This document shows, in pieces, positions 1 to 64,000 of a stretch of DNA of 64,000 nt; within the stretch, counting starts at the first letter, position 1; each line of letters opens with the position of its first letter. A program made the position numbers and the translations under genes. The notes under the pieces are model-generated. The model had not been told where the DNA came from. It did not search any database and was given only the letters and a program-made list of their open reading frames with translations. Source of the DNA: Candidatus Taenariivivens baikalensis (GTDB lineage Bacteria; Omnitrophota; Omnitrophia; Omnitrophales; Aquincolibacteriaceae); assembly GCA_009691445.1 (NCBI GenBank), contig SICL01000007.1, positions 6,916 through 70,915 of the forward strand, in the 5' to 3' direction.

Positions 1-3000
1 CTGGGCCTGTGAACGAATCATGTCAGGAACTGTCCAGGAGTACGCTCCCGCATTATCCCACGCCGCGGTCAGTGTCTGAATGTCCCGGTGAAACTGATCG
101 CTGGAAAGATCGATTTTGACTTTAGGAATAGATCCCGAAGTCTTCCATTTAATTTCCTGTGTTTCTCCGACCTTCCAGATTTCTCCGCCCGCCGGACTCA
201 GAAGCTGCAGGGTTCCACCGATATGAAAAACCGGGGAAAGGGACAAGACACTTTGATCCTGTGCGTTCATGATGCGAAGCTGCATTTCATTTGTAGCAAG
301 ATCGGGGACGGTCCAATTATAGTTTCCGGAATTAGCCAGCCCGATAATCACCGGCGTCGCATGAGAGAAATTATCATCAGAATATTCCAGAGTTACATAG
401 GGAATCATACCGTGTGTCGACCAGCTGATGGCTTTTTCAGCCCCGGACACCCAGAAATCCTGAGCTACAGGACTGATGAAATTTAAAGCCCCCTGAATTT
501 TCACAGGAGATGCGCTCGTCGCATAAACATGATCATCCTGAGCATCCAGCACACGAACCTTTAGCTGATTGGAAACCACATCTGGAATCTTCCATTCATA
601 ACGGCCCACGTTCGGAGTGACAGCGCTCATCGGTGTGGAAGAAACAAAGTCATCCGTAGAATATTCCAAACGTACCCGTAAAATACCGCCATTGGTATCC
701 CACTCAAGGGTCTCGGTATTCCCAACCGTCCAGATCTGTCCGGCACTAGGGCGTTTAAGAAAAAAACTTCCTGCGATTGTCAGTGCCTGCTCACTGGTCA
801 TCTCCACCGAGAGATTCATAGAATCCGCAACCCGGACCCAGATACTCGAACTGATATCATCCGGAACTTTCCAGAGATAATGTCCGGTATTAGGAAGCAA
901 CTGGCTAATGGGTTGGCGATGACGAATAAACTGATCTTTAGAATATTCGAGGTTCACTTGAGCGATTGTCCCCAGAGTAGCCCAACTGATTTCCTGATGA
1001 CTCCCCGCTTCCCAGCGCTCTCCGCCCTGCGGAGTTTCAAGCCTGAGTCGCCCTACAACTGCAATGGGAAAGGGTGAAAGGGTTTGCACATCCGGATTCT
1101 GGGCATCGGAAATACGAACCGTCAGTTCTTGGGTCACGAGATCAGGAATTTCCCATAGGTACCGACCGGAATTAGCATCGGGAGAATTAATGACGTGGCT
1201 ATCGTGACGAAAAGAATCCGTAGAGTATTCGATTTTAACCTGATGAATCGACCCGCGGGATTCCCAAACAATCTCTTTCTTGCTCCCCACCTGCCATTTT
1301 TCCTTCTTGTCAGGAAAAATCATACGGAGAGTTCCTTCAATTTTAACAGGAGAAGCGCTCTCCGAGAAAACCACGGAATTAGAAACATCCACAACCCTGA
1401 CTCGAATAGACGACGGGAGATTGTCCGGAAGACGCCAAAGATAAATGCCGTGGTTCGGCAAATGGTCCTGGATCACAAGCCACTCGGATCGGCGTTTTTC
1501 ATTGCGAGCCAAAAGCGAAGCAATCTCAGGATAGATTGCTCCGATCGCTTCACTCCCTCGTCCGCCAGAGGACGGATCCGTCCAGCGTTGTGTGGTGGGC
1601 AATGACGAGTCCATATTGGAATATTCCAGCCGAACTTCGGCAATGCTTCCCACGCTTTTCCATTGAAGGGACTGTTCGCTTCCCACTTTCCAGATTTCTT
1701 CTCCAGCCGGCTTCAACAATGCGAGCTTTCCTTGAATCTTGACCGGAGCTTCATGACCCGCAACGACAGAGGCATCTGCCGCATTCACCACACGTACCCA
1801 GATTTGGTCGCTCATCGCATCCGGAACCAGCCACTCATAAAGCCCTTCATTTTTTAAATCACGGATAATAGTCTGGCGATCCTGGCGGAAGCCGTCGCGA
1901 GAAAACTCGAGATGGACACTCGGAATAGTTCCGATAGTTTTCCAATTTAAAGTTGCGTGCCCTTCGACAAAGAAAATCTCTCCGCCTTTGGGATTAAGCA
2001 GTTCAAAATGCCCGCTAATCTTGAAAGGTTTTATAGTCATAGACTGAACGGCCGAATCTTTGGCATCCGAAACCCTCATCCAGAGATGATCTGAAATTGC
2101 ATCGGGGATGATCCAGTCATAATGTCCGCTTTGGCTGGAAATTGTCCCGATTTTTCGGCGATCTGAAACGAACTGATCCGTGGAAAATTCAAGATCCACG
2201 GCAGGAATAGAGCCGACGGTCTTCCACTCCACAGTCTGTTTCTCACCCACCTGGAAGGTCTGGTTTCCCGCAGGTTGAAGTACGCGGAGGCCCCCTCGAA
2301 TCTCAAACGGATCACTGACCGCAAAGACGGACGGATCCTCTGAATTAATGATTTTCACCACCACCTGTTTGGCAATTAAATCCGGAACCTTCCAGGCATA
2401 GGCATTATCATTCGGCCCCGCTTTTTCGATGGCGATTGATTTTTCCTGAAAATTATCCGCGGAAACCTCCAGATCGATCCGTGAAATCGTGCCGAGAGTA
2501 TCCCATTGTAATTTCCTCGTTTCACCGACAAGCCAGTTCTCAGCGCTCTCAGGCATATGAAATTTAAAGCTTCCAATAATCTTGATTTGCTTTTGGGAAA
2601 GAGTCGCCACTGTAGCATCACGGGCATCCGAAACGCGGATCAGAATCTTGCTGTTTGTTTTATCAGGAATCGTCCACAAGAAACTTCCTTGATTCGGGAT
2701 ACCCGTTTGAATCGTATGAAATTCCTGGCTCGTCATGGCTTCTTTCGTTGAAACCATGTATTCCAGTTTGACCTGAGGAACCGTGCCGATTGTTTGCCAT
2801 TCGATCTTTTGTTCACTGCCCACATTCCAAATAGGATTTCCTTCCGGTTCCAAGAAAACAAAATCTCCCATAATGGAAATGGGGTCTTTATGGATTGAGG
2901 CAACCCGCGGATCCGTTGCAGAGGAAACGCGGATTTTCACCTTGTCAGAAATATCGTCGGGCACAGTCCACATTAAATGCCCCGTATTAGCCACTTGATC

Positions 3001-6000
3001 CTGAATCAGGTGAATGTCTTTTTGAAATTGATCCCGAGAATACTCAATCTTTACCTGCGGCAGTGTTCCCACTGAATTCCAAACAATCTCATGTTTGGTA
3101 TCCACAATCCATCGCTCGCGTCCGTGCGGCTCAAAAAGTTGAATGCCGCCCTGAATGGCAAAGGGGGTACCGGAGATGCTGTTGACGAGCGGATCACGCG
3201 CATCGGAAACTCGGATGCGGACGGTATTCGAAATGTCATTAGGAACCATCCACTGAAAAATACCCTGATTATCCACGGAACCCGTCACGAGGTTCCAAAG
3301 GGTGTTCCCTTCCTTATCCTGGGCGGGATCCGAAACGGAATATTCCAAGCGAATTTGCGGGATCGTTCCCACCGTACTCCAGCGCACGGCTTGCCGGGCG
3401 GCCACTTGCGCGGCCACTCCCGCTTTGGGTTCCAAGAGGCTGAGTGCTCCAACAATAGGGATAGGCGTTTGCGATACTCCAAAAATAGTTTCCGTACGAA
3501 TGTCACTGACTCGTAAACGAATGCGGTCGGAAATATCGTCCGGAACATTCCAGAAAAAATTACCTTTATTTTTCAGCGCATCCGCAATGAGAACCGGATG
3601 AGCCACACCGTCTTCTTTGAAATATTCCAAACGCACGACCGGGATAGTTCCCGTAGTATTCCACATCACATTCCTCTTCGATCCAACCACAAAGCGCGGC
3701 TGATCGACCTCTTCCATCAAGGTCAAGGCACCCTGGATATCGAGAGACTGCGGCGTCGCATCCGCGACACTAAAATTAAATTCGTCCATCACGCGCACCT
3801 TCACTCCGGCACCGATATCATCCGGGATCTGCCAGTCCCAAAGTCCGGTATTGAGTACATTAGAAGCAATGATGTGGATATCACTGTGAAAATTGTCGCG
3901 AGAATACTCGATACGGACTTTCGGAACCGTTCCCATGGTTTCCCATTTCAGCTCACGATGGCCCAGCACCGTTAAGATTTCATGCGACTGCAGGGTGGTG
4001 AGCTGAATGCGCCCTTGAATCTTCACAGGATTTGACATCGCCGCAACTTGGGCATCTTTGGCATTTAGGATGCGGAATTTGAGGCTGGTCGAGATCACAT
4101 CGGGCACTTTCCATTCATAGCGATTTTTGTTCGCCAGCCTATTTTCAATCACTTGAATATCTTTTTGAAAATCATCCCGCGAAAACTCGATACGCACTTG
4201 GGGAATCGTTCCGGTGGTTGTCCAAGTGAGCTCTCTGGGTTCTCCCACGGTCCAGGTTTCATTTTGAGTTGGAAGTGTCACGGCCAAAGCACCCGTAATT
4301 TTGAAAGATTTGAGAGAGGTCGTCACCGCCCGGGGATCTTCGGCATCAGAGATTCGAATCGTCACGTGATCAGCAATAACATCGGGAATTTTCCACATCA
4401 ACATGCCGGCATTGGGAGTTTGAGTCACGATGACATTGATATCACGATAAAAATCATCGCGGGAATATTCCACATGGACTTTGGGAATATCTCCCCGTGA
4501 GATCCAGGCAATCGGTTGCGTGGATCCCACGCCCCACACTTCATCGCCTTTGGGGCTGATAAGGCCAAAAGTCCCTATAATGGAAAATGGCTGTTTGGAC
4601 TCAGAAAAAACTTGTGGATCCCGCGCGTCCGAGATACGCACCTTAATGTCATCCGCAATCTGATTCGGCACAAACCATTCAAAACGATTTTGATTCGCCG
4701 CGTCTTCTTTAATCAAAAAGCTTTGCCGTTCAACCCTATTGGGAACTGGTCTTACTTGCTGACCTGTCCCTAATAGGGTTGACGATAAAAATTCAAGCTT
4801 GATTTGGGGAATGGTTCCCGTGGTTTTCCACTCAATGACTTGAGATTGTCCCACACCCCAGACCTCTGCACCGCTGGGCGTTACAAGATCGAGCCGGCCG
4901 CGAATCTGAAAATTGGGTGACACCGCAAACGCCGCGTTATTATCTCCATCACGGATGCGCAGCCGCGCTGTGGATGAAATGCTATCTGGAACCGTCCATT
5001 TGAAGCCCCCTAAATCTTGTACGGGACCTGCAATCGCCGCCCAGTTCTCCCCGCCCACGGAATATTCCAGCCACGTCCGTTGAATTTTCCCAAGGGTATT
5101 CCAGGCAATTTCTTTGATCGATCCAACTTCCGAAATCTCTCCGGCTTTGGGTTCCTTGAATTCAAAACGGGCAGCAATTGTAATCTTTTCTTTTAGCTCG
5201 CTAAGCACTTCAGAATTATTGGAATCTGAAATCCGGATTTTTATCTCTTTGGCCACATCATCGGGAATCTGCCATCCATAACTTCCAGTATTGGGGATGC
5301 CCCGAGCGATTGGCTTCCATCCCTTTTGCTCTGGAAGCCGGTAGCTCAAACTCACTTGCGCAATACTTCCCACGGATTTCCAGAAGATGGTTTGTGAAGT
5401 CCCCACAGGCCAATTGATTTGGCCTTCAGAAATTCTTCCATTCAAACGGCCGCGAATGTGGAACGGCTCGGAAATGAAAACACTGTCCGGTTCCTGCGCA
5501 TCTGAAATCTTGAAACGTATTGTTTCACTAATCTTGTCCGGCACGGTCCAAAAATAATTATCATGATTCGCCCAGTAGCTTTCAATCAATTCATACTTAC
5601 CCAACTCAGGGCCGGTTTGATCCGTTGAAGAAAATTCGAGTTTCACGCTCGGAACATGCCCCAGAGTTTGCCACTTCATCTCGAATTTGTCCGAAACAAA
5701 AAGATTTTGACCCGGCTTCGGAGACGCCAATGAAAATTGCGCCAGAATTTTGAAGGGTTTCTCGCTTTCCCCATAGACTTGGGCATTCTCCAAGTCCGTC
5801 GCACGCACCTTAACTCCGGCTCCGACATCATCCGGAATCTGCCAATCCCACAGCCCTGAATTGGGCGCCTTGGGAGCGATCATTTGGACATCACTGCGAA
5901 AATTGTCGCGGGAATATTCAAGGCGAACTTTCGGAATGGTCCCTGTGGTTTCCCACCGAATCGGACAATGTCCTCTCACCGTCAAAGCCTCCCCCAGCTG

Positions 6001-9000
6001 AGGTGAGCTGAGATGAATGCGGCCTTGAATTTTCAAGGGATTCGTCAGCGCATAAATCTTAGCATCGTTAGCATTGGCAACACGAAATCGAGCACTGCTT
6101 GAGATGACGTCCGGGACTTTCCACTCGTAACGGTTTTTATTGACCCACACATTTTCAATCACCTGAACATCTTTTTGAAAATTATCCCTTGAAAATTCAA
6201 TCCGTATTTGAGGAATGGTTCCCGTCGTCGTCCAGATTAACTCTTTCAGTTCGCCCACCGTCCAAGTCTCATTCGATCCCGGAAGTTTCATGGCGAGCGC
6301 CCCTGCAATCTTGAAAGGCTTGGTTAGCGTCATCTGGGCCCGGGAATCTTCCGCATTCAAAATACGCAGTGTCACTTGATCAGAAATCATATTGGGAATT
6401 TTCCATGTCAGCATGCCCGTGTTCGCGGCTTCTGTCACAATCGCATTAATATCCCGATAAAAATCATCACGGGAATATTCCAAACGAATTTTGGGAACGC
6501 TTCCCTGTGTCATCCAGTTTATCGATTGAGAGGAACCCACAATCCACACTTCGCTGCCTTGAGGACTGATCAGGCGAAACGTCCCAATCACGGAAAAGGG
6601 CTTTTTGGATTCAGAATAAACTTGAGGATCACGAACATCCGTAACACGCACTGAGACATCATTCGCAATCCGGTTTGGAATCACACACTCAAAGCGATTT
6701 TGATTCACCACGCCGTCTTTGATCAAAAAGATTTGACGTTCAACCCTATTGGGGACAGTTCTTACCTGCTGACCTGTCCCCAATAGGGTTGAAGATAAGA
6801 ATTCGAGTTTGATCTTAGGAATAGTTCCTGTGGTCTTCCATTCAATGACCTGGGAATTCCCCACGCCCCAGACCTCACCCCCATTGGGGCTTGTAAGACT
6901 AAGACCTCCGCGGATCTGAAAATTGGACGAAATCGCAAACGCAGCATCATTGTCCCCGTCACGAATCCGCAGCCGAGCCGTGGATGAAATGGCATCCGGG
7001 ACCGTCCATTCAAAACTTCCCGAGTCTGGCACGGGGCCTGCCACCGGGATCCATCCGCCTCCATTCGCCGAGTATTCCAGCCACGCACGCTGAATTTTCC
7101 CGAAAGTATTCCAGGAGATTTCTTGGGTCGCTCCCACTTCCAAAATCTCTCCAGCCTTAGGCTCCTTAAATTCTAAGCGGGCAGCAATCGTAATTTTGTC
7201 TTTGAGTTCATCAAAAACTTCAGAATTATTCGAATCCGCGACACGAAGTTTCACCTTTTGGGCGACATCATCAGGAATTTTCCAGCCGTAGCTTCCTGTA
7301 TTAGGAATACCGCGAATGATAACCTTCCAGTCATTTTGTTCTGGAAGCTGGTAGCTTAAATCAACCTGTTCGATACTTCCCACCGATTTCCAGAAAATCG
7401 TTTGCGCGGTACCCACGGGCCAATTGATTTGACCTTCTGAAATTTTTCCCGTTAATCGGCCGCGAATTCGGAAGGGTTCGGAGAGAGTAAAGCTGTCTGG
7501 CTCCCGAGCATCGGAGATTTTAAGTCGAATGGCTTCATTGATCGTGTCCGGAACCGTCCAGAAATAATTACCCCGGTTTGCCCAATCACTTTCGATCAAT
7601 TCGAATTGATTCGTCTCACGGCTATTTTCGTCCGCTGCAGAAAATTCAAGTTTGACGCTCGGAACATTCCCCAAGGTCTTCCACTTGAGTTCGAATTTAT
7701 CGGCCACAAAGAGATTCTGGCTGGGTTTAGGCGATAGGGTGGGAAATTGCGCTAAGATTTTGAACGGCTTTTCGCTGATCTGGACAGCCTGCGAATCCTG
7801 GGTATCGAGGACACGCATTTTCACCTGGGAGGAAACATCCGCGGGAATTTCCCAAGAAAACTCACCCTTGTTTTGAATCGGGCGAGTGACATCCTTCCAT
7901 TCAACCGGCCCTTTATCCGTAAAAATTCCATACTGCAGAATGACGCGAGGACTTGTTCCGAAAGTTTTCCATTGAATCGTTTCACGCTGCCCTACTTTCC
8001 AAGGCTCCCCGCCATTCGGATGAATGATGCCGTAACCCGGAACAACTTTTAAAAAACTTGGGGAAATGCCCAGAGACGCGGAATGGGCGGCGTCCATGAC
8101 ACGTATCCTGATTTTTTCGTTGACTTGATCCGGGATGGTCCACGACACCTTTCCCGTATTCGGAAGATCACGCGCAATCACGGACGTGGTCATAAAATCG
8201 TTGGTGGAATATTCGACATTCACCTTATCCAACGTTCCCCGCCAATCCCACTCTACGGCATGCTCACTCCCCACTTTCCACATATCCCCGGCCTTGGGTT
8301 TAAGCACCTGAATCTTTGGAAGAATGCTGAAGGCATGATCGGACCCATCTCGGACTTTATCATTTTTCTGACTGATGACCCGGATCACCGCAGACTGCGT
8401 AATATCATCCCCCGGAGTCCAGACAAAGGGAGATTTATCCGAAACGTCCTGGGCAATCGGGTGAACATCTTTAACAAAGCCATCTTTGGAGTACTCCATT
8501 TTAAGGGCCCCCACAGATCCAATACTGACCCATCGAATTTCCGCAGGCTGACCGACAAAGAAATTCTCTTCTCCGTTCGGAGACGTCACAATAATGTCCG
8601 GGCGGATTTCAAACGGTGCGTTTGAAGCATCCCAAGCGTCTAAATCACTATCATTGATCACCCGAACCTTGGCGGCTTTGCTAACATCATTCGGGACCAT
8701 CCATTCAAAGGAACCGCCGTTGGCAATGCGGTCCACAATATTTTTCCATTCCAGACCCGTCGCGTACTGGAGCCGGATCTTCTCGGTCCCGCCGATCGTC
8801 TTCCAGGAAATTTTCTGTTTGCTTCCCACTTTCCAGACTTCGTTACCGTCCGGAGAGATCATCACAAATCCGGGCATGATCTTGAAAGGTTTATCCGAGA
8901 GATCAAAGGCTTTGGGATTTGATGCGTCAGAAATACGAACCGTAACCGCTTTCCCAAGAGCGGGAGGGAGCGTCCAAGGATAATTTCCTGTATTGGTGTA

Positions 9001-12000
9001 GGAACTTTCAATCACATTCACATCATGATCGAAATTATCCGTAGAAAATTCGAGCCGCGCATTCGGAACCGAGCCCAGGGTATCCCAGACGATTTTTTGC
9101 GTGGCCCCAGCAGCCCATTTTTCACCTCCATTGGGAATGAGGAGAGTGAATGTTCCCGCAAACATCACGGGATGAGAAGTCGCAGAATAAAGTTCCTCAT
9201 CATCCCAATCCGCGAGTTTAAAAATGACGTTCTTGGAGATATCATCCGGAATCTTAAAAAGAAAATATTCCTGATTGTCCAATCCCTCGGCCAGAGTTTT
9301 CCAGGTGATCTTTTTTCCGTTCGTTATCGAATCAACGGATGCCGGTGTCGCATACTGAATCAGCACCCGCGCAACATTCCCGTAGGTATGCCAACGAATT
9401 TCCTGATCACTTCCCACAGGCCAAATCTCTGCTCCACGAGGATAAACGATTTCAAAGGGCGAGTTGAGTGCAAAGGGGTGATCCGATTCATCGCATATTT
9501 CAGGGTTTTGGGAATCACAGACTTTGACTTTAAATTTTTCACCGACCAAACGAGGAATATCCCACACATAGCGTCCGGAATTAACCACGCCCTTGTCGAT
9601 CACAAACCTATTGTCATCGTGATTATTAGAGCACTCCTCTTTGGCATCATTTTGAACCGCGCAGAAACTCAAATCGACTTCCGGCATCGTTCCTACACTC
9701 ACCCAGCTGATTTCCCTTTTCTCCAGCGCATGCCAAATCTCCTGTCCATTGGGTCCCATCATTTGAAAGGACCCAGCAATCTGGAAGGGGGTTTTGCTCA
9801 TAACCTGCGTTTGGGAGTCCGTTAAATCCATCACGCGAATTTTGGTATGTCTGGAAATTTCATCCGGGACCGTCCAATTGTAGATCCCCTGATTGGGTGT
9901 CGATGGGATGATTGTTTTAGCTTCCGAAATAAATCCGTCACGGGAATATTCAATTTTGACACCCTTCACTTCTCCACTCGATTTCCAGAGAATCGGATAG
10001 GTCTGCCCCACATGCCAGACTTCCCCGCCCCGGGGAGTTGTCAGACTCAAAATGGCTTGGGTCTTCATTGTCGAAGTGGAAACCACTCGTGCCCCCGGAT
10101 CACTGACATCTGAAATGCGGAATTTAATACTCTGCGCGACATAATTAGGAACAGTCCATTCATAAACGCCGGTATTGGGGACCGCTTCTGCAATCGTGGA
10201 AGAAGACTTGAAATCATCCGTAGAATATTCAATTTTCACTTTGGAAATCATGCCGCTTGTCTTCCATTGAATGGCGTGCTTCTCGCCCACGGCCCAGCCT
10301 TCTCCGCCCTTAGGACTCATGAGCGTAACGCGGGACCGAATGCGGAAATCAGAATTGGAAATATCAAATGAGTAAGAATCCCTGGGATCAGAAATCCGAA
10401 GTTTATAAAGGCCCGCGGGCATATCCGGAATTTTCCACAGATATTTTTCAAGATTTTCAACCGTATCTGAAATTTCCCAAATGCGCTTCGTGAAATTATC
10501 GTCCGAAAAATCGAGCTTCACACGATCGACATTGCCAGAGGTTTTCCAGGAAACATCAAAAGGCTCTCCCACATACAGCGATTCCCCGCCATTGGGGGAA
10601 TCCAGCATAAACCCTCCGATAATTCTCGAAGAATGAGCCATCACATACATCGATTCCGGATGGGAGGGATCCCAGATACGAAGCTTAAAGCCCTGGCCAA
10701 TCTTGTTGGGAATTTCCCATTTAAAAATTCCGTTATTCGCCGTGGCTTCGGCGAGCGTGACAAAACTCTTTGTGAAATCATCTTCTGAATAATCAATGCG
10801 AATAAAAGCCACGGAGCCCGCGCCTTTCCAGGTAATATTCTGAACGGTTCCCACCACGAGATTTTCTCCTCCCACGGGGGTGAGCAAATAAAATTTCCCG
10901 ACCACGGAAAAAACTCCGTCGGAGATAACGGCTGCCTGGGGATCTCGGGGATCTGAAATTCGAAAATAATATCCTGAGCCAATATCATCCGGAACGGTCC
11001 AGGTGTATTGGCCATGATTCAGAATGGAGGGCGCAATAACCCTCGCATCCTTATTGAAATTGTCATGTGAATATTCCAGTTTGACCTGAGGAATATTCCC
11101 CTTCGTTTCCCACTGAATACTCGCAAGAGTTCCCACTTCATATTTTTCACCACCTAAGGGACTGCTGAACTCAAACGTTCCATAGAGCCGAAAAGGGACA
11201 TCGGAGATGTCGCTAGCCTGAGGCGTATCAGGATCGGAAACCCGGACCCACACTTTCGGACTCGCATCATCCGGAAGTTTCCAGGAAAAACGCCCAATGT
11301 TGGAGGCTCGATCAATGAGGGTATGCGCATCTTTGACGAATGCATCCTTGGAATATTCCAGCCTCACCTCTTGCATTGATCCCTTGGTTTCCCATTCGAT
11401 GTCATGCTCACTCGCAATGGCCCAAGCTTCACTGCCATTCGGCGTTTGAAGAACAAATCCAGGAATAATGCGAAATGGATTTCGGCAAAGAGCTCCAGCC
11501 TGAGGATCCCCTGCATCCGTCACCCGGATCACTGCATTTTCTGTCAAGGAATCCGGAACAACCCACGCATAGCTTCCAATGTTAGTCAAACCTTTCTCGA
11601 TTAGGTTCCATTTGAATGCCTTGTCATCTAAAGCGAGCTTGCCGTCCTGAAGATCTTTTTGGAATGCCCGATCGATCGATGTATATTCGAGATTCACCGA
11701 AGAAACGGTTCCTGTCGTTTTCCAGGCAATCTTGCGGCGACTTCCTACCGTCCAGTATTCTCCGCCTTTGGGATTCAAAATCTCCATCGCGGCCATAATG
11801 ATAAACTTGGAACTATCGGAAAAAACCTTATCATCGTTTGGATCCGACACACGGATCGTTACCGCCTGATCAATCTGATCCGGAACTGGCCAAACATAAT
11901 CTCCGTGATTCGGGTAAACATTTTCAATCTTTTTCCATTCCTGTTCTCCCTCTTCATTTTTTACCGCATATTGAAGCTTGATGGCTGGAATGCTTCCAAG

Positions 12001-15000
12001 TGTCTTCCAACGAATGCCCTGATTGCTGCCCACTTGAAAACGAGCATGGGCTTCGGGATAAACCACTTGAAGCCGCCCATGGATCGTGAATGCATCGTTA
12101 GAAATATCCATCGTTTTGAAATCACGAACATCGGAGATACGGACCTTCGCAGTTTTTGAGATATGATCCGGAATCGTCCAGTGGTAAGTTCCTTCATTCT
12201 TCATTGAATCCACAATCGGATAAATCTGATTTTTGAACTCGTCCGTAGAGTAATCCAGTTTGACTTCGAACATACTTCCCAAAGCCTTCCAGATAATGTC
12301 CTGTTTCGAACCCACCTCCCAGCGTTCCCTGTAATTGGGAGTCGAAACCTCAAACGCGCCCATAATCCGAAAAGTAATATCCGAGGTATCATAAATGCGC
12401 GGATCCAGAGCATCCATCACCCGGATTTTAATCATCGGATCAATCGTATCCGGCACCGTCCACTTATAGGAACCCGCATTTTTAAAATCTTTAACGATGG
12501 AATGAAAATCTTTTTTGAAATCATCCCGGGAATACTCGAGATTAACTGCGGCAACTTCTCCGGCAGAATTCCATTGAAGTGTTTGCGGACTTCCGACCAG
12601 CCATCCTTCACCACCGTTTGGACTCGTGACCGTAAGTTTATTGGGAAGATATTCAAGCTCCAGCGATTCCAGTTCGACCGGCTCAACTCCTGAAGGGGAA
12701 TGGAGAAAGGCTTTGAAATAAAAACTCCCGATGCCGACTTCTGAGGGAAACAGATAAATGCGCTGGGCCACTTGCGCGGCCGTATTGGATTCCGCAATGG
12801 AAGCGGCCACAACCCAGTGACGTCCATTGTGATAATACCAATTGGAACCGTCCCGAGAGATCTGATACGTGATCATCCCTTTATGGTGGGTTCCAAGCCG
12901 CTCGCGAAAGTCAGAAATCGCCGCAAACGAAACGCTCTTATTGTTAATGATTGCCGGCTTGTCGACGGAATAGTCATTGCCTTGCACGGAAACGGACTTG
13001 ATGGTAGGACCGACGGCAGCATCCTCTGTTTTTAGAAGAGCGAGATACTGAAAATAACGGCCCGGAGCAACTTCCAACTTTTGCGGAGAAATTCCGCGGT
13101 ACGCATTTTCCGGATTAGTTTTAAAAAACAGGTTCGCGACTTCATGGTCCGAAAGCGCTTCGGCGGCAATCAGCGCTTCATCGATTCCCCCGTGAAAAAA
13201 ACCTGCGGCTCCACTGCCGTAACGTCCCAGGTAAAGCGCTCCCTTATCATAAAAAATCGGCGAGTGGAAGGAAGCTTTCTTCACAAGGCTTCCATTAATA
13301 TAGAGTCGAATTTCCTTTCCATTCCAGGTTGCCGCCACATAATTCCATCGCCCCACCCCTATTTGGCCATCCTGGTCACTGCTCTCCAAATGATACCCGC
13401 CTTCGTGCCCAAGACGCACTCCAAGACGGTTGCCGGAAAGCAGTTCCAGAGAAAAGGATGAAAAAATCGGAGCGCCTCCTGCGTAATGTTTATCAATAAT
13501 TCGGGAGCTTTCTTTTTCCACTTCCTCGGGACGAATCCAGGCGGAAAGGGTGAAGGCATCGTGAAGATGAAGGCTCTCGGAATCCGCGACTTCGATAAAA
13601 TCACTGGCACCATTCAAATATATCCCGCGGGAAATAACGCCTTCCGAAGATGCGATTCCATGACCGTAGGCAACGCCGTGGTTGGCATACCGCGAATCAT
13701 CGGCCACTTCATTCGAACTTCCCTGCAGATTTTTTTCGTTAAAATGCCACAAGGCTACCGTACTTTCAGAGGGTCTGATTTCTGAAGCTGCGGGTCCTTG
13801 AGGACCGCGCCATTCACTGTTTGTAAAGCTCTCGGATTCTGAGGTGCGAACCAAGAATTTCGTATCCAGTTTCGCGCTGAGGTACTCATCCGTAATCGTC
13901 TTCTTATCTAAGCCGTAATTAAAAAATGCAAATTCATCCACGGCACCTTCAAAAGTATCGGAAGATTTTAAATTGCCGATGATAAGCGGTTCCGCGGCCG
14001 TGGCGCGGACAAACGGCGAAGATCCGGACAGGTCTCCGTCCAGATAAAGAAAAAGACTATGTCCATCGGAAGTCAAAGCCGCATGATGCCACCGACTGTC
14101 AAGAATCGCGACGTCGCTGACAATCTTCCGGGCTCCAGTGCTGACGACGTGAAGCCGTCCGTCCGGCGCGGAGCGGTAAAGAGAAGGGTTCTCATCTCCC
14201 ACACTGAAGATGCGGTCCACCCCTTGAGGTTCTGAACTTTTGAACTGAAACCAGAGGGAAATCGTAAAGGTTGAAAGGGACGGAAAGGTTTTCTGGGAAA
14301 TGATCTTGTCATACCCCTTTTTTGAAAACCAGCGTGCCTGTGAGAAAACGCCAGGCACCGCGTAAGTTCCCATTGCATTCGCAGGAGTTTCATTCATTTC
14401 ATCCTGAAAAAGAGAGCCGCTGGGTTCATCTAAATGATAAAGATGAAGCATTCCCTTCTCTTCTTTCTGGATTTGTTTTCCATATGACTGCAGGGGCTGC
14501 CAGGAAAGCGTCTGCCACGGAGACTGGCTACCGGCATCTTTGACTTTAGAAACATAAATCCCGCTCGGCGGAAAGAGATTCGCATCCGCCGCAATTTCAT
14601 ATTTATTTTTTACGCGTCGGTAAATGGCGACATCATCCAGCACGCCTTGAAACCAGGAACTTCTCGCGCTGTCGGTGCCAATCACCAGATCGGATTTTTC
14701 GCTTATCCGTAATTCACCGCTGTAAGACGCCGAAGAATCCAGAACACCATCGACATAAATAGAAAGCCTTCCCTGACCCCACGTCACCGCAACATGATGC
14801 CATTCATTGGGCATCAGGGCATGCTGTCCCGTAAAATCAGGCGGAGAAAGCAAGGAGCTGGCTGCGTGCATTTTCCCAAGGGGGCCCACCAGAGAAACCG
14901 AGTAATCCGCCTGACCGCCAAAATTGGATACGAGAGGCATCACTTCCCCCTTACCTGGAAGTTTTTCCGGTTTGACCCACATCTCCAGAGTCAGCTGTCC

Positions 15001-16209
15001 CTCAGGACTGAAATGATGGGAAGGAGTAATCTCAAGAAATTGTTTACTGCCGGCGAAGCGCATCCCCGATGATTTTTTTCCCTCAACGCCATACTCGGGA
15101 TGTTCATGGGCAATTCCGCTATGGCCATATCCTGAACTATCGGAAAGAATACCGGCGCGTTCATCCAGATGCCAGGATCCGACCAATGCTTGCGGATTCC
15201 CAAAATGATTCATCGCCTGTGTTTCGCTCAAAGCCTTGGAATAAAACGCAACCTCATCAAGCACTCCGTCAAAAAAATTCTTCATTTTATTATCAATCAG
15301 AGCGCCCAGATAGAGAGGGATATTGGTTTGAAATACGGGACCCGTAAAAGTCACCGGCTGTGTGTCCAAAGCACCGTTCAAATAGACACGCAGCTCATTT
15401 CCCGTATAAACTCCCACCGCGTGGTACCAGTGTCCCGGACTCAGCACCGTCTCTCCCGTTACGCGAGTCGAGATTGAACCATCACGGGAGACCTGAAAAT
15501 CCAGTTTTCCTTCCGAAGAGATTTGGAGGGCAAAAGATTTCTGAGATCCGATCGTCTGCCAACGCGAGACGAGAGCCTGAACCTTGCCTTTCACCGGAGA
15601 AACAGGACGAATCCAGGACTCCACAGAAAAAGGCCCCTTGAAATTAAACGTGTCATAATCAGGAATAAAAACATGGCTTTTGACCCCATCAAAAAGACGG
15701 GCATAGTTGAATCCTGTTTGGCCGCTGACCATCTCAGTGTCATTGGTCTTAGCAACATTTTTCCCCACAGCATCCAGAATGTTGGTTCCGCTGGGTTCAT
15801 CCAGATGCCAAAGCGCCATAAGACCTGCGGTATCTTCGTCCACGGGAGCCGGAAGAAAATTTTCGGGGCTAGCTTCAGAGCTCTGCGGAATCAACTCAAG
15901 GGCTTCGTTTGTCGCCCAAGTATTTTCATCATAAGTTCCGAGATCGAAGGGAATACGGCCTTTATCCTTATAAAGTATTTTCTTTTTTAAGGAAGCCTGT
16001 TTTTCAGAAACCTGAATCTTCTGGGGATCAAAACGGTAATCTTCCTGATTCTCAAAACCCCATTTCCGGATCTGTGCATAGAGCGTGGAAGAAAAGGCCA
16101 AGGAAAGAAAAAAGATGACGGTCCATACGCCCAATAAATAAAACCCTCGGATACCGCGGGTTTTATGAGGTTCTTTGGGTTTCAAAAAAAACATTTTTTT
16201 GATGCTCAT
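1..16209 (-). CDS. Giant secreted/surface protein, N-terminal 5,403 codons (C-terminus beyond window edge): signal anchor + 4 LamG-like modules + >=44 tandem Kre9/KNH-like Ig-fold repeats
   Basis: The minus-strand frame with start ATG at rc(16207-16209), preceded by in-frame TGA at rc(16213-16215), is open for every codon down to position 1. The supplied ORF track omits it; it lists only scattered <=131-aa ORFs in other frames across 1-16200. My own translation gives N-terminus MSIKKMFFLKPKEPHKTRGIRGFYLLGVWTVIFFLSLAFSSTLYAQ (hydrophobic signal/anchor). The first ~1,100 aa carry four LamG/ConA-like signatures (ALWHLDEPSG, GSWHLDERAG, LYHLDEPSG, LWHFNEKN). The remainder is ~96-aa units of pattern SPxGGExWxVGxxxxIxWxTxGxIxxVxLEYSxDxFxxDxxxIxxxxxNxGxYxWxVPDxIxxxxKxRxSD repeated in tandem. 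Confidence 0.85.
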   Translation of the reverse strand, partial: MSIKKMFFLKPKEPHKTRGIRGFYLLGVWTVIFFLSLAFSSTLYAQIRKWGFENQEDYRFDPQKIQVSEKQASLKKKILYKDKGRIPFDLGTYDENTWATNEALELIPQSSEASPENFLPAPVDEDTAGLMALWHLDEPSGTNILDAVGKNVAKTNDTEMVSGQTGFNYARLFDGVKSHVFIPDYDTFNFKGPFSVESWIRPVSPVKGKVQALVSRWQTIGSQKSFALQISSEGKLDFQVSRDGSISTRVTGETVLSPGHWYHAVGVYTGNELRVYLNGALDTQPVTFTGPVFQTNIPLYLGALIDNKMKNFFDGVLDEVAFYSKALSETQAMNHFGNPQALVGSWHLDERAGILSDSSGYGHSGIAHEHPEYGVEGKKSSGMRFAGSKQFLEITPSHHFSPEGQLTLEMWVKPEKLPGKGEVMPLVSNFGGQADYSVSLVGPLGKMHAASSLLSPPDFTGQHALMPNEWHHVAVTWGQGRLSIYVDGVLDSSASYSGELRISEKSDLVIGTDSARSSWFQGVLDDVAIYRRVKNKYEIAADANLFPPSGIYVSKVKDAGSQSPWQTLSWQPLQSYGKQIQKEEKGMLHLYHLDEPSGSLFQDEMNETPANAMGTYAVPGVFSQARWFSKKGYDKIISQKTFPSLSTFTISLWFQFKSSEPQGVDRIFSVGDENPSLYRSAPDGRLHVVSTGARKIVSDVAILDSRWHHAALTSDGHSLFLYLDGDLSGSSPFVRATAAEPLIIGNLKSSDTFEGAVDEFAFFNYGLDKKTITDEYLSAKLDTKFLVRTSESESFTNSEWRGPQGPAASEIRPSESTVALWHFNEKNLQGSSNEVADDSRYANHGVAYGHGIASSEGVISRGIYLNGASDFIEVADSESLHLHDAFTLSAWIRPEEVEKESSRIIDKHYAGGAPIFSSFSLELLSGNRLGVRLGHEGGYHLESSDQDGQIGVGRWNYVAATWNGKEIRLYINGSLVKKASFHSPIFYDKGALYLGRYGSGAAGFFHGGIDEALIAAEALSDHEVANLFFKTNPENAYRGISPQKLEVAPGRYFQYLALLKTEDAAVGPTIKSVSVQGNDYSVDKPAIINNKSVSFAAISDFRERLGTHHKGMITYQISRDGSNWYYHNGRHWVVAASIAESNTAAQVAQRIYLFPSEVGIGSFYFKAFLHSPSGVEPVELESLELEYLPNKLTVTSPNGGEGWLVGSPQTLQWNSAGEVAAVNLEYSRDDFKKDFHSIVKDFKNAGSYKWTVPDTIDPMIKIRVMDALDPRIYDTSDITFRIMGAFEVSTPNYRERWEVGSKQDIIWKALGSMFEVKLDYSTDEFKNQIYPIVDSMKNEGTYHWTIPDHISKTAKVRISDVRDFKTMDISNDAFTIHGRLQVVYPEAHARFQVGSNQGIRWKTLGSIPAIKLQYAVKNEEGEQEWKKIENVYPNHGDYVWPVPDQIDQAVTIRVSDPNDDKVFSDSSKFIIMAAMEILNPKGGEYWTVGSRRKIAWKTTGTVSSVNLEYTSIDRAFQKDLQDGKLALDDKAFKWNLIEKGLTNIGSYAWVVPDSLTENAVIRVTDAGDPQAGALCRNPFRIIPGFVLQTPNGSEAWAIASEHDIEWETKGSMQEVRLEYSKDAFVKDAHTLIDRASNIGRFSWKLPDDASPKVWVRVSDPDTPQASDISDVPFRLYGTFEFSSPLGGEKYEVGTLASIQWETKGNIPQVKLEYSHDNFNKDARVIAPSILNHGQYTWTVPDDIGSGYYFRISDPRDPQAAVISDGVFSVVGKFYLLTPVGGENLVVGTVQNITWKGAGSVAFIRIDYSEDDFTKSFVTLAEATANNGIFKWEIPNKIGQGFKLRIWDPSHPESMYVMAHSSRIIGGFMLDSPNGGESLYVGEPFDVSWKTSGNVDRVKLDFSDDNFTKRIWEISDTVENLEKYLWKIPDMPAGLYKLRISDPRDSYSFDISNSDFRIRSRVTLMSPKGGEGWAVGEKHAIQWKTSGMISKVKIEYSTDDFKSSSTIAEAVPNTGVYEWTVPNYVAQSIKFRISDVSDPGARVVSTSTMKTQAILSLTTPRGGEVWHVGQTYPILWKSSGEVKGVKIEYSRDGFISEAKTIIPSTPNQGIYNWTVPDEISRHTKIRVMDLTDSQTQVMSKTPFQIAGSFQMMGPNGQEIWHALEKREISWVSVGTMPEVDLSFCAVQNDAKEECSNNHDDNRFVIDKGVVNSGRYVWDIPRLVGEKFKVKVCDSQNPEICDESDHPFALNSPFEIVYPRGAEIWPVGSDQEIRWHTYGNVARVLIQYATPASVDSITNGKKITWKTLAEGLDNQEYFLFKIPDDISKNVIFKLADWDDEELYSATSHPVMFAGTFTLLIPNGGEKWAAGATQKIVWDTLGSVPNARLEFSTDNFDHDVNVIESSYTNTGNYPWTLPPALGKAVTVRISDASNPKAFDLSDKPFKIMPGFVMISPDGNEVWKVGSKQKISWKTIGGTEKIRLQYATGLEWKNIVDRIANGGSFEWMVPNDVSKAAKVRVINDSDLDAWDASNAPFEIRPDIIVTSPNGEENFFVGQPAEIRWVSIGSVGALKMEYSKDGFVKDVHPIAQDVSDKSPFVWTPGDDITQSAVIRVISQKNDKVRDGSDHAFSILPKIQVLKPKAGDMWKVGSEHAVEWDWRGTLDKVNVEYSTNDFMTTSVIARDLPNTGKVSWTIPDQVNEKIRIRVMDAAHSASLGISPSFLKVVPGYGIIHPNGGEPWKVGQRETIQWKTFGTSPRVILQYGIFTDKGPVEWKDVTRPIQNKGEFSWEIPADVSSQVKMRVLDTQDSQAVQISEKPFKILAQFPTLSPKPSQNLFVADKFELKWKTLGNVPSVKLEFSAADENSRETNQFELIESDWANRGNYFWTVPDTINEAIRLKISDAREPDSFTLSEPFRIRGRLTGKISEGQINWPVGTAQTIFWKSVGSIEQVDLSYQLPEQNDWKVIIRGIPNTGSYGWKIPDDVAQKVKLRVADSNNSEVFDELKDKITIAARLEFKEPKAGEILEVGATQEISWNTFGKIQRAWLEYSANGGGWIPVAGPVPDSGSFEWTVPDAISSTARLRIRDGDNDAAFAISSNFQIRGGLSLTSPNGGEVWGVGNSQVIEWKTTGTIPKIKLEFLSSTLLGTGQQVRTVPNRVERQIFLIKDGVVNQNRFECVIPNRIANDVSVRVTDVRDPQVYSESKKPFSVIGTFRLISPQGSEVWIVGSSQSINWMTQGSVPKIRLEYSRDDFYRDINAIVTEAANTGMLTWKIPNMISDQVTLRILNAEDSRAQMTLTKPFKIAGALAMKLPGSNETWTVGELKELIWTTTGTIPQIRIEFSRDNFQKDVQVIENVWVNKNRYEWKVPDVISSSARFRVANANDAKIYALTNPLKIQGRIHLSSPQLGEALTVRGHCPIRWETTGTIPKVRLEYSRDNFRSDVQMIAPKAPNSGLWDWQIPDDVGAGVKVRATDLENAQVYGESEKPFKILAQFSLASPKPGQNLFVSDKFEMKWQTLGHVPSVKLEFSSTDQTGPELGKYELIESYWANHDNYFWTVPDKISETIRFKISDAQEPDSVFISEPFHIRGRLNGRISEGQINWPVGTSQTIFWKSVGSIAQVSLSYRLPEQKGWKPIARGIPNTGSYGWQIPDDVAKEIKIRISDSNNSEVLSELKEKITIAARFEFKEPKAGEISEVGSIKEIAWNTLGKIQRTWLEYSVGGENWAAIAGPVQDLGGFKWTVPDSISSTARLRIRDGDNNAAFAVSPNFQIRGRLDLVTPSGAEVWGVGQSQVIEWKTTGTIPQIKLEFLSSTLLGTGQQVRPVPNRVERQSFLIKEDAANQNRFEWFVPNQIADDIKVRISDARDPQVFSESKQPFSIIGTFGLISPKGDEVWGVGSTQPIAWISRGDIPKVHVEYSRDDFYRDINVIVTQTPNAGMLMWKIPDVIADHVTIRISDAEDPRAVTTSLKSFKITGALAVTLPTQNETWTVGEPRELTWTTTGTIPQVRIEFSRDDFQKDIQVIENRLANKNRYEWKVPDVISTSLKFRILNAKDAQVAAMSNPVKIQGRIQLTTLQSHEILTVLGHRELKWETMGTVPKVRIEYSRDNFHSDIHIIASNVLNTGLWDWQIPDDIGAGVKVRVMDEFNFSVADATPQSLDIQGALTLMEEVDQPRFVVGSKRNVMWNTTGTIPVVRLEYFKEDGVAHPVLIADALKNKGNFFWNVPDDISDRIRLRVSDIRTETIFGVSQTPIPIVGALSLLEPKAGVAAQVAARQAVRWSTVGTIPQIRLEYSVSDPAQDKEGNTLWNLVTGSVDNQGIFQWMVPNDISNTVRIRVSDARDPLVNSISGTPFAIQGGIQLFEPHGRERWIVDTKHEIVWNSVGTLPQVKIEYSRDQFQKDIHLIQDQVANTGHLMWTVPDDISDKVKIRVSSATDPRVASIHKDPISIMGDFVFLEPEGNPIWNVGSEQKIEWQTIGTVPQVKLEYMVSTKEAMTSQEFHTIQTGIPNQGSFLWTIPDKTNSKILIRVSDARDATVATLSQKQIKIIGSFKFHMPESAENWLVGETRKLQWDTLGTISRIDLEVSADNFQEKSIAIEKAGPNDNAYAWKVPDLIAKQVVVKIINSEDPSVFAVSDPFEIRGGLRVLQPAGNQTFQVGEKQTVEWKTVGSIPAVDLEFSTDQFVSDRRKIGTISSQSGHYDWIIPDAISDHLWMRVSDAKDSAVQSMTIKPFKISGHFELLNPKGGEIFFVEGHATLNWKTIGTIPSVHLEFSRDGFRQDRQTIIRDLKNEGLYEWLVPDAMSDQIWVRVVNAADASVVAGHEAPVKIQGKLALLKPAGEEIWKVGSEQSLQWKSVGSIAEVRLEYSNMDSSLPTTQRWTDPSSGGRGSEAIGAIYPEIASLLARNEKRRSEWLVIQDHLPNHGIYLWRLPDNLPSSIRVRVVDVSNSVVFSESASPVKIEGTLRMIFPDKKEKWQVGSKKEIVWESRGSIHQVKIEYSTDSFRHDSHVINSPDANSGRYLWEIPDLVTQELTVRISDAQNPDVQTLSPFPIAVVGRLRLETPQGGERWEAGSHQEISWATLGTIAQVNLEYSKDQFIRHRQPISQLLPNTGHYLWKVPDDISSSIWVRVADSMNLSVEMTSEQALTIAGSFFLKRPSAGQIWTVGNTETLEWDTNGGILRVRLEYSTDDFVSSTPMSAVTPNVGRYEWKIPDVVSNQLKVRVLDAQDDHVYATSASPVKIQGALNFISPVAQDFWVSGAEKAISWSTHGMIPYVTLEYSDDNFSHATPVIIGLANSGNYNWTVPDLATNEMQLRIMNAQDQSVLSLSPVFHIGGTLQLLSPAGGEIWKVGETQEIKWKTSGSIPKVKIDLSSDQFHRDIQTLTAAWDNAGAYSWTVPDMIRSQAQ
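4732..4780. repeat. Second, slightly degenerate copy of the same in-CDS palindrome (aaccctattgggaactg-N-ctgtccctaatagggtt) in duplication copy 2
   Basis: Read directly from the sequence; it sits at the homologous position 2,010 bp from the first copy. Confidence 0.7.
6742..6790. repeat. Perfect 17-bp inverted repeat with 15-nt spacer (aaccctattggggacag-N15-ctgtccccaatagggtt) embedded in-frame in the giant CDS
   Basis: Read directly from the sequence. It encodes LLGTGQQVRTVPNRVE and lengthens the LEYS-to-NxGxYxW segment of that Ig repeat by ~13 aa relative to neighbouring repeats. Confidence 0.75.
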
Positions 16210-16223
16210 CCGTTCATCAAGCG

Positions 16224-17270
16224 TTATCGGACTTTTTGTTCTAATTCAAGCGCCAAAACATATCCTTCAACTTTCTTGGCATCCGGAGCCTTTGGATTCA
16301 CGGCGATATATCTCTGATAATGATAAAGCGATTTTTCGCGGTCCTTGAGAAAATCGTCGTAGAGAATGCCAAGATTGTAATGGGTGTCTGGATCATTCGG
16401 CATCAGCTCCAGTGCTTTTTCATACTCAGTGATCGCTTCTTTATACCGTTTATTTTGAAGAAAAACCGTGGCAAGATTGTAATGCATTTGAGCATTTTCT
16501 CTCATCATTTTTTGAGAAATACGACTCGCCCTGGCAAGACCCGGAACCGCATCTTTGAATTTGGCTTTCAAAATCTCAATCTGTTCGCGGTATTCCTTAT
16601 TTTCTTTGATCAAATTCTTCTGACGTATTTCCAGGGTCTGGATGTAAGAGGTTTTCTGCCGCAATTCTTTATTTTCCGCCACAATCTTGTGGAGCTCTTC
16701 TCTGTCCATTTCAAGCGGCGTCATCTGCCGTTTCATTTCCTCAAATTGTTTTTCATACTCGAATACCTTTTGTGCCATTTTTTTATTTTCTTCCTGCAGG
16801 CGGTTCCGATCCTCCAAGACCTGATTGATTTTTTCAGGCGTGTATTCCGTCATGATTTTAGCCAGTGAATCACTCCGGTCTTTTTCTTCCTTCAGCTTCC
16901 GTTCCAGATTTGTTTTCTCTTCCGCGGAAAGTTCCCGATCCTTAGAGCGAGCAGCTTTGATTTTCGCCAACTCTCCGCTCAAGATAGCATTCTCTTTTTT
17001 GAAAGATTCCAGTTCTACCCCTGCGCCACTCGTCAAATTCTTAAGTTGCTCAATTTTAGCCAGCAAATCCGCTTTCTCTTTTTGAAAAAAACGTGCTTGC
17101 TTCAAAATGTTATTGCGATCGGATTTTAGGTCCTCCAATTCTCGGGAAAGTTTTGCATTTTTCTGAGTCAGCTCCTTCACGGTCACCGCAGGATCGGCCT
17201 CAGTTCCAGCAAAACCAAGCGGCATCCATGCGGCCAGAAAGATCATCCATGCCATTCCAATTTTTTTCAT
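16224..17270 (-). CDS. Secreted coiled-coil protein with C-terminal TPR repeats (MshN-like by context)
   Basis: ORF 16224..17291. The likely start is internal MKKIGMAWMIFLAAWMPLGFAG (signal peptide) with GAGG 5 nt upstream. A long heptad-like K/E/L-rich stretch (KELTQKNAKLSRELEDLKSD...) is followed by TPR-like AQMHYNLATVFLQNKRYKEAITEYEKALELMPNDPDTHYNLGILY. The stop lies 14 bp upstream of the giant gene start. Confidence 0.6.
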   Translation of the reverse strand: MKKIGMAWMIFLAAWMPLGFAGTEADPAVTVKELTQKNAKLSRELEDLKSDRNNILKQARFFQKEKADLLAKIEQLKNLTSGAGVELESFKKENAILSGELAKIKAARSKDRELSAEEKTNLERKLKEEKDRSDSLAKIMTEYTPEKINQVLEDRNRLQEENKKMAQKVFEYEKQFEEMKRQMTPLEMDREELHKIVAENKELRQKTSYIQTLEIRQKNLIKENKEYREQIEILKAKFKDAVPGLARASRISQKMMRENAQMHYNLATVFLQNKRYKEAITEYEKALELMPNDPDTHYNLGILYDDFLKDREKSLYHYQRYIAVNPKAPDAKKVEGYVLALELEQKVR

Positions 17271-17316
17271 TTTTTCCTCAGCCTGTCCCACGTAATAACG
17301 AAAGTTAGTTAATTTT

Positions 17317-18930
17317 TTAATACGTTTTAAAGGGTTTTAGAGTCTTATCGGCAATCTGTCGATCGGTAAATGTCATATCACCCGAGACGACATTGGGCGT
17401 CAAAAAAATAACCAGCTCGATTTTTTCAAGCTGCTCGCTTGTATTTCGGAATAAGGCTCCCACAAGAGGAATGTCTCCAAGAATAGGCGTTTTCTTGACG
17501 GTTTTGACTTTCTCATTTTTTCGTAATCCTCCAATAATAATTGTCGTGCCATCTTTCACCATGACTGTTGTTTCAGATAAGGTCGTGTCGACAATGGGAA
17601 TCGCATTTTGAGTCGGCGTGATCAGGGTTCGTGCGACGCTGGAGATTTCCGGTTTTATTTTCATGGTCACGTAACCATCGTCATTAATGATGGGCGTCAC
17701 CTCCAGAGAAATCCCCACATCCACAAATGTCACATTCTCCGCGGTCGTAGACGTTGTTTGTCCGGTGGTGGTCGTCGTTGTCACAAAGGCCTCGCGTGTC
17801 CCGATCATAATACGGGCAGATTGTTTATTAATAACAGCCAAACGCGGACTCGCCAGCACCTTGGTCTGGCCGACCGTGCTCAGATAATCAATCGTGGCAC
17901 TGGTCTCATCCGTTGAGACATTTCCGATTTGTAAGCGTCCATAATTTGTCAGCGTCGGTTTGAAGGTCCCAGTCAAAATGGGCCGGTATTTCGCGACTCG
18001 AAAGGCATTGTCCGTATCTCTGAAAAGTCTTTGCCAGTTGATCCCCATATCAAAATCATCGCTCAAAGTGACTTTAACAATTTTCGCTTCGATCAACACT
18101 TCCCGCGTCTTTTCATCGAGGGCACGGACAATCCTCTCGATTTCATCCATGCGTTTGGGAAGCGCGGAAACCACCAAAGAATTACTGCGTTCATCCGCCT
18201 TGACCGTTCCCAGCTTTAAAGCATCCAACCTTTCTTTCAAACTGACTTCCACTTTTTCCGCCTCTGCGTACCTAAGCTGAAAAATCCGGAGATTCTGACC
18301 TTTCTCCATCTCATAAATAACCTTTTCCATTTCCTGGATTTTTTCCGGGAGATCCATCAAGATAAGTGTGGCTGAATCTTCATCCACGACCACTTTCCCA
18401 ATATCACTTTTGATGGCGCTTAAGACCGTAAAAATCTGATTCGGAACCGCATAACGAAGCTTAAACACTTTGGCGATGCGCAAATCTGAAAACCGTTTTC
18501 CGTATAGTGCCTGAAATTCAGTTTCGCTCATCACGTTATAAATTTCGCCCTGCTTGGCAATGGCAAGATTGTTACTCAGAAGGATGATTTCCAGAACATC
18601 CGCCACGGAAACATCGGTCAAATAAAGCGACACGCGGCCTGCCACGTTTTTTCCGATAACAAGATTAAGACTTCCCTTCATTGCCAGGAATTTTAGCGCT
18701 TCCGAGATTTCAATATTTCTCAGATCAAGCGTCACTCGTTCCTTAAGTCCTTCCGCCTTGGTATCGATCATAATCCGCGGAGGCGCAGTCGAAACCCCTT
18801 CCTGGGCTGAGGACCCGGGATGCTGAGCCATGGAAATTGGTGCCATGATCATCATGACAATTCCGAAAATCATGATGGCCCTGACAGACCGCCTGTCAGA
18901 ATTAAAAAAGCGATGCTTCTTCACCTTCAT
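17317..18930 (-). CDS. Secretin, GspD/MshL type (N0 + two secretin_N domains + secretin C-domain)
   Basis: 537 aa with a signal peptide (..MIFGIVMMIMAPISMAQ). Two secretin_N-like modules are present (VFKLRYAVPNQIFTVLSAIKSDIGKVVVDEDSATLILMDLPEKIQEMEKVI and IFQLRYAEAEKVEVSLKERLDALKLGTVKADERSNSLVVSALPKRMDEIERIV). The C-terminal secretin domain reads VLASPRLAVINKQSARIMIGTREAFV..TTTTTGQ...TVMVKDGTTIIIGGLRKNEKVKTVKKTPILGDIPLVGALFRNTSEQLEKIELVIFLTPNVV. Confidence 0.85.
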   Translation of the reverse strand: MKVKKHRFFNSDRRSVRAIMIFGIVMMIMAPISMAQHPGSSAQEGVSTAPPRIMIDTKAEGLKERVTLDLRNIEISEALKFLAMKGSLNLVIGKNVAGRVSLYLTDVSVADVLEIILLSNNLAIAKQGEIYNVMSETEFQALYGKRFSDLRIAKVFKLRYAVPNQIFTVLSAIKSDIGKVVVDEDSATLILMDLPEKIQEMEKVIYEMEKGQNLRIFQLRYAEAEKVEVSLKERLDALKLGTVKADERSNSLVVSALPKRMDEIERIVRALDEKTREVLIEAKIVKVTLSDDFDMGINWQRLFRDTDNAFRVAKYRPILTGTFKPTLTNYGRLQIGNVSTDETSATIDYLSTVGQTKVLASPRLAVINKQSARIMIGTREAFVTTTTTTGQTTSTTAENVTFVDVGISLEVTPIINDDGYVTMKIKPEISSVARTLITPTQNAIPIVDTTLSETTVMVKDGTTIIIGGLRKNEKVKTVKKTPILGDIPLVGALFRNTSEQLEKIELVIFLTPNVVSGDMTFTDRQIADKTLKPFKTY

Positions 18931-19621
18931 AAGTAACCGTCACCTTTTCTTTTTCAATGTTCTGAACTTTCAGGCCATTAATTTCCTGGCCCCGCTTTAA
19001 AAAATAAGTTTTCCCGCTCTCAGTTTGTTCGATCATGGCAAGCGGGCTCGTGTTTGTCCAAGAGATTCCCACCAATTTGATGCTCTGCATGATCTTGGCC
19101 ATCTTGTCACTTTTAGGCTGAGAAACAGAAAGGACTTCCGGCTTGGCTTCTTCTTTCTCCGCCAGCTTCCCTGTCATCAGCATAAAAGGATTTCTCCTCG
19201 CCATCATGTCATGATAGTACTTCACATCATGCTGGGCTTTTTCGCCCTTATCTCCTTCCCGCGAAGAAAAAGCCGAATCATTCAAGCTGACTTGGGACAG
19301 GAATTTTTTGGGATCCCCTTTTAAAATGGAAAGATCCAACGCAAGATAAATCCCGCACACCAAAACACCCGCAATCAAAAAAGCATTGACGCCCTTAATG
19401 TAAGCAAAAGGATTGGCATCTTCAACCGCGACTGAACTGCGCTTGGGTGCTTGATTCCTGGAAACGGAAAAAAGTTTTCCCCAAGGAATTCCCGGAAGAG
19501 AAAATTTTCGTTTCCCCGTTTTCGGAGTTCCCTTACCCTTCTGAGGGTTCTTGGAATCCAAACCCGGATTCTCAATCAATTTAAGTAATTGCTCTTCTGG
19601 AGTGGGTTTTGGCTGTACCAT
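18902..19621 (-). CDS. Bitopic inner-membrane protein with periplasmic beta-domain, GspC/PilP-like (putative secretin partner)
   Basis: 239 aa. It has a basic/proline-rich cytoplasmic N-region, a single TM helix (AFLIAGVLVCGIYLALDLSIL) and a C-terminal domain (IKLVGISWTNTSPLAMIEQTESGKTYFLKRGQEINGLKVQNIEKEKVTVTYEGEEASLF) that resembles the GspC HR / PilP secretin-binding fold. Its stop overlaps the secretin start by 29 nt. Confidence 0.4.
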   Translation of the reverse strand: MVQPKPTPEEQLLKLIENPGLDSKNPQKGKGTPKTGKRKFSLPGIPWGKLFSVSRNQAPKRSSVAVEDANPFAYIKGVNAFLIAGVLVCGIYLALDLSILKGDPKKFLSQVSLNDSAFSSREGDKGEKAQHDVKYYHDMMARRNPFMLMTGKLAEKEEAKPEVLSVSQPKSDKMAKIMQSIKLVGISWTNTSPLAMIEQTESGKTYFLKRGQEINGLKVQNIEKEKVTVTYEGEEASLF

Positions 19622-20445
19622 CCGGCACGCACATCCTGGTTCACAAGCTCTTCAATGTTGTTTGAGGTAATCACTTGCTGATTTTTCATTACCAGGCTCT
19701 TGAGAGCCCGGTGGCATAACATCGCAGTTTTCCGGGGATAACCACGGGCGGCCCGGTGAATTTCACGCACAGCCTCTTCCAGGAAAAGACGATAGCGTGA
19801 CTTAAAACCGGCCTGTCGCAAACGAAAATCAATCATTTCCCGGGTCTCTTCCTGATCCAGAGGCTCCAGAACGCACTTCAAACTTACGCGGTCGAGAAGA
19901 TTATGCATCTCTACCAACGTGGGCATGAGTTCCACCTGGGAAAGTAAAACGACCTGAATCAGCTTATAGGCATTTGTTTCGTAATTGAGCAGCATCCTTA
20001 AAATTTCAAGGCAGGACCGGTTCATTTTCTGGGCCTCATCGATAATGAGCACCACGGTCTGTTTTTCCTGGACTCCTTTTTGAAACAGGTAGCGTTCCAA
20101 GGCTTCTTTGTAATCCCAAAGAGTGGACTGAGGAACACTCAAATCAATACCGAAAGTCCGGATTAGATCTTGAAGAAATACCTGTTCATTAGGATAAGAA
20201 GGATCCAGAATTAAATGAAAAATAAATCCTTCCCGGTCACGAAGCATCTGAATCAATTTTCGCCCCAGGGTTGTCTTGCCGGTACCTACCTCCCCCAAAA
20301 CCACACTCAAACCTCTCTTGAGTCTTAGATCGATCATCAGATTAGCGAGAACCGCTTTGTGATTTCTCGACTCATAAAAATAGAGGGGGTCCGGACTCGT
20401 TGAAAAAGGCTCATCGTCCAAGCCAAGCACCCGGTAGTAACTCAT
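19576..20445 (-). CDS. ExeA/GspA/MshM-like AAA ATPase (AAA_22)
   Basis: The likely start is MSYYRVLGLDDEPFSTSPDPLYFYESRNHKAVLANLMIDLRLKRGLSVVLGEVGTGKTTLGRKL with a perfect AAGGAG 7 nt upstream (rc of 20446-20460). It has a Walker A GEVGTGKTT and Walker B VVLIIDEAQ. There is no C-terminal peptidoglycan-binding extension. Confidence 0.8.
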   Translation of the reverse strand: MSYYRVLGLDDEPFSTSPDPLYFYESRNHKAVLANLMIDLRLKRGLSVVLGEVGTGKTTLGRKLIQMLRDREGFIFHLILDPSYPNEQVFLQDLIRTFGIDLSVPQSTLWDYKEALERYLFQKGVQEKQTVVLIIDEAQKMNRSCLEILRMLLNYETNAYKLIQVVLLSQVELMPTLVEMHNLLDRVSLKCVLEPLDQEETREMIDFRLRQAGFKSRYRLFLEEAVREIHRAARGYPRKTAMLCHRALKSLVMKNQQVITSNNIEELVNQDVRAGWYSQNPLQKSNYLN

Positions 20446-20587
20446 CCGAATTCTCCTTAAAAATCGTCTCAAAACACAGCTTTTACGTCTTTGTAAAAAT
20501 CGGCAGTCTGTCAGGAGAACTTGAGACAAGTTACTGAAAAAAAAGCACTTACAACATTTTTGGGGGGAAGGAAAATAGGGAAGCTGG

Positions 20588-22399
20588 TTAGATTTTGATC
20601 ACGACGTAGACTAAAATCAGAATAACGGTCAGGATCAATAAAATAGAAATAACATGCTGCATAAATTCAGAGCTTACTTTCTTTTTTTCTGATTCGGCAG
20701 TACTGGCAGGTTGCGTCGAAGCAAAACGGCTTGCCGTGTAAGATCCTTCCGCCTGAGTTTCTTTTTTAACAGGTCCTGAAACATGGATAAATTGAGATTG
20801 GCTTAAATCCACCAAAGAAGTCCGCCTCAGTTTTTTCCCGTTTTCATCGTATTCGATCTGGATCACGGGACTTAAGGGATATTGACGGTTTTGCCTCACA
20901 ACCCGGCCAACTTGTTTATTGCTCAACTCCACATAACTCATCACAGGGTAAAGTCCCACGCGAACCATCAAGGACTTAAGCACAAGACGATCATAAATGC
21001 CACGCCCTGTGTCAATCAGCTGTTTCATGGCGTCATTGACTTCCAGTGGTTTTTTTCGATAGGGCCGCTCATGAATCAAGGCCTCGAAACTGTCGATCAC
21101 GTGAATGATTTTGGCAAAGATGTGAATATCCTGATCCATGAGTCCCTTGGGATATCCTTTCCCGTTACCGATCTCATGGTGATGCATAATAGCCTCCAGA
21201 GCCGTTGTGCTCAAAATATCTTTCAGCATCTCGGCTCCCTTTAAAGGATGATCGAGAATCTCCTTTTCCAGTTGAGGCGTAAGCTTTTTAGGATAATTCA
21301 AGTCTTCACGCACTTTCACAAGCCCCATATCATGCAGAAAGGCTGCCAGCCCAAGGTCCATCATTTCTTCTCGGGAAAAGGAAAATTCAAGGGCAAGAAT
21401 CAGTGCCAGAACCGCCGTATTGACCGCATGATAAGTAAAATGGTTATCTACCGGATAAGGTTCCAGGGCAAGGCGCATAGATTCAAGATCCCGCTTCTGA
21501 ATTAAATCCAGAAACGAATTTAAAATTTCTTTCAGCGGATCCAGGTCCGGAATCCTTCCTTGAGCGGACTGTGCAAAAAGAGGCTCTCCGATAGCTACCA
21601 ATTGATCCCGAAGACTTATTGCCAATGCCTCAGCCTGGGGATCTGCCTGAAGTGCAACTTCAGGGATTGTTTCATCTATTTTTTCAATGGGTTTTAATCC
21701 CGAGAAGGATGGAGGAGGGATCTTTGAGGGCAACTCATTCCGCGCGGGAGGCGCTGGAGAAGAAACGTCCCTTAAAAGCACGGCGACTTCTTCCCTGGAT
21801 TCATCCTTCTTAATCGGAGGCGGAGGCGTCACGAGCTGATCCGAAGGTTGGCTTAACGCCCGCAGGGAGTTTCTTGCGTCGTTCAACTCTTTTTCCCGGA
21901 GATCCAAAAGTTTCTGGAATCCTTGCAAGGTCTGTTTATCTTTCAGGCCTTCAATCTCAAGCGTTTCTTTTATCTTGGCTCTTTCCGCTTCAAAGGCCGC
22001 TGATAAAACTGACTCCATTTGTTTTTTGTATTCGGAAAGCTCCCTGGATCTCTCCTGACGAAGTTTTTCCTGTTCCTGATCAGCTGCCTGTTTCATAAGC
22101 TGTAAACTTTTTTCCTGATCAGCTGATTTCTTTTTCTCTGATTCAAGCCCCTGATGAAAACGGGATTCGAGTTCCTGTCGGGTCTTATCCATTTCCCGCT
22201 GAAACTGCGCCTCCAATTCCTGACGGATTCGCTTCTCAATCAATGTCGCTTCCACCACAAGGGAAAAAGACTCGTCTTGCGATGAACGGAGTTTGGGCTT
22301 GTCTTCTTGTTTTCCAATGATCTTTTCTTCGGGAATAATCTTGGGAACCGGGGGGCTTACATCGACTTTGGGAGCTGCTAAAAAATCAGAAAATCTCAT
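20588..22399 (-). CDS. HD-GYP domain phosphodiesterase-like protein with N-terminal coiled-coil/Pro-rich region and C-terminal TM anchor
   Basis: The HD motif is FLHDMGLVKV and the GYP motif is HHHEIGNGKGYPKGL (N in place of the usual D of HHExxDGxGYP). The extreme C-terminus ISILLILTVILILVYVVIKI is a single predicted TM. The likely start is MRFSDFLAAPK with AAGGA 6 nt upstream. The gene sits between two ExeA-like ATPase genes. Confidence 0.75.
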   Translation of the reverse strand: MRFSDFLAAPKVDVSPPVPKIIPEEKIIGKQEDKPKLRSSQDESFSLVVEATLIEKRIRQELEAQFQREMDKTRQELESRFHQGLESEKKKSADQEKSLQLMKQAADQEQEKLRQERSRELSEYKKQMESVLSAAFEAERAKIKETLEIEGLKDKQTLQGFQKLLDLREKELNDARNSLRALSQPSDQLVTPPPPIKKDESREEVAVLLRDVSSPAPPARNELPSKIPPPSFSGLKPIEKIDETIPEVALQADPQAEALAISLRDQLVAIGEPLFAQSAQGRIPDLDPLKEILNSFLDLIQKRDLESMRLALEPYPVDNHFTYHAVNTAVLALILALEFSFSREEMMDLGLAAFLHDMGLVKVREDLNYPKKLTPQLEKEILDHPLKGAEMLKDILSTTALEAIMHHHEIGNGKGYPKGLMDQDIHIFAKIIHVIDSFEALIHERPYRKKPLEVNDAMKQLIDTGRGIYDRLVLKSLMVRVGLYPVMSYVELSNKQVGRVVRQNRQYPLSPVIQIEYDENGKKLRRTSLVDLSQSQFIHVSGPVKKETQAEGSYTASRFASTQPASTAESEKKKVSSEFMQHVISILLILTVILILVYVVIKI

Positions 22400-22409
22400 T
22401 CCGATCCTT

Positions 22410-23216
22410 TTAAACCGTTTGAGGATCCATAAGCACCTCATTGATAATTTGGGTCGTAATCACCGAAGCCTTCATCCCAAATCCCGTTAAAAGCGCCAAG
22501 TCACAAACCTGATTAATACGCCGGGGAAGTCCTCCCGTAGATTCGTGAATCGTCTTGAAGGAATCTTCGGAAAAAATAGCACGGCTTACTCCCGCCACTT
22601 TCACCCGGTGGAGAATATATTTTTGAGTCTCATCCAGCTTTAGCCCTTTCAAATGAAACCGCACGGCAACCCTTTGATCAAAGGGTTTAAGGTTGGAAAT
22701 TTTTTCCCGGAGTTCCGGCTGTCCCGCCAGAATCAACGTCAGAAGAAATTTATCCCTTTTTTGAAAATTAAGCAGCAATCTTAGTTCCTCAAAAATAGCC
22801 CGGTCCTCAATCAAATGCGCTTCATCCACAATCACAACCACGTGACGGCCTTCGGCATAGTTATCATTAAGAATTTCAGTAAGGCGATGCAGAAGATCAG
22901 TTTTTTGATCTGAAAGATGGTCATGGACTCCCAATTGATAAACGATTTCCTTGAGAAGCTCCACACTGCTTAGCTGGGGATTGAAAATAAAGGCCGTTGT
23001 GTATTTATCACTCTTCAAGACATCAAGGAGGGCTTGAGCGATAAGAGTTTTCCCGGAACCGAAAATACCGGTGAGGACGGCGCATCCCAAGTGAGACTCA
23101 ACCACGTATTTAAGACGCGTCAACGCCTCTTCGTGCTGCTCCGAATAGCACAAAAAACGCGGATCACACGTATTCTGAAACGGTTTTTCTTTGAGACCCC
23201 AGTATTCAAGATACAT
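22410..23216 (-). CDS. ExeA/GspA/MshM-like AAA ATPase, second copy
   Basis: N-terminus MYLEYWGLKEKPFQNTCDPRFLCYSEQHEEALTRLKYVVESHLGCAVLTGIFGSGKTLIAQAL. Walker B is VVVIVDEAH. 268 aa, ATPase domain only. Confidence 0.8.
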   Translation of the reverse strand: MYLEYWGLKEKPFQNTCDPRFLCYSEQHEEALTRLKYVVESHLGCAVLTGIFGSGKTLIAQALLDVLKSDKYTTAFIFNPQLSSVELLKEIVYQLGVHDHLSDQKTDLLHRLTEILNDNYAEGRHVVVIVDEAHLIEDRAIFEELRLLLNFQKRDKFLLTLILAGQPELREKISNLKPFDQRVAVRFHLKGLKLDETQKYILHRVKVAGVSRAIFSEDSFKTIHESTGGLPRRINQVCDLALLTGFGMKASVITTQIINEVLMDPQTV

Positions 23217-23275
23217 AATGTTTAAGTATTATCAGCCTCTAAGAACGATTGTCAATCCCTTCATCCAACAAAACC

Positions 23276-23338
23276 GTCATCGCGAACCCCGCAGGCCGTG
23301 GCGATCTCTCTAGATTGCTTCGCTTCACTCGCAATGAC
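23276..23338. repeat. Nested palindromic intergenic repeat, copy R1 (GTCATCGCGAA...TAGATTGCTTCGCTTCACTCGCAATGAC)
   Basis: Read directly from the sequence. The outer arms gtcatcgcgaa / ctcgcaatgac are reverse-complementary (2 mismatches). It shares the right-half box AGATTGCTTCG..CTCGCAATGAC with copies R3a and R6. Confidence 0.75.
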
Positions 23339-23351
23339 GAGAATAAGTTGA

Positions 23352-24419
23352 TTAATTGAAATCATCCGGATTTTTTTGCTGTTTATTACGAATCGCAAAC
23401 TCCATCAAAATGACAATTAAAAAAGCAATCGTAACAAATTGAACACATAACATGATCGCCTCAATTTTTAGCACATAACGCATCGCCACGGCCCCCATCC
23501 CCAACGCCAGCATCACAAAATAAGTGAAAAAGAGCGCTTGCCTTTGTGACATCCCGAGGGCCAAAAGCCGGTGGGAAAAATGATCCTTGGCGCTGAAAGT
23601 AACAATCTGGCGGATGCCTTTGGTCATTTTGTGAAACTTCCGACGGACCACCACGTACATAAGATCAAAAACCGGAAGCCCCAAGATAAAAACCGGCACC
23701 GCAATGGCTTTGAAAGGATTCGTCGACCAGGCCCCCATCACACTGATCGCGGCCAAACTATATCCCAAAAAGAAACTCCCCGCGTCTCCCATAAAAATAG
23801 AGGCTGGGGGAAAATTGTAAAAAAGAAACCCGATACAGCTTCCCATCAGGGCCACGGAAAGAGCGCCCCAGCTCCATTGTCCATTTTGAACTGCGACATA
23901 CGCATAAGCGAGTGACGCGAAAAATGTCAGGCCCGTGGCAAGCCCGTCCATATGATCGATCGCATTAAAAGCGCTGGTAACACCTACAATCCAGAACAGC
24001 GTCAAAACAAAGTTGATCCAGAAAAATCCGGGAACCAGATTTAGAAGCACCCCTTTATGCGCCAGGAAAATGGTAATACTAAAAAGGACTAACAGTTTTA
24101 AGGCGGCCGGCACCGAACGCAGATCATCCAGAATTCCAACAATCAGAGCGCAGGTTGCCCCCAAAATAAGGCCCTTTTGCTGATGTGTCAGAGATCCCGT
24201 GAGGATAAGACTGAATAAAAATCCAAAAAAAATCCCCACTCCGCCGAGACGGGGAGTGGGCTTGCTGTGAATCTTGATGTTGGAAGGGAAATCCACGGCC
24301 CCGGCCTTAATGGCAAGCCACCGGATGAACGGCGTTAGCACCGAAGTAATCACCACCGCAATAAAAAAAATCTTAACATAAAGCTCCTTCCAATGAAAAG
24401 GGTCCACTGAGGAAGTCAT
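23352..24419 (-). CDS. Polyprenol-phosphate N-acetylhexosamine-1-phosphate transferase, WecA/MraY family (GT4)
   Basis: A multi-TM protein with the family-diagnostic motif AFNAIDHMDGLATG, plus DDLRSV and a basic cytoplasmic loop VVRRKFHKMTKG. Confidence 0.75.
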   Translation of the reverse strand: MTSSVDPFHWKELYVKIFFIAVVITSVLTPFIRWLAIKAGAVDFPSNIKIHSKPTPRLGGVGIFFGFLFSLILTGSLTHQQKGLILGATCALIVGILDDLRSVPAALKLLVLFSITIFLAHKGVLLNLVPGFFWINFVLTLFWIVGVTSAFNAIDHMDGLATGLTFFASLAYAYVAVQNGQWSWGALSVALMGSCIGFLFYNFPPASIFMGDAGSFFLGYSLAAISVMGAWSTNPFKAIAVPVFILGLPVFDLMYVVVRRKFHKMTKGIRQIVTFSAKDHFSHRLLALGMSQRQALFFTYFVMLALGMGAVAMRYVLKIEAIMLCVQFVTIAFLIVILMEFAIRNKQQKNPDDFN

Positions 24420-25125
24420 AAATTCACCTTCTTCCTGCCGAGAAGGATATCGAGACTTTCTCCCCCGTAATTGAAAAGCAAATCGATAGCAGACAGGTTT
24501 GGAACAAACTCTCCGAACTGCTGGTGATAAACGGGATGATCAAATTCCTGGTAAAGAGAGCGGATCTTCCGCGCGGAAAATTTCGTTTCATCCGCGTAAT
24601 CTTTCCCGTGTTTTCCATGAAGATATTGATCCGCGCCTGTCTTCTCACACATATCCAGAATGAGTTCGTCCCCTTTGCCTGAGGCGCCGATTTCCGAAGC
24701 CTTTTTGACAGGTCGGTCAATCCCAAAAGACTTCAGCAGATAAAGAATAAAATGGCAGCTCAAATCACAAAAATTTTCCCAAGAACGTTTCATGTACATC
24801 TCTTCAAAAAAATCCGCGTATTTATAAAAATAGGGCGTCTTTCCGTAATTCACAAGAAGACTCTTCCAATGCTTACGGCCCCAGGGAAGCTCAGGATTAA
24901 TCAAAGTCTCCATAATTTTTTGCTCAAACTTGCCTTTAACCAAAACAGGCACTGAAAGCCATTGGGGACCGGTTGCGGTCTTGATGCGGTTACGACTCAC
25001 CCAACCAAACGGTCCTCGCTTCACATACTGGACATTGTCAACGATGACGAAGAGATCCGAATGATAAACCTTGTGAAAAAAACCCAAGTAGGGGAGATAG
25101 TTAGGCTGATGTCCGGTGAGGATCA
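24416..25125 (-). CDS. WbqC-like family protein (polysaccharide biosynthesis)
   Basis: The family start motif is MILTGHQPNYLPYLGFFHKV. The longer ORF-track N-terminus (MCHCVIAIAASPPRLGTRNDKPNG...) is a read-through translation of repeat R2 and is rejected. Confidence 0.65.
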
Positions 25126-25213
25126 TAGTTTTATTCGACCAAGTATCACTGTTTTGTCGGTTGAGATTGCCGCGTCGTCCTGAGGGACTCCTCGCCATGA
25201 CACCGTTTGGTTT

Positions 25214-25268
25214 GTCATTGCGAGTCCCGAGCCTTGGCGGAGACGCGGCAATCGCAATGACACAATGA
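25214..25268. repeat. Nested palindromic intergenic repeat, short copy R2 (GTCATTGCGAGTCCCGAGCCTTGGCGGAGACGCGGCAATCGCAATGAC) followed by ACAATGAC duplication
   Basis: Read directly from the sequence. It shares the GGCGGAGACGCGGCAATC box with copy R3b. Confidence 0.75.
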
Positions 25269-25295
25269 CACAATGAACCCGCCTATTTTCATATT

Positions 25296-26054
25296 TTAAA
25301 CCACTTGCCGGTAAAGCATATAGGCTTCACACGCTTTGCGTCCGACTTCGCGTCCCCTGGCACAGGCTAAATCCTCCACACTTTCGAGACTGCAAGGATC
25401 CCGTGAATCCCGTTTTTGCGAAGCATAAGCCTGTACCGCTTTGAGCTTAAGATCAAGATAAACAGAAATATCTACGTAAAAATTAGGATGAAATCCGCGG
25501 TCCGGAGTATTCCAGGTAAGCGTCGGGCTGTCATAGACAAGCACCACATCGGGACTGTGCTTCAGCCCTCCCGCATGAATGCGCAGCGCCGTAAAGCAGG
25601 CGTCAAAAACGGCACGGTGATCCTGATTGTAGGAAGGCGCAGGAATCATCACAATATCAGGTTTGATCCGGTCCAAAGAAAGGCGGCTTTTACTTTCAAG
25701 CTGTGCGATTAACTCAAACTGCGGAACAGCATCCAGCTTCATATGTTTTTTGTGATCCACATAAATCACATCGTGATCTTTCCATTTAAGAAGGGCGGCT
25801 ACTTTCTCGATTTCCTGTAAACGCTCATCCCCTTTGACGACTCCCCGTTTTTCATAAAACTTCAGATCGCTCACGGAAAAAAAGATGACATACACTTGAG
25901 CGCCAAGATCCTGGGCCTTGGCCAAAGTCCCCGCGCATCCGAACACTTCATCGTCCGGATGGGGAGACACGAGGAGAACTCGTTTTCCTTTCCAGAACTG
26001 AGTTTCGATTTCCAAAGACGGCACGGATTTACGGCGAGATTCTTTTTTCATCAT
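25296..26054 (-). CDS. PIG-L/LmbE family N-acetylglucosaminyl deacetylase
   Basis: Has the RVLLVSPHPDDEVFGCAGTL motif (HPDDE zinc site) and is ~250 aa. Confidence 0.75.
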   Translation of the reverse strand: MMKKESRRKSVPSLEIETQFWKGKRVLLVSPHPDDEVFGCAGTLAKAQDLGAQVYVIFFSVSDLKFYEKRGVVKGDERLQEIEKVAALLKWKDHDVIYVDHKKHMKLDAVPQFELIAQLESKSRLSLDRIKPDIVMIPAPSYNQDHRAVFDACFTALRIHAGGLKHSPDVVLVYDSPTLTWNTPDRGFHPNFYVDISVYLDLKLKAVQAYASQKRDSRDPCSLESVEDLACARGREVGRKACEAYMLYRQVV

Positions 26055-26058
26055 AACC

Positions 26059-27936
26059 TCAAGAATGGGGCGAGCTATTTGCCTTGATCATCGCTAAAAA
26101 CTTTTTTGCATTTTCATGCTTTGCATCAATATCCAAAGCAGTTTTCAAGGACCTCATCGCCTGCTCCATCTTACCCGTCTGCATATACAGCAAACCGATA
26201 AAGGCGTGCGTGTCCGCATCTTTCCATTGAAGATTCAAGGACGAATTAAATTCATCCAGGGCCTCGGCATATCTTTTTTGATTGAGATACGTAATCCCGA
26301 TGTTCCGATGCAGCGTTACGGCCAAATCATCGCGCGGCGCATAGCGAATCCCCTCTTTAGCCGCCTGGACCGCTTCATCATTCTTTCCCAGCCCCGCATA
26401 AGCCTGAGCAAGAAAGGCATAAAGGTACGGATCATCTTTCCTGTATCGTAAACCCTCCCGGATTTCTTTAATCGCCGCCTCATGCTTTCCAAGACGTAAA
26501 TAGACCTGAGCGAGATTAGGATGCAGCTCCGGAACCTTGGGATCCAGCTCTCTGGATTTCTCAAGCTCCCTCTCGGCATCTTCATAACGGTTCAAATTAA
26601 TAAAGGCCGCGCCCAAATTCAGGCGGATAGCTGACTCCGAGATTTCATTCATCATCGTCGATCCATCGCCATTCCCAGAAGAGGTCGCGGGCACGGGATT
26701 CATTTTTTTTCGTAAGGCCTTTTCAAGACATTCCACGGCCTTAGGATACTGTTTACTTTTAAGATAAGCGACCCCGAGATTGCTTAAGGTCGTCATATCT
26801 TCCGGATCTTTTGCCACCAGCTTTTCCAGCTCAGTCACGCCGCGATCCAAGTCATTTCTTTCGAGATAAGCGAGCGCCAAATTCCCTTGAAGAATACGGT
26901 TATCCGAATCAGCACTGAGCCCCTTCAACCAGTTAAAAATCGCAAGATCTGTATTTCCCTGCTGATAATACGCCACTCCAAGATAATTCAGGGTATCCGC
27001 CAGCATTTTCTTTTGGCTCGGAAGCACAAAATGAGCAATGGCACTGCCAAGTTCACGCACGGCAAGCGCATAACGTCCGGCTTGGTAATAAATATTTCCA
27101 AGCTCGAAATGAATATGCGGATTTTCATAGCGGTACTGCAGCGCTTCTTCCCAAATAGAAATCGCTTTTGCTTCCTGTTTGCGGGCTTGATAAAATTTTC
27201 CCAGTTGATAATAAAAATCACTGTGAGGATTTTGGCGGATTTTTTTTTCGTAAATATCAACAACCTTATCCACGCTTTCTCCAGATAAAGATTCCATCCC
27301 TTTTTGAAAATCCACACCTTGAGTGGCCGTCACAATCTGCTCATTGGCTTCATCCAGCATCAGAACTGGCTGAGCCGGAACCGACGAGTGCATGATGGCA
27401 TCCGGATCCGTGATATGGATGCCACCAAAAAGATGGGTGATCTCATGAGCCAGCACCACCTGTTCGCGCGTACTTCCCAAGGCTGCAAAAGGATCCCGGA
27501 TCACGACAAACCCGCGAAAATATTGGGCGGAGCCTACCGTATCCACGTCCGCCACTTTATCATCCCGAAAGGGCTGGCTCATTTTATGAAACCCAATCAC
27601 AATCTGATCCTTACCAAGCGGAATAAAGCTACGCAACTCTTCCATCAAAAGATCGGTCTCACGGGTTTCGTCCTGAGGTTCCCAATTAATGTATTGGACC
27701 ACTTTGAAGTGAACGTTGAAATGCGGTTCAAAAATCTGATTCACAAAGATAATGCGGTCGCGGATATCTTTTTCCCACTCGACAGCGCTCTGGAATGTCG
27801 GCGAAGAAGCAACCTTAACTTCGATTTCCCGGTGCGGAAGTTCGGAGGCAAAGACTGTATAGGGGAAAAAGAAAAGCGAAAATAACAGAAGTCTAAACGC
27901 AATTTCATAAGTAGCTGTAAATTCTTTATCGGTCAT
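26059..27936 (-). CDS. Secreted metzincin-type zinc metalloprotease domain fused to C-terminal TPR repeats
   Basis: The likely start is MTDKEFTATYEIAFRLLLFSLFFFPYTVFAS (signal peptide). It carries the metzincin signature HEITHLFGGIH (HExxHxxGxxH) with a downstream Met-turn-like AIMHSS, followed by more than 8 TPR-like repeats (YYQLGKFYQARKQEAKAISIWEEAL..., NPHIHFELGNIYYQAGRYALA...). Confidence 0.7.
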   Translation of the reverse strand: MTDKEFTATYEIAFRLLLFSLFFFPYTVFASELPHREIEVKVASSPTFQSAVEWEKDIRDRIIFVNQIFEPHFNVHFKVVQYINWEPQDETRETDLLMEELRSFIPLGKDQIVIGFHKMSQPFRDDKVADVDTVGSAQYFRGFVVIRDPFAALGSTREQVVLAHEITHLFGGIHITDPDAIMHSSVPAQPVLMLDEANEQIVTATQGVDFQKGMESLSGESVDKVVDIYEKKIRQNPHSDFYYQLGKFYQARKQEAKAISIWEEALQYRYENPHIHFELGNIYYQAGRYALAVRELGSAIAHFVLPSQKKMLADTLNYLGVAYYQQGNTDLAIFNWLKGLSADSDNRILQGNLALAYLERNDLDRGVTELEKLVAKDPEDMTTLSNLGVAYLKSKQYPKAVECLEKALRKKMNPVPATSSGNGDGSTMMNEISESAIRLNLGAAFINLNRYEDAERELEKSRELDPKVPELHPNLAQVYLRLGKHEAAIKEIREGLRYRKDDPYLYAFLAQAYAGLGKNDEAVQAAKEGIRYAPRDDLAVTLHRNIGITYLNQKRYAEALDEFNSSLNLQWKDADTHAFIGLLYMQTGKMEQAMRSLKTALDIDAKHENAKKFLAMIKANSSPHS

Positions 27937-28176
27937 TGTGAGGAGTCCCGCAGGACGACGCGGCAATCCCAGGGCACAACCCGAGATTGCTTCGCTTTGC
28001 TCGCAATGACCAACGGAAAGACATCCTGTAATAAGACGGGGGTTTTGTCATTGCGAGTCCCGCACTTGGGCGGAGACGCGGCAATCTCTGGGCGAACAAC
28101 CCGAGATTGTCCGCCACAAAATCTTCGGACGGATCCGCCGTGCTTTCTGGCGGACTTCGCTGCGGCTCGCAATGGC
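27932..28176. repeat. Composite locus with two (plus a partial third) copies of the nested palindromic repeat (R3a 27932-28010; R3b 28047-~28176)
   Basis: R3a: GTCATTGTGAGGAGTCCCGCAGGACGACGCGGCAATCCCAGGGCACAACCCGAGATTGCTTCGCTTTGCTCGCAATGAC. Its left arm contains the ATG (rc CAT 27934-36) of the metzincin-TPR gene. R3b: GTCATTGCGAGTCCCGCACTTGGGCGGAGACGCGGCAATCTCTGGGCGAACAACCCGAGATTGTCCGCC ... GCTCGCAATGGC. Confidence 0.75.
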
Positions 28177-28209
28177 GTGCGTGAGTGGAGGTTTATGATG
28201 AAACCGCTT

Positions 28210-29739
28210 CTAAGTCGTTGCAAGACCTTGAGTCCCCTGAGTTTCATTGCGAAGCAATTGCTGAAGATAACTCAGTTGATTGGGGGTGCTGTTCACGGGA
28301 AGTGTATTCAAGTGCTGGGTTAAAGCCTGCACATCCGTATAACTATACTGGCCCAGCAGTTTCAGATAGGCTGCTACCACCTTGGGATCTTCCGGCTCTC
28401 CCAGGGTTTCAGCCATTGCCCTCGCACGTTCGAAATCCGTATCACCAAATTGATCACGAAAACGGCTCCAAGTATCAAGACGCTCTGAAAGTGTGGGGAT
28501 CTCGTTGATTAGGTAGCGGTATTCCAGAATATCCGCCCCGACATAACCGCTTCCCTGCCGCAAATTAAAAGGAAAAATCTCAACCAGATTCTGGCGTCTC
28601 AATTCATCCACTGCCAGGCGGAATTGTTCCCGGGGTATCGGGAAATCCTTTTCCACATTGCGCTCAGAACCCACCCAGACCGGTGATTCCCCACTCATCT
28701 GAAGACGGTAGCGAATGACGAAATAAGCATAGATGGCACGCGCTGAAAAGTCTTTGACGTAATTTTCATGAAAGAGAGTAAGTGACACCTGAACATTAGG
28801 AGTCAGCACCACCGGCAATTTAAGCGTCAGTTCAGGATGGGACGGATCTTCCCCTTGGATCGTCAGAAGTTTATATTGATTTGAAAGCCGCCGAAGCACT
28901 TCATCCACCTGATGATCCAGAGCCATGCGATCAATGGTTCGGTCGGATGGAATACGGTGGCTCAGTTCCTCCAGAGAAACCTTAAGCGTGTTTTGATGCG
29001 CTTCATAAAACTTTTCCAGAAGAAAAAGATAAATCTTGATGGCATCCCCGTCATCACTGCTGACCATCCCTGGAAAATACTTCACATCCTGTAAAAGAAA
29101 AACCGGCACTGCGAGTTCACCCACAGTCCGGGATTCTTTTTCCACCTTAAGATCCCAGAGCGGAAAAAATTCCATACGTGTTCTCTTCTTCTGCGCCAGC
29201 GATAGGGAATAACTCAGGGATGCGGAACCCAGCCCCTCCGTCAAATTTTCATGTGACCACGCCGGGCCTCCTTCCAGGACCATCGCTTCGTCCACCACAG
29301 CCAATTGATCGGATAACCGGTATTTGGGATTCACAAAATGAATTTGCATGCCTTCTTTTTCCAGATAGGCCAGCTTGTCTTCTCGTAAAAAAAGGGATTG
29401 ATCTGAGGCTTCGTCAGTAAAGGTATTCAAAAACATCCTGACCCTGACTCCTCGTTTGACCGCACTGACAAGATCCTCCAGTAAAATATTCACCGCATCC
29501 TTTTTTTCGTCGCGGATAACGATTTGAGTCAGACTGATATCAATTTGCTTGCGGGAAAAATTAAAAAGCTCGCGCAATTTGCTCATATACTGACGGTCGC
29601 TGACATCAATCACGCCGGATCCAGAATGAATTTTTTCCGCACTTTGAGAAGAAATCGGGACAAGAATAGGCGCTGCGCTCAAGGCCGGGATTTCAAAAAT
29701 CAGGGCCAGGAGAATGCCCCCGAGACTGATTCGATTCAT
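28210..29739 (-). CDS. Hypothetical secreted protein (~509 aa), no recognised domain
   Basis: The likely start is MNRISLGGILLALIFEIPALSAAP (signal peptide) with GGAGG 6 nt upstream; the ORF-track GTG start is 7 codons earlier. Repeats R3 and R4 flank it on either side. Confidence 0.5.
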   Translation of the reverse strand: MNRISLGGILLALIFEIPALSAAPILVPISSQSAEKIHSGSGVIDVSDRQYMSKLRELFNFSRKQIDISLTQIVIRDEKKDAVNILLEDLVSAVKRGVRVRMFLNTFTDEASDQSLFLREDKLAYLEKEGMQIHFVNPKYRLSDQLAVVDEAMVLEGGPAWSHENLTEGLGSASLSYSLSLAQKKRTRMEFFPLWDLKVEKESRTVGELAVPVFLLQDVKYFPGMVSSDDGDAIKIYLFLLEKFYEAHQNTLKVSLEELSHRIPSDRTIDRMALDHQVDEVLRRLSNQYKLLTIQGEDPSHPELTLKLPVVLTPNVQVSLTLFHENYVKDFSARAIYAYFVIRYRLQMSGESPVWVGSERNVEKDFPIPREQFRLAVDELRRQNLVEIFPFNLRQGSGYVGADILEYRYLINEIPTLSERLDTWSRFRDQFGDTDFERARAMAETLGEPEDPKVVAAYLKLLGQYSYTDVQALTQHLNTLPVNSTPNQLSYLQQLLRNETQGTQGLATT

Positions 29740-29760
29740 TGTAAACCTCCGCTCACCCAC

Positions 29761-29839
29761 GTCATCGCGAGGAGGCCAAAGGTCGACGCGGCGATCCCGG
29801 TTTGAGATTGCCGCGCTCGCTTTGCTCCCTCACAATGAC
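29761..29839. repeat. Nested palindromic intergenic repeat, copy R4 (GTCATCGCGAGGAGGCCAAAGGTCGACGCGGCGATCCCGGTTTGAGATTGCCGCGCTCGCTTTGCTCCCTCACAATGAC)
   Basis: Read directly from the sequence. It lies immediately 5' of the start of gene 28210..29739 on the transcribed strand. Confidence 0.75.
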
Positions 29840-29881
29840 ACACGTCTACGTGGTTCACCGAAGCCTTTCGATTCATTTTCA

Positions 29882-30862
29882 TCACGGCTTCACCTTATTT
29901 TCACGGCATCCCACAAGTTCAACCGTAATCATTCCGGTAAGAGCTACCCAGGGATGAAAAGGCTCCCCTTTAACTTCAAAAGTCCGCATGTCTCCGGACA
30001 CCGGCATGGGCATGTTCATACGTCCAATCGAACTCACTTTCGCGGAGGTAATCACAAGCTCTGCAATATCCTGACCCTTTCGATGCGTCAACGTCGCGTG
30101 ACTCACAGCTTCTACGGTCCCGTCGCGGCCTTTCATATGATAGATCCATTCTCCGCTCCACTTAGCTTCACTCAATTCCTTGCCTGAACTTTCCAGATTC
30201 AGATGAGCTTCTTCATCAATCGTTCCGGCGTCATAATCCGTTTCAAATTTGTGAGAATAATGATAATTAATTTTAGATTTCCAACCGAAACTGCATTCCA
30301 ATTCCTGGGTCAGCTCCCGCATGGAGCTATATTCATTTCCACTGTTAGTCATAAAAAATCCGGTTTTCCGAACCGCCTCAAGCGCCGTCATAAGACTCTC
30401 TTTGGAATCCCCTCTCTTAAGGTCTTCCAGTGCGTGCTTGCGCGCCTGTTCAAGCTCAGCCTCAATCGCGCGTCCTTCCGCCGTTTGCAAAAAAGCTTCG
30501 GTCGGCTGAAAATATTTTTGAAACTTAACAAGTTCAAGGAATTGTGAAGTTGCTTGTGCGGGATCTGACAGGTAAGTTTCGTTAATGTCTTTGATTTTCT
30601 GCTGGATATACTGACTCATCTTTTCGAACAGATAAGTCCGGACAATTTTAGCCGTCATTTCGTTTAATTCCGCCAAATCAGCTTTGCGGGCAATGATGCC
30701 CATATCATGAAAATAAACTTCTGAGAAATTGGACTTGGCACGGCCCATCATCTTATCGACCTGACTCTGAATCTCTTGTTCATACTCCGCATAGGCATTC
30801 AGAGAAAGAAAAAATGCCGCAGCAACCAGGGGTAAAGTCAAAAAGAAGTATTTTTTTTTCAT
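29882..30862 (-). CDS. Hypothetical secreted protein (326 aa)
   Basis: Signal peptide MKKKYFFLTLPLVAAAFFLSLNAYA; no recognised motif. Confidence 0.5.
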   Translation of the reverse strand: MKKKYFFLTLPLVAAAFFLSLNAYAEYEQEIQSQVDKMMGRAKSNFSEVYFHDMGIIARKADLAELNEMTAKIVRTYLFEKMSQYIQQKIKDINETYLSDPAQATSQFLELVKFQKYFQPTEAFLQTAEGRAIEAELEQARKHALEDLKRGDSKESLMTALEAVRKTGFFMTNSGNEYSSMRELTQELECSFGWKSKINYHYSHKFETDYDAGTIDEEAHLNLESSGKELSEAKWSGEWIYHMKGRDGTVEAVSHATLTHRKGQDIAELVITSAKVSSIGRMNMPMPVSGDMRTFEVKGEPFHPWVALTGMITVELVGCRENKVKP

Positions 30863-30896
30863 ATCCCCTCAACCTTATATTAAAAAAGTTCTGCTG

Positions 30897-31601
30897 TTAA
30901 TTCACGCCAAGGTCTTCACTTCGGGGTGCCCCATGATCAAAATAATCCCACACGGGTCCTACGGGAAGCAGAACCTTCGTGTCGGAAAAATGAATCTCGC
31001 CAAGCTCGTCCACGGAAAAAAAAGAATCCGGCTGAATGGAGCTCACCGGGGAAGCTCTCACGAAGAATTGCGGCTCTTTGTTAAATTCTGCTTTTATCTC
31101 AAGAACACTAAAAAAATAATCCTGTTTGATGCCCTCGCTGAAACCACCCGGGAGCAGTTCTTCCTTGATCAATGTTTCCAGATCCGGGGCATAACGATCT
31201 CCGTATTTGGCGATATAAGCCGCTTGGGCATCATAGATCGCATGAAGCTGTTTGACCACAAAGCGATGCCGGATCTCCACGCAGTCCTTTGATCTCATAA
31301 AATCTTCTGCGGGAATCCTGATGACCTCGAAAGTCGCGCGATTCTTCAAAAGGATTCTTCCCGGTTCGAATCCCAACACTTCGTGATTTTCATAGTCATC
31401 GCCGATCTCGAGAAACTGATGGGCAATCATCCCCACGGAATTCTTCGGCTCAGTCGAATCAAATAAAACTGCTTTGAGAACATGTTCTGCGGGATAAGCA
31501 CCGGCCGAAACCGGATCCCAGGCCCCTAAAGAAACAAATGCCAGCGCCACGAATACCGGAACCCTGTAAAACAACGCCATTCTTTGCACTAGTAAAGCCA
31601 C
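30897..31601 (-). CDS. Hypothetical secreted protein (234 aa)
   Basis: Hydrophobic N-terminus VPVFVALAFVSLGAWDPVSAGA; no recognised motif. Confidence 0.45.
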   Translation of the reverse strand: MALLVQRMALFYRVPVFVALAFVSLGAWDPVSAGAYPAEHVLKAVLFDSTEPKNSVGMIAHQFLEIGDDYENHEVLGFEPGRILLKNRATFEVIRIPAEDFMRSKDCVEIRHRFVVKQLHAIYDAQAAYIAKYGDRYAPDLETLIKEELLPGGFSEGIKQDYFFSVLEIKAEFNKEPQFFVRASPVSSIQPDSFFSVDELGEIHFSDTKVLLPVGPVWDYFDHGAPRSEDLGVN

Positions 31602-32002
31602 TCGTCAAATTCCAATAAAATGGGCTCTTGAGGAAAAGGGAAAGTAGCAATCTCATAACCACCCACGACCGTCCGTTTGATTGCATTAAAAGAACCTTTA
31701 ATCGTCCCCATCATAAACGCTCCAATCCCCGCCGGACGATCGTCCTTTTTACGATCAGCGTATTCCTCTTTCACTCCCTGAGGAATTTCAAGCCGCGCCA
31801 AAAATAAATTCTGGAGCCCCCGCTCGAGCTTCACCCCCGCCTTCACCTCATAAGCCTCGGCCTTAAATCCCGATTGGGATTCTGGGATGATAAAACTCTG
31901 ATCCGAGGAGGATTCCATCCCGAAGGCAGTTGGCGCGGTTAAACAGCCGAAAAAAAAAAGGGGATAAAACCCTCGGAAACAGAATTGAAGAAAAGACTTC
32001 AT
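31589..32002 (-). CDS. Small secreted protein, paralog B (137 aa)
   Basis: Its C-terminal block KLERGLQNLFLARLEIPQG...GIGAFMMGTIKGSFNAIKRTVVGGYEIATFPFPQEPI aligns with paralog A. It has an N-terminal signal-like segment. Confidence 0.55.
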   Translation of the reverse strand: MKSFLQFCFRGFYPLFFFGCLTAPTAFGMESSSDQSFIIPESQSGFKAEAYEVKAGVKLERGLQNLFLARLEIPQGVKEEYADRKKDDRPAGIGAFMMGTIKGSFNAIKRTVVGGYEIATFPFPQEPILLEFDEWLY

Positions 32003-32382
32003 AAAACATCCCCCTGGATGGGCGAAAAAATAGGCGGTTGAGGCACAAAGCAGGTCACTATTTCATAAACGCCAACAATCGTCCTCCCTGCAAACCGAAA
32101 AATCCCGTAAGGAACTCCCAGTAAAACCCCTGTGACCACATGATTGCGCGGCCCCTCACTCATACGAATAGGGGTTTGAAGTAATTCAATCCATGCATAA
32201 AAGGCATTGGTAATTCCACGCACCAGCTTTGCGGAAGTATCTGATTCATACTGCCCGTAGGGATACATCGGTTCATCAATCTTGTATTCATATTTCGCGT
32301 AGGCCATGGAGAGGGCCGACACCACCCCCCACAAAAGGAAAATACTGATTTTTATTTTTTTAGTCGCCATATCTGTGTTCAT
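31999..32382 (-). CDS. Small secreted protein, paralog A (~127 aa from MNTDMATKK start; ORF-track uses upstream TTG at 32400)
   Basis: Signal peptide KIKISIFLLWGVVSALSMAYA. Its C-terminal block KLVRGITNAFYAWIELLQTP...GVLLGVPYGIFRFAGRTIVGVYEIVTCFVPQPPI aligns with paralog B (shared RGxxNxFxAxxExPQ ... GxxxGxxxxxxRTxVGxYEIxTxxxPQxPI). Confidence 0.55.
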   Translation of the reverse strand: MNTDMATKKIKISIFLLWGVVSALSMAYAKYEYKIDEPMYPYGQYESDTSAKLVRGITNAFYAWIELLQTPIRMSEGPRNHVVTGVLLGVPYGIFRFAGRTIVGVYEIVTCFVPQPPIFSPIQGDVL

Positions 32383-32393
32383 TATTCGGCATT

Positions 32394-32423
32394 TGCTCAA
32401 ATTTCATAAGCCTTGTATAATCC
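32394..32423 (+). promoter_or_regulatory. Candidate sigma70-type promoter (TTGCTC-N17-TATAAT) for plus-strand gene 32436..32888; near-leaderless
   Basis: ttgctcaaatttcataagccttgtataat, read directly. The perfect -10 lies 12 nt upstream of the ATG at 32436. It sits in a 36-54 bp divergent gap. Confidence 0.3.
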
Positions 32424-32435
32424 AACGTTTAGCTG

Positions 32436-32888
32436 ATGAAACCACTTCCTTTTTTTCTTATTCTTGCAATTTTCGCGATTGCTTCGCCCCCATGCCCTGC
32501 CAACGATTATCAAATATCCGACGAAAATGGCCAGGAAATCAAACTACCTCCATCGGTTATAATCTATACTCAAACCCATCCCGGAGGCTGGAAGAAAGAA
32601 GCAACCCTTCATGCTCCCAAGATTAAATCTCATATACGCTACTCCGGCCTGGAGCAGATACGGATTGTTACAATTGAAATCCCTCATCCCATGCAGGATG
32701 AAACATTAGGAGCTATCCAGAAAATCTACATTCTCGACAAAGACGCGCTTATCATTGGCTATCGTGAGTTCCATGCCTGGGATAAAAAAGCTACTTTTCT
32801 GGTGAAACTAAATGGCGTCATCAATTACATCAAGGTGTTCATTACCTGCTCGAAGCACGGCGATTGGCTCTCTGAAATCCGTTTTTGA
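32436..32888 (+). CDS. Hypothetical secreted protein (150 aa)
   Basis: Signal peptide MKPLPFFLILAIFAIASPPCPA; no recognised motif. Confidence 0.5.
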   Translation: MKPLPFFLILAIFAIASPPCPANDYQISDENGQEIKLPPSVIIYTQTHPGGWKKEATLHAPKIKSHIRYSGLEQIRIVTIEIPHPMQDETLGAIQKIYILDKDALIIGYREFHAWDKKATFLVKLNGVINYIKVFITCSKHGDWLSEIRF

Positions 32889-32958
32889 TTTTTGACTGCT
32901 TTTCATCAAAAGATTTCTATGATAAAGTGAGGTTCTTCCTTGGAGGGAATTCAAAATT

Positions 32959-34041
32959 ATGCTTAAGCTGATGCGGAAAAACACAAAAACAATTATCTGG
33001 CTCGTGATTATTACCTTCATGCTGTGGGGAGGATATGCCGTAAGCACCCAGTTTCAAAAACAAGGGCGCATTGCCGGAGAAATCTTTGGCAAAGAAATTA
33101 CCTACCAGGAATTCAATACCTTTTACCGGTCTAACCAGATTTTTTCCTTTGCCGGGAAAAAGCCTCCTGAAGATTCAAGCGTTCTTAATCTGCAAACCTG
33201 GCAGAGCCTGATCTACGCTTATGAAGCAAGAAATCAGAAGGTCAAGATCACTGATGACGAAGTCCGCGAGGAAATCATGCGGCTTCTCAAAGATCAAAAA
33301 ATCGAAAATCCATCTCCGCAGTTTTATGAGCGCTGGCTTCTGAGTTCTTTTGGATTCAGACCCAATGAATTTGAAAAACAGCTCCGGGAACTGCTCAGTA
33401 TCCAGAAACTCGTCAGACAGTTTAATGAGGCGGTTGTGGCAGAACCGTCCAAGGCAGATATTCAGGAACGTTTCGAGCACGAACATAACTCCTTGAATCT
33501 TGATCTTGTGGAGATCTCCAAACCCGACGAAGCTAAAGCCTTTTATGACAAAGTCAAAGCAAACCCGTCAGCTTGGGATGCCCAGATCAATGCCCATGCC
33601 TATAAAGTCCAAACCACGGGCAAGATCGCGCTCGATGCTGTGATCAATTTATGGCAGATTCCTAAAGATACCGCTTCCGGTCTTTTAAAACAGCCTGTCG
33701 GTTTCATCACTCCGCCTTTCCAGCGCTTTAATGCTCAATCGCTGGCGAGGATCAAAGGAAAAGAACTCGCGGATGAAAAGAAATTCACTGCGGAACTTAA
33801 AAAGCAGTATGGTGAGAATCTCAAAAATCAGAAAAAATATGAGCGATTTTTGAAATGGAATGGGGACCTTGAAACAAGGGCCAACCTGAAGGACTACACG
33901 CCTAAACCGCCTGCGGCTAAACCTGTTCCAGAAGAATCATCGTCCTCCCCCAAGGTCACGACGGCTCCGGCCGGGGTTTCCACAAAAACCAATGATACGG
34001 TTTCTAAGGTCGTTCAAACTTCCCAAAAAGGAAACGGGTAA
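32959..34041 (+). CDS. SurA N-terminal-domain periplasmic chaperone (PpiD/SurA-like, no obvious PPIase domain)
   Basis: The N-terminus [27 protein letters not shown] is a typical PpiD/SurA_N membrane-anchored start. GGAGGG lies 13 nt upstream. The C-terminus is Lys-rich and low-complexity. Confidence 0.55.
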
Positions 34042-35105
34042 TGCCTTACAAGGTTTCAGAGCTTGCCCAGAAAGTTCAAGGCAAGGTTGTGGGAGATCCT
34101 GAGCTGATGATCTCAGGAATCACCAATTTTGAGAATCCAGGCGCAGGTCAAATTACTTTTATTCAGGAAGAAAAATTTCTTCCCGGACTGGAGAGTTCTT
34201 CCATTGCCTGCTTAATTGTTCCGGAGAAAATCTTAAGCTCCTCTAAAACTTTGATCCAGGTCAAGCATCCTAAACTCGCCTGGGCCAAACTTCTTTCTGA
34301 GTTTCATCCGCCTCGTCATTTTGTAGGAACGATTTCATCGCAAGCCTCCATTTCTCCCACCGCAAAACTCGGGAAAAGCGTAACGATTGAACCTTTTGCC
34401 ATCATCGGCAATCACGTTGAAATCGGAGACTACACGGTCATCCGTTCTCATACCTTTGTGGACGATCATTCCAAAATCGGAAGCCATTCCCTCCTCCACC
34501 CAGGCGTGATGATATATGATCACTCTGTCATTGGCTCCCGCGTGATTATTCACAGCGGCTCCGTCATCGGCTCCGATGGGTTTGGGTATGTGCCTACAGA
34601 AAATGCGCAGGAAAAAGTGCCTCAAGTGGGAAATGTGATTGTGGAAGATGATGTTGAGCTCGGCGCTTGCGTCACGATTGACCGCGCTACCGTCGGTTCG
34701 ACCGTGATTGGAAAAGGATGTAAGATCGATAACTCTGTTCAAATAGGCCACAATGTGACCATCAAAGAACACACGGTCATTTCCGCCCAAACCGGCATTT
34801 CTGGAAGCTGCAAGATCGGAAGCCATGTCACGATGGGCGGTAAAGCAGGACTGGGAGATCATGTCGAGATCGGAGATTGGACGGTAGTTGGAGCCGGGTC
34901 CGGTTTTCCTACAGGAAAAAAAGTTCCCGCTAAACAAATCGTATTTGGCCAGCCCGCAAGGCCCTACCAGGAAGCAAGAAAACAAATTGCCGCACAGCTT
35001 CGCGCCGCCGAAATGCTGGATGATATTCGAAAGCTGAAAAAGCAGGTCGCTCAGTTGGAACAAAAACTCAAAATCTCAGCCGTTTCTCCCGCCGATCAAG
35101 CTTAG
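34041..35105 (+). CDS. lpxD: UDP-3-O-(3-hydroxyacyl)glucosamine N-acyltransferase
   Basis: The N-terminal LpxD signature is [37 protein letters not shown]. Left-handed beta-helix hexapeptide repeats follow ([45 protein letters not shown]). There is a C-terminal coiled-coil tail [19 protein letters not shown]. The ATG overlaps the stop of the upstream gene. Confidence 0.85.
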
Positions 35106-35678
35106 AAATTCTGCACGGACACGATCCATATTTCTGAAACTTCCAAGCATCGCACTCGTGGTCGTAAACGCTGTCTTCTGTTGAACTCCGCGCATGGCCA
35201 TACAAAGATGAAGTGCCTCAATCACCACTCCGACTCCCCTGGGTTTGAGCGCCGTCATAAGACAATTGGCGATTTCAGAAGTTAAACGTTCCTGCACCTG
35301 AAGACGGCGTGCAAAAACTTCGACAATTCTTGGAATCTTGCTCAGACCGACAATTTTTCCGTTGGGAATATAGGCCACATGCGCTCTACCGTAAAAAGGA
35401 AGCATGTGATGTTCGCAAAGGGAAAAGATCTGAATGTCTTTAACGACCACCATTTCGTCGTAGGGTTCATTAAAAACCGCATTCTTGAGAATGCTCTGAA
35501 TGTCCTGGCGATAGCCGTGAGTCAAAAATTTCAAAGACGCTGCGACACGGGCCGGCGTGCGGACAAGCCCTTCGCGGGAAGGATTCTCTCCAAGAAGCGC
35601 GATAAGTTCGTGGACATGCTTTTCGATTTTAGCAAGATCACTGGAAGGAGAACGAATCAGCTTCGTGGATTTTTTCAT
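35076..35678 (-). CDS. folE: GTP cyclohydrolase I
   Basis: The zinc-site signature is [46 protein letters not shown]. The 3' end overlaps the lpxD 3' end convergently by 30 nt. Confidence 0.9.
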
Positions 35679-36688
35679 GGCTGAACCGCAGAAAGTGACG
35701 ACACTAAAGATTCCGCCGCTTTTAAAAATGCCTTGGCTACGGGAGAATCCGGAGAAGAAATAACGACGGGACTTCCCGCATCTCCAGCCTTGCGGATAAG
35801 CACTTCAAGAGGGATCTCTCCCAAAAGCGGAACCTGATACTGTTCCGCTAATTTTTTTCCGCCTCCGGAACCAAACATTTCTCCGGTCATATTTTCGATA
35901 ACCCCGAGAATAGGCACCTGTGTTTTTTGAAACATCGCAATGCCTTTACGTACATCTAAAAGCGCGACTTCCTGCGGGGTTGTCACCATTACCGCACCCG
36001 TTAAAGGCACCGTCTGAACCAATGAGAGCTGAACATCGCCGGTTCCAGGAGGAAGATCCACGACCAAAAAATCAAGATTCCCCCACTCAACTTTTTGTAG
36101 AAACTGGGTCACCGCGCCGTGCAGCATGGGCCCGCGCCAAACCATCGGTTGATCCGCCGGCACCAGGACTCCCATCGAAATCATTTTAAGTCCATGCGCC
36201 TGGATTGGAATTAATTTTTCATCTTCGGAAACTTCGGGACGGACACTCGAAGGAACACCCAACATCATGGGAACATTCGGCCCATAGATATCCCCATCCA
36301 TGAGACCCACGCGATAGCCTAGCTTCAAAAGCGCGCAAGAAAGATTCACGGATACGGTTGTTTTCCCCACGCCGCCCTTGCCGCTTGAAACTGCAATCAC
36401 GTGCTGAACTCCGGGAAGCGGCGTTTTAGGCATAAAGGCCGCGCTTTGCCGTTCGGCTTTGGAAATTTCCACATGAACCTGCAAAGGCTGGACCGATGGC
36501 CGCAGCTTCTCCAAAATAAGCTCAGTGAGCTGCTGATGCATACGCTGAGAGCTCGACGTTACCGCTAAATAAATCGTGACGGCTTGGGATTCTACTTTAA
36601 TCTCACGGACCATCCCCAGAGAAACGATGTCCCGTTTAAGGTCAGGATCCTGGACTTGTTTAAGAAGTTCAAGAATTTTTTCTTTCAA
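35675..36688 (-). CDS. apbC: Mrp/NBP35-family Fe-S cluster carrier ATPase
   Basis: N-terminal DUF59-like [23 protein letters not shown]; P-loop [17 protein letters not shown]; ParA-type fold. Confidence 0.85.
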
Positions 36689-37863
36689 GCGAACACCTCT
36701 TTTTTTGACTCGTCCTTACGATAGAAGACTCGAAGTTCTTGAACTGTTTTCACAAGAACTTCGATCAATGCCTGGATGTCTTCACGCGATGTTTCATGAC
36801 CAAAACTAAAACGAAGGGAAGCCTTGGCCTGGGTATCTGAAAGCCCCATCGCCTTTAAAACATGCGAAGGATCATTTGCCCCGCTCATGCAGGCGGAACC
36901 ACTCGAAAGACAAATCCCTTTTTGATCAAGCACCATTAAAAGCGATTCCGATTCAATCCCTTCAAAGCCCAGATTGCTCGTATTGCAAAGCCGCTCAGCC
37001 CCTTGCCCATTAAAAAAGATTCCGGAAATTCTTTGGCGGATTTCCTGTTCAAATTCGTCCCGAAGAGAAGCGATTCTGGAAATATTCTCTTGAAGCTGTC
37101 GGCTCACACACTGAGCGGCAGAGCCCATACCAACAATTCCTGGGACATTTTCTGTTCCAGCACGCCGCGCACGTTCCTGGGATCCTCCAAAAATCAAAGA
37201 TTGATACAGAACTCCGGAGCGCACATAAAGCGCACCGACACCTTTGGGACCATAAATCTTATGCGCAGAAAGCGAAAGATAATCCGCATGGAAATCCCGA
37301 ACTGAAAAGACATACTTTCCCGCGGCCTGAACTCCATCAATGTGGAAAGGAATCTGACGACTCATCAGCATCTCCCCTATCTCGCGGAAAGGAAAGAGGA
37401 TGCCAGTCTCGTTGTTCGCCATCATCAAAGAAACCACAGCGGTACGATCACTCACCGCTTTTAAGAATTCGGAGTAATTCAAATTTCCTAAATGGTCCAC
37501 CCCCACGTAATGGACTTGATATCCCTCTTTTTCAAGCTGCTTGCACACCTTGAGCACACTGGAATGTTCCACAACGCTTGTGACCACCTCGCGCCGGTTG
37601 GGATGAGAGGCAAGAGCTGAGCGAATTGCTGTATTATTGCTTTCAGTTCCTCCGCTGGTAAAAATGATCTCACTTTCATCACGGGCGTCTACCAAAGATG
37701 ACACCTGACGGCGAGCTTTTTTGATCGCATTTTTAGGAATATTTCCCAACTGATGTGTGCTGGAGGGATTACCAAAATGCTCTTGATAAAAGGGCCTCAT
37801 TGCCTCCCAAACTTCAGGGGCAACCGGGGTCGTTGCATTGTAATCAAAATATTTTGTTTTCAT
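36685..37863 (-). CDS. iscS: Cysteine desulfurase (IscS/NifS family)
   Basis: The likely start is MKTKYFDYNATTPVAPEV. The PLP lysine region is SLSAHKIYGPKGVGALYVR. The active-site Cys loop is SSGSACMSG. Confidence 0.85.
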   Translation of the reverse strand: MKTKYFDYNATTPVAPEVWEAMRPFYQEHFGNPSSTHQLGNIPKNAIKKARRQVSSLVDARDESEIIFTSGGTESNNTAIRSALASHPNRREVVTSVVEHSSVLKVCKQLEKEGYQVHYVGVDHLGNLNYSEFLKAVSDRTAVVSLMMANNETGILFPFREIGEMLMSRQIPFHIDGVQAAGKYVFSVRDFHADYLSLSAHKIYGPKGVGALYVRSGVLYQSLIFGGSQERARRAGTENVPGIVGMGSAAQCVSRQLQENISRIASLRDEFEQEIRQRISGIFFNGQGAERLCNTSNLGFEGIESESLLMVLDQKGICLSSGSACMSGANDPSHVLKAMGLSDTQAKASLRFSFGHETSREDIQALIEVLVKTVQELRVFYRKDESKKEVFA

Positions 37864-37978
37864 GATTTGAATAGGACCACGGTGATAGCAAACGCTCATT
37901 AATGTTCTATCTGAAACGGATCATAGGTGGGATGAATTATGCTTTTTTCTACCTTGAAGTCAAATGAAACTTGATCTG

Positions 37979-38048
37979 TCATTGCGAGCAAAACGAAGCA
38001 ATGTCTGCGCTTTAGATTGCCGCGGTCGCTATGCTCCCCCGCAATGAC
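37979..38048. repeat. Nested palindromic intergenic repeat, copy R5 (GTCATTGCGAGCAAAACGAAGCAATGTCTGCGCTTTAGATTGCCGCGGTCGCTATGCTCCCCCGCAATGAC)
   Basis: Read directly; it lies between the Wzc stop and the iscS start. Confidence 0.75.
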
Positions 38049-38059
38049 ACAGCTTGGCT

Positions 38060-39964
38060 TTAAGTCTGACTATAGTAGCGGGTATAAGTGTTGTAGTAAT
38101 ACTTGGAATAACCGTGATAACGCTCTTTATCCATATCCACCATATTCAGAGTCACCCCGATAATCTGAACTCCCGACTTTGTCAGCTGAGCCTGGGTATG
38201 GCGGATCAAATCAAGCGGAGTCCTTCCTGCCGCAATCACTAAAATAATATGCCCGATCAAACTACCGAGCACAAACCCATCTCCGATACCCGTCAGGGGC
38301 GGGCAATCCACAATCACCCGGTCAAAACGTTCCGCAGCCAGTTTAAGGAATTCCTTCATGCGCTCTGATCCCAGAATCGCCGCTGGATTAGGAGAAGTAG
38401 GTCCGCTTGTCACCAGCGTAAGATCTTCAATGCTTGATTGTTTGAGGATGGAGTCAAAATCAAGTTTGCTTGTTAGAAAATTCGAAAGCCCCGAAGTGTT
38501 ATCCAGTTTAAAAATTTTATGCAAGGTAGGGCGGCGCATATCGGCATCAATAAGCAAGGTTCGGTTCCCATCTAACGCCAGAGAAACAGCAATATTGTCC
38601 GCGGTAAACGACTTACCTTCGTGAGGAAGACAACTCGTCAACACCAAGGTCTTCAAAGATTCGGGTGAAGCAGAAAAATTAATGGAAACACGCAAATAGC
38701 GAAAACTTTCGGCAATTTCTGATTTCGCATCATGAAAGGCCATAATCCCTTTTTTGCCGTCTAACAAGGCCCGATCCTTAATCATGGGAAGCGGGCCGAG
38801 GAAAGGAAGGCTAAGTCCCTTGCGTTCCAAATCCTCCATCGAATGAATCGAATCATCAAAGTAATCAATCAGGAAAATGAGAAAACAACTGGCTAAAATC
38901 TCAATAATGGCCGCTACAAGAATCGTCTTATTACGGGAATTGGGCAGAGGTGATTTCGGGATCTCTGCCTCTTCCAGGATCCGGGCAACATTGACATTCA
39001 ACCGGCCTTCTGCCCGCGCTTTCAAACCATCCACAATGCGCTGTTTCTCGCCTTTAATGCTGTCTTCCAGGAATTTAATACTGGCACGCTCTTTGATGAT
39101 CTTAGGATGCTTCTCACGATACTGTCCCAAAAGCAGCTTGAGATCGGCCGATTCGCTGGATTTTTTTTCTAAAAGTTTACGAATCGTATCATCCGTGCGG
39201 ACCGAGGGAAGACTGTCAATCAACTCTTCCCGCGTCATTTGCTTCATGCCGCCCATAGGATCTTTGATCGTCACGGTTTCCTTAGGATCGCCGCCCTGGG
39301 GAAGCCAATTCAAAATTTCTCGGGAATAATACAACATATCTTCGAAATTTTTGCGGATATAGGCTCTGCTCACTGCGTTGGCAATATTCGCTGCTAACTC
39401 AGCATCTGCAGCCGACGCCTCAATACTTAAAATGCGACTTTCTTCAATCCGGATCACATTCACCATCCCTCGGAGATTATGAACCGCGGCATCAACATCC
39501 TTCTTTTCAAAGTAAGTTTCCAGTCTCAATTCCTGGACCACTTGTTTTAAAACCGAAGAGCCCTTAATAATCGCCATTTGCGTCGCATAATAGTCCGCTC
39601 CAAAAGCAGCGCTGAGCGACTCATTTCTGCCGTCCGATTTGCTAAACGCATCCTGAGCATTCGTCGGAGGGCGCTCAACAATCACTTGAGCCACCGCCTG
39701 ATATCGCACCGGCATCTTGGAGGTATAAATAAAGGCGAAGGTAAGAGCAATAATCAGAAAAGTAAAGATGACATAAAAATTCTTCGTGATGAGAAAGAAG
39801 TAATATTTATAATCAATGGGTTTTTCTACTTCTTCCCCATAGCCACCGGGATAATAAGGCGCACTATTCGGCTGAGGCATCAACGGCGTCTGCTGCATTC
39901 TAGGTTCTTGCATATCCATCCTCCTTTCCGCCAACCAGCGTTGGACGAATCCGTCCTCTGGCAA
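38060..39964 (-). CDS. Polysaccharide co-polymerase / tyrosine autokinase (Wzc/EpsG-type BY-kinase)
   Basis: An N-terminal Wzz-like region with a TM (YYFFLITKNFYVIFTFLIIALTFAFIY), a second TM (ILVAAIIEILASCFLIFLIDYF), Walker A LTSCLPHEGKSF, Walker A' LLIDADMRRP and a C-terminal Tyr cluster HGYSKYYYNTYTRYYSQT. Confidence 0.8.
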   Translation of the reverse strand: MPEDGFVQRWLAERRMDMQEPRMQQTPLMPQPNSAPYYPGGYGEEVEKPIDYKYYFFLITKNFYVIFTFLIIALTFAFIYTSKMPVRYQAVAQVIVERPPTNAQDAFSKSDGRNESLSAAFGADYYATQMAIIKGSSVLKQVVQELRLETYFEKKDVDAAVHNLRGMVNVIRIEESRILSIEASAADAELAANIANAVSRAYIRKNFEDMLYYSREILNWLPQGGDPKETVTIKDPMGGMKQMTREELIDSLPSVRTDDTIRKLLEKKSSESADLKLLLGQYREKHPKIIKERASIKFLEDSIKGEKQRIVDGLKARAEGRLNVNVARILEEAEIPKSPLPNSRNKTILVAAIIEILASCFLIFLIDYFDDSIHSMEDLERKGLSLPFLGPLPMIKDRALLDGKKGIMAFHDAKSEIAESFRYLRVSINFSASPESLKTLVLTSCLPHEGKSFTADNIAVSLALDGNRTLLIDADMRRPTLHKIFKLDNTSGLSNFLTSKLDFDSILKQSSIEDLTLVTSGPTSPNPAAILGSERMKEFLKLAAERFDRVIVDCPPLTGIGDGFVLGSLIGHIILVIAAGRTPLDLIRHTQAQLTKSGVQIIGVTLNMVDMDKERYHGYSKYYYNTYTRYYSQT

Positions 39965-39967
39965 ACA

Positions 39968-40831
39968 TTAAAAAATACTTTCGGGAACGTGAATCACATC
40001 TCCGCTCTGAATTTCCATATCCGGGGAACTCCCATTAAAAACATCTTCAACATTAATTTGAAGGGTCTGGCGGTCTTGCGCAGTCTTGCGGACAACTTTG
40101 ACGCGCTTGGTATTGGCAATTTCGGTAAATCCACCGCCAATGGAAATCGCCTGAAGCAGTGTGAATTTCTTGGCTTCTAAAGGAATAGGGTACGTGCCTG
40201 GTTTTCGAACCTGCCCAAGGATGAGAAAACTTTTGTGATTGACAGGTTCACTGTCTTTTTCCCGTTTCAGCTCAATGGAGACTTCGGGATTTACCAGATA
40301 ATCAATATCCAGCATCCGTGCAATTTCCTTTTCAGCTTCATCAATTTTTTTGCCTCCCACATTCACCTTTCCAACCAGAGAAAGCGTAATATTTCCTTCC
40401 GAGTTAACTTCCATTTCTCCGCCCTTGATAAATTCATCCTCAGGATAAATACGAACCAAAATCCGGTGACCCGGTTTGAGCACGACAGGGGCATCGTCGG
40501 CCTCTGCATCAGTCGCTTCACCGGACTCCTGTTTCGCTTCCAAAGCTTTGGTCCCGGATGCTTTTAGAGTCTGCCCTGGAGAAGGCGCTGCAGGGGGCGC
40601 CGGCACAACTTTCACGGGATTCGAAGGGGAGGACGATTTGTCTTCGGCGTGTCTTTGAAAAGAAGAAGTCGATTCTTCGCTCTCGGCAGTCACAGATTTT
40701 TTTTCAGCGCCAAAGGCTGAAGGAAAATGGCTCAAGCCGGCGGTCATCAACGCCACGATTAAACATATTTTCAAGAATTTTTCGCCAAAAAACACGGAAA
40801 ATTCTCCTTTTTGAGTCATGGGCATCTTCAT
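39968..40831 (-). CDS. Polysaccharide export protein, Wza-like (Poly_export + SLBB)
   Basis: Signal peptide; LKPGHRILVRIYPEDEF...GKVNVGGKKIDEAEKEIARML; SLBB-like IPLEAKKFTLLQAISIGGGF; C-terminal IQSGDVIHVPESIF. Confidence 0.7.
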   Translation of the reverse strand: MKMPMTQKGEFSVFFGEKFLKICLIVALMTAGLSHFPSAFGAEKKSVTAESEESTSSFQRHAEDKSSSPSNPVKVVPAPPAAPSPGQTLKASGTKALEAKQESGEATDAEADDAPVVLKPGHRILVRIYPEDEFIKGGEMEVNSEGNITLSLVGKVNVGGKKIDEAEKEIARMLDIDYLVNPEVSIELKREKDSEPVNHKSFLILGQVRKPGTYPIPLEAKKFTLLQAISIGGGFTEIANTKRVKVVRKTAQDRQTLQINVEDVFNGSSPDMEIQSGDVIHVPESIF

Positions 40832-40835
40832 ATTT

Positions 40836-42347
40836 TTAAATCGTCAACCTTAAACTCGTATCCAGTTCATGCACCCGGTAAGCATCCGGCTTCTCATCCG
40901 CCATTCGATAACCAAAAGTATACCCTAAATTAATCGTAGCATGCCGGGTAATTTCATAAGTAAGATCTGCCTGAAACGGAACCGTTACCTGCATCGTTTC
41001 ATTATCTTTCAAATCATTATCATTGGCGAGACTTCCAGATTGATGCGTTTTGTTCTTAAAATGAGTAATGCTTGCCGTGCTACGAGCCGTTAGTTTGCGG
41101 GATAATCGGCTATTAAGAGAAACAGAAAAACTGTCATTGGTAAAATAAATGTCCTGTTTGCTCGTTTCATTCTCCCCTTTACTCACACCTCCCGAAACGA
41201 GTTCCACCGTTGTGTTTTGTAATGATCGGATCAATTGGAAAGTAAGTTGAGTTTTTCCTGTCCACTGCCAAATATAACCGAGCCCTGCATTAAATGTCTT
41301 AGTGGTTCCTGCTTCCAGAGACTTGGGAACCTGCTTGCCCGCAGAAAGGTCAAGACTGGTTGATGATTTTTTAGTGACTTGACCAAAGTAACCCAAATGA
41401 ACGGAATGATCATTTGTATTTCCAGCCTTGGAACGAATCACATTGGTCCCTGCCTGATAGCCCAAGGAAACACGACTCTTGGGAGTGAAGTTCCAAAACA
41501 AACTCGGCGACGACGTGGCTTGCCAGGAGGAATCCTGATCAAAGGCTTCCTGGGGAAACAGACGTTTATCAAAACCAAAGGAGGTATTCGTGGAAAGCTT
41601 ACTGGAAATGGGAAAGTGATAAGCACTGTTAGCACCAAAATCCCACCGGAGTTTATCCTTATTAACTTCAGGTGTCTTTTGATCCACACGGCCCATTTTC
41701 GTCTGAAGAGAATGGGCTATTTTTTTGAAATATTTTCTCCGATAATTGAGGGATTCATGAACTTCATGCATATCTGTCTTCGGATTGGTTGCATGCCACT
41801 GTTTGCCTCCATCAAGCGAAAACCGCAAATCTGTTTTCTTTCCTGACAAATCAATATTCATACCACTTCGGGTATCAAAAAGGGAATCGTCTTTCTCCCG
41901 GTTCAACTGTTTACGACTCGTATTACTGTTATACTTATAGCTTCCCTTAGCTTCAAACTGAAAACGATCACGCTGCGGTAAGGAAAGAAGCTCGATTTTC
42001 ATTTGCTCAAGGCCCTCAGTAATCGCCCGGGCCGCCTCCTGATCCTTGCTGTCATTTTTCAGCTTCTGCTGTTCGCTTAAAATCTTTTCCATTTGTTTAT
42101 CCCGATTTTTCTTTTCCTGAGACGAGGCTTCTTCCAAAATTAGCTGATGATGAAATTGATTTAGTTTTTCCTGCTCAAATTCGTCGTAGCGCTCAGCCTT
42201 CCCCACCACGGAAAATCCTTCTTTCGGAAGGATGGCTAACAGGATAAATGCCCAGAGAGGCATCCTCAAACAACGTTTCACGCGTGTCAAAAAAATCACT
42301 TTTATCTTCATCCTCATCATTTGCAGGTTCAAGGAACGGGCGCTCAT
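40836..42347 (-). CDS. Putative outer-membrane beta-barrel protein (EpsL-like by context)
   Basis: Signal peptide (MPLWAFILLAILPKEGFS), an N-terminal charged coiled region, then ~350 aa of alternating hydrophobic/polar beta-strand-like sequence rich in S/T/G/N/Y. No specific motif was recognised. Confidence 0.4.
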   Translation of the reverse strand: MSARSLNLQMMRMKIKVIFLTRVKRCLRMPLWAFILLAILPKEGFSVVGKAERYDEFEQEKLNQFHHQLILEEASSQEKKNRDKQMEKILSEQQKLKNDSKDQEAARAITEGLEQMKIELLSLPQRDRFQFEAKGSYKYNSNTSRKQLNREKDDSLFDTRSGMNIDLSGKKTDLRFSLDGGKQWHATNPKTDMHEVHESLNYRRKYFKKIAHSLQTKMGRVDQKTPEVNKDKLRWDFGANSAYHFPISSKLSTNTSFGFDKRLFPQEAFDQDSSWQATSSPSLFWNFTPKSRVSLGYQAGTNVIRSKAGNTNDHSVHLGYFGQVTKKSSTSLDLSAGKQVPKSLEAGTTKTFNAGLGYIWQWTGKTQLTFQLIRSLQNTTVELVSGGVSKGENETSKQDIYFTNDSFSVSLNSRLSRKLTARSTASITHFKNKTHQSGSLANDNDLKDNETMQVTVPFQADLTYEITRHATINLGYTFGYRMADEKPDAYRVHELDTSLRLTI

Positions 42348-42386
42348 GACAATTCATGCCGGTCCCCTGAACCTATCAGACTGCAA

Positions 42387-44270
42387 TTAAACGCTGGCTG
42401 CCGCTAAGTTCCTTCGCGCAATTTCAAATTCAGGAATCAAGGTCAATGCGCGCTGAAACGACTCCACCGATTCTTTGACACGTGCCAAGGCATAGAAGGA
42501 ATACCCCCTATTATTGAACGTCTTGGCTCTGATGATTTTATTGGCATCACGCAGAGCCTGAGAAAGATTCGTGAATTTCTTCAGAGCCTCTTCATATTTC
42601 TTCTGTGAGATATAAACATTTCCTAAATTAAAATGGGCCGGTAAATAATCGCCGTTAAACACGAGGGCCTCCCCATATAGTTTTTCCGCCTCTTCCGGTT
42701 GACCCAAAATTTCATAGATGTAAGCAAGCACGGAACAGGTATATTCATCGGGCCCCTGATGATAACCCCGCTTGGCTGATTGCAAACCTTGTTCGATTTT
42801 TCCCAAAAGCAGGGAAACTGTTCCGAACGCACTAAGCGCCCAGGCGTCCTCCGGATTATTTTTTAAACTTTTCGTGAGAAGATCATAAGCCGCCCGGATT
42901 TGGCCCTGTTGAATGGCCCTAAAAGCCAAATCTCTGAGATGCGTCGGTGGTTGATGATAAAGAGACTCCATAACTTCCGCAAATTCGCGGACACCAGGAA
43001 CCATTGCTTCTGCTCGTTCCAAACTCTCATTTCCTTTTTTGATATCGTGGAGATAAAAAATATAAATACTGGCCTTCTCAAGTTCTGCCAGCGCCATCCA
43101 GGCATTTCTTAAATTATCCGGAAGTGTAGAATCCCCGTAACTTTGAACTAAAAGATTGTCATACGCGGATAAGGATTTATCAGCCTCCCCACGCTGGTAG
43201 TAAATATCGGCAAGTTGAACGTTTAAGGCCAAGATTAAATCGCGATTGATATCCTGTTCTTTCAGGAGGTCGCGAATCAGGGGCTGGCTCTCATCCAGGT
43301 TCCCTGCCATTTTCAGGAGCAGTCCGAGATAAAAAATAGCGCGCTGGCGAATATCTCTATTTGCCGCATGCTGAAGGCTTAAAAATACCGTCCTGGCAAG
43401 TTCATTGTCATAAGAAGCCAGATAGCCCAGGCCCAACCGAAAGCGGGATCCTTCGTCAAGGGACAATCCTTTTTGATTCAGATCTGCGAGTTTCAACACC
43501 TGAGATTGCCCTGCCCTTAAACGATCAAGCTGGCGCAGCAAACTTTGCGCGACATCAGCTTCTTTGAGCCCTGAATATCCCCGCCAAACTTCCCAAAGCA
43601 GTTCTTCAGCCTGTTGATTTTTTTTCTCACGCATCAGGACATACGCCAGGGATGTTTGAATCCATCCTTTGTCGCGATCACTCAGATTGAATTTAAGATA
43701 GGTCCGGTAAAGCGTTTCTGCCTCGGAATATTCACCGCGTTTTTCTCTTGCGCGGGCTTCGTCCAAAAGCGGCAGGCCGGAATATTCATAAGCCTCATCA
43801 AGATCGTGACTTTCTAAGGACTGTTTATGCCCACCCCCGCGCAAACGGATCAGTAAAGAAGAAATCCAGGCTTGAATCTTTTCATAAATCTGGACCATAA
43901 TCCTTGAAAAAAAAGAGCGCTCCAATAACTTGGCGGCCCGGACCTGCTCCAGGTAGAGGTGCTCATGGCCATAGTTCCCCCGCGCCGAAGTCTTATCAAA
44001 AGATCTTAAAGCAAGCTCTAGAAAGGCGAGGGTTTTAAAGTTCACCTGCTCTTTAGCCGCCTCTTCGAGAACAAGGCCTTGAAGAATATTACGATAGGCA
44101 TAACGGTCGACCCCTGACTGAGTTGCGGAGTCATCGTGATTCGCAGCCAGGGTTATTTCCAGATTCCGCAGGGAATCATCGACGAGAAATTGAGTATAAA
44201 AAAAGGCACCGAAAAGAAACAAGCCAATCAGGCTGGCAAGGATCAAGAATCCTTTGACGATTGGTTTCAA
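42387..44270 (-). CDS. Membrane-anchored TPR-repeat protein (PrsT-like by context)
   Basis: N-terminal TM MKPIVKGFLILASLIGLFLFGAFFY, then TPR-like repeats throughout (AYDNLLVQSYGDST, AHFNLGNVYISQKKYEEALKKF, etc.). Confidence 0.6.
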   Translation of the reverse strand: MKPIVKGFLILASLIGLFLFGAFFYTQFLVDDSLRNLEITLAANHDDSATQSGVDRYAYRNILQGLVLEEAAKEQVNFKTLAFLELALRSFDKTSARGNYGHEHLYLEQVRAAKLLERSFFSRIMVQIYEKIQAWISSLLIRLRGGGHKQSLESHDLDEAYEYSGLPLLDEARAREKRGEYSEAETLYRTYLKFNLSDRDKGWIQTSLAYVLMREKKNQQAEELLWEVWRGYSGLKEADVAQSLLRQLDRLRAGQSQVLKLADLNQKGLSLDEGSRFRLGLGYLASYDNELARTVFLSLQHAANRDIRQRAIFYLGLLLKMAGNLDESQPLIRDLLKEQDINRDLILALNVQLADIYYQRGEADKSLSAYDNLLVQSYGDSTLPDNLRNAWMALAELEKASIYIFYLHDIKKGNESLERAEAMVPGVREFAEVMESLYHQPPTHLRDLAFRAIQQGQIRAAYDLLTKSLKNNPEDAWALSAFGTVSLLLGKIEQGLQSAKRGYHQGPDEYTCSVLAYIYEILGQPEEAEKLYGEALVFNGDYLPAHFNLGNVYISQKKYEEALKKFTNLSQALRDANKIIRAKTFNNRGYSFYALARVKESVESFQRALTLIPEFEIARRNLAAASV

Positions 44271-44496
44271 AGAAAAAACTCCATTTTGATAGAACTTAAG
44301 CGATGATAATTAGTTATGCTATTAAATGATAGCGAGTGATCGATGTAATTGCAAGCTACAATAGCCGTCAAGTTTCAGAGTAAAAAGACGAATACATCAA
44401 CTCGAAACAAAACGTCCGTCAAACGCCCGACATACTTAAATTATCGTGAGTTTTTTTGCTCATTCATCTCATCAACACCCTTCCGGCTTAACATCA

Positions 44497-45813
44497 ATGA
44501 AAAATCAAAAGACTTCGCTTTTAACTCAGATTGTACTGCGCATCAGCATTCCCCTGGCCATCTTAAGCACGCTTTTTATCTGCTTGTTTCTTAAAATTCA
44601 AATCGATTCTTTAAATCAGCGTCGAGGTGTAGAAACTCAATGGGTCGTGGAACAAATTGCACAGACACTCAATCATCAGCTCCAAACCACGGGCGCCTTT
44701 AACGAAGACGCCCTGAAAACCAAGCTTGCGTCCCTTTCGATCCGTGATCTTCTCAATGTCAACATCATGGATTTCAAAAATAAATTTTTTTTATGGGACG
44801 CGCAAGCTTTTCCCTGGTCCAAGGATGACACCCTGGACAGTGTTCAAAGCCTTCAGTTGAGAACACAAGGGAAACGTTTCTACGGAAAAGCAGACCGCCG
44901 CCATGAATGGCTTGTCTTTTACCTTCCTCTTGAAAACAAAGAACGCGGCGGGATCCTTATCGCCCGAGTTCTTTTTTCACTCAATAATATCCATGGCGCT
45001 CTGAAGGATTCCCGAAATATCTTGATCGGAATTATTCTGCTCATCGTCGGTGCGGGGCTTCTGATCGGAAAAACCTTGTCCAATCTCATCATTAGACCTC
45101 TCAGAATCCTCCGGGAAGCCGCTGAAGAGATCACACAGGGACATTTGGGCAGTCATATCCAGATCGATACCGGAAATGAATTTGAATCCCTGGCTGAAAT
45201 TTTTAATCATATGAGCGATCGGCTGCGGGCAATGCGAACCCAGGCCAAAGACTCCAATCCTCTGACCGGATTGCCAGGAAATATGGGCATCTTCGAAGAA
45301 TTGCAAAGGCGAATTCATGAACGCCAGAAATTCGTGTTTTTTCACGTTGACTTGAACCGTTTCAAAGTATTTAACGACCATTACGGTCTTGCCGAGGGGG
45401 ATAAGGCCATCAAAATGACTGCCGAAGTCCTTAAACGAGCCGCCAAAGAAAAGGGATCTAAAGATACCTTCGTCGGTCATCAAGGGGGCGATGATTATGT
45501 CATCATCACACATCCTTCTCATGGGAAAGAGGTAGGCGAATTTATCTGCACGGCTTTTGACCAGGAAATAGTCCCGGCTCTCTACCCCAAAAGCGACCTT
45601 GAAAGAGGTTATGTGGAAAAAATTGACCGGCGGCAGTTCGCAGAAACCGGCGAAGAAAAAATCGTAAAATTCCCCCTAACTTCGATTGCCGTAGCGGGCG
45701 TCACAAATACCAAAAATGATTTCGCGGATTATTATGACTGCATGGAAAAAGCCGTGAAGGCCAAAACTCTGGCGAAGCAGACCATTGAAAGCTCTTATCT
45801 GATCCAGGAATAA
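44497..45813 (+). CDS. HAMP + GGDEF-domain protein with degenerate active-site motif (HQGGDDY)
   Basis: Start MKNQKTSLLTQIVLRISIPLAILSTLFICLF (TM1). A second TM is ILIGIILLIVGAGLLIG. HAMP: IIRPLRILREAAEEITQGHLG. GGDEF fold: FFHVDLNRFKVFNDHYGLAEGDKAIKMTAEVL ... FVGHQGGDDYVII. Confidence 0.75.
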   Translation: MKNQKTSLLTQIVLRISIPLAILSTLFICLFLKIQIDSLNQRRGVETQWVVEQIAQTLNHQLQTTGAFNEDALKTKLASLSIRDLLNVNIMDFKNKFFLWDAQAFPWSKDDTLDSVQSLQLRTQGKRFYGKADRRHEWLVFYLPLENKERGGILIARVLFSLNNIHGALKDSRNILIGIILLIVGAGLLIGKTLSNLIIRPLRILREAAEEITQGHLGSHIQIDTGNEFESLAEIFNHMSDRLRAMRTQAKDSNPLTGLPGNMGIFEELQRRIHERQKFVFFHVDLNRFKVFNDHYGLAEGDKAIKMTAEVLKRAAKEKGSKDTFVGHQGGDDYVIITHPSHGKEVGEFICTAFDQEIVPALYPKSDLERGYVEKIDRRQFAETGEEKIVKFPLTSIAVAGVTNTKNDFADYYDCMEKAVKAKTLAKQTIESSYLIQE

Positions 45814-45815
45814 GT

Positions 45816-46562
45816 CTAAGCGCGAAGACGGCGCGTCTTGATCCACCTCAAGATCGGCGCAATCCATTCATCCCGCGTCTCATGCACGGCCTGGGGATCG
45901 TCAATCACTGCCACCGTCACACCGCGTTCCTTTAACCGCTCACCGTTCACCCGGATCCGTTCATAGCTGAATTGTGGATCCTGTCTTCCGTGCGCATAGA
46001 GCACCGCCGGAAAAGAAGCGGGATCAATCTTCTCAATCCAATCTTCCGAAGGAGGAGAAGAAATTAAAACCAAATTTTTCCAGCCGGAGGGATGAAGCAC
46101 CGCAAGCTGGCGCGCCATCAAGGCCCCTGAAGAAGCGCCTGCCAGGGTCCGCTGGGCCGTATCCACCGGATAATCCGCCGTGATTTTATCCGCCAGGAAA
46201 TTCAAGGCTTCAAGATCCTCAACCTGATTTTTATACGGATGGGTACGCGAAGGAGCCAGGATCATCACGCGCGCCTTTTGAGCCTGGTCCTGCCATGTTT
46301 CCAGGGCATGCTCCGCCGAATCACCGCTGCCGTGCAGCAACATTAAAAGCGGAAATTTTTCTCCGGGCTTTTGAGATTTAAATCCCAAAAGATAAAAAGG
46401 AACGGCTTGATGATACCGGTCGGCAAAAGGCCCCTTGGGCAAAAAATTCCCTTCCGTAATGACCGTATCCCCCATGATTTTTGTTTTTAAATGATCCATG
46501 CAGGACATCGAAGAAAGCATGACAGAAACCAGGGCGAGAGATAAAAAAGAAGAAATCTTCAT
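45816..46562 (-). CDS. Secreted alpha/beta-hydrolase fold esterase (PHB depolymerase/carboxylesterase-like)
   Basis: The likely start is MKISSFLSLALVSVMLSS (signal). LLMLLHGSGDSAEH; nucleophile-elbow-like LAGASSGALMA; late HG motif VLYAHGRQD. Confidence 0.55.
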   Translation of the reverse strand: MKISSFLSLALVSVMLSSMSCMDHLKTKIMGDTVITEGNFLPKGPFADRYHQAVPFYLLGFKSQKPGEKFPLLMLLHGSGDSAEHALETWQDQAQKARVMILAPSRTHPYKNQVEDLEALNFLADKITADYPVDTAQRTLAGASSGALMARQLAVLHPSGWKNLVLISSPPSEDWIEKIDPASFPAVLYAHGRQDPQFSYERIRVNGERLKERGVTVAVIDDPQAVHETRDEWIAPILRWIKTRRLRA

Positions 46563-46575
46563 CGGTTTAAAAAAA

Positions 46576-48051
46576 TCATTTTGTTTTTGAGAATAAAACC
46601 TTGTCAAAATCATCCCGTAAAAGACCAAGGCTGGCACCCATGATGATATAGGTGAGGACCGACATTGAAACACGCTCTAAAAGATGGTTGAAAGCTCCAT
46701 GCGAAAAAATCATCACCACGGCGGAAAGCAAAGATAAAGAAAGGATATATTGAAACCGACTCTTCACTTTAAAAAGGCGGATTGCTGCCTCTAAAAGATA
46801 GACGGCAAGAAAGAGAAAATAGAGATAAGCCCCAATTCCTTCTTCCGCCAACAACTGAAGGTAGTGATTCATGGATTCGTAACTTGCAAAATCAAACTGC
46901 CCGTCAGGCGCTTTTTCAACGGCATAATGCTGGGCAAAATCCTTATAGGCTCCGGTTCCGACTCCCCAAAGAGGATAATCCCGATGCATCCCGAGAGCGC
47001 GTCTTGCACCCTCCTTATTCGTTGAAAAACTAGTTCGATGCTGGGCATCCGCATTTTCTCCAGAAAGCGTCTGGAGTTCCTTCCAAACCCCTTTTAAATT
47101 GCCGGACCAAAGATTGAAACCTCCTGTAATTAAAACCACGGCCAAAACCAACTGAAGATAGGCTCGGGACCGGAACCAAAGAAGGATCCCTAAAAGAAAT
47201 CCAAAAAAAAGAAGACTAAAACACAAGATTGTTCCTCGGGAAAAAAGAAGAAGAATGGAAGTGGTAATGACGAGGCAGACGGTCAAAAACAAAAAAAAAG
47301 GCTGCAGAACCTTTAAAGGAATCCGGGAAGAACCGCGGCTTTTTTCTGTGTGCCAAGCGTCCCTAAAAAGCTCAAAGTGATAAACGAGCAAACCCAAAGC
47401 AGAAAAAAAACCAATGGCCATCACATCTCCCACGTAATTAACGTGGGCAAACTGCTCGACCAGGTATTTCCCCGCCCACGGGTGCGCATAAAAAATAGGG
47501 GGAAAAAATCCTGATTGTGCGAAGTTACCGGATCCCCAATGGTAAACCGGAGGAACGCCAGGATGGCGCATCAACGGCGGGATCGCCACAATCGCCAGAA
47601 AAAATCCTGCGAGGGATAAGAAGTTGTGCAAGCGTCCTGCCTGTGAACGGCGGCAAAAAAGCTGATAGGCGAGAAAAAAGCATCCGAACGAATAAGTCCA
47701 TCGCCAAAGCGCCTGAAGATAATAACCAGTCTGCGGGCCGTAAAGACTCTGCTCGGATCCGCCGCCCAGCTTCATGAACGCAGCACGAATATATTCGTAC
47801 GCAAGAAAAATACTGAGAGCCGCCAAAGTCCACTTACCGGAAACCATTTTCCAGGAAATCACACCGGGCGAGATGAGACATAAACCCAGGAGTCCAAATC
47901 CCGCTCCATACTGAACCCTTAAATGGAGGTCTTGATCCGAACCTAGGGAGAAAAATAAAAGAAGAAGAAACGCATAAAAAAGAAATTCAAAAATAACCGG
48001 CGAAGAATTTTTCTGCGACATTGTACTCAAGGGTGGAATACGCTCCTCCAA
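46576..48051 (-). CDS. O-antigen ligase (Wzy_C) family polytopic membrane protein
   Basis: At least 10 predicted TMs; a large periplasmic loop with HRDYPLWGVGTGAYKDF and SMNHYLQLLAEEGIGAYLYFL, which are typical of WaaL/Wzy_C ligases. Confidence 0.6.
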   Translation of the reverse strand: MEERIPPLSTMSQKNSSPVIFEFLFYAFLLLLFFSLGSDQDLHLRVQYGAGFGLLGLCLISPGVISWKMVSGKWTLAALSIFLAYEYIRAAFMKLGGGSEQSLYGPQTGYYLQALWRWTYSFGCFFLAYQLFCRRSQAGRLHNFLSLAGFFLAIVAIPPLMRHPGVPPVYHWGSGNFAQSGFFPPIFYAHPWAGKYLVEQFAHVNYVGDVMAIGFFSALGLLVYHFELFRDAWHTEKSRGSSRIPLKVLQPFFLFLTVCLVITTSILLLFSRGTILCFSLLFFGFLLGILLWFRSRAYLQLVLAVVLITGGFNLWSGNLKGVWKELQTLSGENADAQHRTSFSTNKEGARRALGMHRDYPLWGVGTGAYKDFAQHYAVEKAPDGQFDFASYESMNHYLQLLAEEGIGAYLYFLFLAVYLLEAAIRLFKVKSRFQYILSLSLLSAVVMIFSHGAFNHLLERVSMSVLTYIIMGASLGLLRDDFDKVLFSKTK

Positions 48052-48777
48052 TTAATGGGCGGCCCCGCACTCAACGCCGTCTCCAACACATTTGGGAATA
48101 CACTGCCCGCCGCCCCGAATCACCAGGTTCGAACAGTCAGAAGCATCCGCCGCACTATAACGAATGTCGGATATATCCCCTTCCGCGCAAGTCAAGCTTC
48201 TTTCCGCCCCCTTGTCATCACATTTCCCGGAAACAAGCGTCGAGCACTTGCAACATTCGACACTGCGGTTGAGCAATGTACCCGGCACAACTTGGGAATC
48301 GGCCGGACACTGATGCTTACAGGTCCGGGTGTCAGAACAGCTGAGTCCTGTCTTGGCCTCACAACTCTCTCCCTGAAATTTATCCGCAAAGACCGACATA
48401 CCCGGGCAGCAGTTTTCTTCCGTCATCAGACGAACGCAGAGATAACAGGTCACTTTTGAGGGAAGTTGATTCGTCTGCCGGTTATTCACTTTCTTTTCCT
48501 GATAACAACCCAGGGAACGGCATTGCCCCACGTCCGAAACCATCCCCACCCCCGCACAAAAGGACTGATGAATTCCCCGGTTCAAACCAGCATTTTTTAT
48601 CGTCTGATAAGGCAAAGGAATGATAGACGGAGAAACCTCAAGCTTATCTTTTAATTCTGACTTTGCGCCGGCAGGTTCAGCCGCACCAAGAACTCCGGCG
48701 TAAGAAAAAGACAGAAGGACGAGCCAGAGGATGCTGATTTTTTTCCGGCACTGAGTACCCAAGGATAAAAAAATCAT
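48052..48777 (-). CDS. Cysteine-rich secreted protein (241 aa, ~27 Cys)
   Basis: Signal peptide ILWLVLLSFSYAGVLGAA; many CxxC / CC pairs (CYLCVRLMTEENCCPG, CKHQCPAD, ECCKCSTLVSGKCDD, CIPKCVGDGVECG). Its stop is adjacent to the O-antigen-ligase-like start. Confidence 0.5.
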   Translation of the reverse strand: MIFLSLGTQCRKKISILWLVLLSFSYAGVLGAAEPAGAKSELKDKLEVSPSIIPLPYQTIKNAGLNRGIHQSFCAGVGMVSDVGQCRSLGCYQEKKVNNRQTNQLPSKVTCYLCVRLMTEENCCPGMSVFADKFQGESCEAKTGLSCSDTRTCKHQCPADSQVVPGTLLNRSVECCKCSTLVSGKCDDKGAERSLTCAEGDISDIRYSAADASDCSNLVIRGGGQCIPKCVGDGVECGAAH

Positions 48778-48788
48778 GGCAAGCTTCC

Positions 48789-49406
48789 TTACTTGATAAT
48801 CGCAGCGTCAAAAAAAAGAGCGGGGCACGGTTCTGCATCACTGACAACATCAAAGGAAAGCATGATTGGATTTGTCAGTAAGGACACAACGCCCAAGGGA
48901 ATATCAATTCGTTTCCATCCGAGCTCACGAGCCACGCGCACCCTCTGAAGTAATTTCTTTCCAGCCCAAATACGCACATAAAAATAATTCGATTCCTTTG
49001 ATTCTTTCAGTTCAATGTCAGAATCCTGAATTCCGTAATAAAAGGCAAGCGTCCCTCCCGGAGGAACCTGGGAAAATTGAAGTGTTTTCCGGCTTTCTTT
49101 AAAGGGTTGTAGATAGATAGCCGTCACTTGCTTTTGTTCAAATATTCCCGGGTGGGTTCCGATCCGGTGCGCCTCTCCTAAATTTCCAAAATCAAAGTAC
49201 TTCCCCGTCCATTGAGCGGGTTCACGGCTGCGATCGGATGTTTGTGTTAAGAAGACCTTCGCATTCTTGATCTCACCGGAAAACTGGAACAACACCACGG
49301 GGGGTTCGGGAGAAACCTCAGCGGCAAGGGATCGGGAGAAACTGATGGCGGCGCAAAGGAGGAGGAAGAGAACTTTTTTTGTTTTTTTTACCGATAAAAA
49401 ATTCAT
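48789..49406 (-). CDS. Hypothetical secreted protein (205 aa)
   Basis: Signal peptide MNFLSVKKTKKVLFLLLCAAISFSRSLAA. Confidence 0.45.
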   Translation of the reverse strand: MNFLSVKKTKKVLFLLLCAAISFSRSLAAEVSPEPPVVLFQFSGEIKNAKVFLTQTSDRSREPAQWTGKYFDFGNLGEAHRIGTHPGIFEQKQVTAIYLQPFKESRKTLQFSQVPPGGTLAFYYGIQDSDIELKESKESNYFYVRIWAGKKLLQRVRVARELGWKRIDIPLGVVSLLTNPIMLSFDVVSDAEPCPALFFDAAIIK

Positions 49407-50296
49407 AGGACATTACCTTGCACGTTTTTTTTAAATGTTTTTGGAGAAATCCAGAGATGAAGAATCACCCCTAAAAGTAAAATAGAAAACCACCCTGCCA
49501 TCCCATCGTAAAAAACCTTGGACCCCATCCACAGTGAAGGTGCCTGTATTCCATCGACGAAAATGCCGTCCGACTTAACAAAGAAGACACAGCCGGCATG
49601 AAGTCCCATCCCCGCATACAGGGACTGCGTACTCAACCGCAAATGGTGCAGGACTATCCCAAACAAAAAAAGTCCCGTGAAGGCCGGCCAGATTCCGGGC
49701 TGCGTCAGGGACAAAAAAGGAGACGCCATTAATTTCAGGCTGTCAAAAAAATCAGGCGTTTGATCAATCCATATTTTTTTCTGGGTGACAAAATGCAACG
49801 AGGCATAAAAAAGGCTGGTCACCCCAGTGGCTAGCAAAACGGGAAAACGAAAACGGATCCTCAAGCTCTGATCCGTAAAGCCGCGAAAGAAGAACTCTTC
49901 GATCAACGCAATTAAAAGACCGGAAAACGTAAACTGGATCAATTTCACCGCAATTCCCCACGCCGTCATTCCTGAAAAGGAAACCTGGGAAAAACCGGCT
50001 CCGACGCGATAAACCGTTAAAGCGACAAGGATCAGCACGCCGGCCACAAACCCTTTTAGAAACTCGCTAAAACTCCAGGGATAACAGCGCAAACCGTACT
50101 GATCCCAGTCCTCACGGCGAATGCGCACAAACAAGACAATGGAAGTCAGGGAGAAAATCATCACGAGACGGTTAAAAATACGTTCAAATTTAAAAGGAAG
50201 AAAACTAAATAACCAAGGAGCCAGGAGAGCGCTGAGTAAAAGGATCAATCCGAAGATCAAAATGAATTTTAAAAAAGATTTCATAAAAAGAATCAA
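49403..50296 (-). CDS. CPBP-family (CAAX/Abi) intramembrane metalloprotease
   Basis: Polytopic membrane protein with CPBP motif 1 EEFFFRGF, motif 2 FYASLHF, and a later LHHLRLS / GLHAGCVFF His region. Confidence 0.7.
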   Translation of the reverse strand: MILFMKSFLKFILIFGLILLLSALLAPWLFSFLPFKFERIFNRLVMIFSLTSIVLFVRIRREDWDQYGLRCYPWSFSEFLKGFVAGVLILVALTVYRVGAGFSQVSFSGMTAWGIAVKLIQFTFSGLLIALIEEFFFRGFTDQSLRIRFRFPVLLATGVTSLFYASLHFVTQKKIWIDQTPDFFDSLKLMASPFLSLTQPGIWPAFTGLFLFGIVLHHLRLSTQSLYAGMGLHAGCVFFVKSDGIFVDGIQAPSLWMGSKVFYDGMAGWFSILLLGVILHLWISPKTFKKNVQGNVL

Positions 50297-50751
50297 GCCT
50301 TAAGCTGTAAAGTCACTTCGATTTCAACCGCCGCGTTCATAGGAAGACTGGCAACCCCTACGGATGAGCGAGCGTGGATTCCCTGATCCTGAAAAAGTAA
50401 CACCAGTAGATCCGAAGCGCCGTTCACGACTTGAGGGATTTCATAAAACGAAGGATCCGCATTCACATACCCCACGACTCTCAGGATCCGGTCCAACTTA
50501 TCAAAACCAATTGCACTGCGGATCAGACTGATCACATTAAGCGCCGCAAGCCGGGCTGCTTCCTGCCCTTGCTCCAGCGTCAGATCCTTTCCGATACGTC
50601 CCTGAATAAACCGCGCCGTTCCATATTTGGAAACTTGCCCGCTCAAGTAGGCCGTCGTTCCCTGAATCACAACCGGCGTGTATGAACCTACGGACTTGGG
50701 CGCTTCAGGAAGTTCGATCTTGAGTTCTTTAAGACGTGTTTCGTAATTCAT
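50293..50751 (-). CDS. RidA/YjgF-family protein
   Basis: C-terminal signature ARSSVGVASLPMNAAVEIEVTLQL and overall Rid fold length from the MNYETRLKEL start. Confidence 0.6.
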   Translation of the reverse strand: MNYETRLKELKIELPEAPKSVGSYTPVVIQGTTAYLSGQVSKYGTARFIQGRIGKDLTLEQGQEAARLAALNVISLIRSAIGFDKLDRILRVVGYVNADPSFYEIPQVVNGASDLLVLLFQDQGIHARSSVGVASLPMNAAVEIEVTLQLKA

Positions 50752-50809
50752 AATTCCAGAAACTGGGGACAAGTGGCTGCAACCTGTCCCCAGTTTAGTT
50801 ATACGGTCT

Positions 50810-51511
50810 TCATTTATAAGCGACAATCAACGTGGCAAGTCCAAACGTGAACCGGTAAATTTTCGCATCCCGAAAACCTTCTTGTTTCAACAAAGCGACC
50901 GTTTTTTCAGGCTCCTGAAAAGTCAGGATTGATTCGGAAAGAAAATGATACGCATCCTGATGCCCCGAAAGCGCACCACCCATAAGCGGGAGGAAAAATT
51001 TTAAATAGGGATAGGCCAGGATTCTCCAGATTGGATGGACGGGACGGGTCAGACAAAGCAAAGCCGCTTTCCCTCCAGGATTGAGCAAGCGGTGAATCTC
51101 GCGGGCGAAACCAGGAAGATCCTGAACGCTTCGAAGCGTATAACTTGAAATGACCAGATCAAAGCTCTGAGCTTGAAGCGGAATATCATGAAAGTCGGCA
51201 CTCACAAGCAGTACCTTAGAAGAAAGTTCTTTGCGCGCCTCAAAAAGCATGTTCAGGGAAAAATCAAGACCCACCAGGCGATCCCATGATTTCCGGATGG
51301 AAAAAAGCTGGATAAATTTTCCCGTACCAATTCCCAAATCAAGGATCGAACGCTCTTGACCTGAGAAAACAAGTTTCACTGCCCGCTTACGCCACCGATC
51401 ATCCAGATTCCAGCTGAGCACCTGATTAATCCGGTCATAACGGGAGGCAATCGAATCAAAAAAAGACCGGATCGTTTCCTTTTTCTCAGAAAGCGTATTA
51501 GCTGTGGACAT
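50810..51511 (-). CDS. ubiE: Demethylmenaquinone/ubiquinone C-methyltransferase
   Basis: FDSIASRYDRINQVLSWNLDDRWRKRAV (UbiE N-terminal signature); SAM motif ILDLGIGTGKF; FDLVISSYTLRSVQDL. Confidence 0.75.
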   Translation of the reverse strand: MSTANTLSEKKETIRSFFDSIASRYDRINQVLSWNLDDRWRKRAVKLVFSGQERSILDLGIGTGKFIQLFSIRKSWDRLVGLDFSLNMLFEARKELSSKVLLVSADFHDIPLQAQSFDLVISSYTLRSVQDLPGFAREIHRLLNPGGKAALLCLTRPVHPIWRILAYPYLKFFLPLMGGALSGHQDAYHFLSESILTFQEPEKTVALLKQEGFRDAKIYRFTFGLATLIVAYK

Positions 51512-52577
51512 GAAGAATCTCATAATTAGTATCGCGCTGAGCCGGCGTGTATCCGGCCTCACGGATCAGACGGATGAGATCTTCACGGCGCGTGTGAACC
51601 TGTATACCAGTCGGTTCAAGCACTTTATCCTCAAGCAATGTCCCACCCATATCATCGGCGCCGAAGGCAAGAGCAATCTGGCCCAGCTTTAGTCCTTCGG
51701 TCAACCAACCGCTTTGGATGTGCTCAAAGTTATCCAACATCAAACGAGAGACCGCAACTGTCTTCAGATAATCTTCGCCGCCCGCGGGACGAAGATGCTG
51801 CATGCGCGGTGTATTTTTGGGTGACATCGTCCAGGGAATAAAAGCGCGGAACCCGTGAGTTTCATCCTGAAGATCGCGAACAGTCAAAAGATGTTTAATG
51901 CGCTCCTCGATCGTCTCCACATGCCCCACCACCATCGTGGCGGTTGATTTGAGCCCTGCCTGATGGGCTGTGCGCATCACTTCAATCCAGCGTTTGGAGG
52001 TCGCTTTCTTGGGACTGATAATCTTGCGGACACGTTCGACCAGAATCTCTGCGCCGCCGCCAGGAAGCGAATTGAGTCCCGCTTCTTTAAAAATCCGGAA
52101 GGTTTCAGGTAAAGAAAGACGGTTCTTTCGGGAAATCATTTCAAATTCCACAACAGAAAAAGAATGCACATGCACTTGGGGAAATTTTTCACGGATGGCA
52201 CGAATCAAATTCAGATAATAATCCAGCGGAAGATCGGTATTCACACCGCCCTGGATCAGGGCCTGGGTCCCGCCAAGATCCACGAGCTCCTGGATTTTCT
52301 GAAAAATCGTTTGATAAGAAAGCGTATAGCCTTCCTTGTGTCCGGGACTGCGGTAAAAAGCACAAAAGTCACAGTCCACCACACAGACATTGGTGTAACT
52401 GATATTGCGGTCAACAATGAACGTCACGACCCCGTGCGGATTCGCACGCCGGACTAGTTCATGGGCAGCCATCCCGAGACGCAGAAGATCGCAGGAATAA
52501 AGTAGGACCCCGTCTTCCTGAGAGAGGCGCTCTCCATCCAAACGTTTTTGAAGAACTTTATCGTAGATATCGGGCAC
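51498..52577 (-). CDS. Radical-SAM menaquinone (futalosine pathway) enzyme, MqnE/MqnC family
   Basis: The CVVDCDFCAFYRS CxxxCxFCAF cluster is typical of the MqnC/MqnE/CofH radical-SAM group. It sits in a context of MqnA-like and UbiE genes. Confidence 0.7.
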   Translation of the reverse strand: MPDIYDKVLQKRLDGERLSQEDGVLLYSCDLLRLGMAAHELVRRANPHGVVTFIVDRNISYTNVCVVDCDFCAFYRSPGHKEGYTLSYQTIFQKIQELVDLGGTQALIQGGVNTDLPLDYYLNLIRAIREKFPQVHVHSFSVVEFEMISRKNRLSLPETFRIFKEAGLNSLPGGGAEILVERVRKIISPKKATSKRWIEVMRTAHQAGLKSTATMVVGHVETIEERIKHLLTVRDLQDETHGFRAFIPWTMSPKNTPRMQHLRPAGGEDYLKTVAVSRLMLDNFEHIQSGWLTEGLKLGQIALAFGADDMGGTLLEDKVLEPTGIQVHTRREDLIRLIREAGYTPAQRDTNYEILHVHS

Positions 52578-52632
52578 TGAGACGGTCCTTGCGTGGATGT
52601 TTAAATTCTGAAATTTCGCTCGAAGAAGTCTA

Positions 52633-53583
52633 TCATTCCATCTTGAAAAATTCCAGCCTTTTCAGGCGCGGAGACAGGCCGTAGCGGTGCGCGAGACGGA
52701 AGAAAAGCTCAAGGCCTTCCTGCATCGGTTTATCCAAAGAAAAAATAAGATTAAAAAGATATCCGAAAAGTTTCCCAAATTTTTCATCCATAAAATGAAG
52801 CCCTTCTGCGTCCTTAAGAAGCTGCTCCAAATTTTCAAGATTGCTGTCACGCGTCGCCTGAATTCGAGAACACAGCCAGCGAACCTCCTCCGGATACCGC
52901 TTAGCAAAATCTTTGCTCACGGCCCAGACCGAGAAACAAAAAGGTTTTCCCGTCCAATTCCACCAGAGATCGCTCAGATCATAGCGATAGACAAATTCCT
53001 TGGGCTGATAAAAAAGCGCGTCATCACCAATCACCAAGGCCGCTTTACAACGTTCCAGCATCGCTTCCGGGTCCGAATCCATGGTCAGAAAGGAGTTTTT
53101 GAATTTATATTTAAAGCGCAGAAGAATTTTAAGCAGGGCTGATGAACTCAAACTCTCGGAAGAAAGGGCAATCGTTTCCTGATCCAGACCTTCAATGCGG
53201 TCACGTGAAAATAAAATGACACTGCCAGAAAAATCCAGCGAACCGATCGCCATATCCGGGAGAAGAAGGAACTGATCCTGATGATTCAGATAAGCCAGTG
53301 ACGAAATCGGAGCTATATCAATCTCGCCATGGTAAAGCGCTTCGTTCAAAGCCGCCGGCGCATCTTCGCTAAAATCAAGAAAGACCGATCGTTTGGACGA
53401 TTCGCAAAAACAGGGTTGCGAAGGATCCGAAGGACGAAGATTGTGAAAAAAGGGAGTAACATTCGAGTAGCGGATACGCCCAATGCGGATTCTTAAAGCA
53501 TCCTGCGTGGCAAAAGAAACAGGTCCAGAACCCGGCAGATTTTTTTCCTCTCCTGGTATCTTGGGTCCTGATTTATTCACCAT
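52633..53583 (-). CDS. MqnA/MqnD-family menaquinone biosynthesis protein (chorismate dehydratase-like)
   Basis: From the likely start MVNKSGPK...: LRIRIGRIRYSNVTPFFHNL ... ALNEALYHGEIDIAPISSLAY matches the VitK2_biosynth-type pattern (rlG.i.ylN..P ... GelD.a.iss.ey). Confidence 0.6.
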   Translation of the reverse strand: MVNKSGPKIPGEEKNLPGSGPVSFATQDALRIRIGRIRYSNVTPFFHNLRPSDPSQPCFCESSKRSVFLDFSEDAPAALNEALYHGEIDIAPISSLAYLNHQDQFLLLPDMAIGSLDFSGSVILFSRDRIEGLDQETIALSSESLSSSALLKILLRFKYKFKNSFLTMDSDPEAMLERCKAALVIGDDALFYQPKEFVYRYDLSDLWWNWTGKPFCFSVWAVSKDFAKRYPEEVRWLCSRIQATRDSNLENLEQLLKDAEGLHFMDEKFGKLFGYLFNLIFSLDKPMQEGLELFFRLAHRYGLSPRLKRLEFFKME

Positions 53584-54208
53584 GCGCGAGTGTTCCTTCT
53601 GTTTTGTGAATCGGCCCAGTCCAGCGAGGATAAAGCGTGTGAGAAATATCAAGCTGATCCAAAACTTTTCCCACCATAAAATCAACCAGGTCTTGGACGC
53701 TCTGGATCCCGGAATAGAATCCCGGCATCGCAGGAACAACACGAACTCCAAGCCGCGCAAGCTTCAGCATATTCTCCAGATGAATGGCACTGAGCGGTGT
53801 TTCGCGGGGAACCAGGACGAGCCTCCGACCTTCTTTAATCACGCAATCTGCCGCGCGATGAATCAGATTTTGGCTCATCCCCGCCGCAAGCGCACCCAAA
53901 GTCCCCATACTGCAGGGAATGATCACCATCCCGCGCGTAGGGTAGGATCCGCTGGCGATGGGAGCGGAAAAATCTTTTGCGGAGTAAGCCGTCAAAAGCC
54001 CTCGCGACTTTTCTCCAAACACGGGGATGAGATCTTCTTCCCGCGTATAACTTTTCAAAGAAATTCCCAATTCTTCCTTAAAGACAAGGCGGGCGGCTTC
54101 GGAAATCACAAGCGCAATGGAGATTCCAGATTCCGTGAGCATCTGTACCATACGCACGGCATAAAGAACGCCGCTTGCTCCGGTGATCCCCACAATTAAA
54201 GGCATCAT
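53573..54208 (-). CDS. ubiX: Flavin prenyltransferase UbiX/Pad1 family (MqnL-like in futalosine context)
   Basis: MMPLIVGITGASGVLYAVRMVQML; RLVLVPRETPL; ~210 aa. Confidence 0.85.
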   Translation of the reverse strand: MMPLIVGITGASGVLYAVRMVQMLTESGISIALVISEAARLVFKEELGISLKSYTREEDLIPVFGEKSRGLLTAYSAKDFSAPIASGSYPTRGMVIIPCSMGTLGALAAGMSQNLIHRAADCVIKEGRRLVLVPRETPLSAIHLENMLKLARLGVRVVPAMPGFYSGIQSVQDLVDFMVGKVLDQLDISHTLYPRWTGPIHKTEGTLAHGE

Positions 54209-55104
54209 GCGGTGATGCTCCTGATCCCAATCTCCAAAAGAACGGCGGCCAACATAGAACAGCTGATCACGGCATTCATCCAGAAAAAAGCTTCATCCAT
54301 TTTTTCAAGGCCGTGCAATTCGATTAAAAAATGCTCCCGGATAAGAAAAATAGCCGCGCAGGCAATCCCCAAAAAATAAACGACGCCCAGATTCCCCGAC
54401 CATCCGGCAAACATCCACATCCAGATCGTCAGAAAATGAAGCGCGCGCGTCGTGATCAGGCTGGCCTTGGGGCCAAACTTCGCGGGAAAGGATTGGAGTT
54501 TACTGCAGCGGTCAAATTTTTCATCCTGAAGCGCATAAATAATGTCAAAGCCTGCCACCCAAAAAATCACGCCGAGTGAAATGAAACCCGGGACCCAGGA
54601 AAAAACTGCCCGGCTGGCTAACCAAGCGCCATAAGGCGCGATTCCAAGCACCATCCCCAAAATCCAGTGAGACATCCAGGTAAATCGTTTAGTAAAAGGA
54701 TAAAGAAGTGCCAGAAAAAAAGGAATGGGCGAAAGTTTGAAGCAAAGAGGATTGATCTTGTAGGTCACTAATTCAAAAAGAACAAAGGAAGCTACAGTCC
54801 AGGTAATAACATAAGAACGCCTGAGTTTACCCGCAGGAAGTGCGCGGTTTTTGGTCCGGGGATTTCGAGCATCAATCGAATGATCAATCAAGCGGTTCAG
54901 CCCCATCGCCATCGTACGAAAACTCACCATTGCGATGGTAATCAAGAAAAATAAACGCAGGCTAGGAAATCCTTTTTCAGCAAGAAGCAGACCGGTATAG
55001 GCAAAAGGAAGGGCGAAAATCGAGTGTTCAAATTTGATCATTTGAAGGAACAACACGATCTTGGATCTGGACTGATCTTGCGCTGCTGTTCTTTGGGCTA
55101 TCAA
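54205..55104 (-). CDS. UbiA-family aromatic prenyltransferase (MqnP-like by context)
   Basis: Polytopic; NRLIDHSIDARNPRTKNRALPAG (first Asp-rich motif region) and a second YALQDEKFD motif. Confidence 0.75.
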   Translation of the reverse strand: MIAQRTAAQDQSRSKIVLFLQMIKFEHSIFALPFAYTGLLLAEKGFPSLRLFFLITIAMVSFRTMAMGLNRLIDHSIDARNPRTKNRALPAGKLRRSYVITWTVASFVLFELVTYKINPLCFKLSPIPFFLALLYPFTKRFTWMSHWILGMVLGIAPYGAWLASRAVFSWVPGFISLGVIFWVAGFDIIYALQDEKFDRCSKLQSFPAKFGPKASLITTRALHFLTIWMWMFAGWSGNLGVVYFLGIACAAIFLIREHFLIELHGLEKMDEAFFWMNAVISCSMLAAVLLEIGIRSITA

Positions 55105-55221
55105 AATATCCCTCCACGAGACAAGAAACGCTACTCTAACTTATCCCAAGAATTCGAGCGGCCAGTATAAGCTAACCCGCTTTGAGATTCAAGAAACCCT
55201 TAGGAGGGACTTAGAAAACTC

Positions 55222-56145
55222 TTACGGCTCTCCATCGCTGGTTTCCAGATGCTGCATAAGGATCTGCATATCTTCGTGCATTGGTGCTTCAAAGCGGAAA
55301 CGCTCCCCCGTCGAAGGATGATTCACCGTGAGTGACAATGCATGCAAAGCCTGGCGGTTGATCCAAGGAGAAGAAGCACCATAAAGGATATCTCCTATTA
55401 CGGGATGGTCCATATGCGCCATATGAACCCGGATCTGATGAGTTCTTCCGGTTTTGGGAGAGACTTCCACCCAGGTTGAATTTCGAAAGCGCTTTTTAAC
55501 ATGGAAAAAAGTTGTCGCCTCTTTTCCGCCAGCGGGTTTAATCACCACTTTCTTACGGTTAAGGAATGCCCGGCCCACAGGCTCTTCGCAGACACCCTCT
55601 TCATGCTGAACCACGCCGCGGACAAAGGCATGATAGACTTTTTCCACCGTATGTTCCTTAAATTGCCGGGCAAGCACGGCGTGTGCGTGGTCATTTTTGG
55701 CAACGACCATCACGCCGGAGGTGTCTTTATCTAGCCGGTGCACAAGCCCTGGCCGCGTGGTTTCCGCTGCCGATAACTTTTTAAAATGAAAAAGGAGTGC
55801 ATTGACCAACGTATGATCCGGATTCCCATAAGCCGGATGAACCACCATTCCAGCGGGCTTATCCACGATCACCATTTCTTCATCTTCATAAAGAATGGGA
55901 ACAGGAATATCCTCAGCCCGAACTCCTTGAGCTGCTTCTTGGGCCACCTCCACTTCAATTTCATCTCCCTCTTTGAGCCGGGAATGAGCGGAAATCTGCT
56001 CACGTCCCTTGATGCGGATGGAACCGTTTCCGATCCCCTTCTGAATTTTCGAGCGTGAGAAGCGCTCAACAAGTTCCTTAGAAAGAAAAATGTCAATACG
56101 CATTCCGTGCGCATCCTCGTTAACCGAAATAATTTCAAGATCCAT
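55222..56145 (-). CDS. rluD: 23S rRNA pseudouridine synthase, RluA/RluD family
   Basis: S4-like N-terminus; catalytic HRLDKDTSGVMVVAKN; ~307 aa. Confidence 0.85.
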   Translation of the reverse strand: MDLEIISVNEDAHGMRIDIFLSKELVERFSRSKIQKGIGNGSIRIKGREQISAHSRLKEGDEIEVEVAQEAAQGVRAEDIPVPILYEDEEMVIVDKPAGMVVHPAYGNPDHTLVNALLFHFKKLSAAETTRPGLVHRLDKDTSGVMVVAKNDHAHAVLARQFKEHTVEKVYHAFVRGVVQHEEGVCEEPVGRAFLNRKKVVIKPAGGKEATTFFHVKKRFRNSTWVEVSPKTGRTHQIRVHMAHMDHPVIGDILYGASSPWINRQALHALSLTVNHPSTGERFRFEAPMHEDMQILMQHLETSDGEP

Positions 56146-56154
56146 AATTTAAAA

Positions 56155-56245
56155 AGAAGGAAGAGAGAAGAAAGAAGATGGAAGAAAAATCTTCACTCTT
56201 CACTCTTCACTCTTTCCTCTTCCCTCTCCCCTCTCTTTTACGATT
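56155..56245. repeat. Homopurine / homopyrimidine mirror tract (aagagagaagaaagaagatggaagaaaaatcttcactcttcactcttcactctttcctcttccctctcccctctc)
   Basis: Read directly; it fills the rluD-lgt intergenic gap, and the two halves are roughly reverse-complementary. Confidence 0.6.
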
Positions 56246-56952
56246 AGCATGGCTCCTCCGGCAATCACACCGAGACTGATCCACTGATTCCAGGTTAAAA
56301 AAAACCACATCGGATTTCCATCCCTGAAAAACTCAATCGCCAGTCGCCCCAAACCATACAGGATCAGGTACAAGCCAAAGATTTGCCCGGGAAAATTCCG
56401 GCGTGGATAAAAAGCAGATAAGAAAATAAAAAGCAAAAAGGTGTAGAGCGATTCATAAATCTGCGCAGGGTGAACATGCTCAGGGCCTCCGGGAAAACTC
56501 ACCGCCCAGGGAAATGAGCAATAGGCTCCAAAACAACATCCGTTCAGGAAGCAACCGATACGACCAAAGGTTTGGGTCAATGCCACGTAAGGAATCATAA
56601 AATCAAACCCTGCAAGCGGTGGGATTTTTTTTGCCCGGAAAAAAAAGAGCAGCCCCAAGGTTGAGCTGATAAGCCCGCCATAAAAGACGAGCCCGCCTTC
56701 CCACACGGCAAAGGCATTCCAGGGATGAACTCTGTACCACGCACCGTTTTGAATCACATAATAAAGCCGTGCGCCGACAAGGCCTGAGATCACGCAAAAA
56801 AACACCATATCGTAAAGCGTATTCTTATTACAAAACTTATCGCGCTCAATCTGCTTTTTCATCCAAAACAGGGAAAGCATCACACCCAGCACCATCATCA
56901 GGCCGTAAGAATATAAATGGAAAGGACCCAAAGACAGGAGAATAGATTTCAT
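56200..56952 (-). CDS. lgt: Prolipoprotein diacylglyceryl transferase
   Basis: YGLMMVLGVMLSLFW; signature GRIGCFLNGCCFG; ~250 aa. Confidence 0.9.
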   Translation of the reverse strand: MKSILLSLGPFHLYSYGLMMVLGVMLSLFWMKKQIERDKFCNKNTLYDMVFFCVISGLVGARLYYVIQNGAWYRVHPWNAFAVWEGGLVFYGGLISSTLGLLFFFRAKKIPPLAGFDFMIPYVALTQTFGRIGCFLNGCCFGAYCSFPWAVSFPGGPEHVHPAQIYESLYTFLLFIFLSAFYPRRNFPGQIFGLYLILYGLGRLAIEFFRDGNPMWFFLTWNQWISLGVIAGGAMLIVKERGEGRGKSEE

Positions 56953-56978
56953 AATAATTCCACGTTGTTTTTTAACTT

Positions 56979-57049
56979 GCCATTGCGAGCCAGAGGCGAA
57001 GAAATCTCAATGCCTAGATTGCTTCGTCGCTTTGCTCCTCGCAATGACC
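56979..57049. repeat. Nested palindromic intergenic repeat, copy R6 (GCCATTGCGAGCCAGAGGCGAAGAAATCTCAATGCCTAGATTGCTTCGTCGCTTTGCTCCTCGCAATGAC)
   Basis: Read directly; it lies between the lspA stop and the lgt start. Confidence 0.75.
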
Positions 57050-57073
57050 AAAAAGCGACAAACGGATTTTCTT

Positions 57074-57553
57074 TCAAATTCTTTTTTCCTTCTTGAGCAA
57101 GCTGAGCAGGTAAAGACCGACGCCTATTGAAATCGCGGTATCGGCAACATTAAAAACAGGCCAGACCCTGAAATCCAGAAAATCAATCACATAGCCGTGG
57201 TGGACACGGTCAATCCAGTTACCGAGCGCTCCTCCGAGGATCAGGCCAAAGGCCCATCGGGTCAAAAGCGAAAGATCCATCACGTGGCGACTGAAAAGGA
57301 AAAGGACAAAAAGACTGGCTGTAATCGCAATGAGAAGCAAGGATTCGTGATTGTGAAAAAGACCAAAGGCAATCCCTTTATTGTAAACAAGAGTGAAATG
57401 AAAGAATCCCGGAAGAATCGCAATAGACGGTTGCGACTCAAGATACGCGACCGCAAGGCTCTTGGTAAATTGATCGGCTAAAAAAACCAGCCCGACGAGG
57501 AGGTAAAACAGGATTAGAGACGTTTTGAATTCTTCTCTTCTTCTTCTTGGCAT
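57074..57553 (-). CDS. lspA: Lipoprotein signal peptidase II
   Basis: FTLVYNKGIAFGLF; catalytic region FNVADTAISIGVGL; ~160 aa from the internal start MPRRRREEF. Confidence 0.85.
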   Translation of the reverse strand: MPRRRREEFKTSLILFYLLVGLVFLADQFTKSLAVAYLESQPSIAILPGFFHFTLVYNKGIAFGLFHNHESLLLIAITASLFVLFLFSRHVMDLSLLTRWAFGLILGGALGNWIDRVHHGYVIDFLDFRVWPVFNVADTAISIGVGLYLLSLLKKEKRI

Positions 57554-57966
57554 GGAATGCAAAGACGGGCGTGAGGAATGGCCATCAGCCGCTTTTGAGG
57601 AATGGGTTTTGAACAATTTTCACAAGTCCCGAAGGTACCTTCTTTGATTTTATGGAGCGCAACATCAATCATATTCAAATACTGCTGCTCATTAGAAGCC
57701 AGACCAATATTGAATTCCATGTCAAAATTATCCGTAGCGACATCAGCCATATGAAGAGAATATCCGGAAAGATCTCCTGCAGAATCGCGCTGGGACTTCT
57801 TGAAAGAGCCCTCTTCCAAATGCTCAAGTCCCCCGGCAATCTTGCGGCGGATTTCTAAAAGCGCCGTTCGGTAAGGCTCAAGCTCTTTGCGCACAGGCGC
57901 ATTGATGGCCAGCGGCTGAGGTTTACTTTCAGGTTTCTGAGGGACTACCAATTTTTTCTTTTTCAT
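57514..57966 (-). CDS. DksA/TraR-family C4 zinc-finger protein
   Basis: C-terminal CENCSKPIPQKRLMAIPHARLCIPC (CxxC-N17-CxxC) preceded by a coiled region. Confidence 0.7.
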   Translation of the reverse strand: MKKKKLVVPQKPESKPQPLAINAPVRKELEPYRTALLEIRRKIAGGLEHLEEGSFKKSQRDSAGDLSGYSLHMADVATDNFDMEFNIGLASNEQQYLNMIDVALHKIKEGTFGTCENCSKPIPQKRLMAIPHARLCIPCQEEEEKNSKRL

Positions 57967-58049
57967 AATGTCTCAAATCGGGGGGCATTATACCGATAGG
58001 TGGGGGACGGTGCAAGTCTTAGTTCGTAATATAAATTTCCACGGCTGAC

Positions 58050-60782
58050 TCATTTCTGATCCTCTGTTCTGCTTTGCAAAACGTCAAGTTCCCGTTCTAT
58101 CACCCGTAAATCTTGTGCTAAAAGCGCAGGACCTGAACTGAAATCGGACACAAAAATATGAAAAACAGCTTTACTGGGCGATCTAAAGAAAAGGTTTTCA
58201 GGAGCTAACACATGAAGCTGATCCCCGGCTGATACGAGCTGCCACCCGAACGAACTCCCTGAAGTAGTTCCTGGATTCTCAAGAATACCGAGAAATTTTC
58301 CGAAGGTATTTCGACTTTGATTCGCATCGTAAAGATAGACTGCGCCCCTTCCTGTTTCTGGGTTTCCAATCGCAATCTGATGATTGTTAAACACCGCCAG
58401 GCTTTTGCCAAATCCTTGACCCGGCGAGCCTAACGGGATATGAAACGTGTGGATCAGTTCGCCAAAGCTTGGCCTGCTGGGATCGCCTTCAAACAGATAA
58501 ACATCGCCGTCCTTAGTGAACTGACCACCCACGAGGATATCGTTGCCGACCACTTCAATGGAGTAACCAAAACGGTTAAAGCGCTGCGGCGAAGGATCCT
58601 TGAAGCTATGAATGAGGTTACCAAATTTTGGACTAGCAGGATTAGCATCAAACAGATAAACAACTCCTTCATTATCTTCTGTCGCATCCTGTCCGTTTGC
58701 CCCAATCAAAAGAAAATCTCCAAAAGCTTTGAGTGTATTTCCAAAATTATCTCCCCAACTATCCTCAGACCCCGGTGCAGGATTTTTAAACACATGGATG
58801 AGTTGGCCGAAATTCGGATTTCCCTTTTGTCCATTGTAAAGATAAACCACATTCTGCTCACCGGCTACGTCCCCTGCAGTAATGGCAATGTTTCCTCCGA
58901 CTATTTCAATGGATTCACCAAACCAGCCGGGCGATGTCGCTGGCGCAGTCAACGTGTGTATTAACTTGCCATAGGTCGAGCTTTTTGGATTAGCCTCGTA
59001 AAGATACACACTCCCTGCATTAAAACCTGCTTCATCCGAAAGGGGCGCGCTGACCAAATAATAATCATCCTGCTTCACCGCAACGGCGAGGCCGAAGCGG
59101 TCATATTGCCCAATGTCAGGATTTTTTAACTCAACCAAAACTTTCCCGAATGTTCCGCTCTTAGGATCTGTATCCAGGATGTAAGCCGCACCAGATTCTG
59201 TATTTCCATTGATTGTAGTCAGATCCGCACCCGCCAAGACTCTTCCGATTCCGGCGTCGGCTAGCGAGTTCCCGGAACCTAAAAGTCCAAGCAAGCTGGG
59301 TTGCTCAATCGCAAGAATTTCTTTGAGGTTAAAAGGCGCCGCATTGCTTGAGGCCTCAGACTTGGGCGGCATCGAAGGAGTTTCAGGCACCACCGGTGGC
59401 TGAGTTTGAATCGGCTGCTTATTATCGAAACCCATCAAAAGCTCAACAAAACCTTTAGGATGATCTTTAAGATCATTCATTGCAAATGTGACCGAGCGGA
59501 TCTGTGAAAAATTCACTTTCGGGAACCGTCTTCGAACTTCATCCGTCACTGGGATAGATGTCGGCCATACCGTCCCCCCCAAGAGATTCATCCCCCAAGT
59601 AATTGTATCTCCCTCGTCATCTTTATACTCGATAAGAAAGCAGCTGTTTTGACAGCTGATATCCGTATGAAGTCCAAAAATGATTCCTTGTATGTCTCGC
59701 GGCTGATCCTTGAATTCAATGCGCAGACCTGATAATCCGTCTGTATTCTTAGAATCAAATTCCCACTTAACGTGATCTTCATTCAGTTCAACAATCCGGG
59801 TTCCGGCATCCTTATTTCCAGCCGCGGCACCAAAGGGCTCAATCGTATAATTCCCGTTAAATCGATTTACCGGATAAGTGATAAAGTTCTGCATCTCATC
59901 GGTCAGGACCCAAATCAATTTTTCTGAAACTTGTACAATCACCGCATCGGAACTACCCTTCTCGAATCGAACCAGTTTCAGCTCGCCATCAATCTGGTGA
60001 ATTTTTGTGAGATTTCGAAAATTAATTATATTCGCTTTTGAACCTGACGAAGATTTCGTTCCATAAACAATAACGTTCGCGTCCGATGAGATATCAAGAA
60101 CACCGTTAAAAGTTGTGCCGGTTGGCAATGTAATGGTGGTCAATGATTTACCCGTTGCGGATGCCGTAATCCGTATCTCATTTCCGACAACACGGTATAC
60201 ATAAGTCGAATTTGAAGACACTTTGATACCCGGAGAGGGAGGAACAAGATCTGCTAGTTTGAAACTGACGCGAAAAAAACGTGCGGGTTTTGAAGCAAAA
60301 TCATCCGGTGTCCATGTGAGAAGTTCCGGGCCCTTGGTTGAAAAGGAGCGCTCCTCTTTCCAGTCAGAGCTTCCCAAATTCGTAGTGCTTTGGATAGAGT
60401 AAGTACCTGCTTCATTTGCCTTGATTTCAAGGGCAATGCCAGACCCAGCAGGATTGCGCTTAATTAGGAATTTCACAGCCTGTGTAGTTCCGGAATTCGC
60501 TGCATTGGCACTAACAGTTTGAGCCTGTTTTGCTATATTTTTCTCGACGTCTGCAGCTGTTGGCTGGGACAGCGGATTAGTGCCGGGGAAAGGCGGAAGC
60601 GGGAGATCGTTGCGGCCTTGCGGAATAGTGCCGGCAACTTCAGAAATACTTTTCTCGGGCTGGAAATCACGAATGGGGACAGCCGATGGCATCTCAGCTA
60701 GCAAGCTCGGCGTGATTAAAATAAATGAAAGAATGCAGGACAATACTTTTGTGAAAATGGAAGCAGCAGTATAAACCTTCAT
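58050..60782 (-). CDS. Large secreted FG-GAP-repeat (integrin-alpha-like beta-propeller) protein, 910 aa
   Basis: Signal peptide. Six spaced blades of the type (T/S/N)FGK(L/V)(I/L)H.(F/L).(N/A)P ... (R/W/N/G)FG.(S/A)(V/I)..(V/G)..(D/N): TFGKVLVELKNP..RFGLAVAVKQDD, TYGKLIHTLTAP..WFGESIEIVGGN, NFGQLIHVFKNP..NFGNTLKAFGD, KFGNLIHSFKDP..RFGYSIEVVGND, SFGELIHTFHIP..GFGKSLAVFNN, TFGKFLGILENP..SFGWQLVSAGD. Confidence 0.65.
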   Translation of the reverse strand: MKVYTAASIFTKVLSCILSFILITPSLLAEMPSAVPIRDFQPEKSISEVAGTIPQGRNDLPLPPFPGTNPLSQPTAADVEKNIAKQAQTVSANAANSGTTQAVKFLIKRNPAGSGIALEIKANEAGTYSIQSTTNLGSSDWKEERSFSTKGPELLTWTPDDFASKPARFFRVSFKLADLVPPSPGIKVSSNSTYVYRVVGNEIRITASATGKSLTTITLPTGTTFNGVLDISSDANVIVYGTKSSSGSKANIINFRNLTKIHQIDGELKLVRFEKGSSDAVIVQVSEKLIWVLTDEMQNFITYPVNRFNGNYTIEPFGAAAGNKDAGTRIVELNEDHVKWEFDSKNTDGLSGLRIEFKDQPRDIQGIIFGLHTDISCQNSCFLIEYKDDEGDTITWGMNLLGGTVWPTSIPVTDEVRRRFPKVNFSQIRSVTFAMNDLKDHPKGFVELLMGFDNKQPIQTQPPVVPETPSMPPKSEASSNAAPFNLKEILAIEQPSLLGLLGSGNSLADAGIGRVLAGADLTTINGNTESGAAYILDTDPKSGTFGKVLVELKNPDIGQYDRFGLAVAVKQDDYYLVSAPLSDEAGFNAGSVYLYEANPKSSTYGKLIHTLTAPATSPGWFGESIEIVGGNIAITAGDVAGEQNVVYLYNGQKGNPNFGQLIHVFKNPAPGSEDSWGDNFGNTLKAFGDFLLIGANGQDATEDNEGVVYLFDANPASPKFGNLIHSFKDPSPQRFNRFGYSIEVVGNDILVGGQFTKDGDVYLFEGDPSRPSFGELIHTFHIPLGSPGQGFGKSLAVFNNHQIAIGNPETGRGAVYLYDANQSRNTFGKFLGILENPGTTSGSSFGWQLVSAGDQLHVLAPENLFFRSPSKAVFHIFVSDFSSGPALLAQDLRVIERELDVLQSRTEDQK

Positions 60783-61001
60783 AAGCGGGTCTCCTTGTTT
60801 GGGAAATTAAGGGGATAGAATAGGCTTTCCGGAAAACGCTTTCAATAGAGATTTGGAGATAGGTACAGAACTTGAAAAATATTAGCTACATTCCTATCAT
60901 TTCTTTAAATAAATAGTTTGGAAAACCCAGGTTCTTCAAAGTGCAACACAATGAGATTCGCAGTCTCTGCGCAGAATATTGAAGGTCATGGACAAAGAAG
61001 A

Positions 61002-62360
61002 CTAATGAGAGGAACGAGAGAGAGATTCTTCTTCGAGAAAAAAGCCGACGCCGCGTTTGATCATATTTTCTTTGAGGGCACGGATAAAAGCCTCCACCAC
61101 TTCAGAATCAAAATGAGCTCCTCCGCAGCGGCGGAGTTCCTCCATCGCCACTTCCACCGGCCTCCCCTTGCTGTAACAGCGGGTCGAGACAATCGCGTGA
61201 AAGGCATCCACCACCGCGATAATTCGAGACTCCACGGGAATGGCCTGCCCTTTGATACCGCGGGGATAACCGGAGCCGTCAAATTTTTCGTGGTGGCAGC
61301 GGATAATCTCAGCCACTTCCTTGAAATCGGTTAGATGCTCAAGCATCTTCGCGCCTCTTTGGGCATGGGTTTTCATAATTTCCCATTCGTCCGGATCAAG
61401 CTTGGCCGGCTTATTCAAAATCTTGTCAGGAATCGCGATCTTTCCCACATCGTGAAGAATCAACGAAGCGGATAAAATATCTTTCTTCCGGCCGGTGAGA
61501 TCGTAGCCCATCGATTCCGCCGTCATCATTCCCAGCCGCTCAACCTGGTGAATATGTCCGTAGGTGTAAGGGTCCTTGGCGTAAATTTGCTGACCCAGCG
61601 TACGCAGGACTTCATAATAAGTATCGTGCTCTTTTTGACGCAGCCTCTTGGTCTCACGGATCTGTTTTTCAAGTTCAGCGTTCTGACGGAGCAGGCATTG
61701 ATGAAACTCAGCGGTCTTGATCGCCATCGAACAATCCTGAGCCAGCACCTGGACAAACCCGATCTCCTCGGCCGTAAAACAGCGGCGGCTTACTTTTTCT
61801 CCGAGGAGAAGCAGCCCCAGAAGATTTCCTTTAAAATAACTGGGGATCACAAGATCCGCTTTCATCATCTGCATCGCCTTCATCACCTGATTCATGAGCT
61901 GGATCACTGTTTCTGTATTCGGCTTGTGGGCAAGCGCGGTCATCTGTCTCTTTAAATCAGGAAGGTAGATGTGATCGTGTTTGAAATATTTACGGCGCAT
62001 CCGGTTTTGGAACCAAAAAATGAGCGGATGATTGGCGTCGACTTTAATCAGACCCAGCGGAATCTTTTTATCGCCCTTGGAATCAATGAAAATAAAACGC
62101 TGTTTAGATTCTTCAAAAACAAGAAGCGAAGTGTGTGTGACGGAAACCTCGCGGTCAATCAGCCGCGTGACGAGTTTAACAAGCCGCTCAGGTTTCCGCA
62201 GACGAACCATCGTCCGGGCCACATCGCTCAGGACCTTTTGATAGTTGAGGGATTTCGACCGAATCAACGCACTGGGAGCTGCGATCACTTTTAAAATCGG
62301 ATGGCGGCGGCCGCTAACGTTTAGCAAGGTGTTCAATTTTATCCTGGACATCTTTTTCAA
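61002..62360 (-). CDS. HD-GYP phosphodiesterase with N-terminal GAF-like sensory domain
   Basis: Canonical motifs ILHDVGKIAIPD and HHEKFDGSGYPRGIKG. The N-terminal ~200 aa has a GAF-like fold pattern. Confidence 0.8.
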   Translation of the reverse strand: MKKMSRIKLNTLLNVSGRRHPILKVIAAPSALIRSKSLNYQKVLSDVARTMVRLRKPERLVKLVTRLIDREVSVTHTSLLVFEESKQRFIFIDSKGDKKIPLGLIKVDANHPLIFWFQNRMRRKYFKHDHIYLPDLKRQMTALAHKPNTETVIQLMNQVMKAMQMMKADLVIPSYFKGNLLGLLLLGEKVSRRCFTAEEIGFVQVLAQDCSMAIKTAEFHQCLLRQNAELEKQIRETKRLRQKEHDTYYEVLRTLGQQIYAKDPYTYGHIHQVERLGMMTAESMGYDLTGRKKDILSASLILHDVGKIAIPDKILNKPAKLDPDEWEIMKTHAQRGAKMLEHLTDFKEVAEIIRCHHEKFDGSGYPRGIKGQAIPVESRIIAVVDAFHAIVSTRCYSKGRPVEVAMEELRRCGGAHFDSEVVEAFIRALKENMIKRGVGFFLEEESLSRSSH

Positions 62361-62694
62361 GATATTCGAGACTTAAAGGTTTTGTGATGTAATTATCTGC
62401 GCCGTAACGAAGCGCCTTTTCAATCTTGTCGTGTGTTTCAAGCGCTGTCACCATAATCACTTTGATTTGCGGGTATTTGTGTTTGATCCATTTTAAGGTT
62501 TCCAGGCCATCCAGCTCACCCGGCATCTGAACATCAAGAAGCACGACATCCGGTTGTATTTTTTCGACCGTCTGAATGGCTTCATCCCCCGAATGAGCAA
62601 TCGCGACCAGATAATCCCGCTCCTCAAAAAAGGTGCGCAGAAACTCGCAAATCTCCACCTCATCATCAACGATCAGTAATTGCTTGTTCATCAA
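62314..62694 (-). CDS. Single-domain response regulator (CheY-like receiver)
   Basis: LLIVDDEVEICEFLRTFF..DVVLLDVQMPGELDGLETLKWIK..IKVIMVTA (phospho-acceptor Asp in LLDVQMP; conserved T and K present). Confidence 0.8.
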   Translation of the reverse strand: MMNKQLLIVDDEVEICEFLRTFFEERDYLVAIAHSGDEAIQTVEKIQPDVVLLDVQMPGELDGLETLKWIKHKYPQIKVIMVTALETHDKIEKALRYGADNYITKPLSLEYLEKDVQDKIEHLAKR

Positions 62695-62788
62695 AACCTC
62701 CGCCGTCTCAAAATCAGGGACAGGTCCCAGATACGTACGTTATCTTTATCAATTAATTTTAAAAATTCTCAATGGACACTCTTCACGA

Positions 62789-64000
62789 TCACAAAGTTGA
62801 TGGAACCTGTCCTTGGGCCATCTCACGGGATGGTGAAAGAGAAAACGTTTCCTCTTTGGTCACGGCCGCCTCCGTACAAGGAAGCTGAATCATAAAAAGA
62901 GTTCCCTCACCCACACGGCTTTCAGCCCGGATGGAGCCGCCGTAGCGATGAATAATCTGTTTCGTGACAAAAAGACCAAGCCCTACGCCGTCCTGGCGCG
63001 TCGTAAAAAACGGATTAAAAAGCCGGTGAATATTTTCCCTGGAAATTCCAGGGCCGCTATCCAGCACAAGAATTTCGATCAGACTTTCGTGATCCAGATA
63101 ATTGATTTCGCAATGGACTTTGCCGCCCTTCGATCCCAGCGACTGAACAGCATTCAAGGTTAAGCTTAAAAAAACTTCCCTCATCTCGTGAAGATTGCCC
63201 ACGAACACCGGCACCGGCCCTCGAGAAGAACTCGTGATACGAATTCCCTCCAGGGAAGTCTGATACGAAACCAGGGCAAGGGTATCACTTAAGACCTGAA
63301 CCAGATTCAAGGGTTCCCGGGATGCCCCCGCCCCTTGAGAAAACATTAAAAGCTTCCTAGTGATATCGGCAGCGCGTTTGGTTTGCTGTACGATTGTTTT
63401 TAAAACATCCTCCACCTGATCGCTCATCCCTGTCTTTTCCTTTTTAAGAAGCAGGACCTGGGCCTTGCCGGAAATGATGGTCAAAGGATTGTGAATCTCG
63501 TGGGCAATCCCGGTGGCGAGCTGTTCGATCGCGGCCATTTTGGTGGTTTGAACCAACGCAGACTGAGAGTCCTGAAGTGTTTTATTGGCCTGCTCCAGTT
63601 CATAAAATTGACGCGCATTGCGGACACTGGGCGCAACCGCTTCCGAAAATTCTCGAAAAAATTGAAAATCGGCTTCGTCAAATATACTTTCCGGGCTGGG
63701 AGCGGCAAATCCAAGAGCCCCGACAAGTTCGGATTTTACAAAAAGAGGAATCACCCAGCTTGCGTGGAGCTGGGTAAAATCATGAGAAATTCGGTTCGCA
63801 TCCAGCCAGGCAAGCGAACGGACCACTCGGTCACGAACCAGCACGTGCGGCCCCGTGGAGCGGATGATTTCGATGAGCGCTGAATCATACGGAAGCCAGA
63901 CCCGTTTGGTCTCAGAAACATTCCAGCCATAACCGGAAACAACATCAAAGGTCTGCTGGGGAGGACAATGCGCCAGAAGCACCACGGTTTTCAGATGCAG
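62789..64000 (-). CDS. Sensor histidine kinase with GAF domain (N-terminus beyond window edge)
   Basis: H-box HEIHNPLTIISGKAQVL; N-box and G-boxes ...LDSGPGISRENIHRLFNPFFTT...GLGLFVTKQIIHRYGGSIRAESRVGEGTLF. The reading frame is open to position 64000; the ORF-track GTG start at 63985 is probably not the true start. Confidence 0.75.
   Translation of the reverse strand: MHLKTVVLLAHCPPQQTFDVVSGYGWNVSETKRVWLPYDSALIEIIRSTGPHVLVRDRVVRSLAWLDANRISHDFTQLHASWVIPLFVKSELVGALGFAAPSPESIFDEADFQFFREFSEAVAPSVRNARQFYELEQANKTLQDSQSALVQTTKMAAIEQLATGIAHEIHNPLTIISGKAQVLLLKKEKTGMSDQVEDVLKTIVQQTKRAADITRKLLMFSQGAGASREPLNLVQVLSDTLALVSYQTSLEGIRITSSSRGPVPVFVGNLHEMREVFLSLTLNAVQSLGSKGGKVHCEINYLDHESLIEILVLDSGPGISRENIHRLFNPFFTTRQDGVGLGLFVTKQIIHRYGGSIRAESRVGEGTLFMIQLPCTEAAVTKEETFSLSPSREMAQGQVPSTL

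Follow-up and report, generated by a model that had tools for sequence, protein, structure and literature searches.

The first 16,209 nucleotides of the analysed DNA (a 64,000-nt stretch of contig SICL01000007.1 of Candidatus Taenariivivens baikalensis, hereafter the window) are the 5′ five-sixths of a single Omnitrophota gene, and its standing as a real gene under selection is well supported. We read its product, with a probability of about 0.6, as a fibrillar adhesin or matrix protein that has a lectin-like head and is secreted, perhaps via a secretin encoded next to it. The features of the gene and of its surroundings are listed in Table 1.

Table 1. Features of the giant gene and of the gene block upstream of it, in window coordinates (residue numbers refer to the giant protein except for the TPR protein).
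Feature	Position	Strand	Description
Giant gene, visible part	1..16209	-	5,403 codons, 603 kDa; 3′ end past window position 1
Probable signal peptide, aa 1–45	16075..16209	-	Basic n-region, hydrophobic core at aa ~22–44, then LYA/Q
LamG module 1, aa ~126–335	15205..15834	-	Laminin_G_3, best stretch aa 174–331; LWHLDE at aa 133; NCBIfam TafC match by the LamG part of that profile
LamG module 2, aa ~340–540	14590..15192	-	Laminin_G_3 and Laminin_G_2; SWHLDE at aa 345; 28% identity to module 1
LamG module 3, aa ~585–775	13885..14457	-	Laminin_G_3 stretch; LYHLDE at aa 590; 27% identity to module 1
LamG module 4, aa ~815–1030	13120..13767	-	Laminin_G_3 and Toxin_R_bind_N at aa 833–980; LWHFNE at aa 820
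Conserved unannotated domain, aa 1031–1191	12637..13119	-	Between LamG head and stalk
Stalk, aa 1192–5403	1..12636	-	44 tandem Kre9_KNH-type Ig-like units, the last cut by the window edge
Seven-unit block duplication	3727..7746	-	Units 18–24 (5737–7746) and units 25–31 (3727–5736)
Periplasmic coiled-coil and TPR protein	16224..17291	-	TPR_11, TPR_1 and TPR_2 at aa 252–340 of this protein; weak Tgl and PilW similarity
Secretin	17317..18930	-	Pfam Secretin 156.5 bits, Secretin_N twice; conserved in all loci
GspC-like protein, 239 aa	18902..19621	-	NCBIfam GspC_delta, E 2.6e-10, below cut-off
GspA/ExeA-like AAA_22 ATPase	19576..20529	-	AAA_22; TIGR03015 pepcterm_ATPase 178 bits (cut-off 324.5)
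HD-GYP-type (HD_5) protein	20588..22441	-	HD_5 83 bits, HD 49 bits
Second GspA/ExeA-like AAA_22 ATPase, with which the block begins	22410..23216	-	AAA_22; TIGR03015 218.7 bits (cut-off 324.5)
Best sigma-70-like match	23228..23255	-	TTGACA-16-GATAAT, 11/12 matches, in the gap upstream of the block

Reverse-complement translation yielded one minus-strand frame without a single stop from the ATG at 16207–16209 to window position 1, as the preliminary description of this DNA had stated. The frame was still open at the window edge, so the C-terminus lies beyond position 1, which had been claimed as well. The remaining five frames of the same stretch carried 93–351 stops. An in-frame stop was located 12 codons upstream of the ATG with no other start codon in between; an independent gene call placed the start at the alternative ATG at 16192–16194. 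The gene is indeed entirely missing from the ORF track, which lists only spurious ORFs of 100–266 aa within 1–16209. The cause is mechanical, because ORFs running off the source go unlisted. No tRNA or Rfam family was found in the window, and the stretch is therefore without a non-coding explanation.

The longest exact repeat within the gene was 22 nt, no 31-mer recurred, and no DNA tandem array was detected in it by TRF. The Logan assembly of run SRR8561390 contained a 13.8-kb contig identical to window 8089–21869 (0 mismatches). Since the repeat units are only ~32% identical to each other, no 31-mer recurs and this independent contig matches exactly, the repeat array is not an assembly artefact, and the doubt about the repeat count raised beforehand can be dismissed. 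We consider the gene real and selected because the frame is open, 31-mers are not repeated, the second assembly is identical, dN/dS between two duplicated blocks of the stalk is 0.13, and three intact full-length orthologues exist. In view of all this, mis-assembly of the repeats or a gene no longer functional is practically out of consideration, although the short-read Logan contig stops inside the array at window 8089 and L003, a contig of a related MAG, is frameshifted and ends oddly; TRF, the 22-nt limit and the Logan identity effectively refute the artefact. Contig L003 was also considered as a short version of the gene and rejected: a frameshift lies near 9000, and the contig terminates in unrelated sequence, 92 bp past a mid-repeat stop.

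The exact 50-mer of window 1–50 had no match in the genome contigs or the metagenome contigs, and the sole contig with an exact copy of the neighbouring secretin was the 13.8-kb Logan contig, which lies inside the window. Since no contig extends past window position 1, the 3′ end was inferred from orthologues. Three full-length orthologues (P0174, P0175 and P0176; 6,203, 6,941 and 5,594 aa), collinear with the window gene, were found in related metagenomic contigs of three other assemblies, each closed by a stop codon and followed by further genes. They came from an exhaustive representative search and had been missed by a word-index search with the head. A word-index search with the last 443 visible residues returned short repeat proteins of 24–38% identity and no continuation of the gene. 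The closest, and the only, named relative was a MAG assigned to ‘Candidatus Omnitrophota bacterium’ with a syntenic locus of ten genes, in line with the earlier hint at this phylum. Orthologous proteins were 40–59% identical to those of the window locus, and the orthologue stalks comprised 41–55 units. Unit 44 of the window corresponds to unit 41 of 48, 48 of 55 and 34 of 41 in the three orthologues, and in all three its equivalent is followed by seven more units and a conserved tail of 470–510 aa. By analogy, because seven units and a tail follow in each case, the complete window protein probably has ~6,550 aa (~730 kDa), with ~51 units and a tail of ~470–510 aa.

The tail of the orthologues is built of three beta-sandwiches with a disordered linker and, at its end, four helices; its outermost C-terminal residues are hydrophilic and helical. 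Neither PEP-CTERM, LPXTG, a T9SS CTD, an autotransporter barrel, RTX nor a membrane helix was found in the three tails, and they contained no hydrophobic segment and had no Pfam match at E ≤ 1. In fold searches the helices at the end had no match, and the sandwiches matched only generic folds of this type (macroglobulin, Fn3, transthyretin-like); a word-index search with an orthologue tail gave no match. Since the full-length orthologues do not have the sorting signals listed above, the earlier designation ‘surface protein’ should be read conditionally, and the protein may be released rather than surface-bound.

An HMM derived from the repeats resolved 44 back-to-back stalk units, 43 whole and one cut by the edge. 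This upholds the previous count of at least 44 tandem repeats but not their length of ~96 aa: the usual unit has 94 aa, consisting of a 91-aa domain and a 3-aa linker. The Kre9/KNH-like pattern seen in the preliminary description was recovered by Pfam, where PF10342 (Kre9_KNH; cut-off 24.6 bits) scored 160.9, 88.5, 81.4 and 31.3 bits on the four pieces of the protein; only some of the individual units exceed the cut-off alone. By sequence, no PDB relative was found. A two-unit stretch was modelled by AF2 with a pLDDT of 96.7, showing 7–9 strands per unit and an Ig/Fn3-like fold, and the top Foldseek matches of this model in PDB were tandem Fn3/Ig modules. As shown by modelling, the predicted units are Ig-like beta-sandwiches joined by three-residue linkers. 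On each point that could be tested, the earlier reading of the domains proved correct: Laminin_G_3 and Kre9_KNH by HMM, and the Ig/Fn3 fold by AF2 and Foldseek. The two blocks of the seven-unit duplication have 54–78% unit-by-unit identity at offset 7 and 74% DNA identity, and the second copy is missing from the closest orthologue, P0174. An Ig-like domain is usually ~4 nm long, from which we estimate a length of ~200 nm for a stalk of ~51 units.

The N-terminal segment was the only stretch of the 5,403 aa with a Kyte-Doolittle value above 1.6. In all six orthologues aligned, the leader is hydrophobic and unconserved and ends with A or S at −1, and the mature N-terminus that follows is conserved as [QKED]I.[QK]W.F. 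The preliminary description was right about a hydrophobic leader, but the six-orthologue alignment suggests a signal peptide that is cleaved off, not a signal anchor. It is probably a Sec-type signal peptide cleaved after LYA. Such a leader, with A or S at −1, would also represent the N-terminal Sec/Tat signal that is expected of type II substrates.

Four LamG-like modules with LWHLDE-type motifs had been noticed before, and Pfam found Laminin_G_3 in four separate stretches (336 bits; cut-off 27.6); the motifs start at aa 133, 345, 590 and 820. Pairwise identity among the modules was 22–28%, and the match in module 1 covered profile positions 1–149 of 151. The unannotated domain of ~160 aa behind them had no Pfam match at E ≤ 0.01 and no PDB match by sequence; it is strongly conserved in the orthologues, with further matches inside the very long proteins P0208 and P0225. 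Judging from these families, the LamG modules (concanavalin-A-like jelly-rolls) and the unannotated domain likely form a ligand-binding head, and its ligand would most plausibly be a carbohydrate. The best NCBIfam match for the LamG head was TafC (NF052521), which at 139.9 bits falls below the family cut-off of 410 and covers only profile positions 150–361, the LamG part. An MshQ-like LamG protein of an MSHA pilus system was also considered as the identity of the head, but NCBIfam gave no MshQ match, and none of the papers searched linked MshQ with LamG; the idea enters only the MSHA-like alternative below.

Upstream of the giant gene lies a block of six genes on the same strand. The TPR gene, which occupies this place in all orthologous loci, ends 14 nt before the giant-gene ATG. 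The secretin scored 250, 240 and 200 bits against NCBIfam PilQ, GspD and MshL, respectively, each below the curated cut-off. The orthologue of the GspC-like protein in contig L006 had a faint match to PF11356 (T2SSC), and the independent gene call placed the start of the ATPase gene next to the GspC-like gene at 20445. The HD-GYP-type protein is, by its domains, a probable c-di-GMP phosphodiesterase, and its gene was kept in the loci with enough upstream sequence. Promoter-like sites were not more numerous in total than expected by chance, and the best of them is a weak candidate for the operon promoter. The order AAA_22, HD-GYP, AAA_22, GspC-like, secretin, TPR and giant gene was the same in the window and in contigs L002, L004, L005 and L006, although the proteins are only 40–59% identical; the shorter contig L003 showed the secretin–TPR–giant gene core. 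Directly downstream of the giant gene, L004, L005 and L006 carry a conserved gene for an AsmA/DUF748-like small protein. No GspE/PilB ATPase, GspF platform or (pseudo)pilin gene was found in the window or within ±10 kb of the orthologues. A complete type II system near the giant gene is not supported; the genes seen nearby would encode outer-membrane and accessory parts only.

The window contains LpxD, SurA-like, Lgt and LspA genes besides the secretin gene, which marks the organism as diderm. It also contains c-di-GMP enzymes and an EPS cluster with Wza-, Wzc-, Wzy_C- and EpsL-like genes, a glycosyltransferase, WbqC and PIG-L. The EPS genes nearest to the block (GT4, WbqC and PIG-L) occur as an insertion in the window and L002 and are absent in L005 and L006; EPS linkage is therefore less conserved than secretin linkage.

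Export of the protein is indicated by its single N-terminal hydrophobic segment, the conserved A or S at −1, the annotation of most relatives of its repeats as secreted and the diderm host, while the conserved gene order at 40–59% identity and the gap of 14 nt link it with the secretin. We propose that Sec would export the giant protein to the periplasm, where its signal peptide would be cleaved. Its folded domains might then pass through the co-encoded secretin head first, by a type II-like route, after which its tail, or some associated factor, would keep it at the cell. Either its production or its export may be coupled to c-di-GMP as well as to the neighbouring exopolysaccharide genes. As a fibrillar adhesin or matrix-binding fibre, the protein would allow a very small cell to make contact with, and attach to, its own polysaccharide, a partner cell or a surface. 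The adhesin function is suggested by domain families.

It is possible, though unlikely, that the protein is instead an unanchored matrix scaffold that is released and cross-links the cell's own exopolysaccharide with its LamG head, much as polysaccharide-binding biofilm matrix proteins do in other bacteria. The full-length orthologues have no anchor or sorting signal, the EPS export and biosynthesis cluster and c-di-GMP enzymes share the window, and the GspA-like ATPases best match TIGR03015, a PEP-CTERM/EPS-locus subfamily; however, the nearest EPS genes are not in L005 and L006, and the conserved, structured tail suggests a specific partner. A clearly unlikely elaboration of the secreted-adhesin reading is that the block and the C-terminal module form a dedicated, undescribed system of export and retention for giant Sec-dependent adhesins. 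The chain would thread the secretin head first as its Ig-like domains fold, and the C-terminal module, the last to leave Sec, would remain behind, either in the periplasm or in the vestibule of the secretin, to stop and anchor the chain, with c-di-GMP, via the HD-GYP protein, deciding between display and release. Such a C-terminal stopper would mirror LapA, whose retention module lies at the N-terminus and is held in a TolC-like pore.

Quite improbable, in our opinion, is that the secretin block represents an MSHA-like type IV pilus or another envelope module, that its place beside the giant gene has nothing to do with export, and that the giant protein exits otherwise or stays in the periplasm or envelope. 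The secretin is relatively nearer to the cut-offs of PilQ and MshL than to that of GspD, and the combination of AAA_22, secretin and TPR proteins is reminiscent of MshM, MshL and MshN. GspE, GspF and pseudopilin genes are not nearby, and the AsmA-like protein would be a candidate partner in the three loci that encode it. On the other hand, pilin and pilus ATPase genes are equally missing from the surroundings, the secretin lies next to a GspC-like protein, and the giant gene keeps its place in the gene order across all loci examined at the given divergence, with the short gap to the TPR gene. Very improbable is a tethered polysaccharide-degrading machine for prey cell walls with the concanavalin-A-like modules as glucanase-type catalytic domains, despite the cell-wall digestion proposed by West-Roberts et al. 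for Omnitrophota giants (bioRxiv 10.1101/2023.11.21.568195), since Pfam found no glycoside hydrolase family in the 5,403 aa or in the precomputed Pfam lists of the orthologues, and the head has its best named match in TafC, by the LamG part of this protein, for which a role as adhesin at a fimbrial tip has been proposed.

The secreted adhesin-like protein proposed here can be compared with several known systems. RTX adhesins such as LapA, SiiE and MpIBP are T1SS giants whose stalk consists of tens of Ig-like domains, with modules for ligand binding at one of the ends, and the surface display of LapA is controlled by c-di-GMP. They have no N-terminal Sec signal and carry C-terminal RTX and a T1SS signal, with genes for ABC, MFP and TolC-like proteins. 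In contrast, the giant gene studied here has a Sec signal and a secretin block, RTX or a T1SS signal did not occur in the tails of the orthologues, and no ABC or MFP genes were found in the window or in the orthologue neighbourhoods. The fungal Ser-Thr-rich GPI-anchored proteins of the Kre9/Knh1 and SGP1 type resemble the repeat unit, which passes the PF10342 threshold, but have a single N-terminal copy and a GPI anchor vs. ~51 copies here. Bacterial relatives of the repeat with 4–7 units and ~400–780 aa are common in Ignavibacteria, Bacteroidota, Aminicenantes and others. They are mostly annotated as secreted, and many end in Por_Secre_tail (T9SS); they differ from the window protein in copy number, and its orthologues have no T9SS tail.

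Fibrillar adhesins in the sense of Monzon and Bateman (PMC9210967; bioRxiv 10.1101/2020.12.07.414375) share with our protein the great length, a putative adhesive region at one end, a stalk rod of tandem Ig-like domains and a signal peptide. The window protein has at least 5,403 aa and 44 units with 3-aa linkers, and the four LamG modules at the end distal to the tail would be the adhesive region. In contrast to fibrillar adhesins, the three full-length orthologues have no known anchor domain or sortase motif, the host is diderm, and the linkage of the gene is with a secretin block, not with a sortase, T1SS or T5SS. Kre9_KNH and LamG are not named in the main text of PMC9210967. TafC is a LamG-bearing minor subunit proposed to cap the Tat-fimbriae of haloarchaea (PMC11821415) and thus also places LamG at the distal end of a thin filament of Ig-like units. 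However, only its LamG part matches, far under the cut-off, and in these archaeal fimbriae small Tat-exported subunits polymerise non-covalently, vs. a single, presumably Sec-exported polypeptide in a diderm bacterium.

As a rule, type II/IV-like secretion loci precede the giant genes of Omnitrophota (bioRxiv 10.1101/2023.11.21.568195; 10.64898/2026.06.07.730766). West-Roberts et al. (2023) highlighted giants of >30,000 aa with many TM regions, mostly with a divergent SecA DEAD domain, and reported gspD, gspE and gspF; Nielsen and Lui (2026) distinguished a ‘tandem-repeat scaffold’ class and an SP-only topology class. The window protein resembles these giants in its phylum, in tandem repeats, including PF13385, that are divergent and not recent DNA repeats, and in the adjoining, putatively type II/IV-like secretion genes and c-di-GMP-related genes. 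It differs in size: the preliminary description put it within the range of Omnitrophota giants, yet at ~6.5 kaa it is well below the ≥10 kaa and >30 kaa of these papers, where up to 147 kaa is reached. Furthermore, the window protein and its orthologues have a signal peptide without further TM helices, SecA-DEAD, C39, S8 and dockerin domains are absent, and the block has gspD- and gspC-like genes and no gspE or gspF. Arrays of Kre9_KNH are not mentioned in either paper.

The product of the giant gene is a well-supported but fairly ordinary bacterial giant adhesin-like protein, small by Omnitrophota standards. Huge LamG/Ig-repeat proteins are common and secretion-linked giants are already known in Omnitrophota; the gene alone overturns nothing known. 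For annotation, a seemingly gene-free stretch of 16 kb is one gene, and ORF lists that drop end-truncated frames hide just those genes which make Omnitrophota unusual. The finding adds to the very long proteins of the phylum a compact, cleanly modular family whose tail has no known sorting signal. With 5.6–6.9 kaa, its members are small enough for domain-wise expression and modelling, and the family could become a tractable case of how ultra-small, host-dependent bacteria export and hold long fibres.

The reverse complement of window positions 1-16209 contained no stop in 5,403 codons from the ATG at 16207-16209; across the same interval, the remaining five frames contained 93 to 351 stops. 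An in-frame stop is located 12 codons 5' of this ATG with no start codon in between, and a second ATG at 16192-16194 was the start in an independent gene call on the Logan contig. The ORF list, which by design omits ORFs running off the source, showed only spurious ORFs of 100-266 aa in this interval. The preliminary description was therefore correct in proposing a giant minus-strand gene missed by the ORF track. No tRNA or Rfam family was detected anywhere in the window.

Its concern that the repeat count could be an artefact of assembly was ruled out. The repeat units share on average 32% pairwise identity, and TRF detected no DNA tandem repeat. The longest exact repeat within the gene was 22 nt and no 31-mer occurred twice; therefore, collapse or expansion of the array by a k-mer assembler can be excluded. 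In addition, the Logan assembly of run SRR8561390 was identical to window 8089-21869 with zero mismatches. Units 25-31 duplicate the seven-unit block of units 18-24; protein identity between the copies is 54-78% and DNA identity is 74%. The dN/dS value between them was 0.13, indicating that both copies were kept under purifying selection. Thus, the giant gene is real and under selection. The short-read Logan contig breaks at window 8089, about 340 bp upstream (in the gene direction) of this duplicated block at 3727-7746.

The visible part of the protein had a mass of 603 kDa, a pI of 5.6, and seven cysteines. Only one segment of it, at aa ~22-44, exceeded 1.6 on the Kyte-Doolittle scale. Alignment of six orthologous N-termini revealed a leader that was basic, then hydrophobic, and otherwise unconserved; it ended with A or S in all six (LYA, VWA, LYA, LFA, GYS, and LHA) and was directly followed by a conserved [QKED]-I-x-[QK]-W-x-F motif. 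Such a pattern is expected where a Sec signal peptide is cleaved off; the leader is therefore probably such a peptide, and the previously proposed signal anchor is probably wrong. In the window protein, the predicted mature N-terminus, at aa 46, reads QIRKWGF.

Pfam Laminin_G_3 matched four stretches of the head (336 bits), and LWHLDE-type motifs were found at aa 133, 345, 590, and 820, in agreement with the four LamG-like modules predicted previously; the modules were 22-28% identical among themselves. Between the fourth module and the stalk, a ~160-aa segment (aa 1031-1191, window 12637-13119) was strongly conserved in orthologues and had no Pfam or PDB match. It was also present inside other very long proteins (P0208 and P0225) and contained an Asp-box-like SRDGSNW motif. 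The stalk, beginning at aa 1192, occupied the rest of the visible protein. With an HMM derived from its repeats, 44 back-to-back units of 75-105 bits each were recognized, the last visible one being cut at residue 70. Acidic residues close to the C-terminal end of the unit were conserved in every unit. The earlier count of at least 44 repeats was thus retained, and the unit length of ~96 aa was corrected to usually 94 aa, with 3-residue linkers and insertions in a few units. Pfam Kre9_KNH (PF10342), the family suggested for the repeats, scored 160.9, 88.5, 81.4, and 31.3 bits on four pieces (cut-off 24.6). Overall, the protein consists of a four-LamG head and a long array of Ig-like domains on short linkers, as the structural interpretation had it.

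In the word-index search, the best match of the head was a partial protein with 52% identity across 99% of the query; it came from a 'Candidatus Omnitrophica bacterium' MAG, on a contig with ten genes syntenic with the window. When each GTDB species was represented by one genome, true orthologues, with 49-52% identity over the whole head, were found in only four species, one of them 'Candidatus Omnitrophota bacterium'; all other matches shared LamG domains only. An exhaustive search of representatives yielded three full-length orthologues of 6,203, 6,941, and 5,594 aa with 48, 55, and 41 units, respectively, each encoded on a separate contig, complete to the stop codon and followed by further genes. 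The table lists, for the window units, the best-matching units of the closest orthologue, P0174; it follows that the unit number changes by gain and loss of blocks. After the equivalent of unit 44, exactly seven more units and then a conserved tail of 468-510 aa were present in all three orthologues. By extrapolation, the window gene would have ~51 units and ~6,550-6,600 codons, ending roughly 3.5 kb beyond position 1. In a shorter orthologous locus (L003, contig JAKFZD010005447.1), a frameshift was observed inside the gene (~9000), and the contig ended in unrelated sequence shortly after a mid-repeat stop (10808-10900). Misassembly, or chimerism at the end of the contig, is the probable cause.

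The tail had no Pfam match even at E<=1, no word-index relatives, and no PDB relative by sequence. An AF2 model based on three sequences, with a mean pLDDT of 74.6 and values of 75-92 for the domains, resolved it into the five parts listed in the table. No hydrophobic helix, C-terminal LPXTG, PEP motif, or barrel was detected in the orthologue tails; therefore, in the orthologues, none of the sorting signals considered in the preliminary description is present. If the giant protein is held at the cell, this would be via something not yet described. Proteases of the MrtS/myxosortase type process C-terminal sorting signals. The window encodes a CPBP/Rce1-like intramembrane protease, 33 kb away from the giant gene, that weakly matched MrtS and the myxosortase family in NCBIfam (42.9 bits, cut-off 130); the orthologue tails contained no matching signal.

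Coordinates of the genes, repeat units, and tail parts discussed in the text.
Feature	Sequence	Position	Strand	Remarks
GspA/ExeA-like AAA_22 ATPase	Window	22410-23216	(-)	TIGR03015 218.7 bits, below cut-off
HD-GYP-type protein	Window	20588-22441	(-)	HD_5 83 bits, HD 49 bits
Second AAA_22 ATPase	Window	19576-20529	(-)	TIGR03015 178 bits, below cut-off
239-aa GspC-like protein	Window	18902-19621	(-)	GspC_delta E 2.6e-10, below cut-off
Secretin	Window	17317-18930	(-)	Pfam Secretin 156.5 bits; PilQ, GspD, MshL all below cut-off
Coiled-coil and TPR protein	Window	16224-17291	(-)	Stop 14 nt before ATG of giant gene
AsmA/DUF748-like gene	L005	30849-31541
AsmA/DUF748-like gene	L006	26801-27523
AsmA/DUF748-like gene	L004	27211-27888
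Paralogous giant gene	L004	29274 to locus end
Paralogous giant gene	L006	29871-34427
Six consecutive ORFs	Window	28210-32888
Exopolysaccharide cluster	Window	38060-48051	(-)
GGDEF sensor	Window	44446-45813	(+)
CPBP/Rce1-like protease	Window	49403-50296	(-)
Menaquinone-like cluster	Window	50810-55104	(-)
910-aa FG-GAP protein	Window	58050-60782	(-)
Response regulator, HD-GYP-type domain	Window	61002-62360	(-)
Window units 1-24	P0174	Units 1-24		Collinear
Window units 25-31	P0174	Units 18-24		Best match; duplicated block of window absent from P0174
Window units 32-37	P0174	Units 25-30		Collinear
No counterpart in window	P0174	Units 31-34		Four units missing from window
Window units 38-44	P0174	Units 35-41		Collinear
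Tail part 1	Orthologue tail	Residues 1-77		Beta-sandwich (AF2)
Tail part 2	Orthologue tail	Residues 83-180		Beta-sandwich (AF2)
Tail part 3	Orthologue tail	Residues 187-245		Disordered linker, poorly conserved (AF2)
Tail part 4	Orthologue tail	Residues 248-337		Beta-sandwich (AF2)
Tail part 5	Orthologue tail	Residues 354-464		Helical end, four long helices (AF2)

Directly upstream of the giant gene and on the same strand, a secretin-containing block of six genes was found (first six rows of the table, in transcription order). Its order was identical in four orthologous loci (L002, L004, L005, and L006) despite the proteins being only 40-59% identical, and L003 contained the secretin-TPR-giant core. 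Co-location of the giant gene with a secretin module is therefore conserved. Genes for a GspE or PilB ATPase, a GspF platform, or pilins were absent from the window and from the 10 kb around the orthologues. Among the sigma-70-like matches in the region, the best one (23255-23228) was located in the gap 5' of the first AAA_22 gene; the total number of matches was not above chance. Directly downstream of the giant gene, L004, L005, and L006 encoded a membrane-anchored AsmA/DUF748-like protein of ~225-240 aa. A few kb further downstream, L004 and L006 had a second, paralogous giant gene with a signal peptide, LamG, and Kre9-like units; its product had the same 'AQIQSWDF'-type mature N-terminus and shared 25% identity with the window protein across ~2,000 aa. 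Such a gene may also be located beyond the left edge of the window.

Diderm markers in the window were LpxD, a SurA-like protein, Lgt, and LspA. An exopolysaccharide export and assembly cluster encoded a Wzc-like tyrosine kinase, a Wza-like Poly_export/SLBB protein, an EpsL-like outer-membrane protein, a PrsT-like TPR protein, and a Wzy_C-type ligase. Several of its genes had sub-threshold matches to PEP-CTERM/exosortase-locus families; an exosortase was not found in the window. Three c-di-GMP-related genes within the 64 kb (the HD-GYP protein of the block, a GGDEF sensor, and a response regulator with an HD-GYP-type domain) suggest c-di-GMP control of the adhesin and exopolysaccharide region. 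Six consecutive ORFs (516, 326, 234, 137, 133, and 150 aa) had no Pfam match at 1e-5; orthologues of the 516-aa protein, with a weak PLDc_2 match, belong to the conserved block that precedes the giant gene. A 910-aa protein with FG-GAP repeats and no NCBIfam match is probably another surface or extracellular protein. Another cluster resembled the futalosine-route menaquinone pathway, with VitK2_biosynth (MqnA-like), radical SAM CofH/MqnC-like, UbiE-type methyltransferase, UbiX-like flavoprotein, and UbiA prenyltransferase genes.

Of the >41,000 UniProtKB proteins longer than 5,000 aa, those from bacteria are especially numerous in a few phyla, Candidatus Omnitrophica being one, and those from archaea commonly have Laminin_G_3 at the N-terminus (PMC11573180). 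The giants reported from Omnitrophota reach 30-147 kaa and often adjoin type II/IV-like secretion genes (bioRxiv 10.1101/2023.11.21.568195; 10.64898/2026.06.07.730766); a tandem-repeat class, in which PF13385 occurs up to 36 times, and a topology class with SP only have been distinguished among them (10.64898/2026.06.07.730766). The window protein resembles them in phylum and repeat logic and, in part, in its secretion-gene neighbourhood but is several-fold below the size thresholds of those studies and has neither internal TM helices nor their signature domains. Compared with fibrillar adhesins (PMC9210967), it fits in length, stalk, and putative adhesive end and, judged by the orthologue tails, lacks a known anchor. 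Assignment to RTX/T1SS adhesins was rejected. In the literature searched, Kre9_KNH was discussed for fungal proteins only; in the databases, several bacterial phyla nevertheless have frequent relatives with 4-7 such units, and many of these carry T9SS tails.

Judging from its family and from TafC, an analogous LamG-tipped subunit in the Tat-fimbriae of haloarchaea (PMC11821415), the head could bind a ligand, probably carbohydrate. The stalk would form an extended fibre of ~200 nm, according to our estimate of ~4 nm per Ig-like domain. The protein may cross the outer membrane via the co-encoded secretin and act as an adhesin or matrix fibre. We assign this overall reading a probability of about 0.6; most of the uncertainty concerns the export route and whether the protein is retained or released. 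Two features are mildly unusual: the secretin-containing block, for its tight conservation, and the tail, which is conserved but unannotated. In combination, they would be compatible with a dedicated system for export and retention, which we consider rather improbable and which, if true, would be of real interest.

What the first reader, a model, noticed from the sequence alone, without database searches (positions are those of the whole stretch)
16224..23216. Orphan secretin module (MshN-like TPR, GspD-type secretin, GspC/PilP-like protein, two ExeA/MshM-like ATPases) co-directional with and immediately upstream of the giant adhesin gene: candidate dedicated giant-protein export/display system
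Minus-strand order: ExeA-like ATPase 2, HD-GYP, ExeA-like ATPase 1 (AAGGAG RBS), a bitopic GspC/PilP-like protein, a secretin with N0 + 2x secretin_N + C-domain, and a signal-peptide coiled-coil/TPR protein. The giant gene follows after only 14 bp. The parts resemble the MshK/L/M/N subset of MSHA-type pilus loci and the ExeAB-GspD secretin-assembly axis. No pilin, prepilin peptidase, GspE/PilB/PilT ATPase or GspF/PilC platform gene is present anywhere in the 64 kb. The next upstream genes are glycosyltransferases. A secretin channel with its assembly and gating accessories but no pseudopilus machinery, transcriptionally coupled to a >5,400-aa Sec-signal protein, is not a described secretion pathway. 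It may be a minimal secretin-dependent route for outer-membrane translocation or anchoring of the giant protein.
Basis: inference. Interest (0 to 1): 0.8.

Follow-up and report, generated by a model that had tools for sequence, protein, structure and literature searches.

The report
Detached T2SS secretin module beside giant adhesin
In this Omnitrophota genome the outer-membrane half of a type II secretion-like machine (secretin and its helper proteins) has been separated from the rest of the machine and sits directly upstream of a giant lectin/Ig-repeat surface protein, probably its cargo; this is a rearranged known system, not a new secretion pathway.

Summary
No GspE/F/L/M or pseudopilin gene lies in the 64 kb.

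The "undescribed secretin-only pathway" reading does not hold. In related Omnitrophota (L028, L013, L088), homologues of the same genes end a complete type II secretion-like operon: GspE-GspF-pseudopilins-GspK-PilM/N fusion-GspM-ATPase-HR protein-secretin, plus the TPR protein in L028 and L013. One relative has an equally detached module (L055). Its genome carries a secretin-less GspE-F-L-M-G-J operon on another contig (L087). The window's own genome could not be searched.

The linkage to giants is real. All six independent loci of the window's lineage keep the module-giant order. Across the wider secretin clade, 15 of 21 loci have a co-directional ORF of at least 900 aa within 8 kb downstream.

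Best reading: a detached secretin subcomplex of the phylum's T2SS-like machine, relocated next to probable cargo. This is a new variant of a known kind. Links between giant genes and secretion loci in Omnitrophota are already published.

The parts
22410..23216 (-). ATPase 2: short cytoplasmic ExeA/GspA/MshM-type AAA+ ATPase (268 aa), first gene of the unit
   Evidence: AAA_22 at 80 bits. TIGR03015 at 218.7 bits, below its 324.5 cut-off. It is 28% identical to ATPase 1 and Walker A and B are intact. In relatives it is paired with the HD-GYP gene (L024, L071, L062).
20588..22441 (-). HD-GYP-type phosphodiesterase-like protein (617 aa) with a coiled-coil N-terminus and a C-terminal TM tail
   Evidence: HD_5 at 83 bits and HD at 49 bits. 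HD, HHHE and GYP residues are visible in the translation. It is conserved next to ATPase 2 in the lineage and in other group-Y loci.
19576..20445 (-). ATPase 1: ExeA/GspA-type AAA+ ATPase (289 aa from ATG 20445)
   Evidence: AAA_22 at 70 bits and TIGR03015 at 178 bits, below cut-off. AAGGAG lies 8 nt upstream of ATG 20445. Its homologues directly precede the HR protein and secretin in detached modules and in complete T2SS-like operons.
18902..19621 (-). Bitopic inner-membrane protein with a GspC/GspB/PilP-type HR domain (239 aa). It overlaps ATPase 1 by 46 nt and the secretin by 29 nt.
   Evidence: A family profile of 43 sequences hits PilP 3jc8 (E = 2e-6) and GspC HR 3oss_C (E = 8e-6), and also 7oio and 6hcg OutC. 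Pfam T2SSC is matched by 34 of 43 members and T2SSB by 12 of 43. A nearly invariant cytoplasmic N-terminal motif TPEExLLxLI is present.
17317..18930 (-). Secretin (537 aa): signal peptide, N0, two N domains, secretin barrel. No AMIN domain and no S domain.
   Evidence: Pfam Secretin at 156 bits and Secretin_N in two stretches. The AF2 model has pLDDT 74 and gives the domain boundaries. Best Foldseek hits are PulD, GspD and ExeD. The sequence is 100% identical to MSR77221.1, annotated 'GspD', from a Ca. Omnitrophota MAG.
16224..17291 (-). Periplasmic coiled-coil + TPR protein (348-355 aa); the constant downstream partner of this secretin clade
   Evidence: TPR_11, TPR_1 and TPR_2 hits at residues 267-340, and SMC-like coiled-coil hits. 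It follows the secretin in most group-Y loci, including complete operons L028 and L013. It is duplicated together with the secretin in tandem arrays.
1..16209 (-). 5' part (more than 5,400 codons) of a giant secreted protein: Sec signal peptide, four Laminin_G_3 lectin-like domains, then Kre9_KNH-type Ig-like repeats. It runs off the window.
   Evidence: Open frame. Laminin_G_3 at 332 bits in 4 stretches; Kre9_KNH at 135 and 179 bits. Orthologues of 5,402 and 6,941 aa occupy the same position in L005 and L002.
23228..23255 (-). Promoter-like site upstream of ATPase 2
   Evidence: TTGACA-16-GATAAT, 11 of 12 matches, the best site in 15.5-33 kb. This is a consensus match only.
26059..27966 (-). 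HExxH metallopeptidase-like + TPR protein (635 aa), conserved directly upstream of ATPase 2 in relatives that lack the sugar-gene insertion
   Evidence: Reprolysin_5 (weak) plus many TPR families. It holds the same position in L002, L005, L007 and L009. Peptidase_MA_2/TPR genes also sit inside or beside other T2SS-like loci (L089, L006).
28210..32400 (-). Lineage-conserved upstream block: PLD-like 516 aa, unknown 326 aa, unknown 234 aa, and two TIGR04073-family small secreted proteins (137 and 133 aa)
   Evidence: The order is the same in L002, L005, L007 and L009. TIGR04073 scores 60.1 bits (above the 50 cut-off) and 48.7 bits. PLDc_2 appears in precomputed Pfam hits. Whether the block belongs functionally to the module is unknown.
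23352..26054 (-). WecA-like GT4, WbqC-like and PIG-L deacetylase genes: an insertion between the TPR-peptidase gene and ATPase 2, not part of the conserved module
   Evidence: Pfam hits. The insertion is present only in the window and L008 and absent in L002, L005, L007 and L009. Short repeats flank it.

Best explanation
The module is the secretin subcomplex of the Omnitrophota type II secretion-like (type IV filament superfamily) machine. It consists of:
- a GspA/ExeA-type ATPase;
- a GspB/GspC/PilP-type HR-domain inner-membrane protein that docks on the secretin N0 domain;
- the GspD-type secretin;
- a clade-specific periplasmic coiled-coil/TPR partner;
- a second ExeA-like ATPase paired with an HD-GYP protein.

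In this lineage these genes have been split from the inner-membrane platform and pseudopilin genes (GspE, F, G-K, L-like PilMN, M). Those are presumably encoded elsewhere in the genome. The module now sits immediately upstream of a giant Sec-exported lectin/Ig-repeat protein and is probably co-transcribed with it.

Proposed mechanism (inferred, not shown):
1. The giant protein crosses the inner membrane by Sec.
2. Its small domains fold in the periplasm as beads on a string.
3. It is passed through, or displayed via, the secretin by the pseudopilus machine.
4. The ATPase/HR pair assembles the secretin and couples it to the inner membrane. This is inferred from ExeAB/GspAB and GspC biology.
5. 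The HD-GYP/ATPase 2 pair supplies c-di-GMP-linked control.

Shown here: homology of the parts, their place at the end of complete operons in relatives, a split arrangement in a relative, and the conserved adjacency to giants. Inferred: presence of the platform genes in this genome, and the cargo relationship.
For: 1. Homologues of ATPase, HR protein, secretin and TPR protein end a complete operon in L028. The order is GspE (T2SSE, 440 bits), GspF, N_methyl pseudopilins (GspI-like), GspK-like, a PilM+PilN fusion, GspM/PilO-like, then the four genes. L013 shows the same. L088 shows the same as far as the secretin, where its contig ends.
2. These three complete operons fall in the window's secretin clade, 'group Y' (NJ tree). 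The L088 secretin is 49-52% identical to detached-module secretins L030, L029 and L055. Detachment is therefore derived and has happened more than once.
3. GCA_001805465.1 has a detached module, s80-ATPase-HR-SEC-SEC-TPR followed by a 1,606+ aa secreted protein, amid housekeeping genes (L055). It also has a secretin-less atp-GspE-F-PilMN-M-G-pp-J operon on another contig (L087). GCA_041643015.1 likewise has an E-to-M operon without a secretin.
4. The HR-domain identity of the bitopic protein is supported by PDB and Pfam profile hits. An HR-type linker protein implies an inner-membrane partner.
5. The module-giant order is conserved in all 6 independent loci of the lineage at 69-78% secretin identity.
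6. In group Y, 15 of 21 loci have a co-directional ORF of at least 900 aa within 8 kb downstream, against 4 of 23 upstream. Almost all of these have Sec-like N-termini. Those in L004, L013 and L015 use the same Ig-repeat type as the window giant. In L013 such a giant follows a complete operon.
7. The literature reports this T4aP/T2SS-like system in most Omnitrophota classes, co-located with an F-type ATPase (PMC10066038). That co-location is seen in L087-L089. T2SS-like loci upstream of giant genes are also reported (bioRxiv 10.1101/2023.11.21.568195; 10.64898/2026.06.07.730766).
Against: - The platform and pseudopilin genes were not found for the window's own genome. None lies in the 64 kb or about 7 kb beyond it. 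The rest of the MAG could not be searched; the accession-based attempt failed.
- Group-Y modules are mostly detached: platform or pseudopilin genes appear in only 3 of 18 loci with at least 8 kb upstream. They are also enriched for large downstream ORFs. This would also fit a specialised paralogous function.
- No T2SS substrate of this size is known (own knowledge), and cargo status is untested.
- The C-terminus of the giant, and so any anchor or alternative secretion signal, was not seen.
- The secretin scores below the NCBIfam cut-offs for GspD, PilQ and MshL alike. T2SS versus T4aP assignment is therefore not settled; Seymour et al. call the system T4aP.
Confidence: 0.62

Rival explanations
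1. Autonomous secretin-only export or display system. The secretin with its ExeA-like ATPases, HR protein and TPR partner translocates or anchors the giant protein without any pseudopilus or GspE/F engine.
For: - No GspE/F/pseudopilin gene lies in the window or about 7 kb beyond it.
- Most group-Y modules are detached from platform genes: only 3 of 18 loci hold any.
- The module is tightly coupled to the giant gene in 6 of 6 lineage loci.
- The secretin + TPR unit is duplicated in tandem in several genomes, suggesting specialisation.
Against: - Homologues of the same genes end complete T2SS-like operons in three members of the same clade.
- A genome with a detached module has a secretin-less E-to-J operon elsewhere.
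- An HR-domain linker protein makes little sense without an inner-membrane platform.
- No energy source for outer-membrane translocation is evident. The ExeA-type ATPases are cytoplasmic and, in known systems, act in secretin assembly (own knowledge).
Confidence: 0.08
2. The secretin module serves a pilus-forming T4aP-like machine, as the system is annotated in Seymour et al. 2023. The giant protein is not its cargo. Adjacency reflects co-regulation of two host-attachment factors, and the giant reaches the surface by another route.
For: - TXSScan-based annotation as T4aP in PMC10066038.
- PilM/PilN and PilO-type hits in the operons.
- The HR profile hits PilP slightly better than GspC.
- The secretin scores marginally higher for PilQ than for GspD in NCBIfam (250 against 240 bits).
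Against: - The operons contain GspG (T2SSG), GspI/J-like and GspK-like pseudopilins and a fused PilMN (GspL-like topology). No PilT was detected by the GspE-family profile and Walker-A motif scans or in the called genes.
- The secretin lacks AMIN domains, and its best structural matches are T2SS secretins.
- No alternative outer-membrane route for the giant (T5SS barrel, T1SS genes) is visible in the available sequence. The C-terminus, however, is unseen.
Confidence: 0.2
3. The module belongs to an exopolysaccharide or PEP-CTERM-type surface-assembly system, because the ATPases resemble the XrtA/PEP-CTERM-associated ATPase and sugar-transfer, TIGR04073 and EPS genes lie nearby.
For: - The best NCBIfam hit of both ATPases is TIGR03015 (178 and 219 bits).
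- Two TIGR04073 'exosortase system-associated' genes lie upstream.
- WecA/WbqC/PIG-L genes are adjacent.
- A Wza/Wzc/EpsL-like/Wzy_C locus lies at 38-48 kb.
Against: - The TIGR03015 scores are below the 324.5 cut-off.
- No exosortase was found in the window.
- The sugar genes are an insertion absent from 4 of 6 lineage loci.
- The ATPase-HR-secretin trio is consistently part of T2SS-like operons across the phylum.
- The EPS locus has its own Wza-type exporter.
Confidence: 0.05

Closest known systems
Type II secretion system with GspA/GspB (ExeA/ExeB) secretin-assembly factors, as in Aeromonas Exe and Vibrio Eps
   Same: - A GspD-type secretin with N0 and N domains.
- An HR-domain bitopic inner-membrane protein encoded next to the secretin and overlapping an ExeA-type AAA+ ATPase gene.
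- In relatives the full set is present: GspE, F, G, I/J-like, K, an L-like protein and M.
   Different: - The ATPase is the short cytoplasmic form, without the TM segment and peptidoglycan-binding domain of ExeA.
- A single HR protein seems to stand in for both GspB and GspC, and it has no PDZ domain.
- The secretin has two rather than three N domains after N0 and no S domain.
- There is an extra coiled-coil/TPR partner and an ATPase 2/HD-GYP pair.
- All NCBIfam equivalog cut-offs are missed.
Split or dispersed T2SS gene sets and orphan secretins (Legionella lsp genes in several loci; P. aeruginosa orphan secretin XqhA working with the Xcp machine) - from own knowledge, not tested here
   Same: Secretin genes are encoded away from the platform genes yet function with them. 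The pair L055 + L087 in one Omnitrophota genome shows the same layout.
   Different: Here the detached piece keeps its ATPase, HR protein and TPR partner. It is also consistently placed in front of giant secreted proteins.
Omnitrophota 'T4aP' / F-type ATPase loci (Seymour et al. 2023, PMC10066038)
   Same: This is the same gene system. The atp operon is followed by GspE/PilB, GspF/PilC, PilMN and so on (L087-L089). The window's trio is the terminal part of that operon type.
   Different: In the window's lineage the secretin part is detached and linked to a giant gene. As far as I read it, that paper does not describe the ATPase-HR-secretin-TPR sub-module or its linkage to giants.
T2SS/Tad-like loci upstream of giant genes in Omnitrophota (West-Roberts et al. 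2023, bioRxiv 10.1101/2023.11.21.568195; 2026 preprint 10.64898/2026.06.07.730766)
   Same: A secretion or pilus locus containing a secretin lies immediately upstream of, and co-directional with, a giant gene in the same phylum.
   Different: Those loci have more than 10 subunits, including gspE, gspF, rcpC and a PPIase (Tad-like). Their giants are 30,000-147,000 aa, multi-TM and often lack signal peptides. Here only the secretin sub-module is present, and the giant is a 5,400-7,000 aa Sec-signal lectin/Ig-repeat protein with no TM segment detected beyond the signal peptide in the first ~3,000 residues of its orthologues.
MSHA pilus MshK-L-M-N subset
   Same: A secretin, an ExeA-like short ATPase (MshM type) and a TPR protein are encoded together.
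   Different: The gene order differs. MshL scores 200 bits, below the 250 cut-off. No specific MshN similarity was found. The complete operons in relatives carry GspK/GspM-type genes rather than MSHA genes.

Membership tests
Secretin superfamily (PF00263 + PF03958) | C-terminal secretin barrel domain plus N-terminal Secretin_N ring domains and a signal peptide | tested here: met
   Secretin at 156.5 bits (cut-off 27.5) and Secretin_N at 76.7 bits in 2 stretches. The AF2 model shows N0 + 2 N domains + barrel. Foldseek gives E = 1e-25 to PulD/GspD/ExeD.
T2SS secretin GspD (TIGR02517 equivalog) | Score at or above the curated cut-off; N0-N1-N2-N3 architecture | tested here: not met
   240.1 bits against a cut-off of 351.35. 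Only two N domains follow N0, and there is no S domain.
T4aP secretin PilQ (TIGR02515) | Score at or above the cut-off; N-terminal AMIN domains | tested here: not met
   250.2 bits against a cut-off of 284.35. No AMIN domain appears in Pfam or in the model.
MSHA secretin MshL (TIGR02519) | Score at or above the cut-off | tested here: not met
   200.4 bits against a cut-off of 250.2.
GspC / GspB / PilP HR-domain proteins | Bitopic inner-membrane protein with a periplasmic HR beta-domain that binds secretin N0 | tested here: met
   The family profile hits PilP 3jc8 (E = 2e-6), GspC HR 3oss_C (E = 8e-6), and 7oio and 6hcg OutC. T2SSC is matched by 34 of 43 members and T2SSB by 12 of 43. The window protein alone is sub-threshold (16.8 bits against 27). 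Binding to N0 was not tested.
Canonical GspC | HR domain followed by a PDZ or coiled-coil domain | tested here: not met
   There is no PDZ hit, and the protein ends with the HR domain.
ExeA/GspA | AAA+ (AAA_22) cytoplasmic domain, TM segment and periplasmic peptidoglycan-binding domain | tested here: not met
   AAA_22 is present in both ATPases (70 and 80 bits). The proteins are 289 and 268 aa with no TM segment or PG_binding domain. They resemble the short MshM/TIGR03015 form.
XrtA/PEP-CTERM-associated ATPase (TIGR03015) | Score at or above the cut-off; exosortase locus context | tested here: not met
   178.2 and 218.7 bits against a cut-off of 324.5. No exosortase was found in the window.
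Complete T2SS (system level) | GspE ATPase, GspF platform, GspL/M, major and minor pseudopilins and a prepilin peptidase in the same genome | not testable with these tools
   These genes are absent from the 64-kb window and about 7 kb beyond it. They are present contiguously with homologous modules in L028, L013 and L088, and separately in GCA_001805465.1.
HD-GYP c-di-GMP phosphodiesterase | HD_5/HD domain with HD and GYP signature residues | tested here: met
   HD_5 at 83 bits (cut-off 27.2). 'FLHDMG' and 'HHHEIGNGKGYP' are visible in the translation. Activity was not tested.
MshN / pilotin-type TPR proteins (PilF/PilW/Tgl) | TPR protein (a lipoprotein in the case of pilotins) required for secretin assembly | tested here: inconclusive
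   Only partial TPR matches were found: Tgl at 38 bits against 225, and PilW at 31 against 154. It has a signal peptide without a lipobox, and about 200 residues are coiled coil. It co-occurs consistently with group-Y secretins.

The most novel reading that the evidence does not exclude
The detached secretin + coiled-coil/TPR modules of this Omnitrophota clade are specialised conduits dedicated to giant Sec-exported Ig-repeat adhesins. This would be a T2SS-derived pathway that threads, and perhaps retains at the surface, proteins of 5,000-7,000 residues, far larger than any known T2SS substrate. In its strongest form the module would work without the pseudopilus engine. I put that sub-case at about 0.07.
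Probability: 0.25. Interest if true: 0.7.

Novelty: new variant of a known kind. Interest (0 to 1): 0.35.

Why it matters
Omnitrophota are ultra-small, probably predatory or parasitic bacteria whose giant surface proteins are thought to mediate host attachment. How such proteins cross the outer membrane is unknown.

This locus type gives a concrete, testable candidate route. The secretin arm of the phylum's T2SS-like machine is repeatedly relocated next to giant or large Sec-signal proteins. If the cargo relationship holds, it would extend the size range of T2SS substrates by an order of magnitude. It would also explain why secretion loci flank giant genes in this phylum.

If it does not hold, the locus is simply an example of a split T2SS gene set. 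Such sets are already known from other bacteria.

Tried and rejected
1. Locating GspE of the window's own MAG. I searched with the L028 GspE and compared NCBI accessions. The window secretin is MSR77221.1, and none of nine candidate GspEs shares that accession block. The GspE family is too uniformly conserved (about 52-55% identity) to pick out the right one.
2. Retrieving the full-length giant or its C-terminus by homology search. There was no self hit, only fragments and distant Kre9-repeat proteins. Orthologues are over 5,000 aa and cannot be looked up by exact sequence.
3. Extending the contig beyond the window. The 910-aa FG-GAP protein is not on record. The response-regulator look-up showed only a histidine kinase, IleRS and DUF2283 beyond the end.
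4. c-di-GMP control through the MshEN domain of GspE. The canonical c-di-GMP-binding motif is absent from all 12 Omnitrophota GspEs checked, so I dropped this link. The HD-GYP role remains unexplained.
5. The PEP-CTERM/exosortase reading. TIGR03015 scores are below cut-off, and no exosortase is in the window.
6. PDB search with ATPase 1 gave only remote ORC1 AAA+ hits.
7. No tandem DNA repeats in the giant gene. The protein repeats are diverged.
8. Terminator-like and promoter-like site counts are not above shuffles. Only the single strong promoter-like site is noted.
9. A weak PilM-like (Amuc_1101) hit of the 326-aa protein (E = 0.0018) was judged to be chance.

Full report
**1. Observation**

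The window's minus strand between 16224 and 23216 carries six ORFs.

- 22410-23216: a 268-aa AAA_22 ATPase.
- 20588-22441: a 617-aa protein with an HD_5/HD-GYP domain. The HD, HHHE and GYP residues are visible. It has a coiled-coil N-terminus and a C-terminal TM helix.
- 19576-20529: a second AAA_22 ATPase.
- 18902-19621: a 239-aa bitopic protein.
- 17317-18930: a 537-aa secretin.
- 16224-17291: a 355-aa protein with a signal peptide, a coiled coil and C-terminal TPRs.

A frame open for more than 5,400 codons runs from ATG 16209 off the start of the window. It encodes a Sec signal peptide, four Laminin_G_3 domains and many Kre9_KNH Ig-like repeats.

Small corrections apply.

- ATPase 1 starts at ATG 20445, which has AAGGAG 8 nt upstream, giving 289 aa.
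- The giant may start at 16194, making the gap 29 bp.
- 'MshN-like' rests only on generic TPR similarity.

No GspE, GspF, GspK, GspL/PilMN, GspM or pseudopilin homologue exists in the 64 kb. This was tested with jackhmmer seeded from two complete Omnitrophota operons and with motif scans. It was also covered by Pfam/NCBIfam scans of about 40 ORFs. About 7 kb beyond the window end holds only a histidine kinase, IleRS and a DUF2283 gene. The strongest sigma-70-like site in the region lies just upstream of ATPase 2. Gene overlaps and short gaps continue to the giant gene, so one transcription unit is plausible.

**2. Source and literature**

The secretin is 100% identical to MSR77221.1 from a Candidatus Omnitrophota MAG. 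Three papers bear on the locus.

- Seymour et al. 2023 (PMC10066038) report a 'T4aP' gene cluster in most Omnitrophota classes. It usually lies within 10 kb of an F-type ATPase operon. They also report giant ORFs, some with laminin_G_3 domains.
- West-Roberts et al. [quoted passage not shown]
- A 2026 preprint (10.64898/2026.06.07.730766) finds secretion or pilus flanks at 13 of 14 giants.

The general link between giant genes and type-IV-filament-type secretion loci in this phylum is therefore published. Those loci are larger and Tad-like, and their giants are a different class (30,000-147,000 aa, multi-TM).

**3. Comparative anatomy**

I fetched 80 loci from species-representative genomes with a secretin profile, plus several loci by exact-protein look-up. 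I mapped their ORFs with phmmer and jackhmmer.

*The window's lineage.* These loci have 69-78% secretin identity: L002/L003, L005, L007, L008 and L009. All keep one order:

- two TIGR04073 genes
- two unknown genes
- a PLD-like gene
- the metallopeptidase/TPR gene
- ATPase 2
- HD-GYP
- ATPase 1
- HR protein
- secretin
- TPR protein
- the giant (5,402 aa in L005, 6,941 aa in L002)

The WecA/WbqC/PIG-L genes next to the module in the window are an insertion. Only L008 shares it.

*More distant Omnitrophota.* At 38-48% identity, homologues of the ATPase-HR-secretin trio are the last genes of a complete operon. For L028, Pfam and NCBIfam give this order:

- GspE (T2SSE, 440 bits)
- GspF
- N-methyl pseudopilins (GspI-like)
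- a GspK-like minor pseudopilin
- a PilM+PilN fusion (GspL-like topology)
- a GspM/PilO-like protein
- the ATPase
- the HR protein
- the secretin
- the same coiled-coil/TPR protein

L013 shows the same. So does L088, as far as the secretin, where its contig ends. L087-L089 show the F-type ATPase operon directly upstream. This identifies the system with Seymour's 'T4aP'.

By composition it is closer to a T2SS than to a T4aP.

- It has G, I/J and K-type pseudopilins.
- It has an HR-domain protein.
- PilMN is fused.
- No PilT is present.
- The secretin has no AMIN domains.
- The best structural matches of an AF2 model (pLDDT 74) are PulD, GspD and ExeD.

Even so, the secretin misses the curated cut-offs of GspD, PilQ and MshL alike.

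**4. The bitopic protein**

A 43-member family profile hits PilP (3jc8, E = 2e-6) and the GspC HR domain (3oss_C, E = 8e-6) in the PDB. Pfam T2SSC is matched by 34 of 43 members and T2SSB by 12 of 43. The protein also carries a nearly invariant cytoplasmic N-terminal motif, and its gene overlaps the ATPase gene. I read it as a GspB/GspC-type linker working with the ExeA-type ATPase. That reading is an inference from ExeAB/GspAB and GspC biology.

**5. Is the module orphan?**

An NJ tree of 85 secretins separates two clades.

| Clade | Typical context | Loci (≥8 kb upstream) with platform or pseudopilin genes |
|---|---|---|
| X | Almost always inside complete operons; no TPR partner | 15 of 17 |
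| Y (holds the window's lineage) | Secretin followed by the TPR partner; mostly detached | 3 of 18 |

Three members of clade Y have the full contiguous operon: L028, L013 and L088. The L088 secretin is 49-52% identical to the detached ones in L030, L029 and L055. Detachment is therefore derived and recurrent.

The most direct test comes from genome GCA_001805465.1.

- L055 is a clean detached module: a small HTH gene, ATPase, HR protein, two secretins, the TPR protein, then a 1,606+ aa secreted protein. Housekeeping genes lie upstream.
- Contig MHGH01000014.1 of the same genome carries atp-GspE-GspF-PilMN-GspM-GspG-pseudopilin-GspJ and then unrelated genes, with no secretin.

GCA_041643015.1 also has an E-to-M operon without a secretin. 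For the window's own MAG I could not search the other contigs.

**6. Coupling to giants**

| Clade | Loci with a co-directional ORF ≥900 aa within 8 kb downstream | ≥1,500 aa downstream | ORF ≥900 aa upstream |
|---|---|---|---|
| Y | 15 of 21 | 10 of 21 | 4 of 23 |
| X | 5 of 17 | 1 of 17 | 2 of 20 |

Four of the five clade-X cases are SMC or an RND pump. The clade-Y proteins almost all have Sec-type N-termini. Those in L004, L013 and L015 are built of the same Ig-repeat type as the window's giant, at 22-29% identity over 400-1,800 residues. In L013 such a giant follows a complete operon. The association is therefore with the T2SS-like machine's secretin arm, not with a machine that lacks a pseudopilus.

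**7. Mechanism proposed**

*Shown:* the module is homologous to the secretin subcomplex of a T2SS-like machine, and it is conserved next to giant Sec-signal proteins.

*Inferred:*

- The platform and pseudopilus genes are elsewhere in this genome.
- The giant is exported by Sec, folds domain by domain, and is expelled or displayed through the secretin.
- ATPase 1 and the HR protein assemble the secretin and couple it to the inner membrane.
- The coiled-coil/TPR protein is a clade-specific secretin partner. It duplicates together with the secretin in L015, L018, L024, L026, L045 and L071.
- ATPase 2 and HD-GYP are regulatory. The pair also accompanies modules in L024, L071 and L062.

A tempting link to c-di-GMP binding by the GspE MshEN domain failed. 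The binding motif is absent in all 12 Omnitrophota GspEs checked.

**8. Rivals**

- *Autonomous secretin-only export:* about 0.08.
- *A T4aP pilus secretin merely co-regulated with an adhesin:* about 0.2.
- *An EPS/PEP-CTERM role:* about 0.05. TIGR03015-like ATPases, TIGR04073 genes and nearby sugar/EPS genes suggest it. However, the scores are below cut-off, no exosortase is present, and the sugar genes are an insertion.

**9. Verdict**

This is a new variant of a known kind. A detached GspA/B-C/D(+TPR) secretin sub-module of the Omnitrophota T2SS-like system has been repeatedly relocated in front of giant or large secreted proteins. It is of moderate interest as a lead to how Omnitrophota giants cross the outer membrane.

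Noticed in passing
window 23312-23338, 25162-25253, 27932-28086: Short GC-rich repeats (27-43 nt, core GTCATTGCGAG...GCGGCAATC, in direct and inverted copies) lie in intergenic spots. They sit around the WecA/WbqC/PIG-L insertion and the TPR-peptidase gene. They may mark rearrangement points.
   Followed up: partly
L015, L018, L024, L026, L045, L055, L071 (about 10-15 kb in each locus): Several Omnitrophota carry two secretin genes in tandem, each followed by its own coiled-coil/TPR gene. The first TPR gene is sometimes 730-1,250 aa. In some of these loci (L024, L071; HD-GYP without a detected ATPase 2 in L026) an ATPase 2/HD-GYP pair lies downstream. The reason for two secretins is unknown.
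   Followed up: partly
L087, L088, L089 (about 4-10 kb in each locus): An F-type ATP synthase operon sits directly upstream of GspE in three loci, as Seymour et al. reported for 'symbiotic' ATPase/T4aP loci. In L087 and L088 a response-regulator GGDEF gene precedes the atp genes.
   Followed up: partly
window 26059-27966; L089 12941-13768; L006 6663-7772: HExxH metallopeptidase-like (Reprolysin_5 / Peptidase_MA_2) proteins, often fused to TPRs, recur inside or beside the T2SS-like loci. In L089 one lies between GspF and GspG. They may be an unrecognised accessory of this system.
   Followed up: no
window 31589-32400: Two paralogous small secreted proteins belong to the TIGR04073 'exosortase system-associated' family (60.1 and 48.7 bits; cut-off 50). 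No exosortase is in the window. The pair is conserved upstream of the module in the lineage.
   Followed up: partly
window 38060-50296: A separate exopolysaccharide-type locus. It holds a Wzc-like tyrosine autokinase, a Wza-like exporter, an EpsL-like outer-membrane protein (weak), a TPR protein, a divergent HAMP-GGDEF gene, a Wzy_C protein and a CPBP/Rce1-like protease with weak similarity to MrtS-type sorting proteases.
   Followed up: no
many class-I loci (e.g. L051, L074 8157-8399; L055 6573-6815): An 80-aa gene directly precedes the ExeA-like ATPase in many Omnitrophota operons and in the detached L055 module. From its sequence it looks to me like a MerR-type helix-turn-helix protein; I ran no family search on it. 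No homologue is in the window.
   Followed up: no
L028, L036-L074 GspE genes: Omnitrophota GspE proteins have an MshEN-type N-terminal domain but lack the canonical c-di-GMP-binding motif (0 of 12). Two outgroup GspEs (L078, L081) have it.
   Followed up: yes
window 50810-55104 and 56200-57616: Futalosine-pathway menaquinone genes (MqnC-like radical SAM, VitK2_biosynth, UbiA, flavoprotein, UbiE-type methyltransferase), then lgt and lspA. Further along are a 910-aa FG-GAP protein, a second HD-GYP gene, a response regulator and a GAF histidine kinase.
   Followed up: no

Follow-up and report, generated by a model that had tools for sequence, protein, structure and literature searches.

A tail-anchored HD-GYP protein encoded between two ExeA-like ATPase genes in an Omnitrophota secretin locus

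A tail-anchored HD-GYP protein with a coiled-coil-like helix is encoded together with two ExeA-like ATPases in a secretin locus of Omnitrophota, next to the gene for a giant adhesin. The novelty lies in this wiring and not in the enzyme domain. We consider it somewhat better than an even bet that a membrane-tethered, catalytically competent HD-GYP protein works with the ExeA-like ATPase pair and couples c-di-GMP to export of the giant adhesin. The whole stretch of DNA that was analyzed, 64 kb in length, is called the window below, and all features listed by coordinates lie on its minus strand.

The coding sequence of the HD-GYP protein (20588-22399; 603 aa plus stop) was delimited from the ORF and its translation, an alignment of orthologues (A1), a Shine-Dalgarno sequence and a Pfam HD_5 match. 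The ORF ends at 20588 and its longest form begins at 22441; the correct start is nonetheless the one at 22399 (MRFSDF...), the methionine from which 18 orthologues align in A1. An AAGGA Shine-Dalgarno sequence lies 7 nt upstream of this start, right behind the TAA codon that ends the upstream gene. The alignment and the Shine-Dalgarno sequence thus confirm the ORF and start chosen in the initial annotation. Its assignment of the product to the HD-GYP family is likewise borne out, by Pfam (HD_5, E = 2.6e-23, aa 319-471; HD, 6e-13), by the closest solved relatives in sequence (the HD-GYP enzymes PmGH, V-cGAP3, DvhD and PA4781) and by an AF2 model (mean pLDDT 77). Foldseek matches this model to Bd1817, DvhD, PA4781 and PmGH, with a probability of 1.00 for the HD-GYP fold against 3TM8, 9RBZ, 4R8Z and 4MCW. 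From N to C terminus, the protein consists of a conserved peptide, a 138-residue helix, a proline-rich linker, the HD-GYP domain, a small beta domain and a transmembrane tail. This whole architecture recurs in about 27 representatives of clusters formed at 50% identity, and 20588-22399 is therefore not a chance ORF.

The N-terminal peptide MRFSDFLA (aa 1-8; 22376-22399) follows the family consensus M[RK]xS[DE][IF][LIV]K. It is kept in A1, in most family representatives and in a shorter sister clade of HD-GYP proteins, where it reads M(V)RxSDIxKK. The single long helix (aa 45-182; 21854-22267) is coiled-coil-like, is modeled by AF2 at a pLDDT of about 87-93, and differs in length between the orthologues of A1. 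It is followed by the disordered proline-rich linker (aa 183-250; 21650-21853), with pLDDT below 50 and weak conservation in A1. The helices of aa 254-312 are already part of the HD-GYP fold, and the catalytic domain including them spans aa 254-480 (20960-21640), as placed by AF2, Foldseek and the mapping of ligands; its pLDDT is mostly 83-97, falling to about 72-81 around aa 361-380. A coiled-coil and proline-rich N-terminal region of about 350 aa had been described before; the helix and the linker are present as described, but the non-catalytic part amounts to only about 250 aa. The C-terminal tail anchor (aa 571-603, ending ..KI; 20591-20689) is a helix in the AF2 model (aa 571-602), and such a hydrophobic tail, in most cases ending ..KI, occurs in 26 of 27 family representatives versus none of the nearest 123 relatives. 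The two sequence strings singled out earlier, HHHEIGNGKGYP at aa 406-417 and the C-terminal ISILLILTVILILVYVVIKI, were both found in the translation.

The first of these strings, HHHEIGNGKGYP (21149-21184), fits HHExh[D/N]GxGYP, the published family consensus that is used to recognize true HD-GYP domains (Galperin & Chou, bioRxiv 10.1101/2021.11.05.467447). The window protein has HHEIGNGKGYP here, and its asparagine had been taken for a variant of the conserved aspartate and hence for a sign that the protein binds c-di-GMP without hydrolyzing it. Asparagine is an accepted alternative, so this argument fails: family representatives have N in 20 cases, D in 4, T in 2 and S in 1, and the nearest 123 relatives have D in 79 and N in 34. 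Moreover, alignment to PmGH shows that all of the binuclear metal ligands are intact, an outcome that the initial annotation had itself named as speaking against its proposal. H356 and D357 correspond to the HD motif (PmGH H221 and D222), while H324, H384, H407, H408 and D436 correspond to PmGH H189, H250, H276, H277 and D305. The tyrosine of GYP (Y416) is kept, and the RxY[K/R] motif is present as R445-P-Y447-R448, with both arginines found in 27 of 27 representatives and the tyrosine in 26. PmGH E185, the ligand of the third metal in the trinuclear HD-GYP subclass, is replaced by histidine in the window protein and by tyrosine in most orthologues, which argues for the binuclear subclass. With the seven ligands, the GYP tyrosine and RxYR all kept, a working phosphodiesterase rather than a degenerate binder is predicted, and the protein is probably an ordinary, active c-di-GMP phosphodiesterase.

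Family-wide tallies from an hmmalign alignment, in which 27 representatives (26 of them full-length) were compared with the nearest 123 relatives, point in the same direction. All seven ligands are kept in 24 of the 26 full-length representatives. In PmGH numbering, H250, H276, H277, D305, GYP and RxxR are present in 27/27, H189 and D222 in 26/26, and H221 in 24/26. By contrast, at least one ligand is changed in 89 of the 123 relatives. Constancy within the family set against change in its relatives shows that the catalytic site is under purifying selection specific to the tail-anchored HD-GYP family. Loss of a metal ligand, one in each protein, was seen in 2 of the 26 full-length representatives and in 3 of 21 orthologues of a second sample.

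These losses bear on a different reading, in which the HD-GYP protein is a c-di-GMP receptor or scaffold, with or without metal, that relays occupancy to the AAA_22 ATPases with no meaningful turnover, in the manner of DvhD and LapD. LapD, like DvhD, controls giant adhesins. This reading would gain from the single ligand losses in certain orthologues (P0012 and P0016/P0184 at H221, P0014 at H277), from the frequency of ligand changes in the AAA_22-linked sister clade (the same 89/123), and from two substitutions: KPG is replaced family-wide by YPK (Y369-P370-K371 here, with the tyrosine in 24 of 26 representatives), and the lysine of HDxGK is leucine throughout the family (L360 here). DvhD also provides a precedent for an HD-GYP receptor that controls giant adhesins. 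On the other hand, none of the seven ligands is missing from the window protein or from 24 of the 26 full-length representatives, so that the family departs far less from the canonical pattern than its relatives do, and an asparagine in the GYP motif is nothing unusual. DvhD-type receptors, furthermore, have lost both HD and HH; in DvhD itself, a proven receptor from Desulfovibrio vulgaris, HD is changed to SQ and HH to MN (PMC13090378). We therefore regard a receptor without turnover as unlikely, though well worth keeping in mind. The phosphate-contacting K582 of DvhD was considered as the counterpart of the HDxGK lysine and rejected, since a recount from R650, Y652 and Y621 places it in the helix before the histidine equivalent to H250.

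A catalytically active protein could also prefer a substrate other than c-di-GMP, such as 3'3'-cGAMP, pGpG or another nucleotide, with its pocket remodeled by YPK, HDxGL and the beta domain. In PmGH, KPG contacts the second guanine, and its variation has been linked to adenine tolerance; these contacts are made by main-chain atoms, however, which weakens the inference from YPK. Another family-specific feature is the lysine of Gly-Lys-Gly-Tyr-Pro, found in 24 of 27 family representatives versus 14 of 123 nearest relatives. The beta domain (aa 489-544; 20768-20935) was missing from the earlier description of the protein. It has five strands and the conserved pattern GLYPV..VELSNKQ..RV.RQNR.FPLSP....E.D...DLS, and its block is highly conserved, with 68% mean column identity over aa 466-550 in alignment A2 versus 42% for the whole protein in A1. 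This clade-specific domain, also present in the sister clade, packs on the catalytic domain and is confident only within the whole-protein model, with pLDDT 82-91 there as opposed to 49 when modeled alone. It has no Pfam match at E values up to 10 and no PDB sequence match; a PilZ-like reading (RxxRQNR ... DLSxxQ) was dropped on these same grounds and because the PilZ glycine is missing. Against another substrate speaks RxYR, the main determinant of c-di-GMP specificity, which is invariant here, whereas cGAMP-specific enzymes have RxxQ or RxxN. The GGDEF-like gene and second HD-GYP gene of the window, and the PilZ genes reported beside giant genes, likewise point to c-di-GMP. A different preferred substrate thus seems improbable, and c-di-GMP is retained as the substrate in what follows.

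The HD-GYP gene is flanked on both sides by genes for ExeA-like AAA_22 P-loop ATPases, as had been annotated. The first, AAA1 (22410-23216; 268 aa; Pfam AAA_22, 2e-22), lies 10 nt upstream of the HD-GYP start, and the second, AAA2 (19576-20445; 289 aa; Pfam AAA_22, 3e-19), begins at M29 of its ORF, a start inferred from tblastn alignments and an AAGGAG Shine-Dalgarno sequence. Both have intact Walker A and B motifs (GSGKT/VDEAH in AAA1 and GTGKT/IDEAQ in AAA2), and the two are paralogues with about 28% identity. AAA1 is identical to an NCBI Omnitrophica MAG protein, and its orthologues in 9 loci are 69-78% identical. The best NCBIfam match of both ATPases is the XrtA/PEP-CTERM-associated ATPase TIGR03015, at 9e-65 (218.7 bits) for AAA1 and 2e-52 (178.2 bits) for AAA2, in each case below the 324.5-bit cut-off. 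Neither shows a further Pfam domain behind the ATPase domain, where the proteins end.

Downstream of AAA2, and overlapping its end by 46 nt, is the gene for a bitopic GspC-like protein (18902-19621; 239 aa) with a hydrophobic segment at about aa 80-100. It matches NCBIfam GspC_delta (2.6e-10) and, weakly, Pfam T2SSC, both below cut-off, and is conserved in 8 loci. Next come a secretin (17317-18930) with Secretin (Pfam, 6e-46), two Secretin_N and STN domains, a signal-peptide, coiled-coil, TPR protein (16224-17291), and a giant protein of more than 5,400 aa (1-16209) that runs off the window and has a signal-peptide-like N-terminus, Laminin_G_3 and Kre9_KNH Ig-like domains. The secretin resembles PilQ, GspD and MshL, in all cases below the equivalog cut-offs, and is 69-80% identical across orthologous loci. 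Upstream of AAA1 is a sigma-70-like site, TTGACA-16-GATAAT (23228-23255; 11/12), which is a consensus match only, and such sites are no more numerous over the whole region than in shuffled controls. A conserved upstream part of the cluster (26059-32400) encodes two small TIGR04073 proteins, exported proteins of 234 and 326 aa, a PLD-like protein and a 635-aa TPR protein, in the same order in six loci (L001 and L084-L088). A PrsT-like TPR protein thus belongs to the same cluster as the two TIGR04073 proteins, which are exosortase-associated; none of the scanned window ORFs proved to be an exosortase gene. A search of the ORFs of at least 450 aa in the 64-kb window gave no match to GspE or GspF, and no pseudopilin gene was found within the window. 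The GGDEF-like gene and the second HD-GYP gene mentioned above lie elsewhere in the window.

The order AAA1, HD-GYP, AAA2 recurs in all nine orthologous Omnitrophota loci, and the GspC-like and secretin genes follow AAA2 in all eight that have enough flank. The full order is AAA_22, HD-GYP, AAA_22, GspC-like, secretin, TPR and giant Laminin_G protein, and the giant genes that occupy this last position in orthologous loci code for 5,402 to 6,941 aa. The linkage to ExeA genes, whose absence from relatives the initial annotation had proposed as a test of its view, is thus conserved in 9/9 loci. The HD-GYP gene had also been described as inserted between the ATPase genes, a word that does not apply because the arrangement is ancestral. 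Only 1-20 nt separate the AAA1 stop from the HD-GYP start in 8 loci, a spacing that suggests translational coupling of the two genes.

The sister clade carries this association into quite different surroundings. Its HD-GYP proteins are shorter, lack the transmembrane tail, and are encoded beside AAA_22 genes in loci with no secretin. An AAA_22 gene was found within 2.5 kb in 5 of 5 directed look-ups and also in L094, L096 and L097, and in L089 the two are joined in an AAA_22::HD-GYP fusion protein, a single case, as a search of 150 representative matches gave no further such fusion. A scan of GTDB genomes with the family alignment returned nearly all generic HD-GYPs and one true orthologue (L055); the remaining loci served as a negative control, and 0 of 79 unrelated HD-GYP loci had an AAA_22 neighbor. 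The true conserved partner of the HD-GYP protein is therefore the AAA_22 ATPase and not the secretin. Ligand loss is common in the sister clade, which argues that the ATPase partnership does not require catalysis. The earlier proposal of c-di-GMP control over the secretin module stands in part: the 9/9 linkage and the pairing and fusion in the sister clade support the wiring of c-di-GMP into an export module, but through the ATPase as conserved partner.

Since HD-GYP genes are abundant and another is present in the window, an ordinary cellular phosphodiesterase might simply happen to sit in this operon. The conserved synteny, however, persists although the HD-GYP proteins are only 31-44% identical among orthologues, the gene spacing suggests coupling, and the AAA_22 pairing is retained in the different loci of the sister clade, with one fusion, and is missing from all 79 unrelated HD-GYP loci. 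A chance neighbor is accordingly very hard to reconcile with the data, and we give this explanation hardly any weight.

A dedicated partnership can be modeled as follows. The HD-GYP protein would be a c-di-GMP phosphodiesterase of the binuclear class, with pGpG as the main expected product, lying wholly in the cytoplasm and held at the inner membrane by its C-terminal tail anchor. As a dedicated partner of the ExeA/GspA-like ATPase pair, it may form a complex with the two ATPases at the membrane, which the bitopic GspC-like protein would link to the secretin. Binding and hydrolysis of c-di-GMP by the HD-GYP protein would then decide if the two ATPases bring about the assembly or opening of the secretin, through which the giant Laminin_G adhesin, which carries a signal peptide and would be exported by Sec, could reach the surface. 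The enzyme might act as a local c-di-GMP sink; alternatively, it might be a "trigger" enzyme that holds on to its partner according to whether it is occupied with substrate. The step from ATPase to secretin is drawn by analogy with ExeA/ExeB, even though AAA1 and AAA2 lack the transmembrane and peptidoglycan-binding parts of ExeA.

The catalytic domain itself has close counterparts. PmGH (4MCW), the binuclear PA4781 (4R8Z) and Bd1817 (3TM8) have the same fold, the HD, HHE, [D/N]GxGYP and RxY[K/R] motifs and the seven binuclear ligands. The protein described here differs from them by its lack of an E185-type ligand, by YPK and HDxGL, and by the extra beta domain, the N-terminal long helix and the C-terminal tail anchor; in known HD-GYPs, the N-terminal part usually carries sensor, REC or membrane domains. 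DvhD (PDB 9RBZ/9RC0), both a sequence match and a Foldseek match (E about 1e-7), is likewise an HD-GYP protein at the inner membrane and genetically tied to giant adhesins, two in its case. DvhD, however, is non-hydrolyzing; its N-terminal part comprises transmembrane, dCache and PAS domains, and its target is a periplasmic protease. The window protein, by contrast, retains all ligands, including intact HD and HH, and is found together with AAA_22 ATPases and a secretin.

With regard to the ATPases, ExeA/ExeB (GspA/GspB) and MshM of MSHA pili show the same juxtaposition of a P-loop AAA_22 ATPase gene with genes for a bitopic inner-membrane protein and a secretin, and JGI names the ATPase homologues 'general secretion pathway protein A / ExeA'. 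ExeA, however, has a transmembrane segment and a periplasmic peptidoglycan-binding domain, both lacking in AAA1 and AAA2, and there are two paralogues here. The literature searched contained no description of an HD-GYP partner of ExeA or MshM, nor of an HD-GYP/ExeA-like ATPase pairing. The concept of wiring c-di-GMP directly into an envelope-spanning export machine is shared with the MshE, FimX and PilZ-type control of type IV pili and type II secretion. The receptors in those systems are of the MshEN, degenerate EAL/GGDEF or PilZ kind and act on hexameric ATPases of the GspE/PilB type; here, in contrast, an apparently active HD-GYP is found with ExeA-type ATPases and the window has no GspE-type ATPase. 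The domains of a GspD-type secretin of type II secretion systems are present, with scores below the equivalog cut-offs. Secretion loci and downstream PilZ genes around giant genes of Omnitrophota were reported by West-Roberts et al. 2023 (bioRxiv 10.1101/2023.11.21.568195). Their locus resembles this one in phylum, in a gspD-like secretin and a SurA/Rotamase_2-type PPIase near the giant gene, and in the implication of c-di-GMP. It differs in listing gspE, gspF and rcpC, which are absent here, in making no mention of HD-GYP or ExeA-like ATPases, and in a giant protein of more than 30,000 aa compared with the Laminin_G/Ig-repeat type of about 5,400-6,900 aa seen here.

The ATPase/HD-GYP pair of the sister clade adjoins Wza/Wzc polysaccharide export genes, so that this pair probably feeds c-di-GMP into envelope export quite generally in the Omnitrophota. 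More tentatively, and with rather less than even confidence, we suggest that an AAA_22 ATPase and an HD-GYP of this clade, marked by the MRxSDI peptide and the beta domain, make up an unrecognized two-component module found across the Omnitrophota, which would make the ATP-driven assembly or gating of outer-membrane exporters dependent on c-di-GMP. The exporters served would be a stand-alone secretin for giant adhesins in the present locus and Wza/Wzc polysaccharide exporters in the sister loci.

Polysaccharide and PEP-CTERM loci often contain ATPases of the ExeA/TIGR03015 type, about which little is understood. The Omnitrophota are a phylum noted for giant proteins and for living attached to hosts or as predators. 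Should the coupling proposed here be real, it would constitute a new route for c-di-GMP control of envelope export and would point to a function for these ATPases. Although these organisms are uncultured, the proposal is directly testable with recombinant proteins. The wider two-component module, if true, would provide the first mechanistic role for the widespread but uncharacterized TIGR03015/ExeA-like "secretion ATPases" outside classical type II secretion. It would also give a handle on when ultra-small, host-attached Omnitrophota display their giant surface proteins.

The minus-strand ORF that ends at 20588 is a real gene, whose longest form begins at 22441. Its start is placed at the Met codon at 22399 (MRFSDF), which is the point from which 18 orthologues align and which lies 10 nt past the TAA that ends the upstream gene and 7 nt past an AAGGA sequence. 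The 603-aa product matches Pfam HD_5 (2.6e-23) and HD (6e-13), its closest solved relatives by sequence are all HD-GYP proteins (PmGH, V-cGAP3, DvhD and PA4781), and the strings HHHEIGNGKGYP and ISILLILTVILILVYVVIKI quoted in the initial annotation are both present in it. An AF2 model, made with the orthologue alignment as input (mean pLDDT 77), consists of a conserved short N-terminal peptide (also evident in the alignment), a single long helix (aa 45-182), a Pro-rich disordered linker (aa 183-250), the HD-GYP domain (aa 254-480), a five-strand beta domain (aa 489-544), a second disordered linker and a terminal transmembrane helix (aa 571-602). By Foldseek, the catalytic part groups with Bd1817, DvhD, PA4781 and PmGH. 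The tail has lysines in front of it and nothing but "KI" behind, so the protein as a whole is expected to lie on the cytoplasmic side. When the domain (aa 250-548) was scored against 1.84 billion representative proteins, 461 matches were obtained at E ≤ 1e-30, and about 27 of these representatives have the full tail-anchored architecture in common. The tail anchor is restricted to this secretin-linked family (26 of 27 representatives versus 0 of 123 relatives). In the architectures described by Galperin & Chou (bioRxiv 10.1101/2021.11.05.467447) membrane domains are N-terminal, and none joins an N-terminal helix to a C-terminal beta domain and a tail anchor.

The initial annotation had taken the Asn of the GYP motif for a variant of a conserved Asp, and had argued from it that the protein may bind c-di-GMP rather than hydrolyze it. 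The motif in its original and current definition, which serves as the test for true HD-GYP domains, is HHExh[D/N]GxGYP (Galperin & Chou), and the position in question is N in 20, D in 4, T in 2 and S in 1 of the 27 family representatives, so that the Asn is not a variant at all; in the next 123 relatives it is D in 79 and N in 34. The binder argument also lost its basis in the pairwise alignment with PmGH (chain numbering offset +6), where all seven metal ligands are kept: H189, the HD pair H221 and D222, H250, the HH pair H276 and H277, and D305 correspond to H324, H356 and D357, H384, H407 and H408, and D436, and the Tyr of GYP (Y285) to Y416. The third-metal ligand of PmGH, E185, is His here and Tyr in most orthologues, which places the protein in the binuclear class, where hydrolysis as a rule ends at pGpG. 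The seven ligands are near-invariant in the family, the sole change being at H221 (2 of 26 representatives), and at least one is changed in 89 of its 123 nearest relatives. Among the 123 sister-clade representatives (P0196-P0318), which are shorter HD-GYP proteins without the tail, 45 have Glu for the first His of HHE ("EHE"); together with the ligand changes, this points to a large HD-GYP clade in Omnitrophota that is partly non-canonical.

A precedent for a non-catalytic receptor is provided by DvhD of Desulfovibrio vulgaris, a proven HD-GYP receptor in which HD has become SQ and HH has become MN, and which does not hydrolyze c-di-GMP (PMC13090378). Since the window protein, unlike DvhD, keeps all of its ligands, it is predicted by sequence to be an intact enzyme, and a receptor role is possible but rather unlikely. 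Two real departures were overlooked at first reading. The KPG motif reads Y369-P-K371 here, with Tyr in place of its Lys in 24 of 26 representatives, and HDxGK ends in Leu instead of Lys in the whole family (in Met or Leu in the sister clade); both motifs are kept by PmGH, V-cGAP3, DvhD and the second HD-GYP protein of the window, the last reading HDVGK and KPA. The KPG contacts in PmGH are main-chain. Lys or Arg also occupies the second place of G[K/R]GYP in 24 of 27 family representatives, versus 14 of 123 relatives. The enzyme domain belongs to the binuclear subclass and carries two pocket substitutions; the RxY[K/R] specificity motif is retained (R314 and K317 of PmGH are R445 and R448), and an altered substrate seems improbable. 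We lean towards an active, possibly trigger-type phosphodiesterase.

The gene is part of a minus-strand cluster, where it separates two ExeA-like AAA_22 ATPase genes, AAA1 (22410-23216; best NCBIfam match TIGR03015, under its cut-off) and AAA2 (19576-20445). The AAA1 product is identical to an NCBI protein of a Candidatus Omnitrophica (Omnitrophota) MAG, which assigns the window to that group. A bitopic GspC-like gene overlaps the end of AAA2 and is followed by a secretin gene, a signal-peptide/coiled-coil/TPR gene and a giant ORF (1-16209; over 5,400 aa) that leaves the window. The giant product opens with a signal-peptide-like segment and contains Kre9_KNH Ig-like repeats as well as four Laminin_G_3 domains. 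GspE and GspF genes were not found in the 64-kb window. A sigma-70-like site (11/12, a consensus match only) precedes AAA1, and upstream lie genes for a 635-aa TPR protein, a PLD-like protein and, further on, two exported proteins and a tandem pair of small exported TIGR04073 (exosortase system-associated) proteins (31589-32002 and 31999-32400, minus strand). This pair is kept at the cluster head in all orthologous loci, and an exosortase gene did not appear in the scanned window ORFs. A variable GT4 (WecA-like)/WbqC/PIG-L block (23352-26054, minus strand) separates the TPR gene from AAA1; it is an insert carried by the window, L001 and L085 and missing from L084, L086, L087 and L088. The spacer from the HD-GYP stop to the AAA2 start (20446-20587) is 142 bp, and about 100-300 bp in orthologues, far longer than the AAA1/HD-GYP junction; it contains a C-run and then a T-run.

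The window was compared with eight orthologous loci (L001, L003, L055, L084-L088). The order AAA1 – HD-GYP – AAA2 is found in 9 of 9, so that orthologous secretin modules do carry the same gene, a point that the initial annotation had proposed to check. The GspC-like and secretin genes are present in all eight loci with sufficient flank, and a giant gene follows wherever the contig continues (orthologues of 5,402-6,941 aa, same position). The AAA1 stop lies 1-20 nt from the HD-GYP start at every locus (8 loci). Neighbour genes are 66-80% identical to those of the window, and the HD-GYP proteins 31-44% overall and 40-59% in the domain.

Homologues of AAA1 (~62% identity) also occur in polysaccharide loci without a secretin, which retain a pair of AAA_22 genes and a short HD-GYP gene (~360 aa; L089, L090). 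The short sister protein keeps the N-terminal M(V)RxSDIxKK peptide and the beta domain, and the long helix and tail are missing. In L089 an AAA_22 and an HD-GYP domain are fused in a single 590-aa protein (8200-9972), after which come a separate AAA_22 gene, a separate short HD-GYP gene and a 55-aa two-TM ORF. In a blind look-up of three further sister proteins, each proved to have an AAA_22 gene next to it or no more than 2.5 kb away: one on a 1.82-Mb Omnitrophota chromosome (L171), one in a pair adjoining a Wza-like exporter (L172) and one in a pair near a 2,768+-aa protein (L173). PqqD, radical-SAM and ScmC genes stand beside the pair in L172 and L173. A metagenome scan added L094, L096 and L097, the first with the order AAA_22 – HD-GYP – separate coiled-coil protein – Wza – Wzc – Wzy. 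Its coiled-coil protein, a stand-alone product of 335 aa (6866-7873), hints at a fusion as the possible origin of the N-terminal helix in the tail-anchored family. The named relatives of the sister clade are all Omnitrophota, and an AAA_22 neighbour was absent from 79 of 79 unrelated HD-GYP loci of other phyla. Because the AAA_22/HD-GYP pairing persists in loci without a secretin, the ATPase is the conserved partner of the HD-GYP protein. Mere neighbourhood of these genes, with no functional tie, is very hard to credit beside the fusion and the constant gene order. The window also holds a separate polysaccharide export cluster (38060-48051) with a Wzc-like tyrosine kinase, an EpsL-like outer-membrane protein, a TPR protein and a Wzy_C ligase, and no AAA_22/HD-GYP pair adjoins that cluster in this genome.

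A mechanism can build on four observations: the domain anatomy, catalytic residues that are intact, gene coupling that is tight and conserved, and a single Rosetta-stone fusion. The Walker motifs of AAA1 and AAA2 are intact, and neither ATPase has a membrane segment. The HD-GYP protein and both ATPases might form a complex at the inner membrane, kept there by the HD-GYP tail and the GspC-like protein, which would reach the secretin by analogy with ExeA/ExeB and GspC. In such a complex, c-di-GMP binding and hydrolysis would modulate an ATP-dependent step, either assembly or gating, of a secretin that may serve the Sec-exported giant adhesin.

Other genes of c-di-GMP-related families lie in the window. 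A HAMP/membrane protein with a GGDEF-like domain (44446-45813, plus strand) has the signature GGDDY, not GG[D/E]EF, and may be a non-canonical or inactive cyclase, and a second, fully canonical HD-GYP protein (HHEKFDGSGYP) is encoded next to a GAF/HisKA/HATPase sensor kinase (61002-62360 and 62789-63985, minus strand). PilZ genes are reported to adjoin Omnitrophota giant genes (West-Roberts et al., bioRxiv 10.1101/2023.11.21.568195), and taken together these genes and that report make c-di-GMP signalling around the giant-gene loci plausible. The searchable literature gave no description of an obligatory pairing of HD-GYP proteins with ExeA-like ATPases, and two papers on Omnitrophota giant genes mention neither HD-GYP nor ExeA. 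The degenerate motif that first drew attention to this gene was a wrong lead; the conserved ATPase/HD-GYP module is a concrete and testable one.
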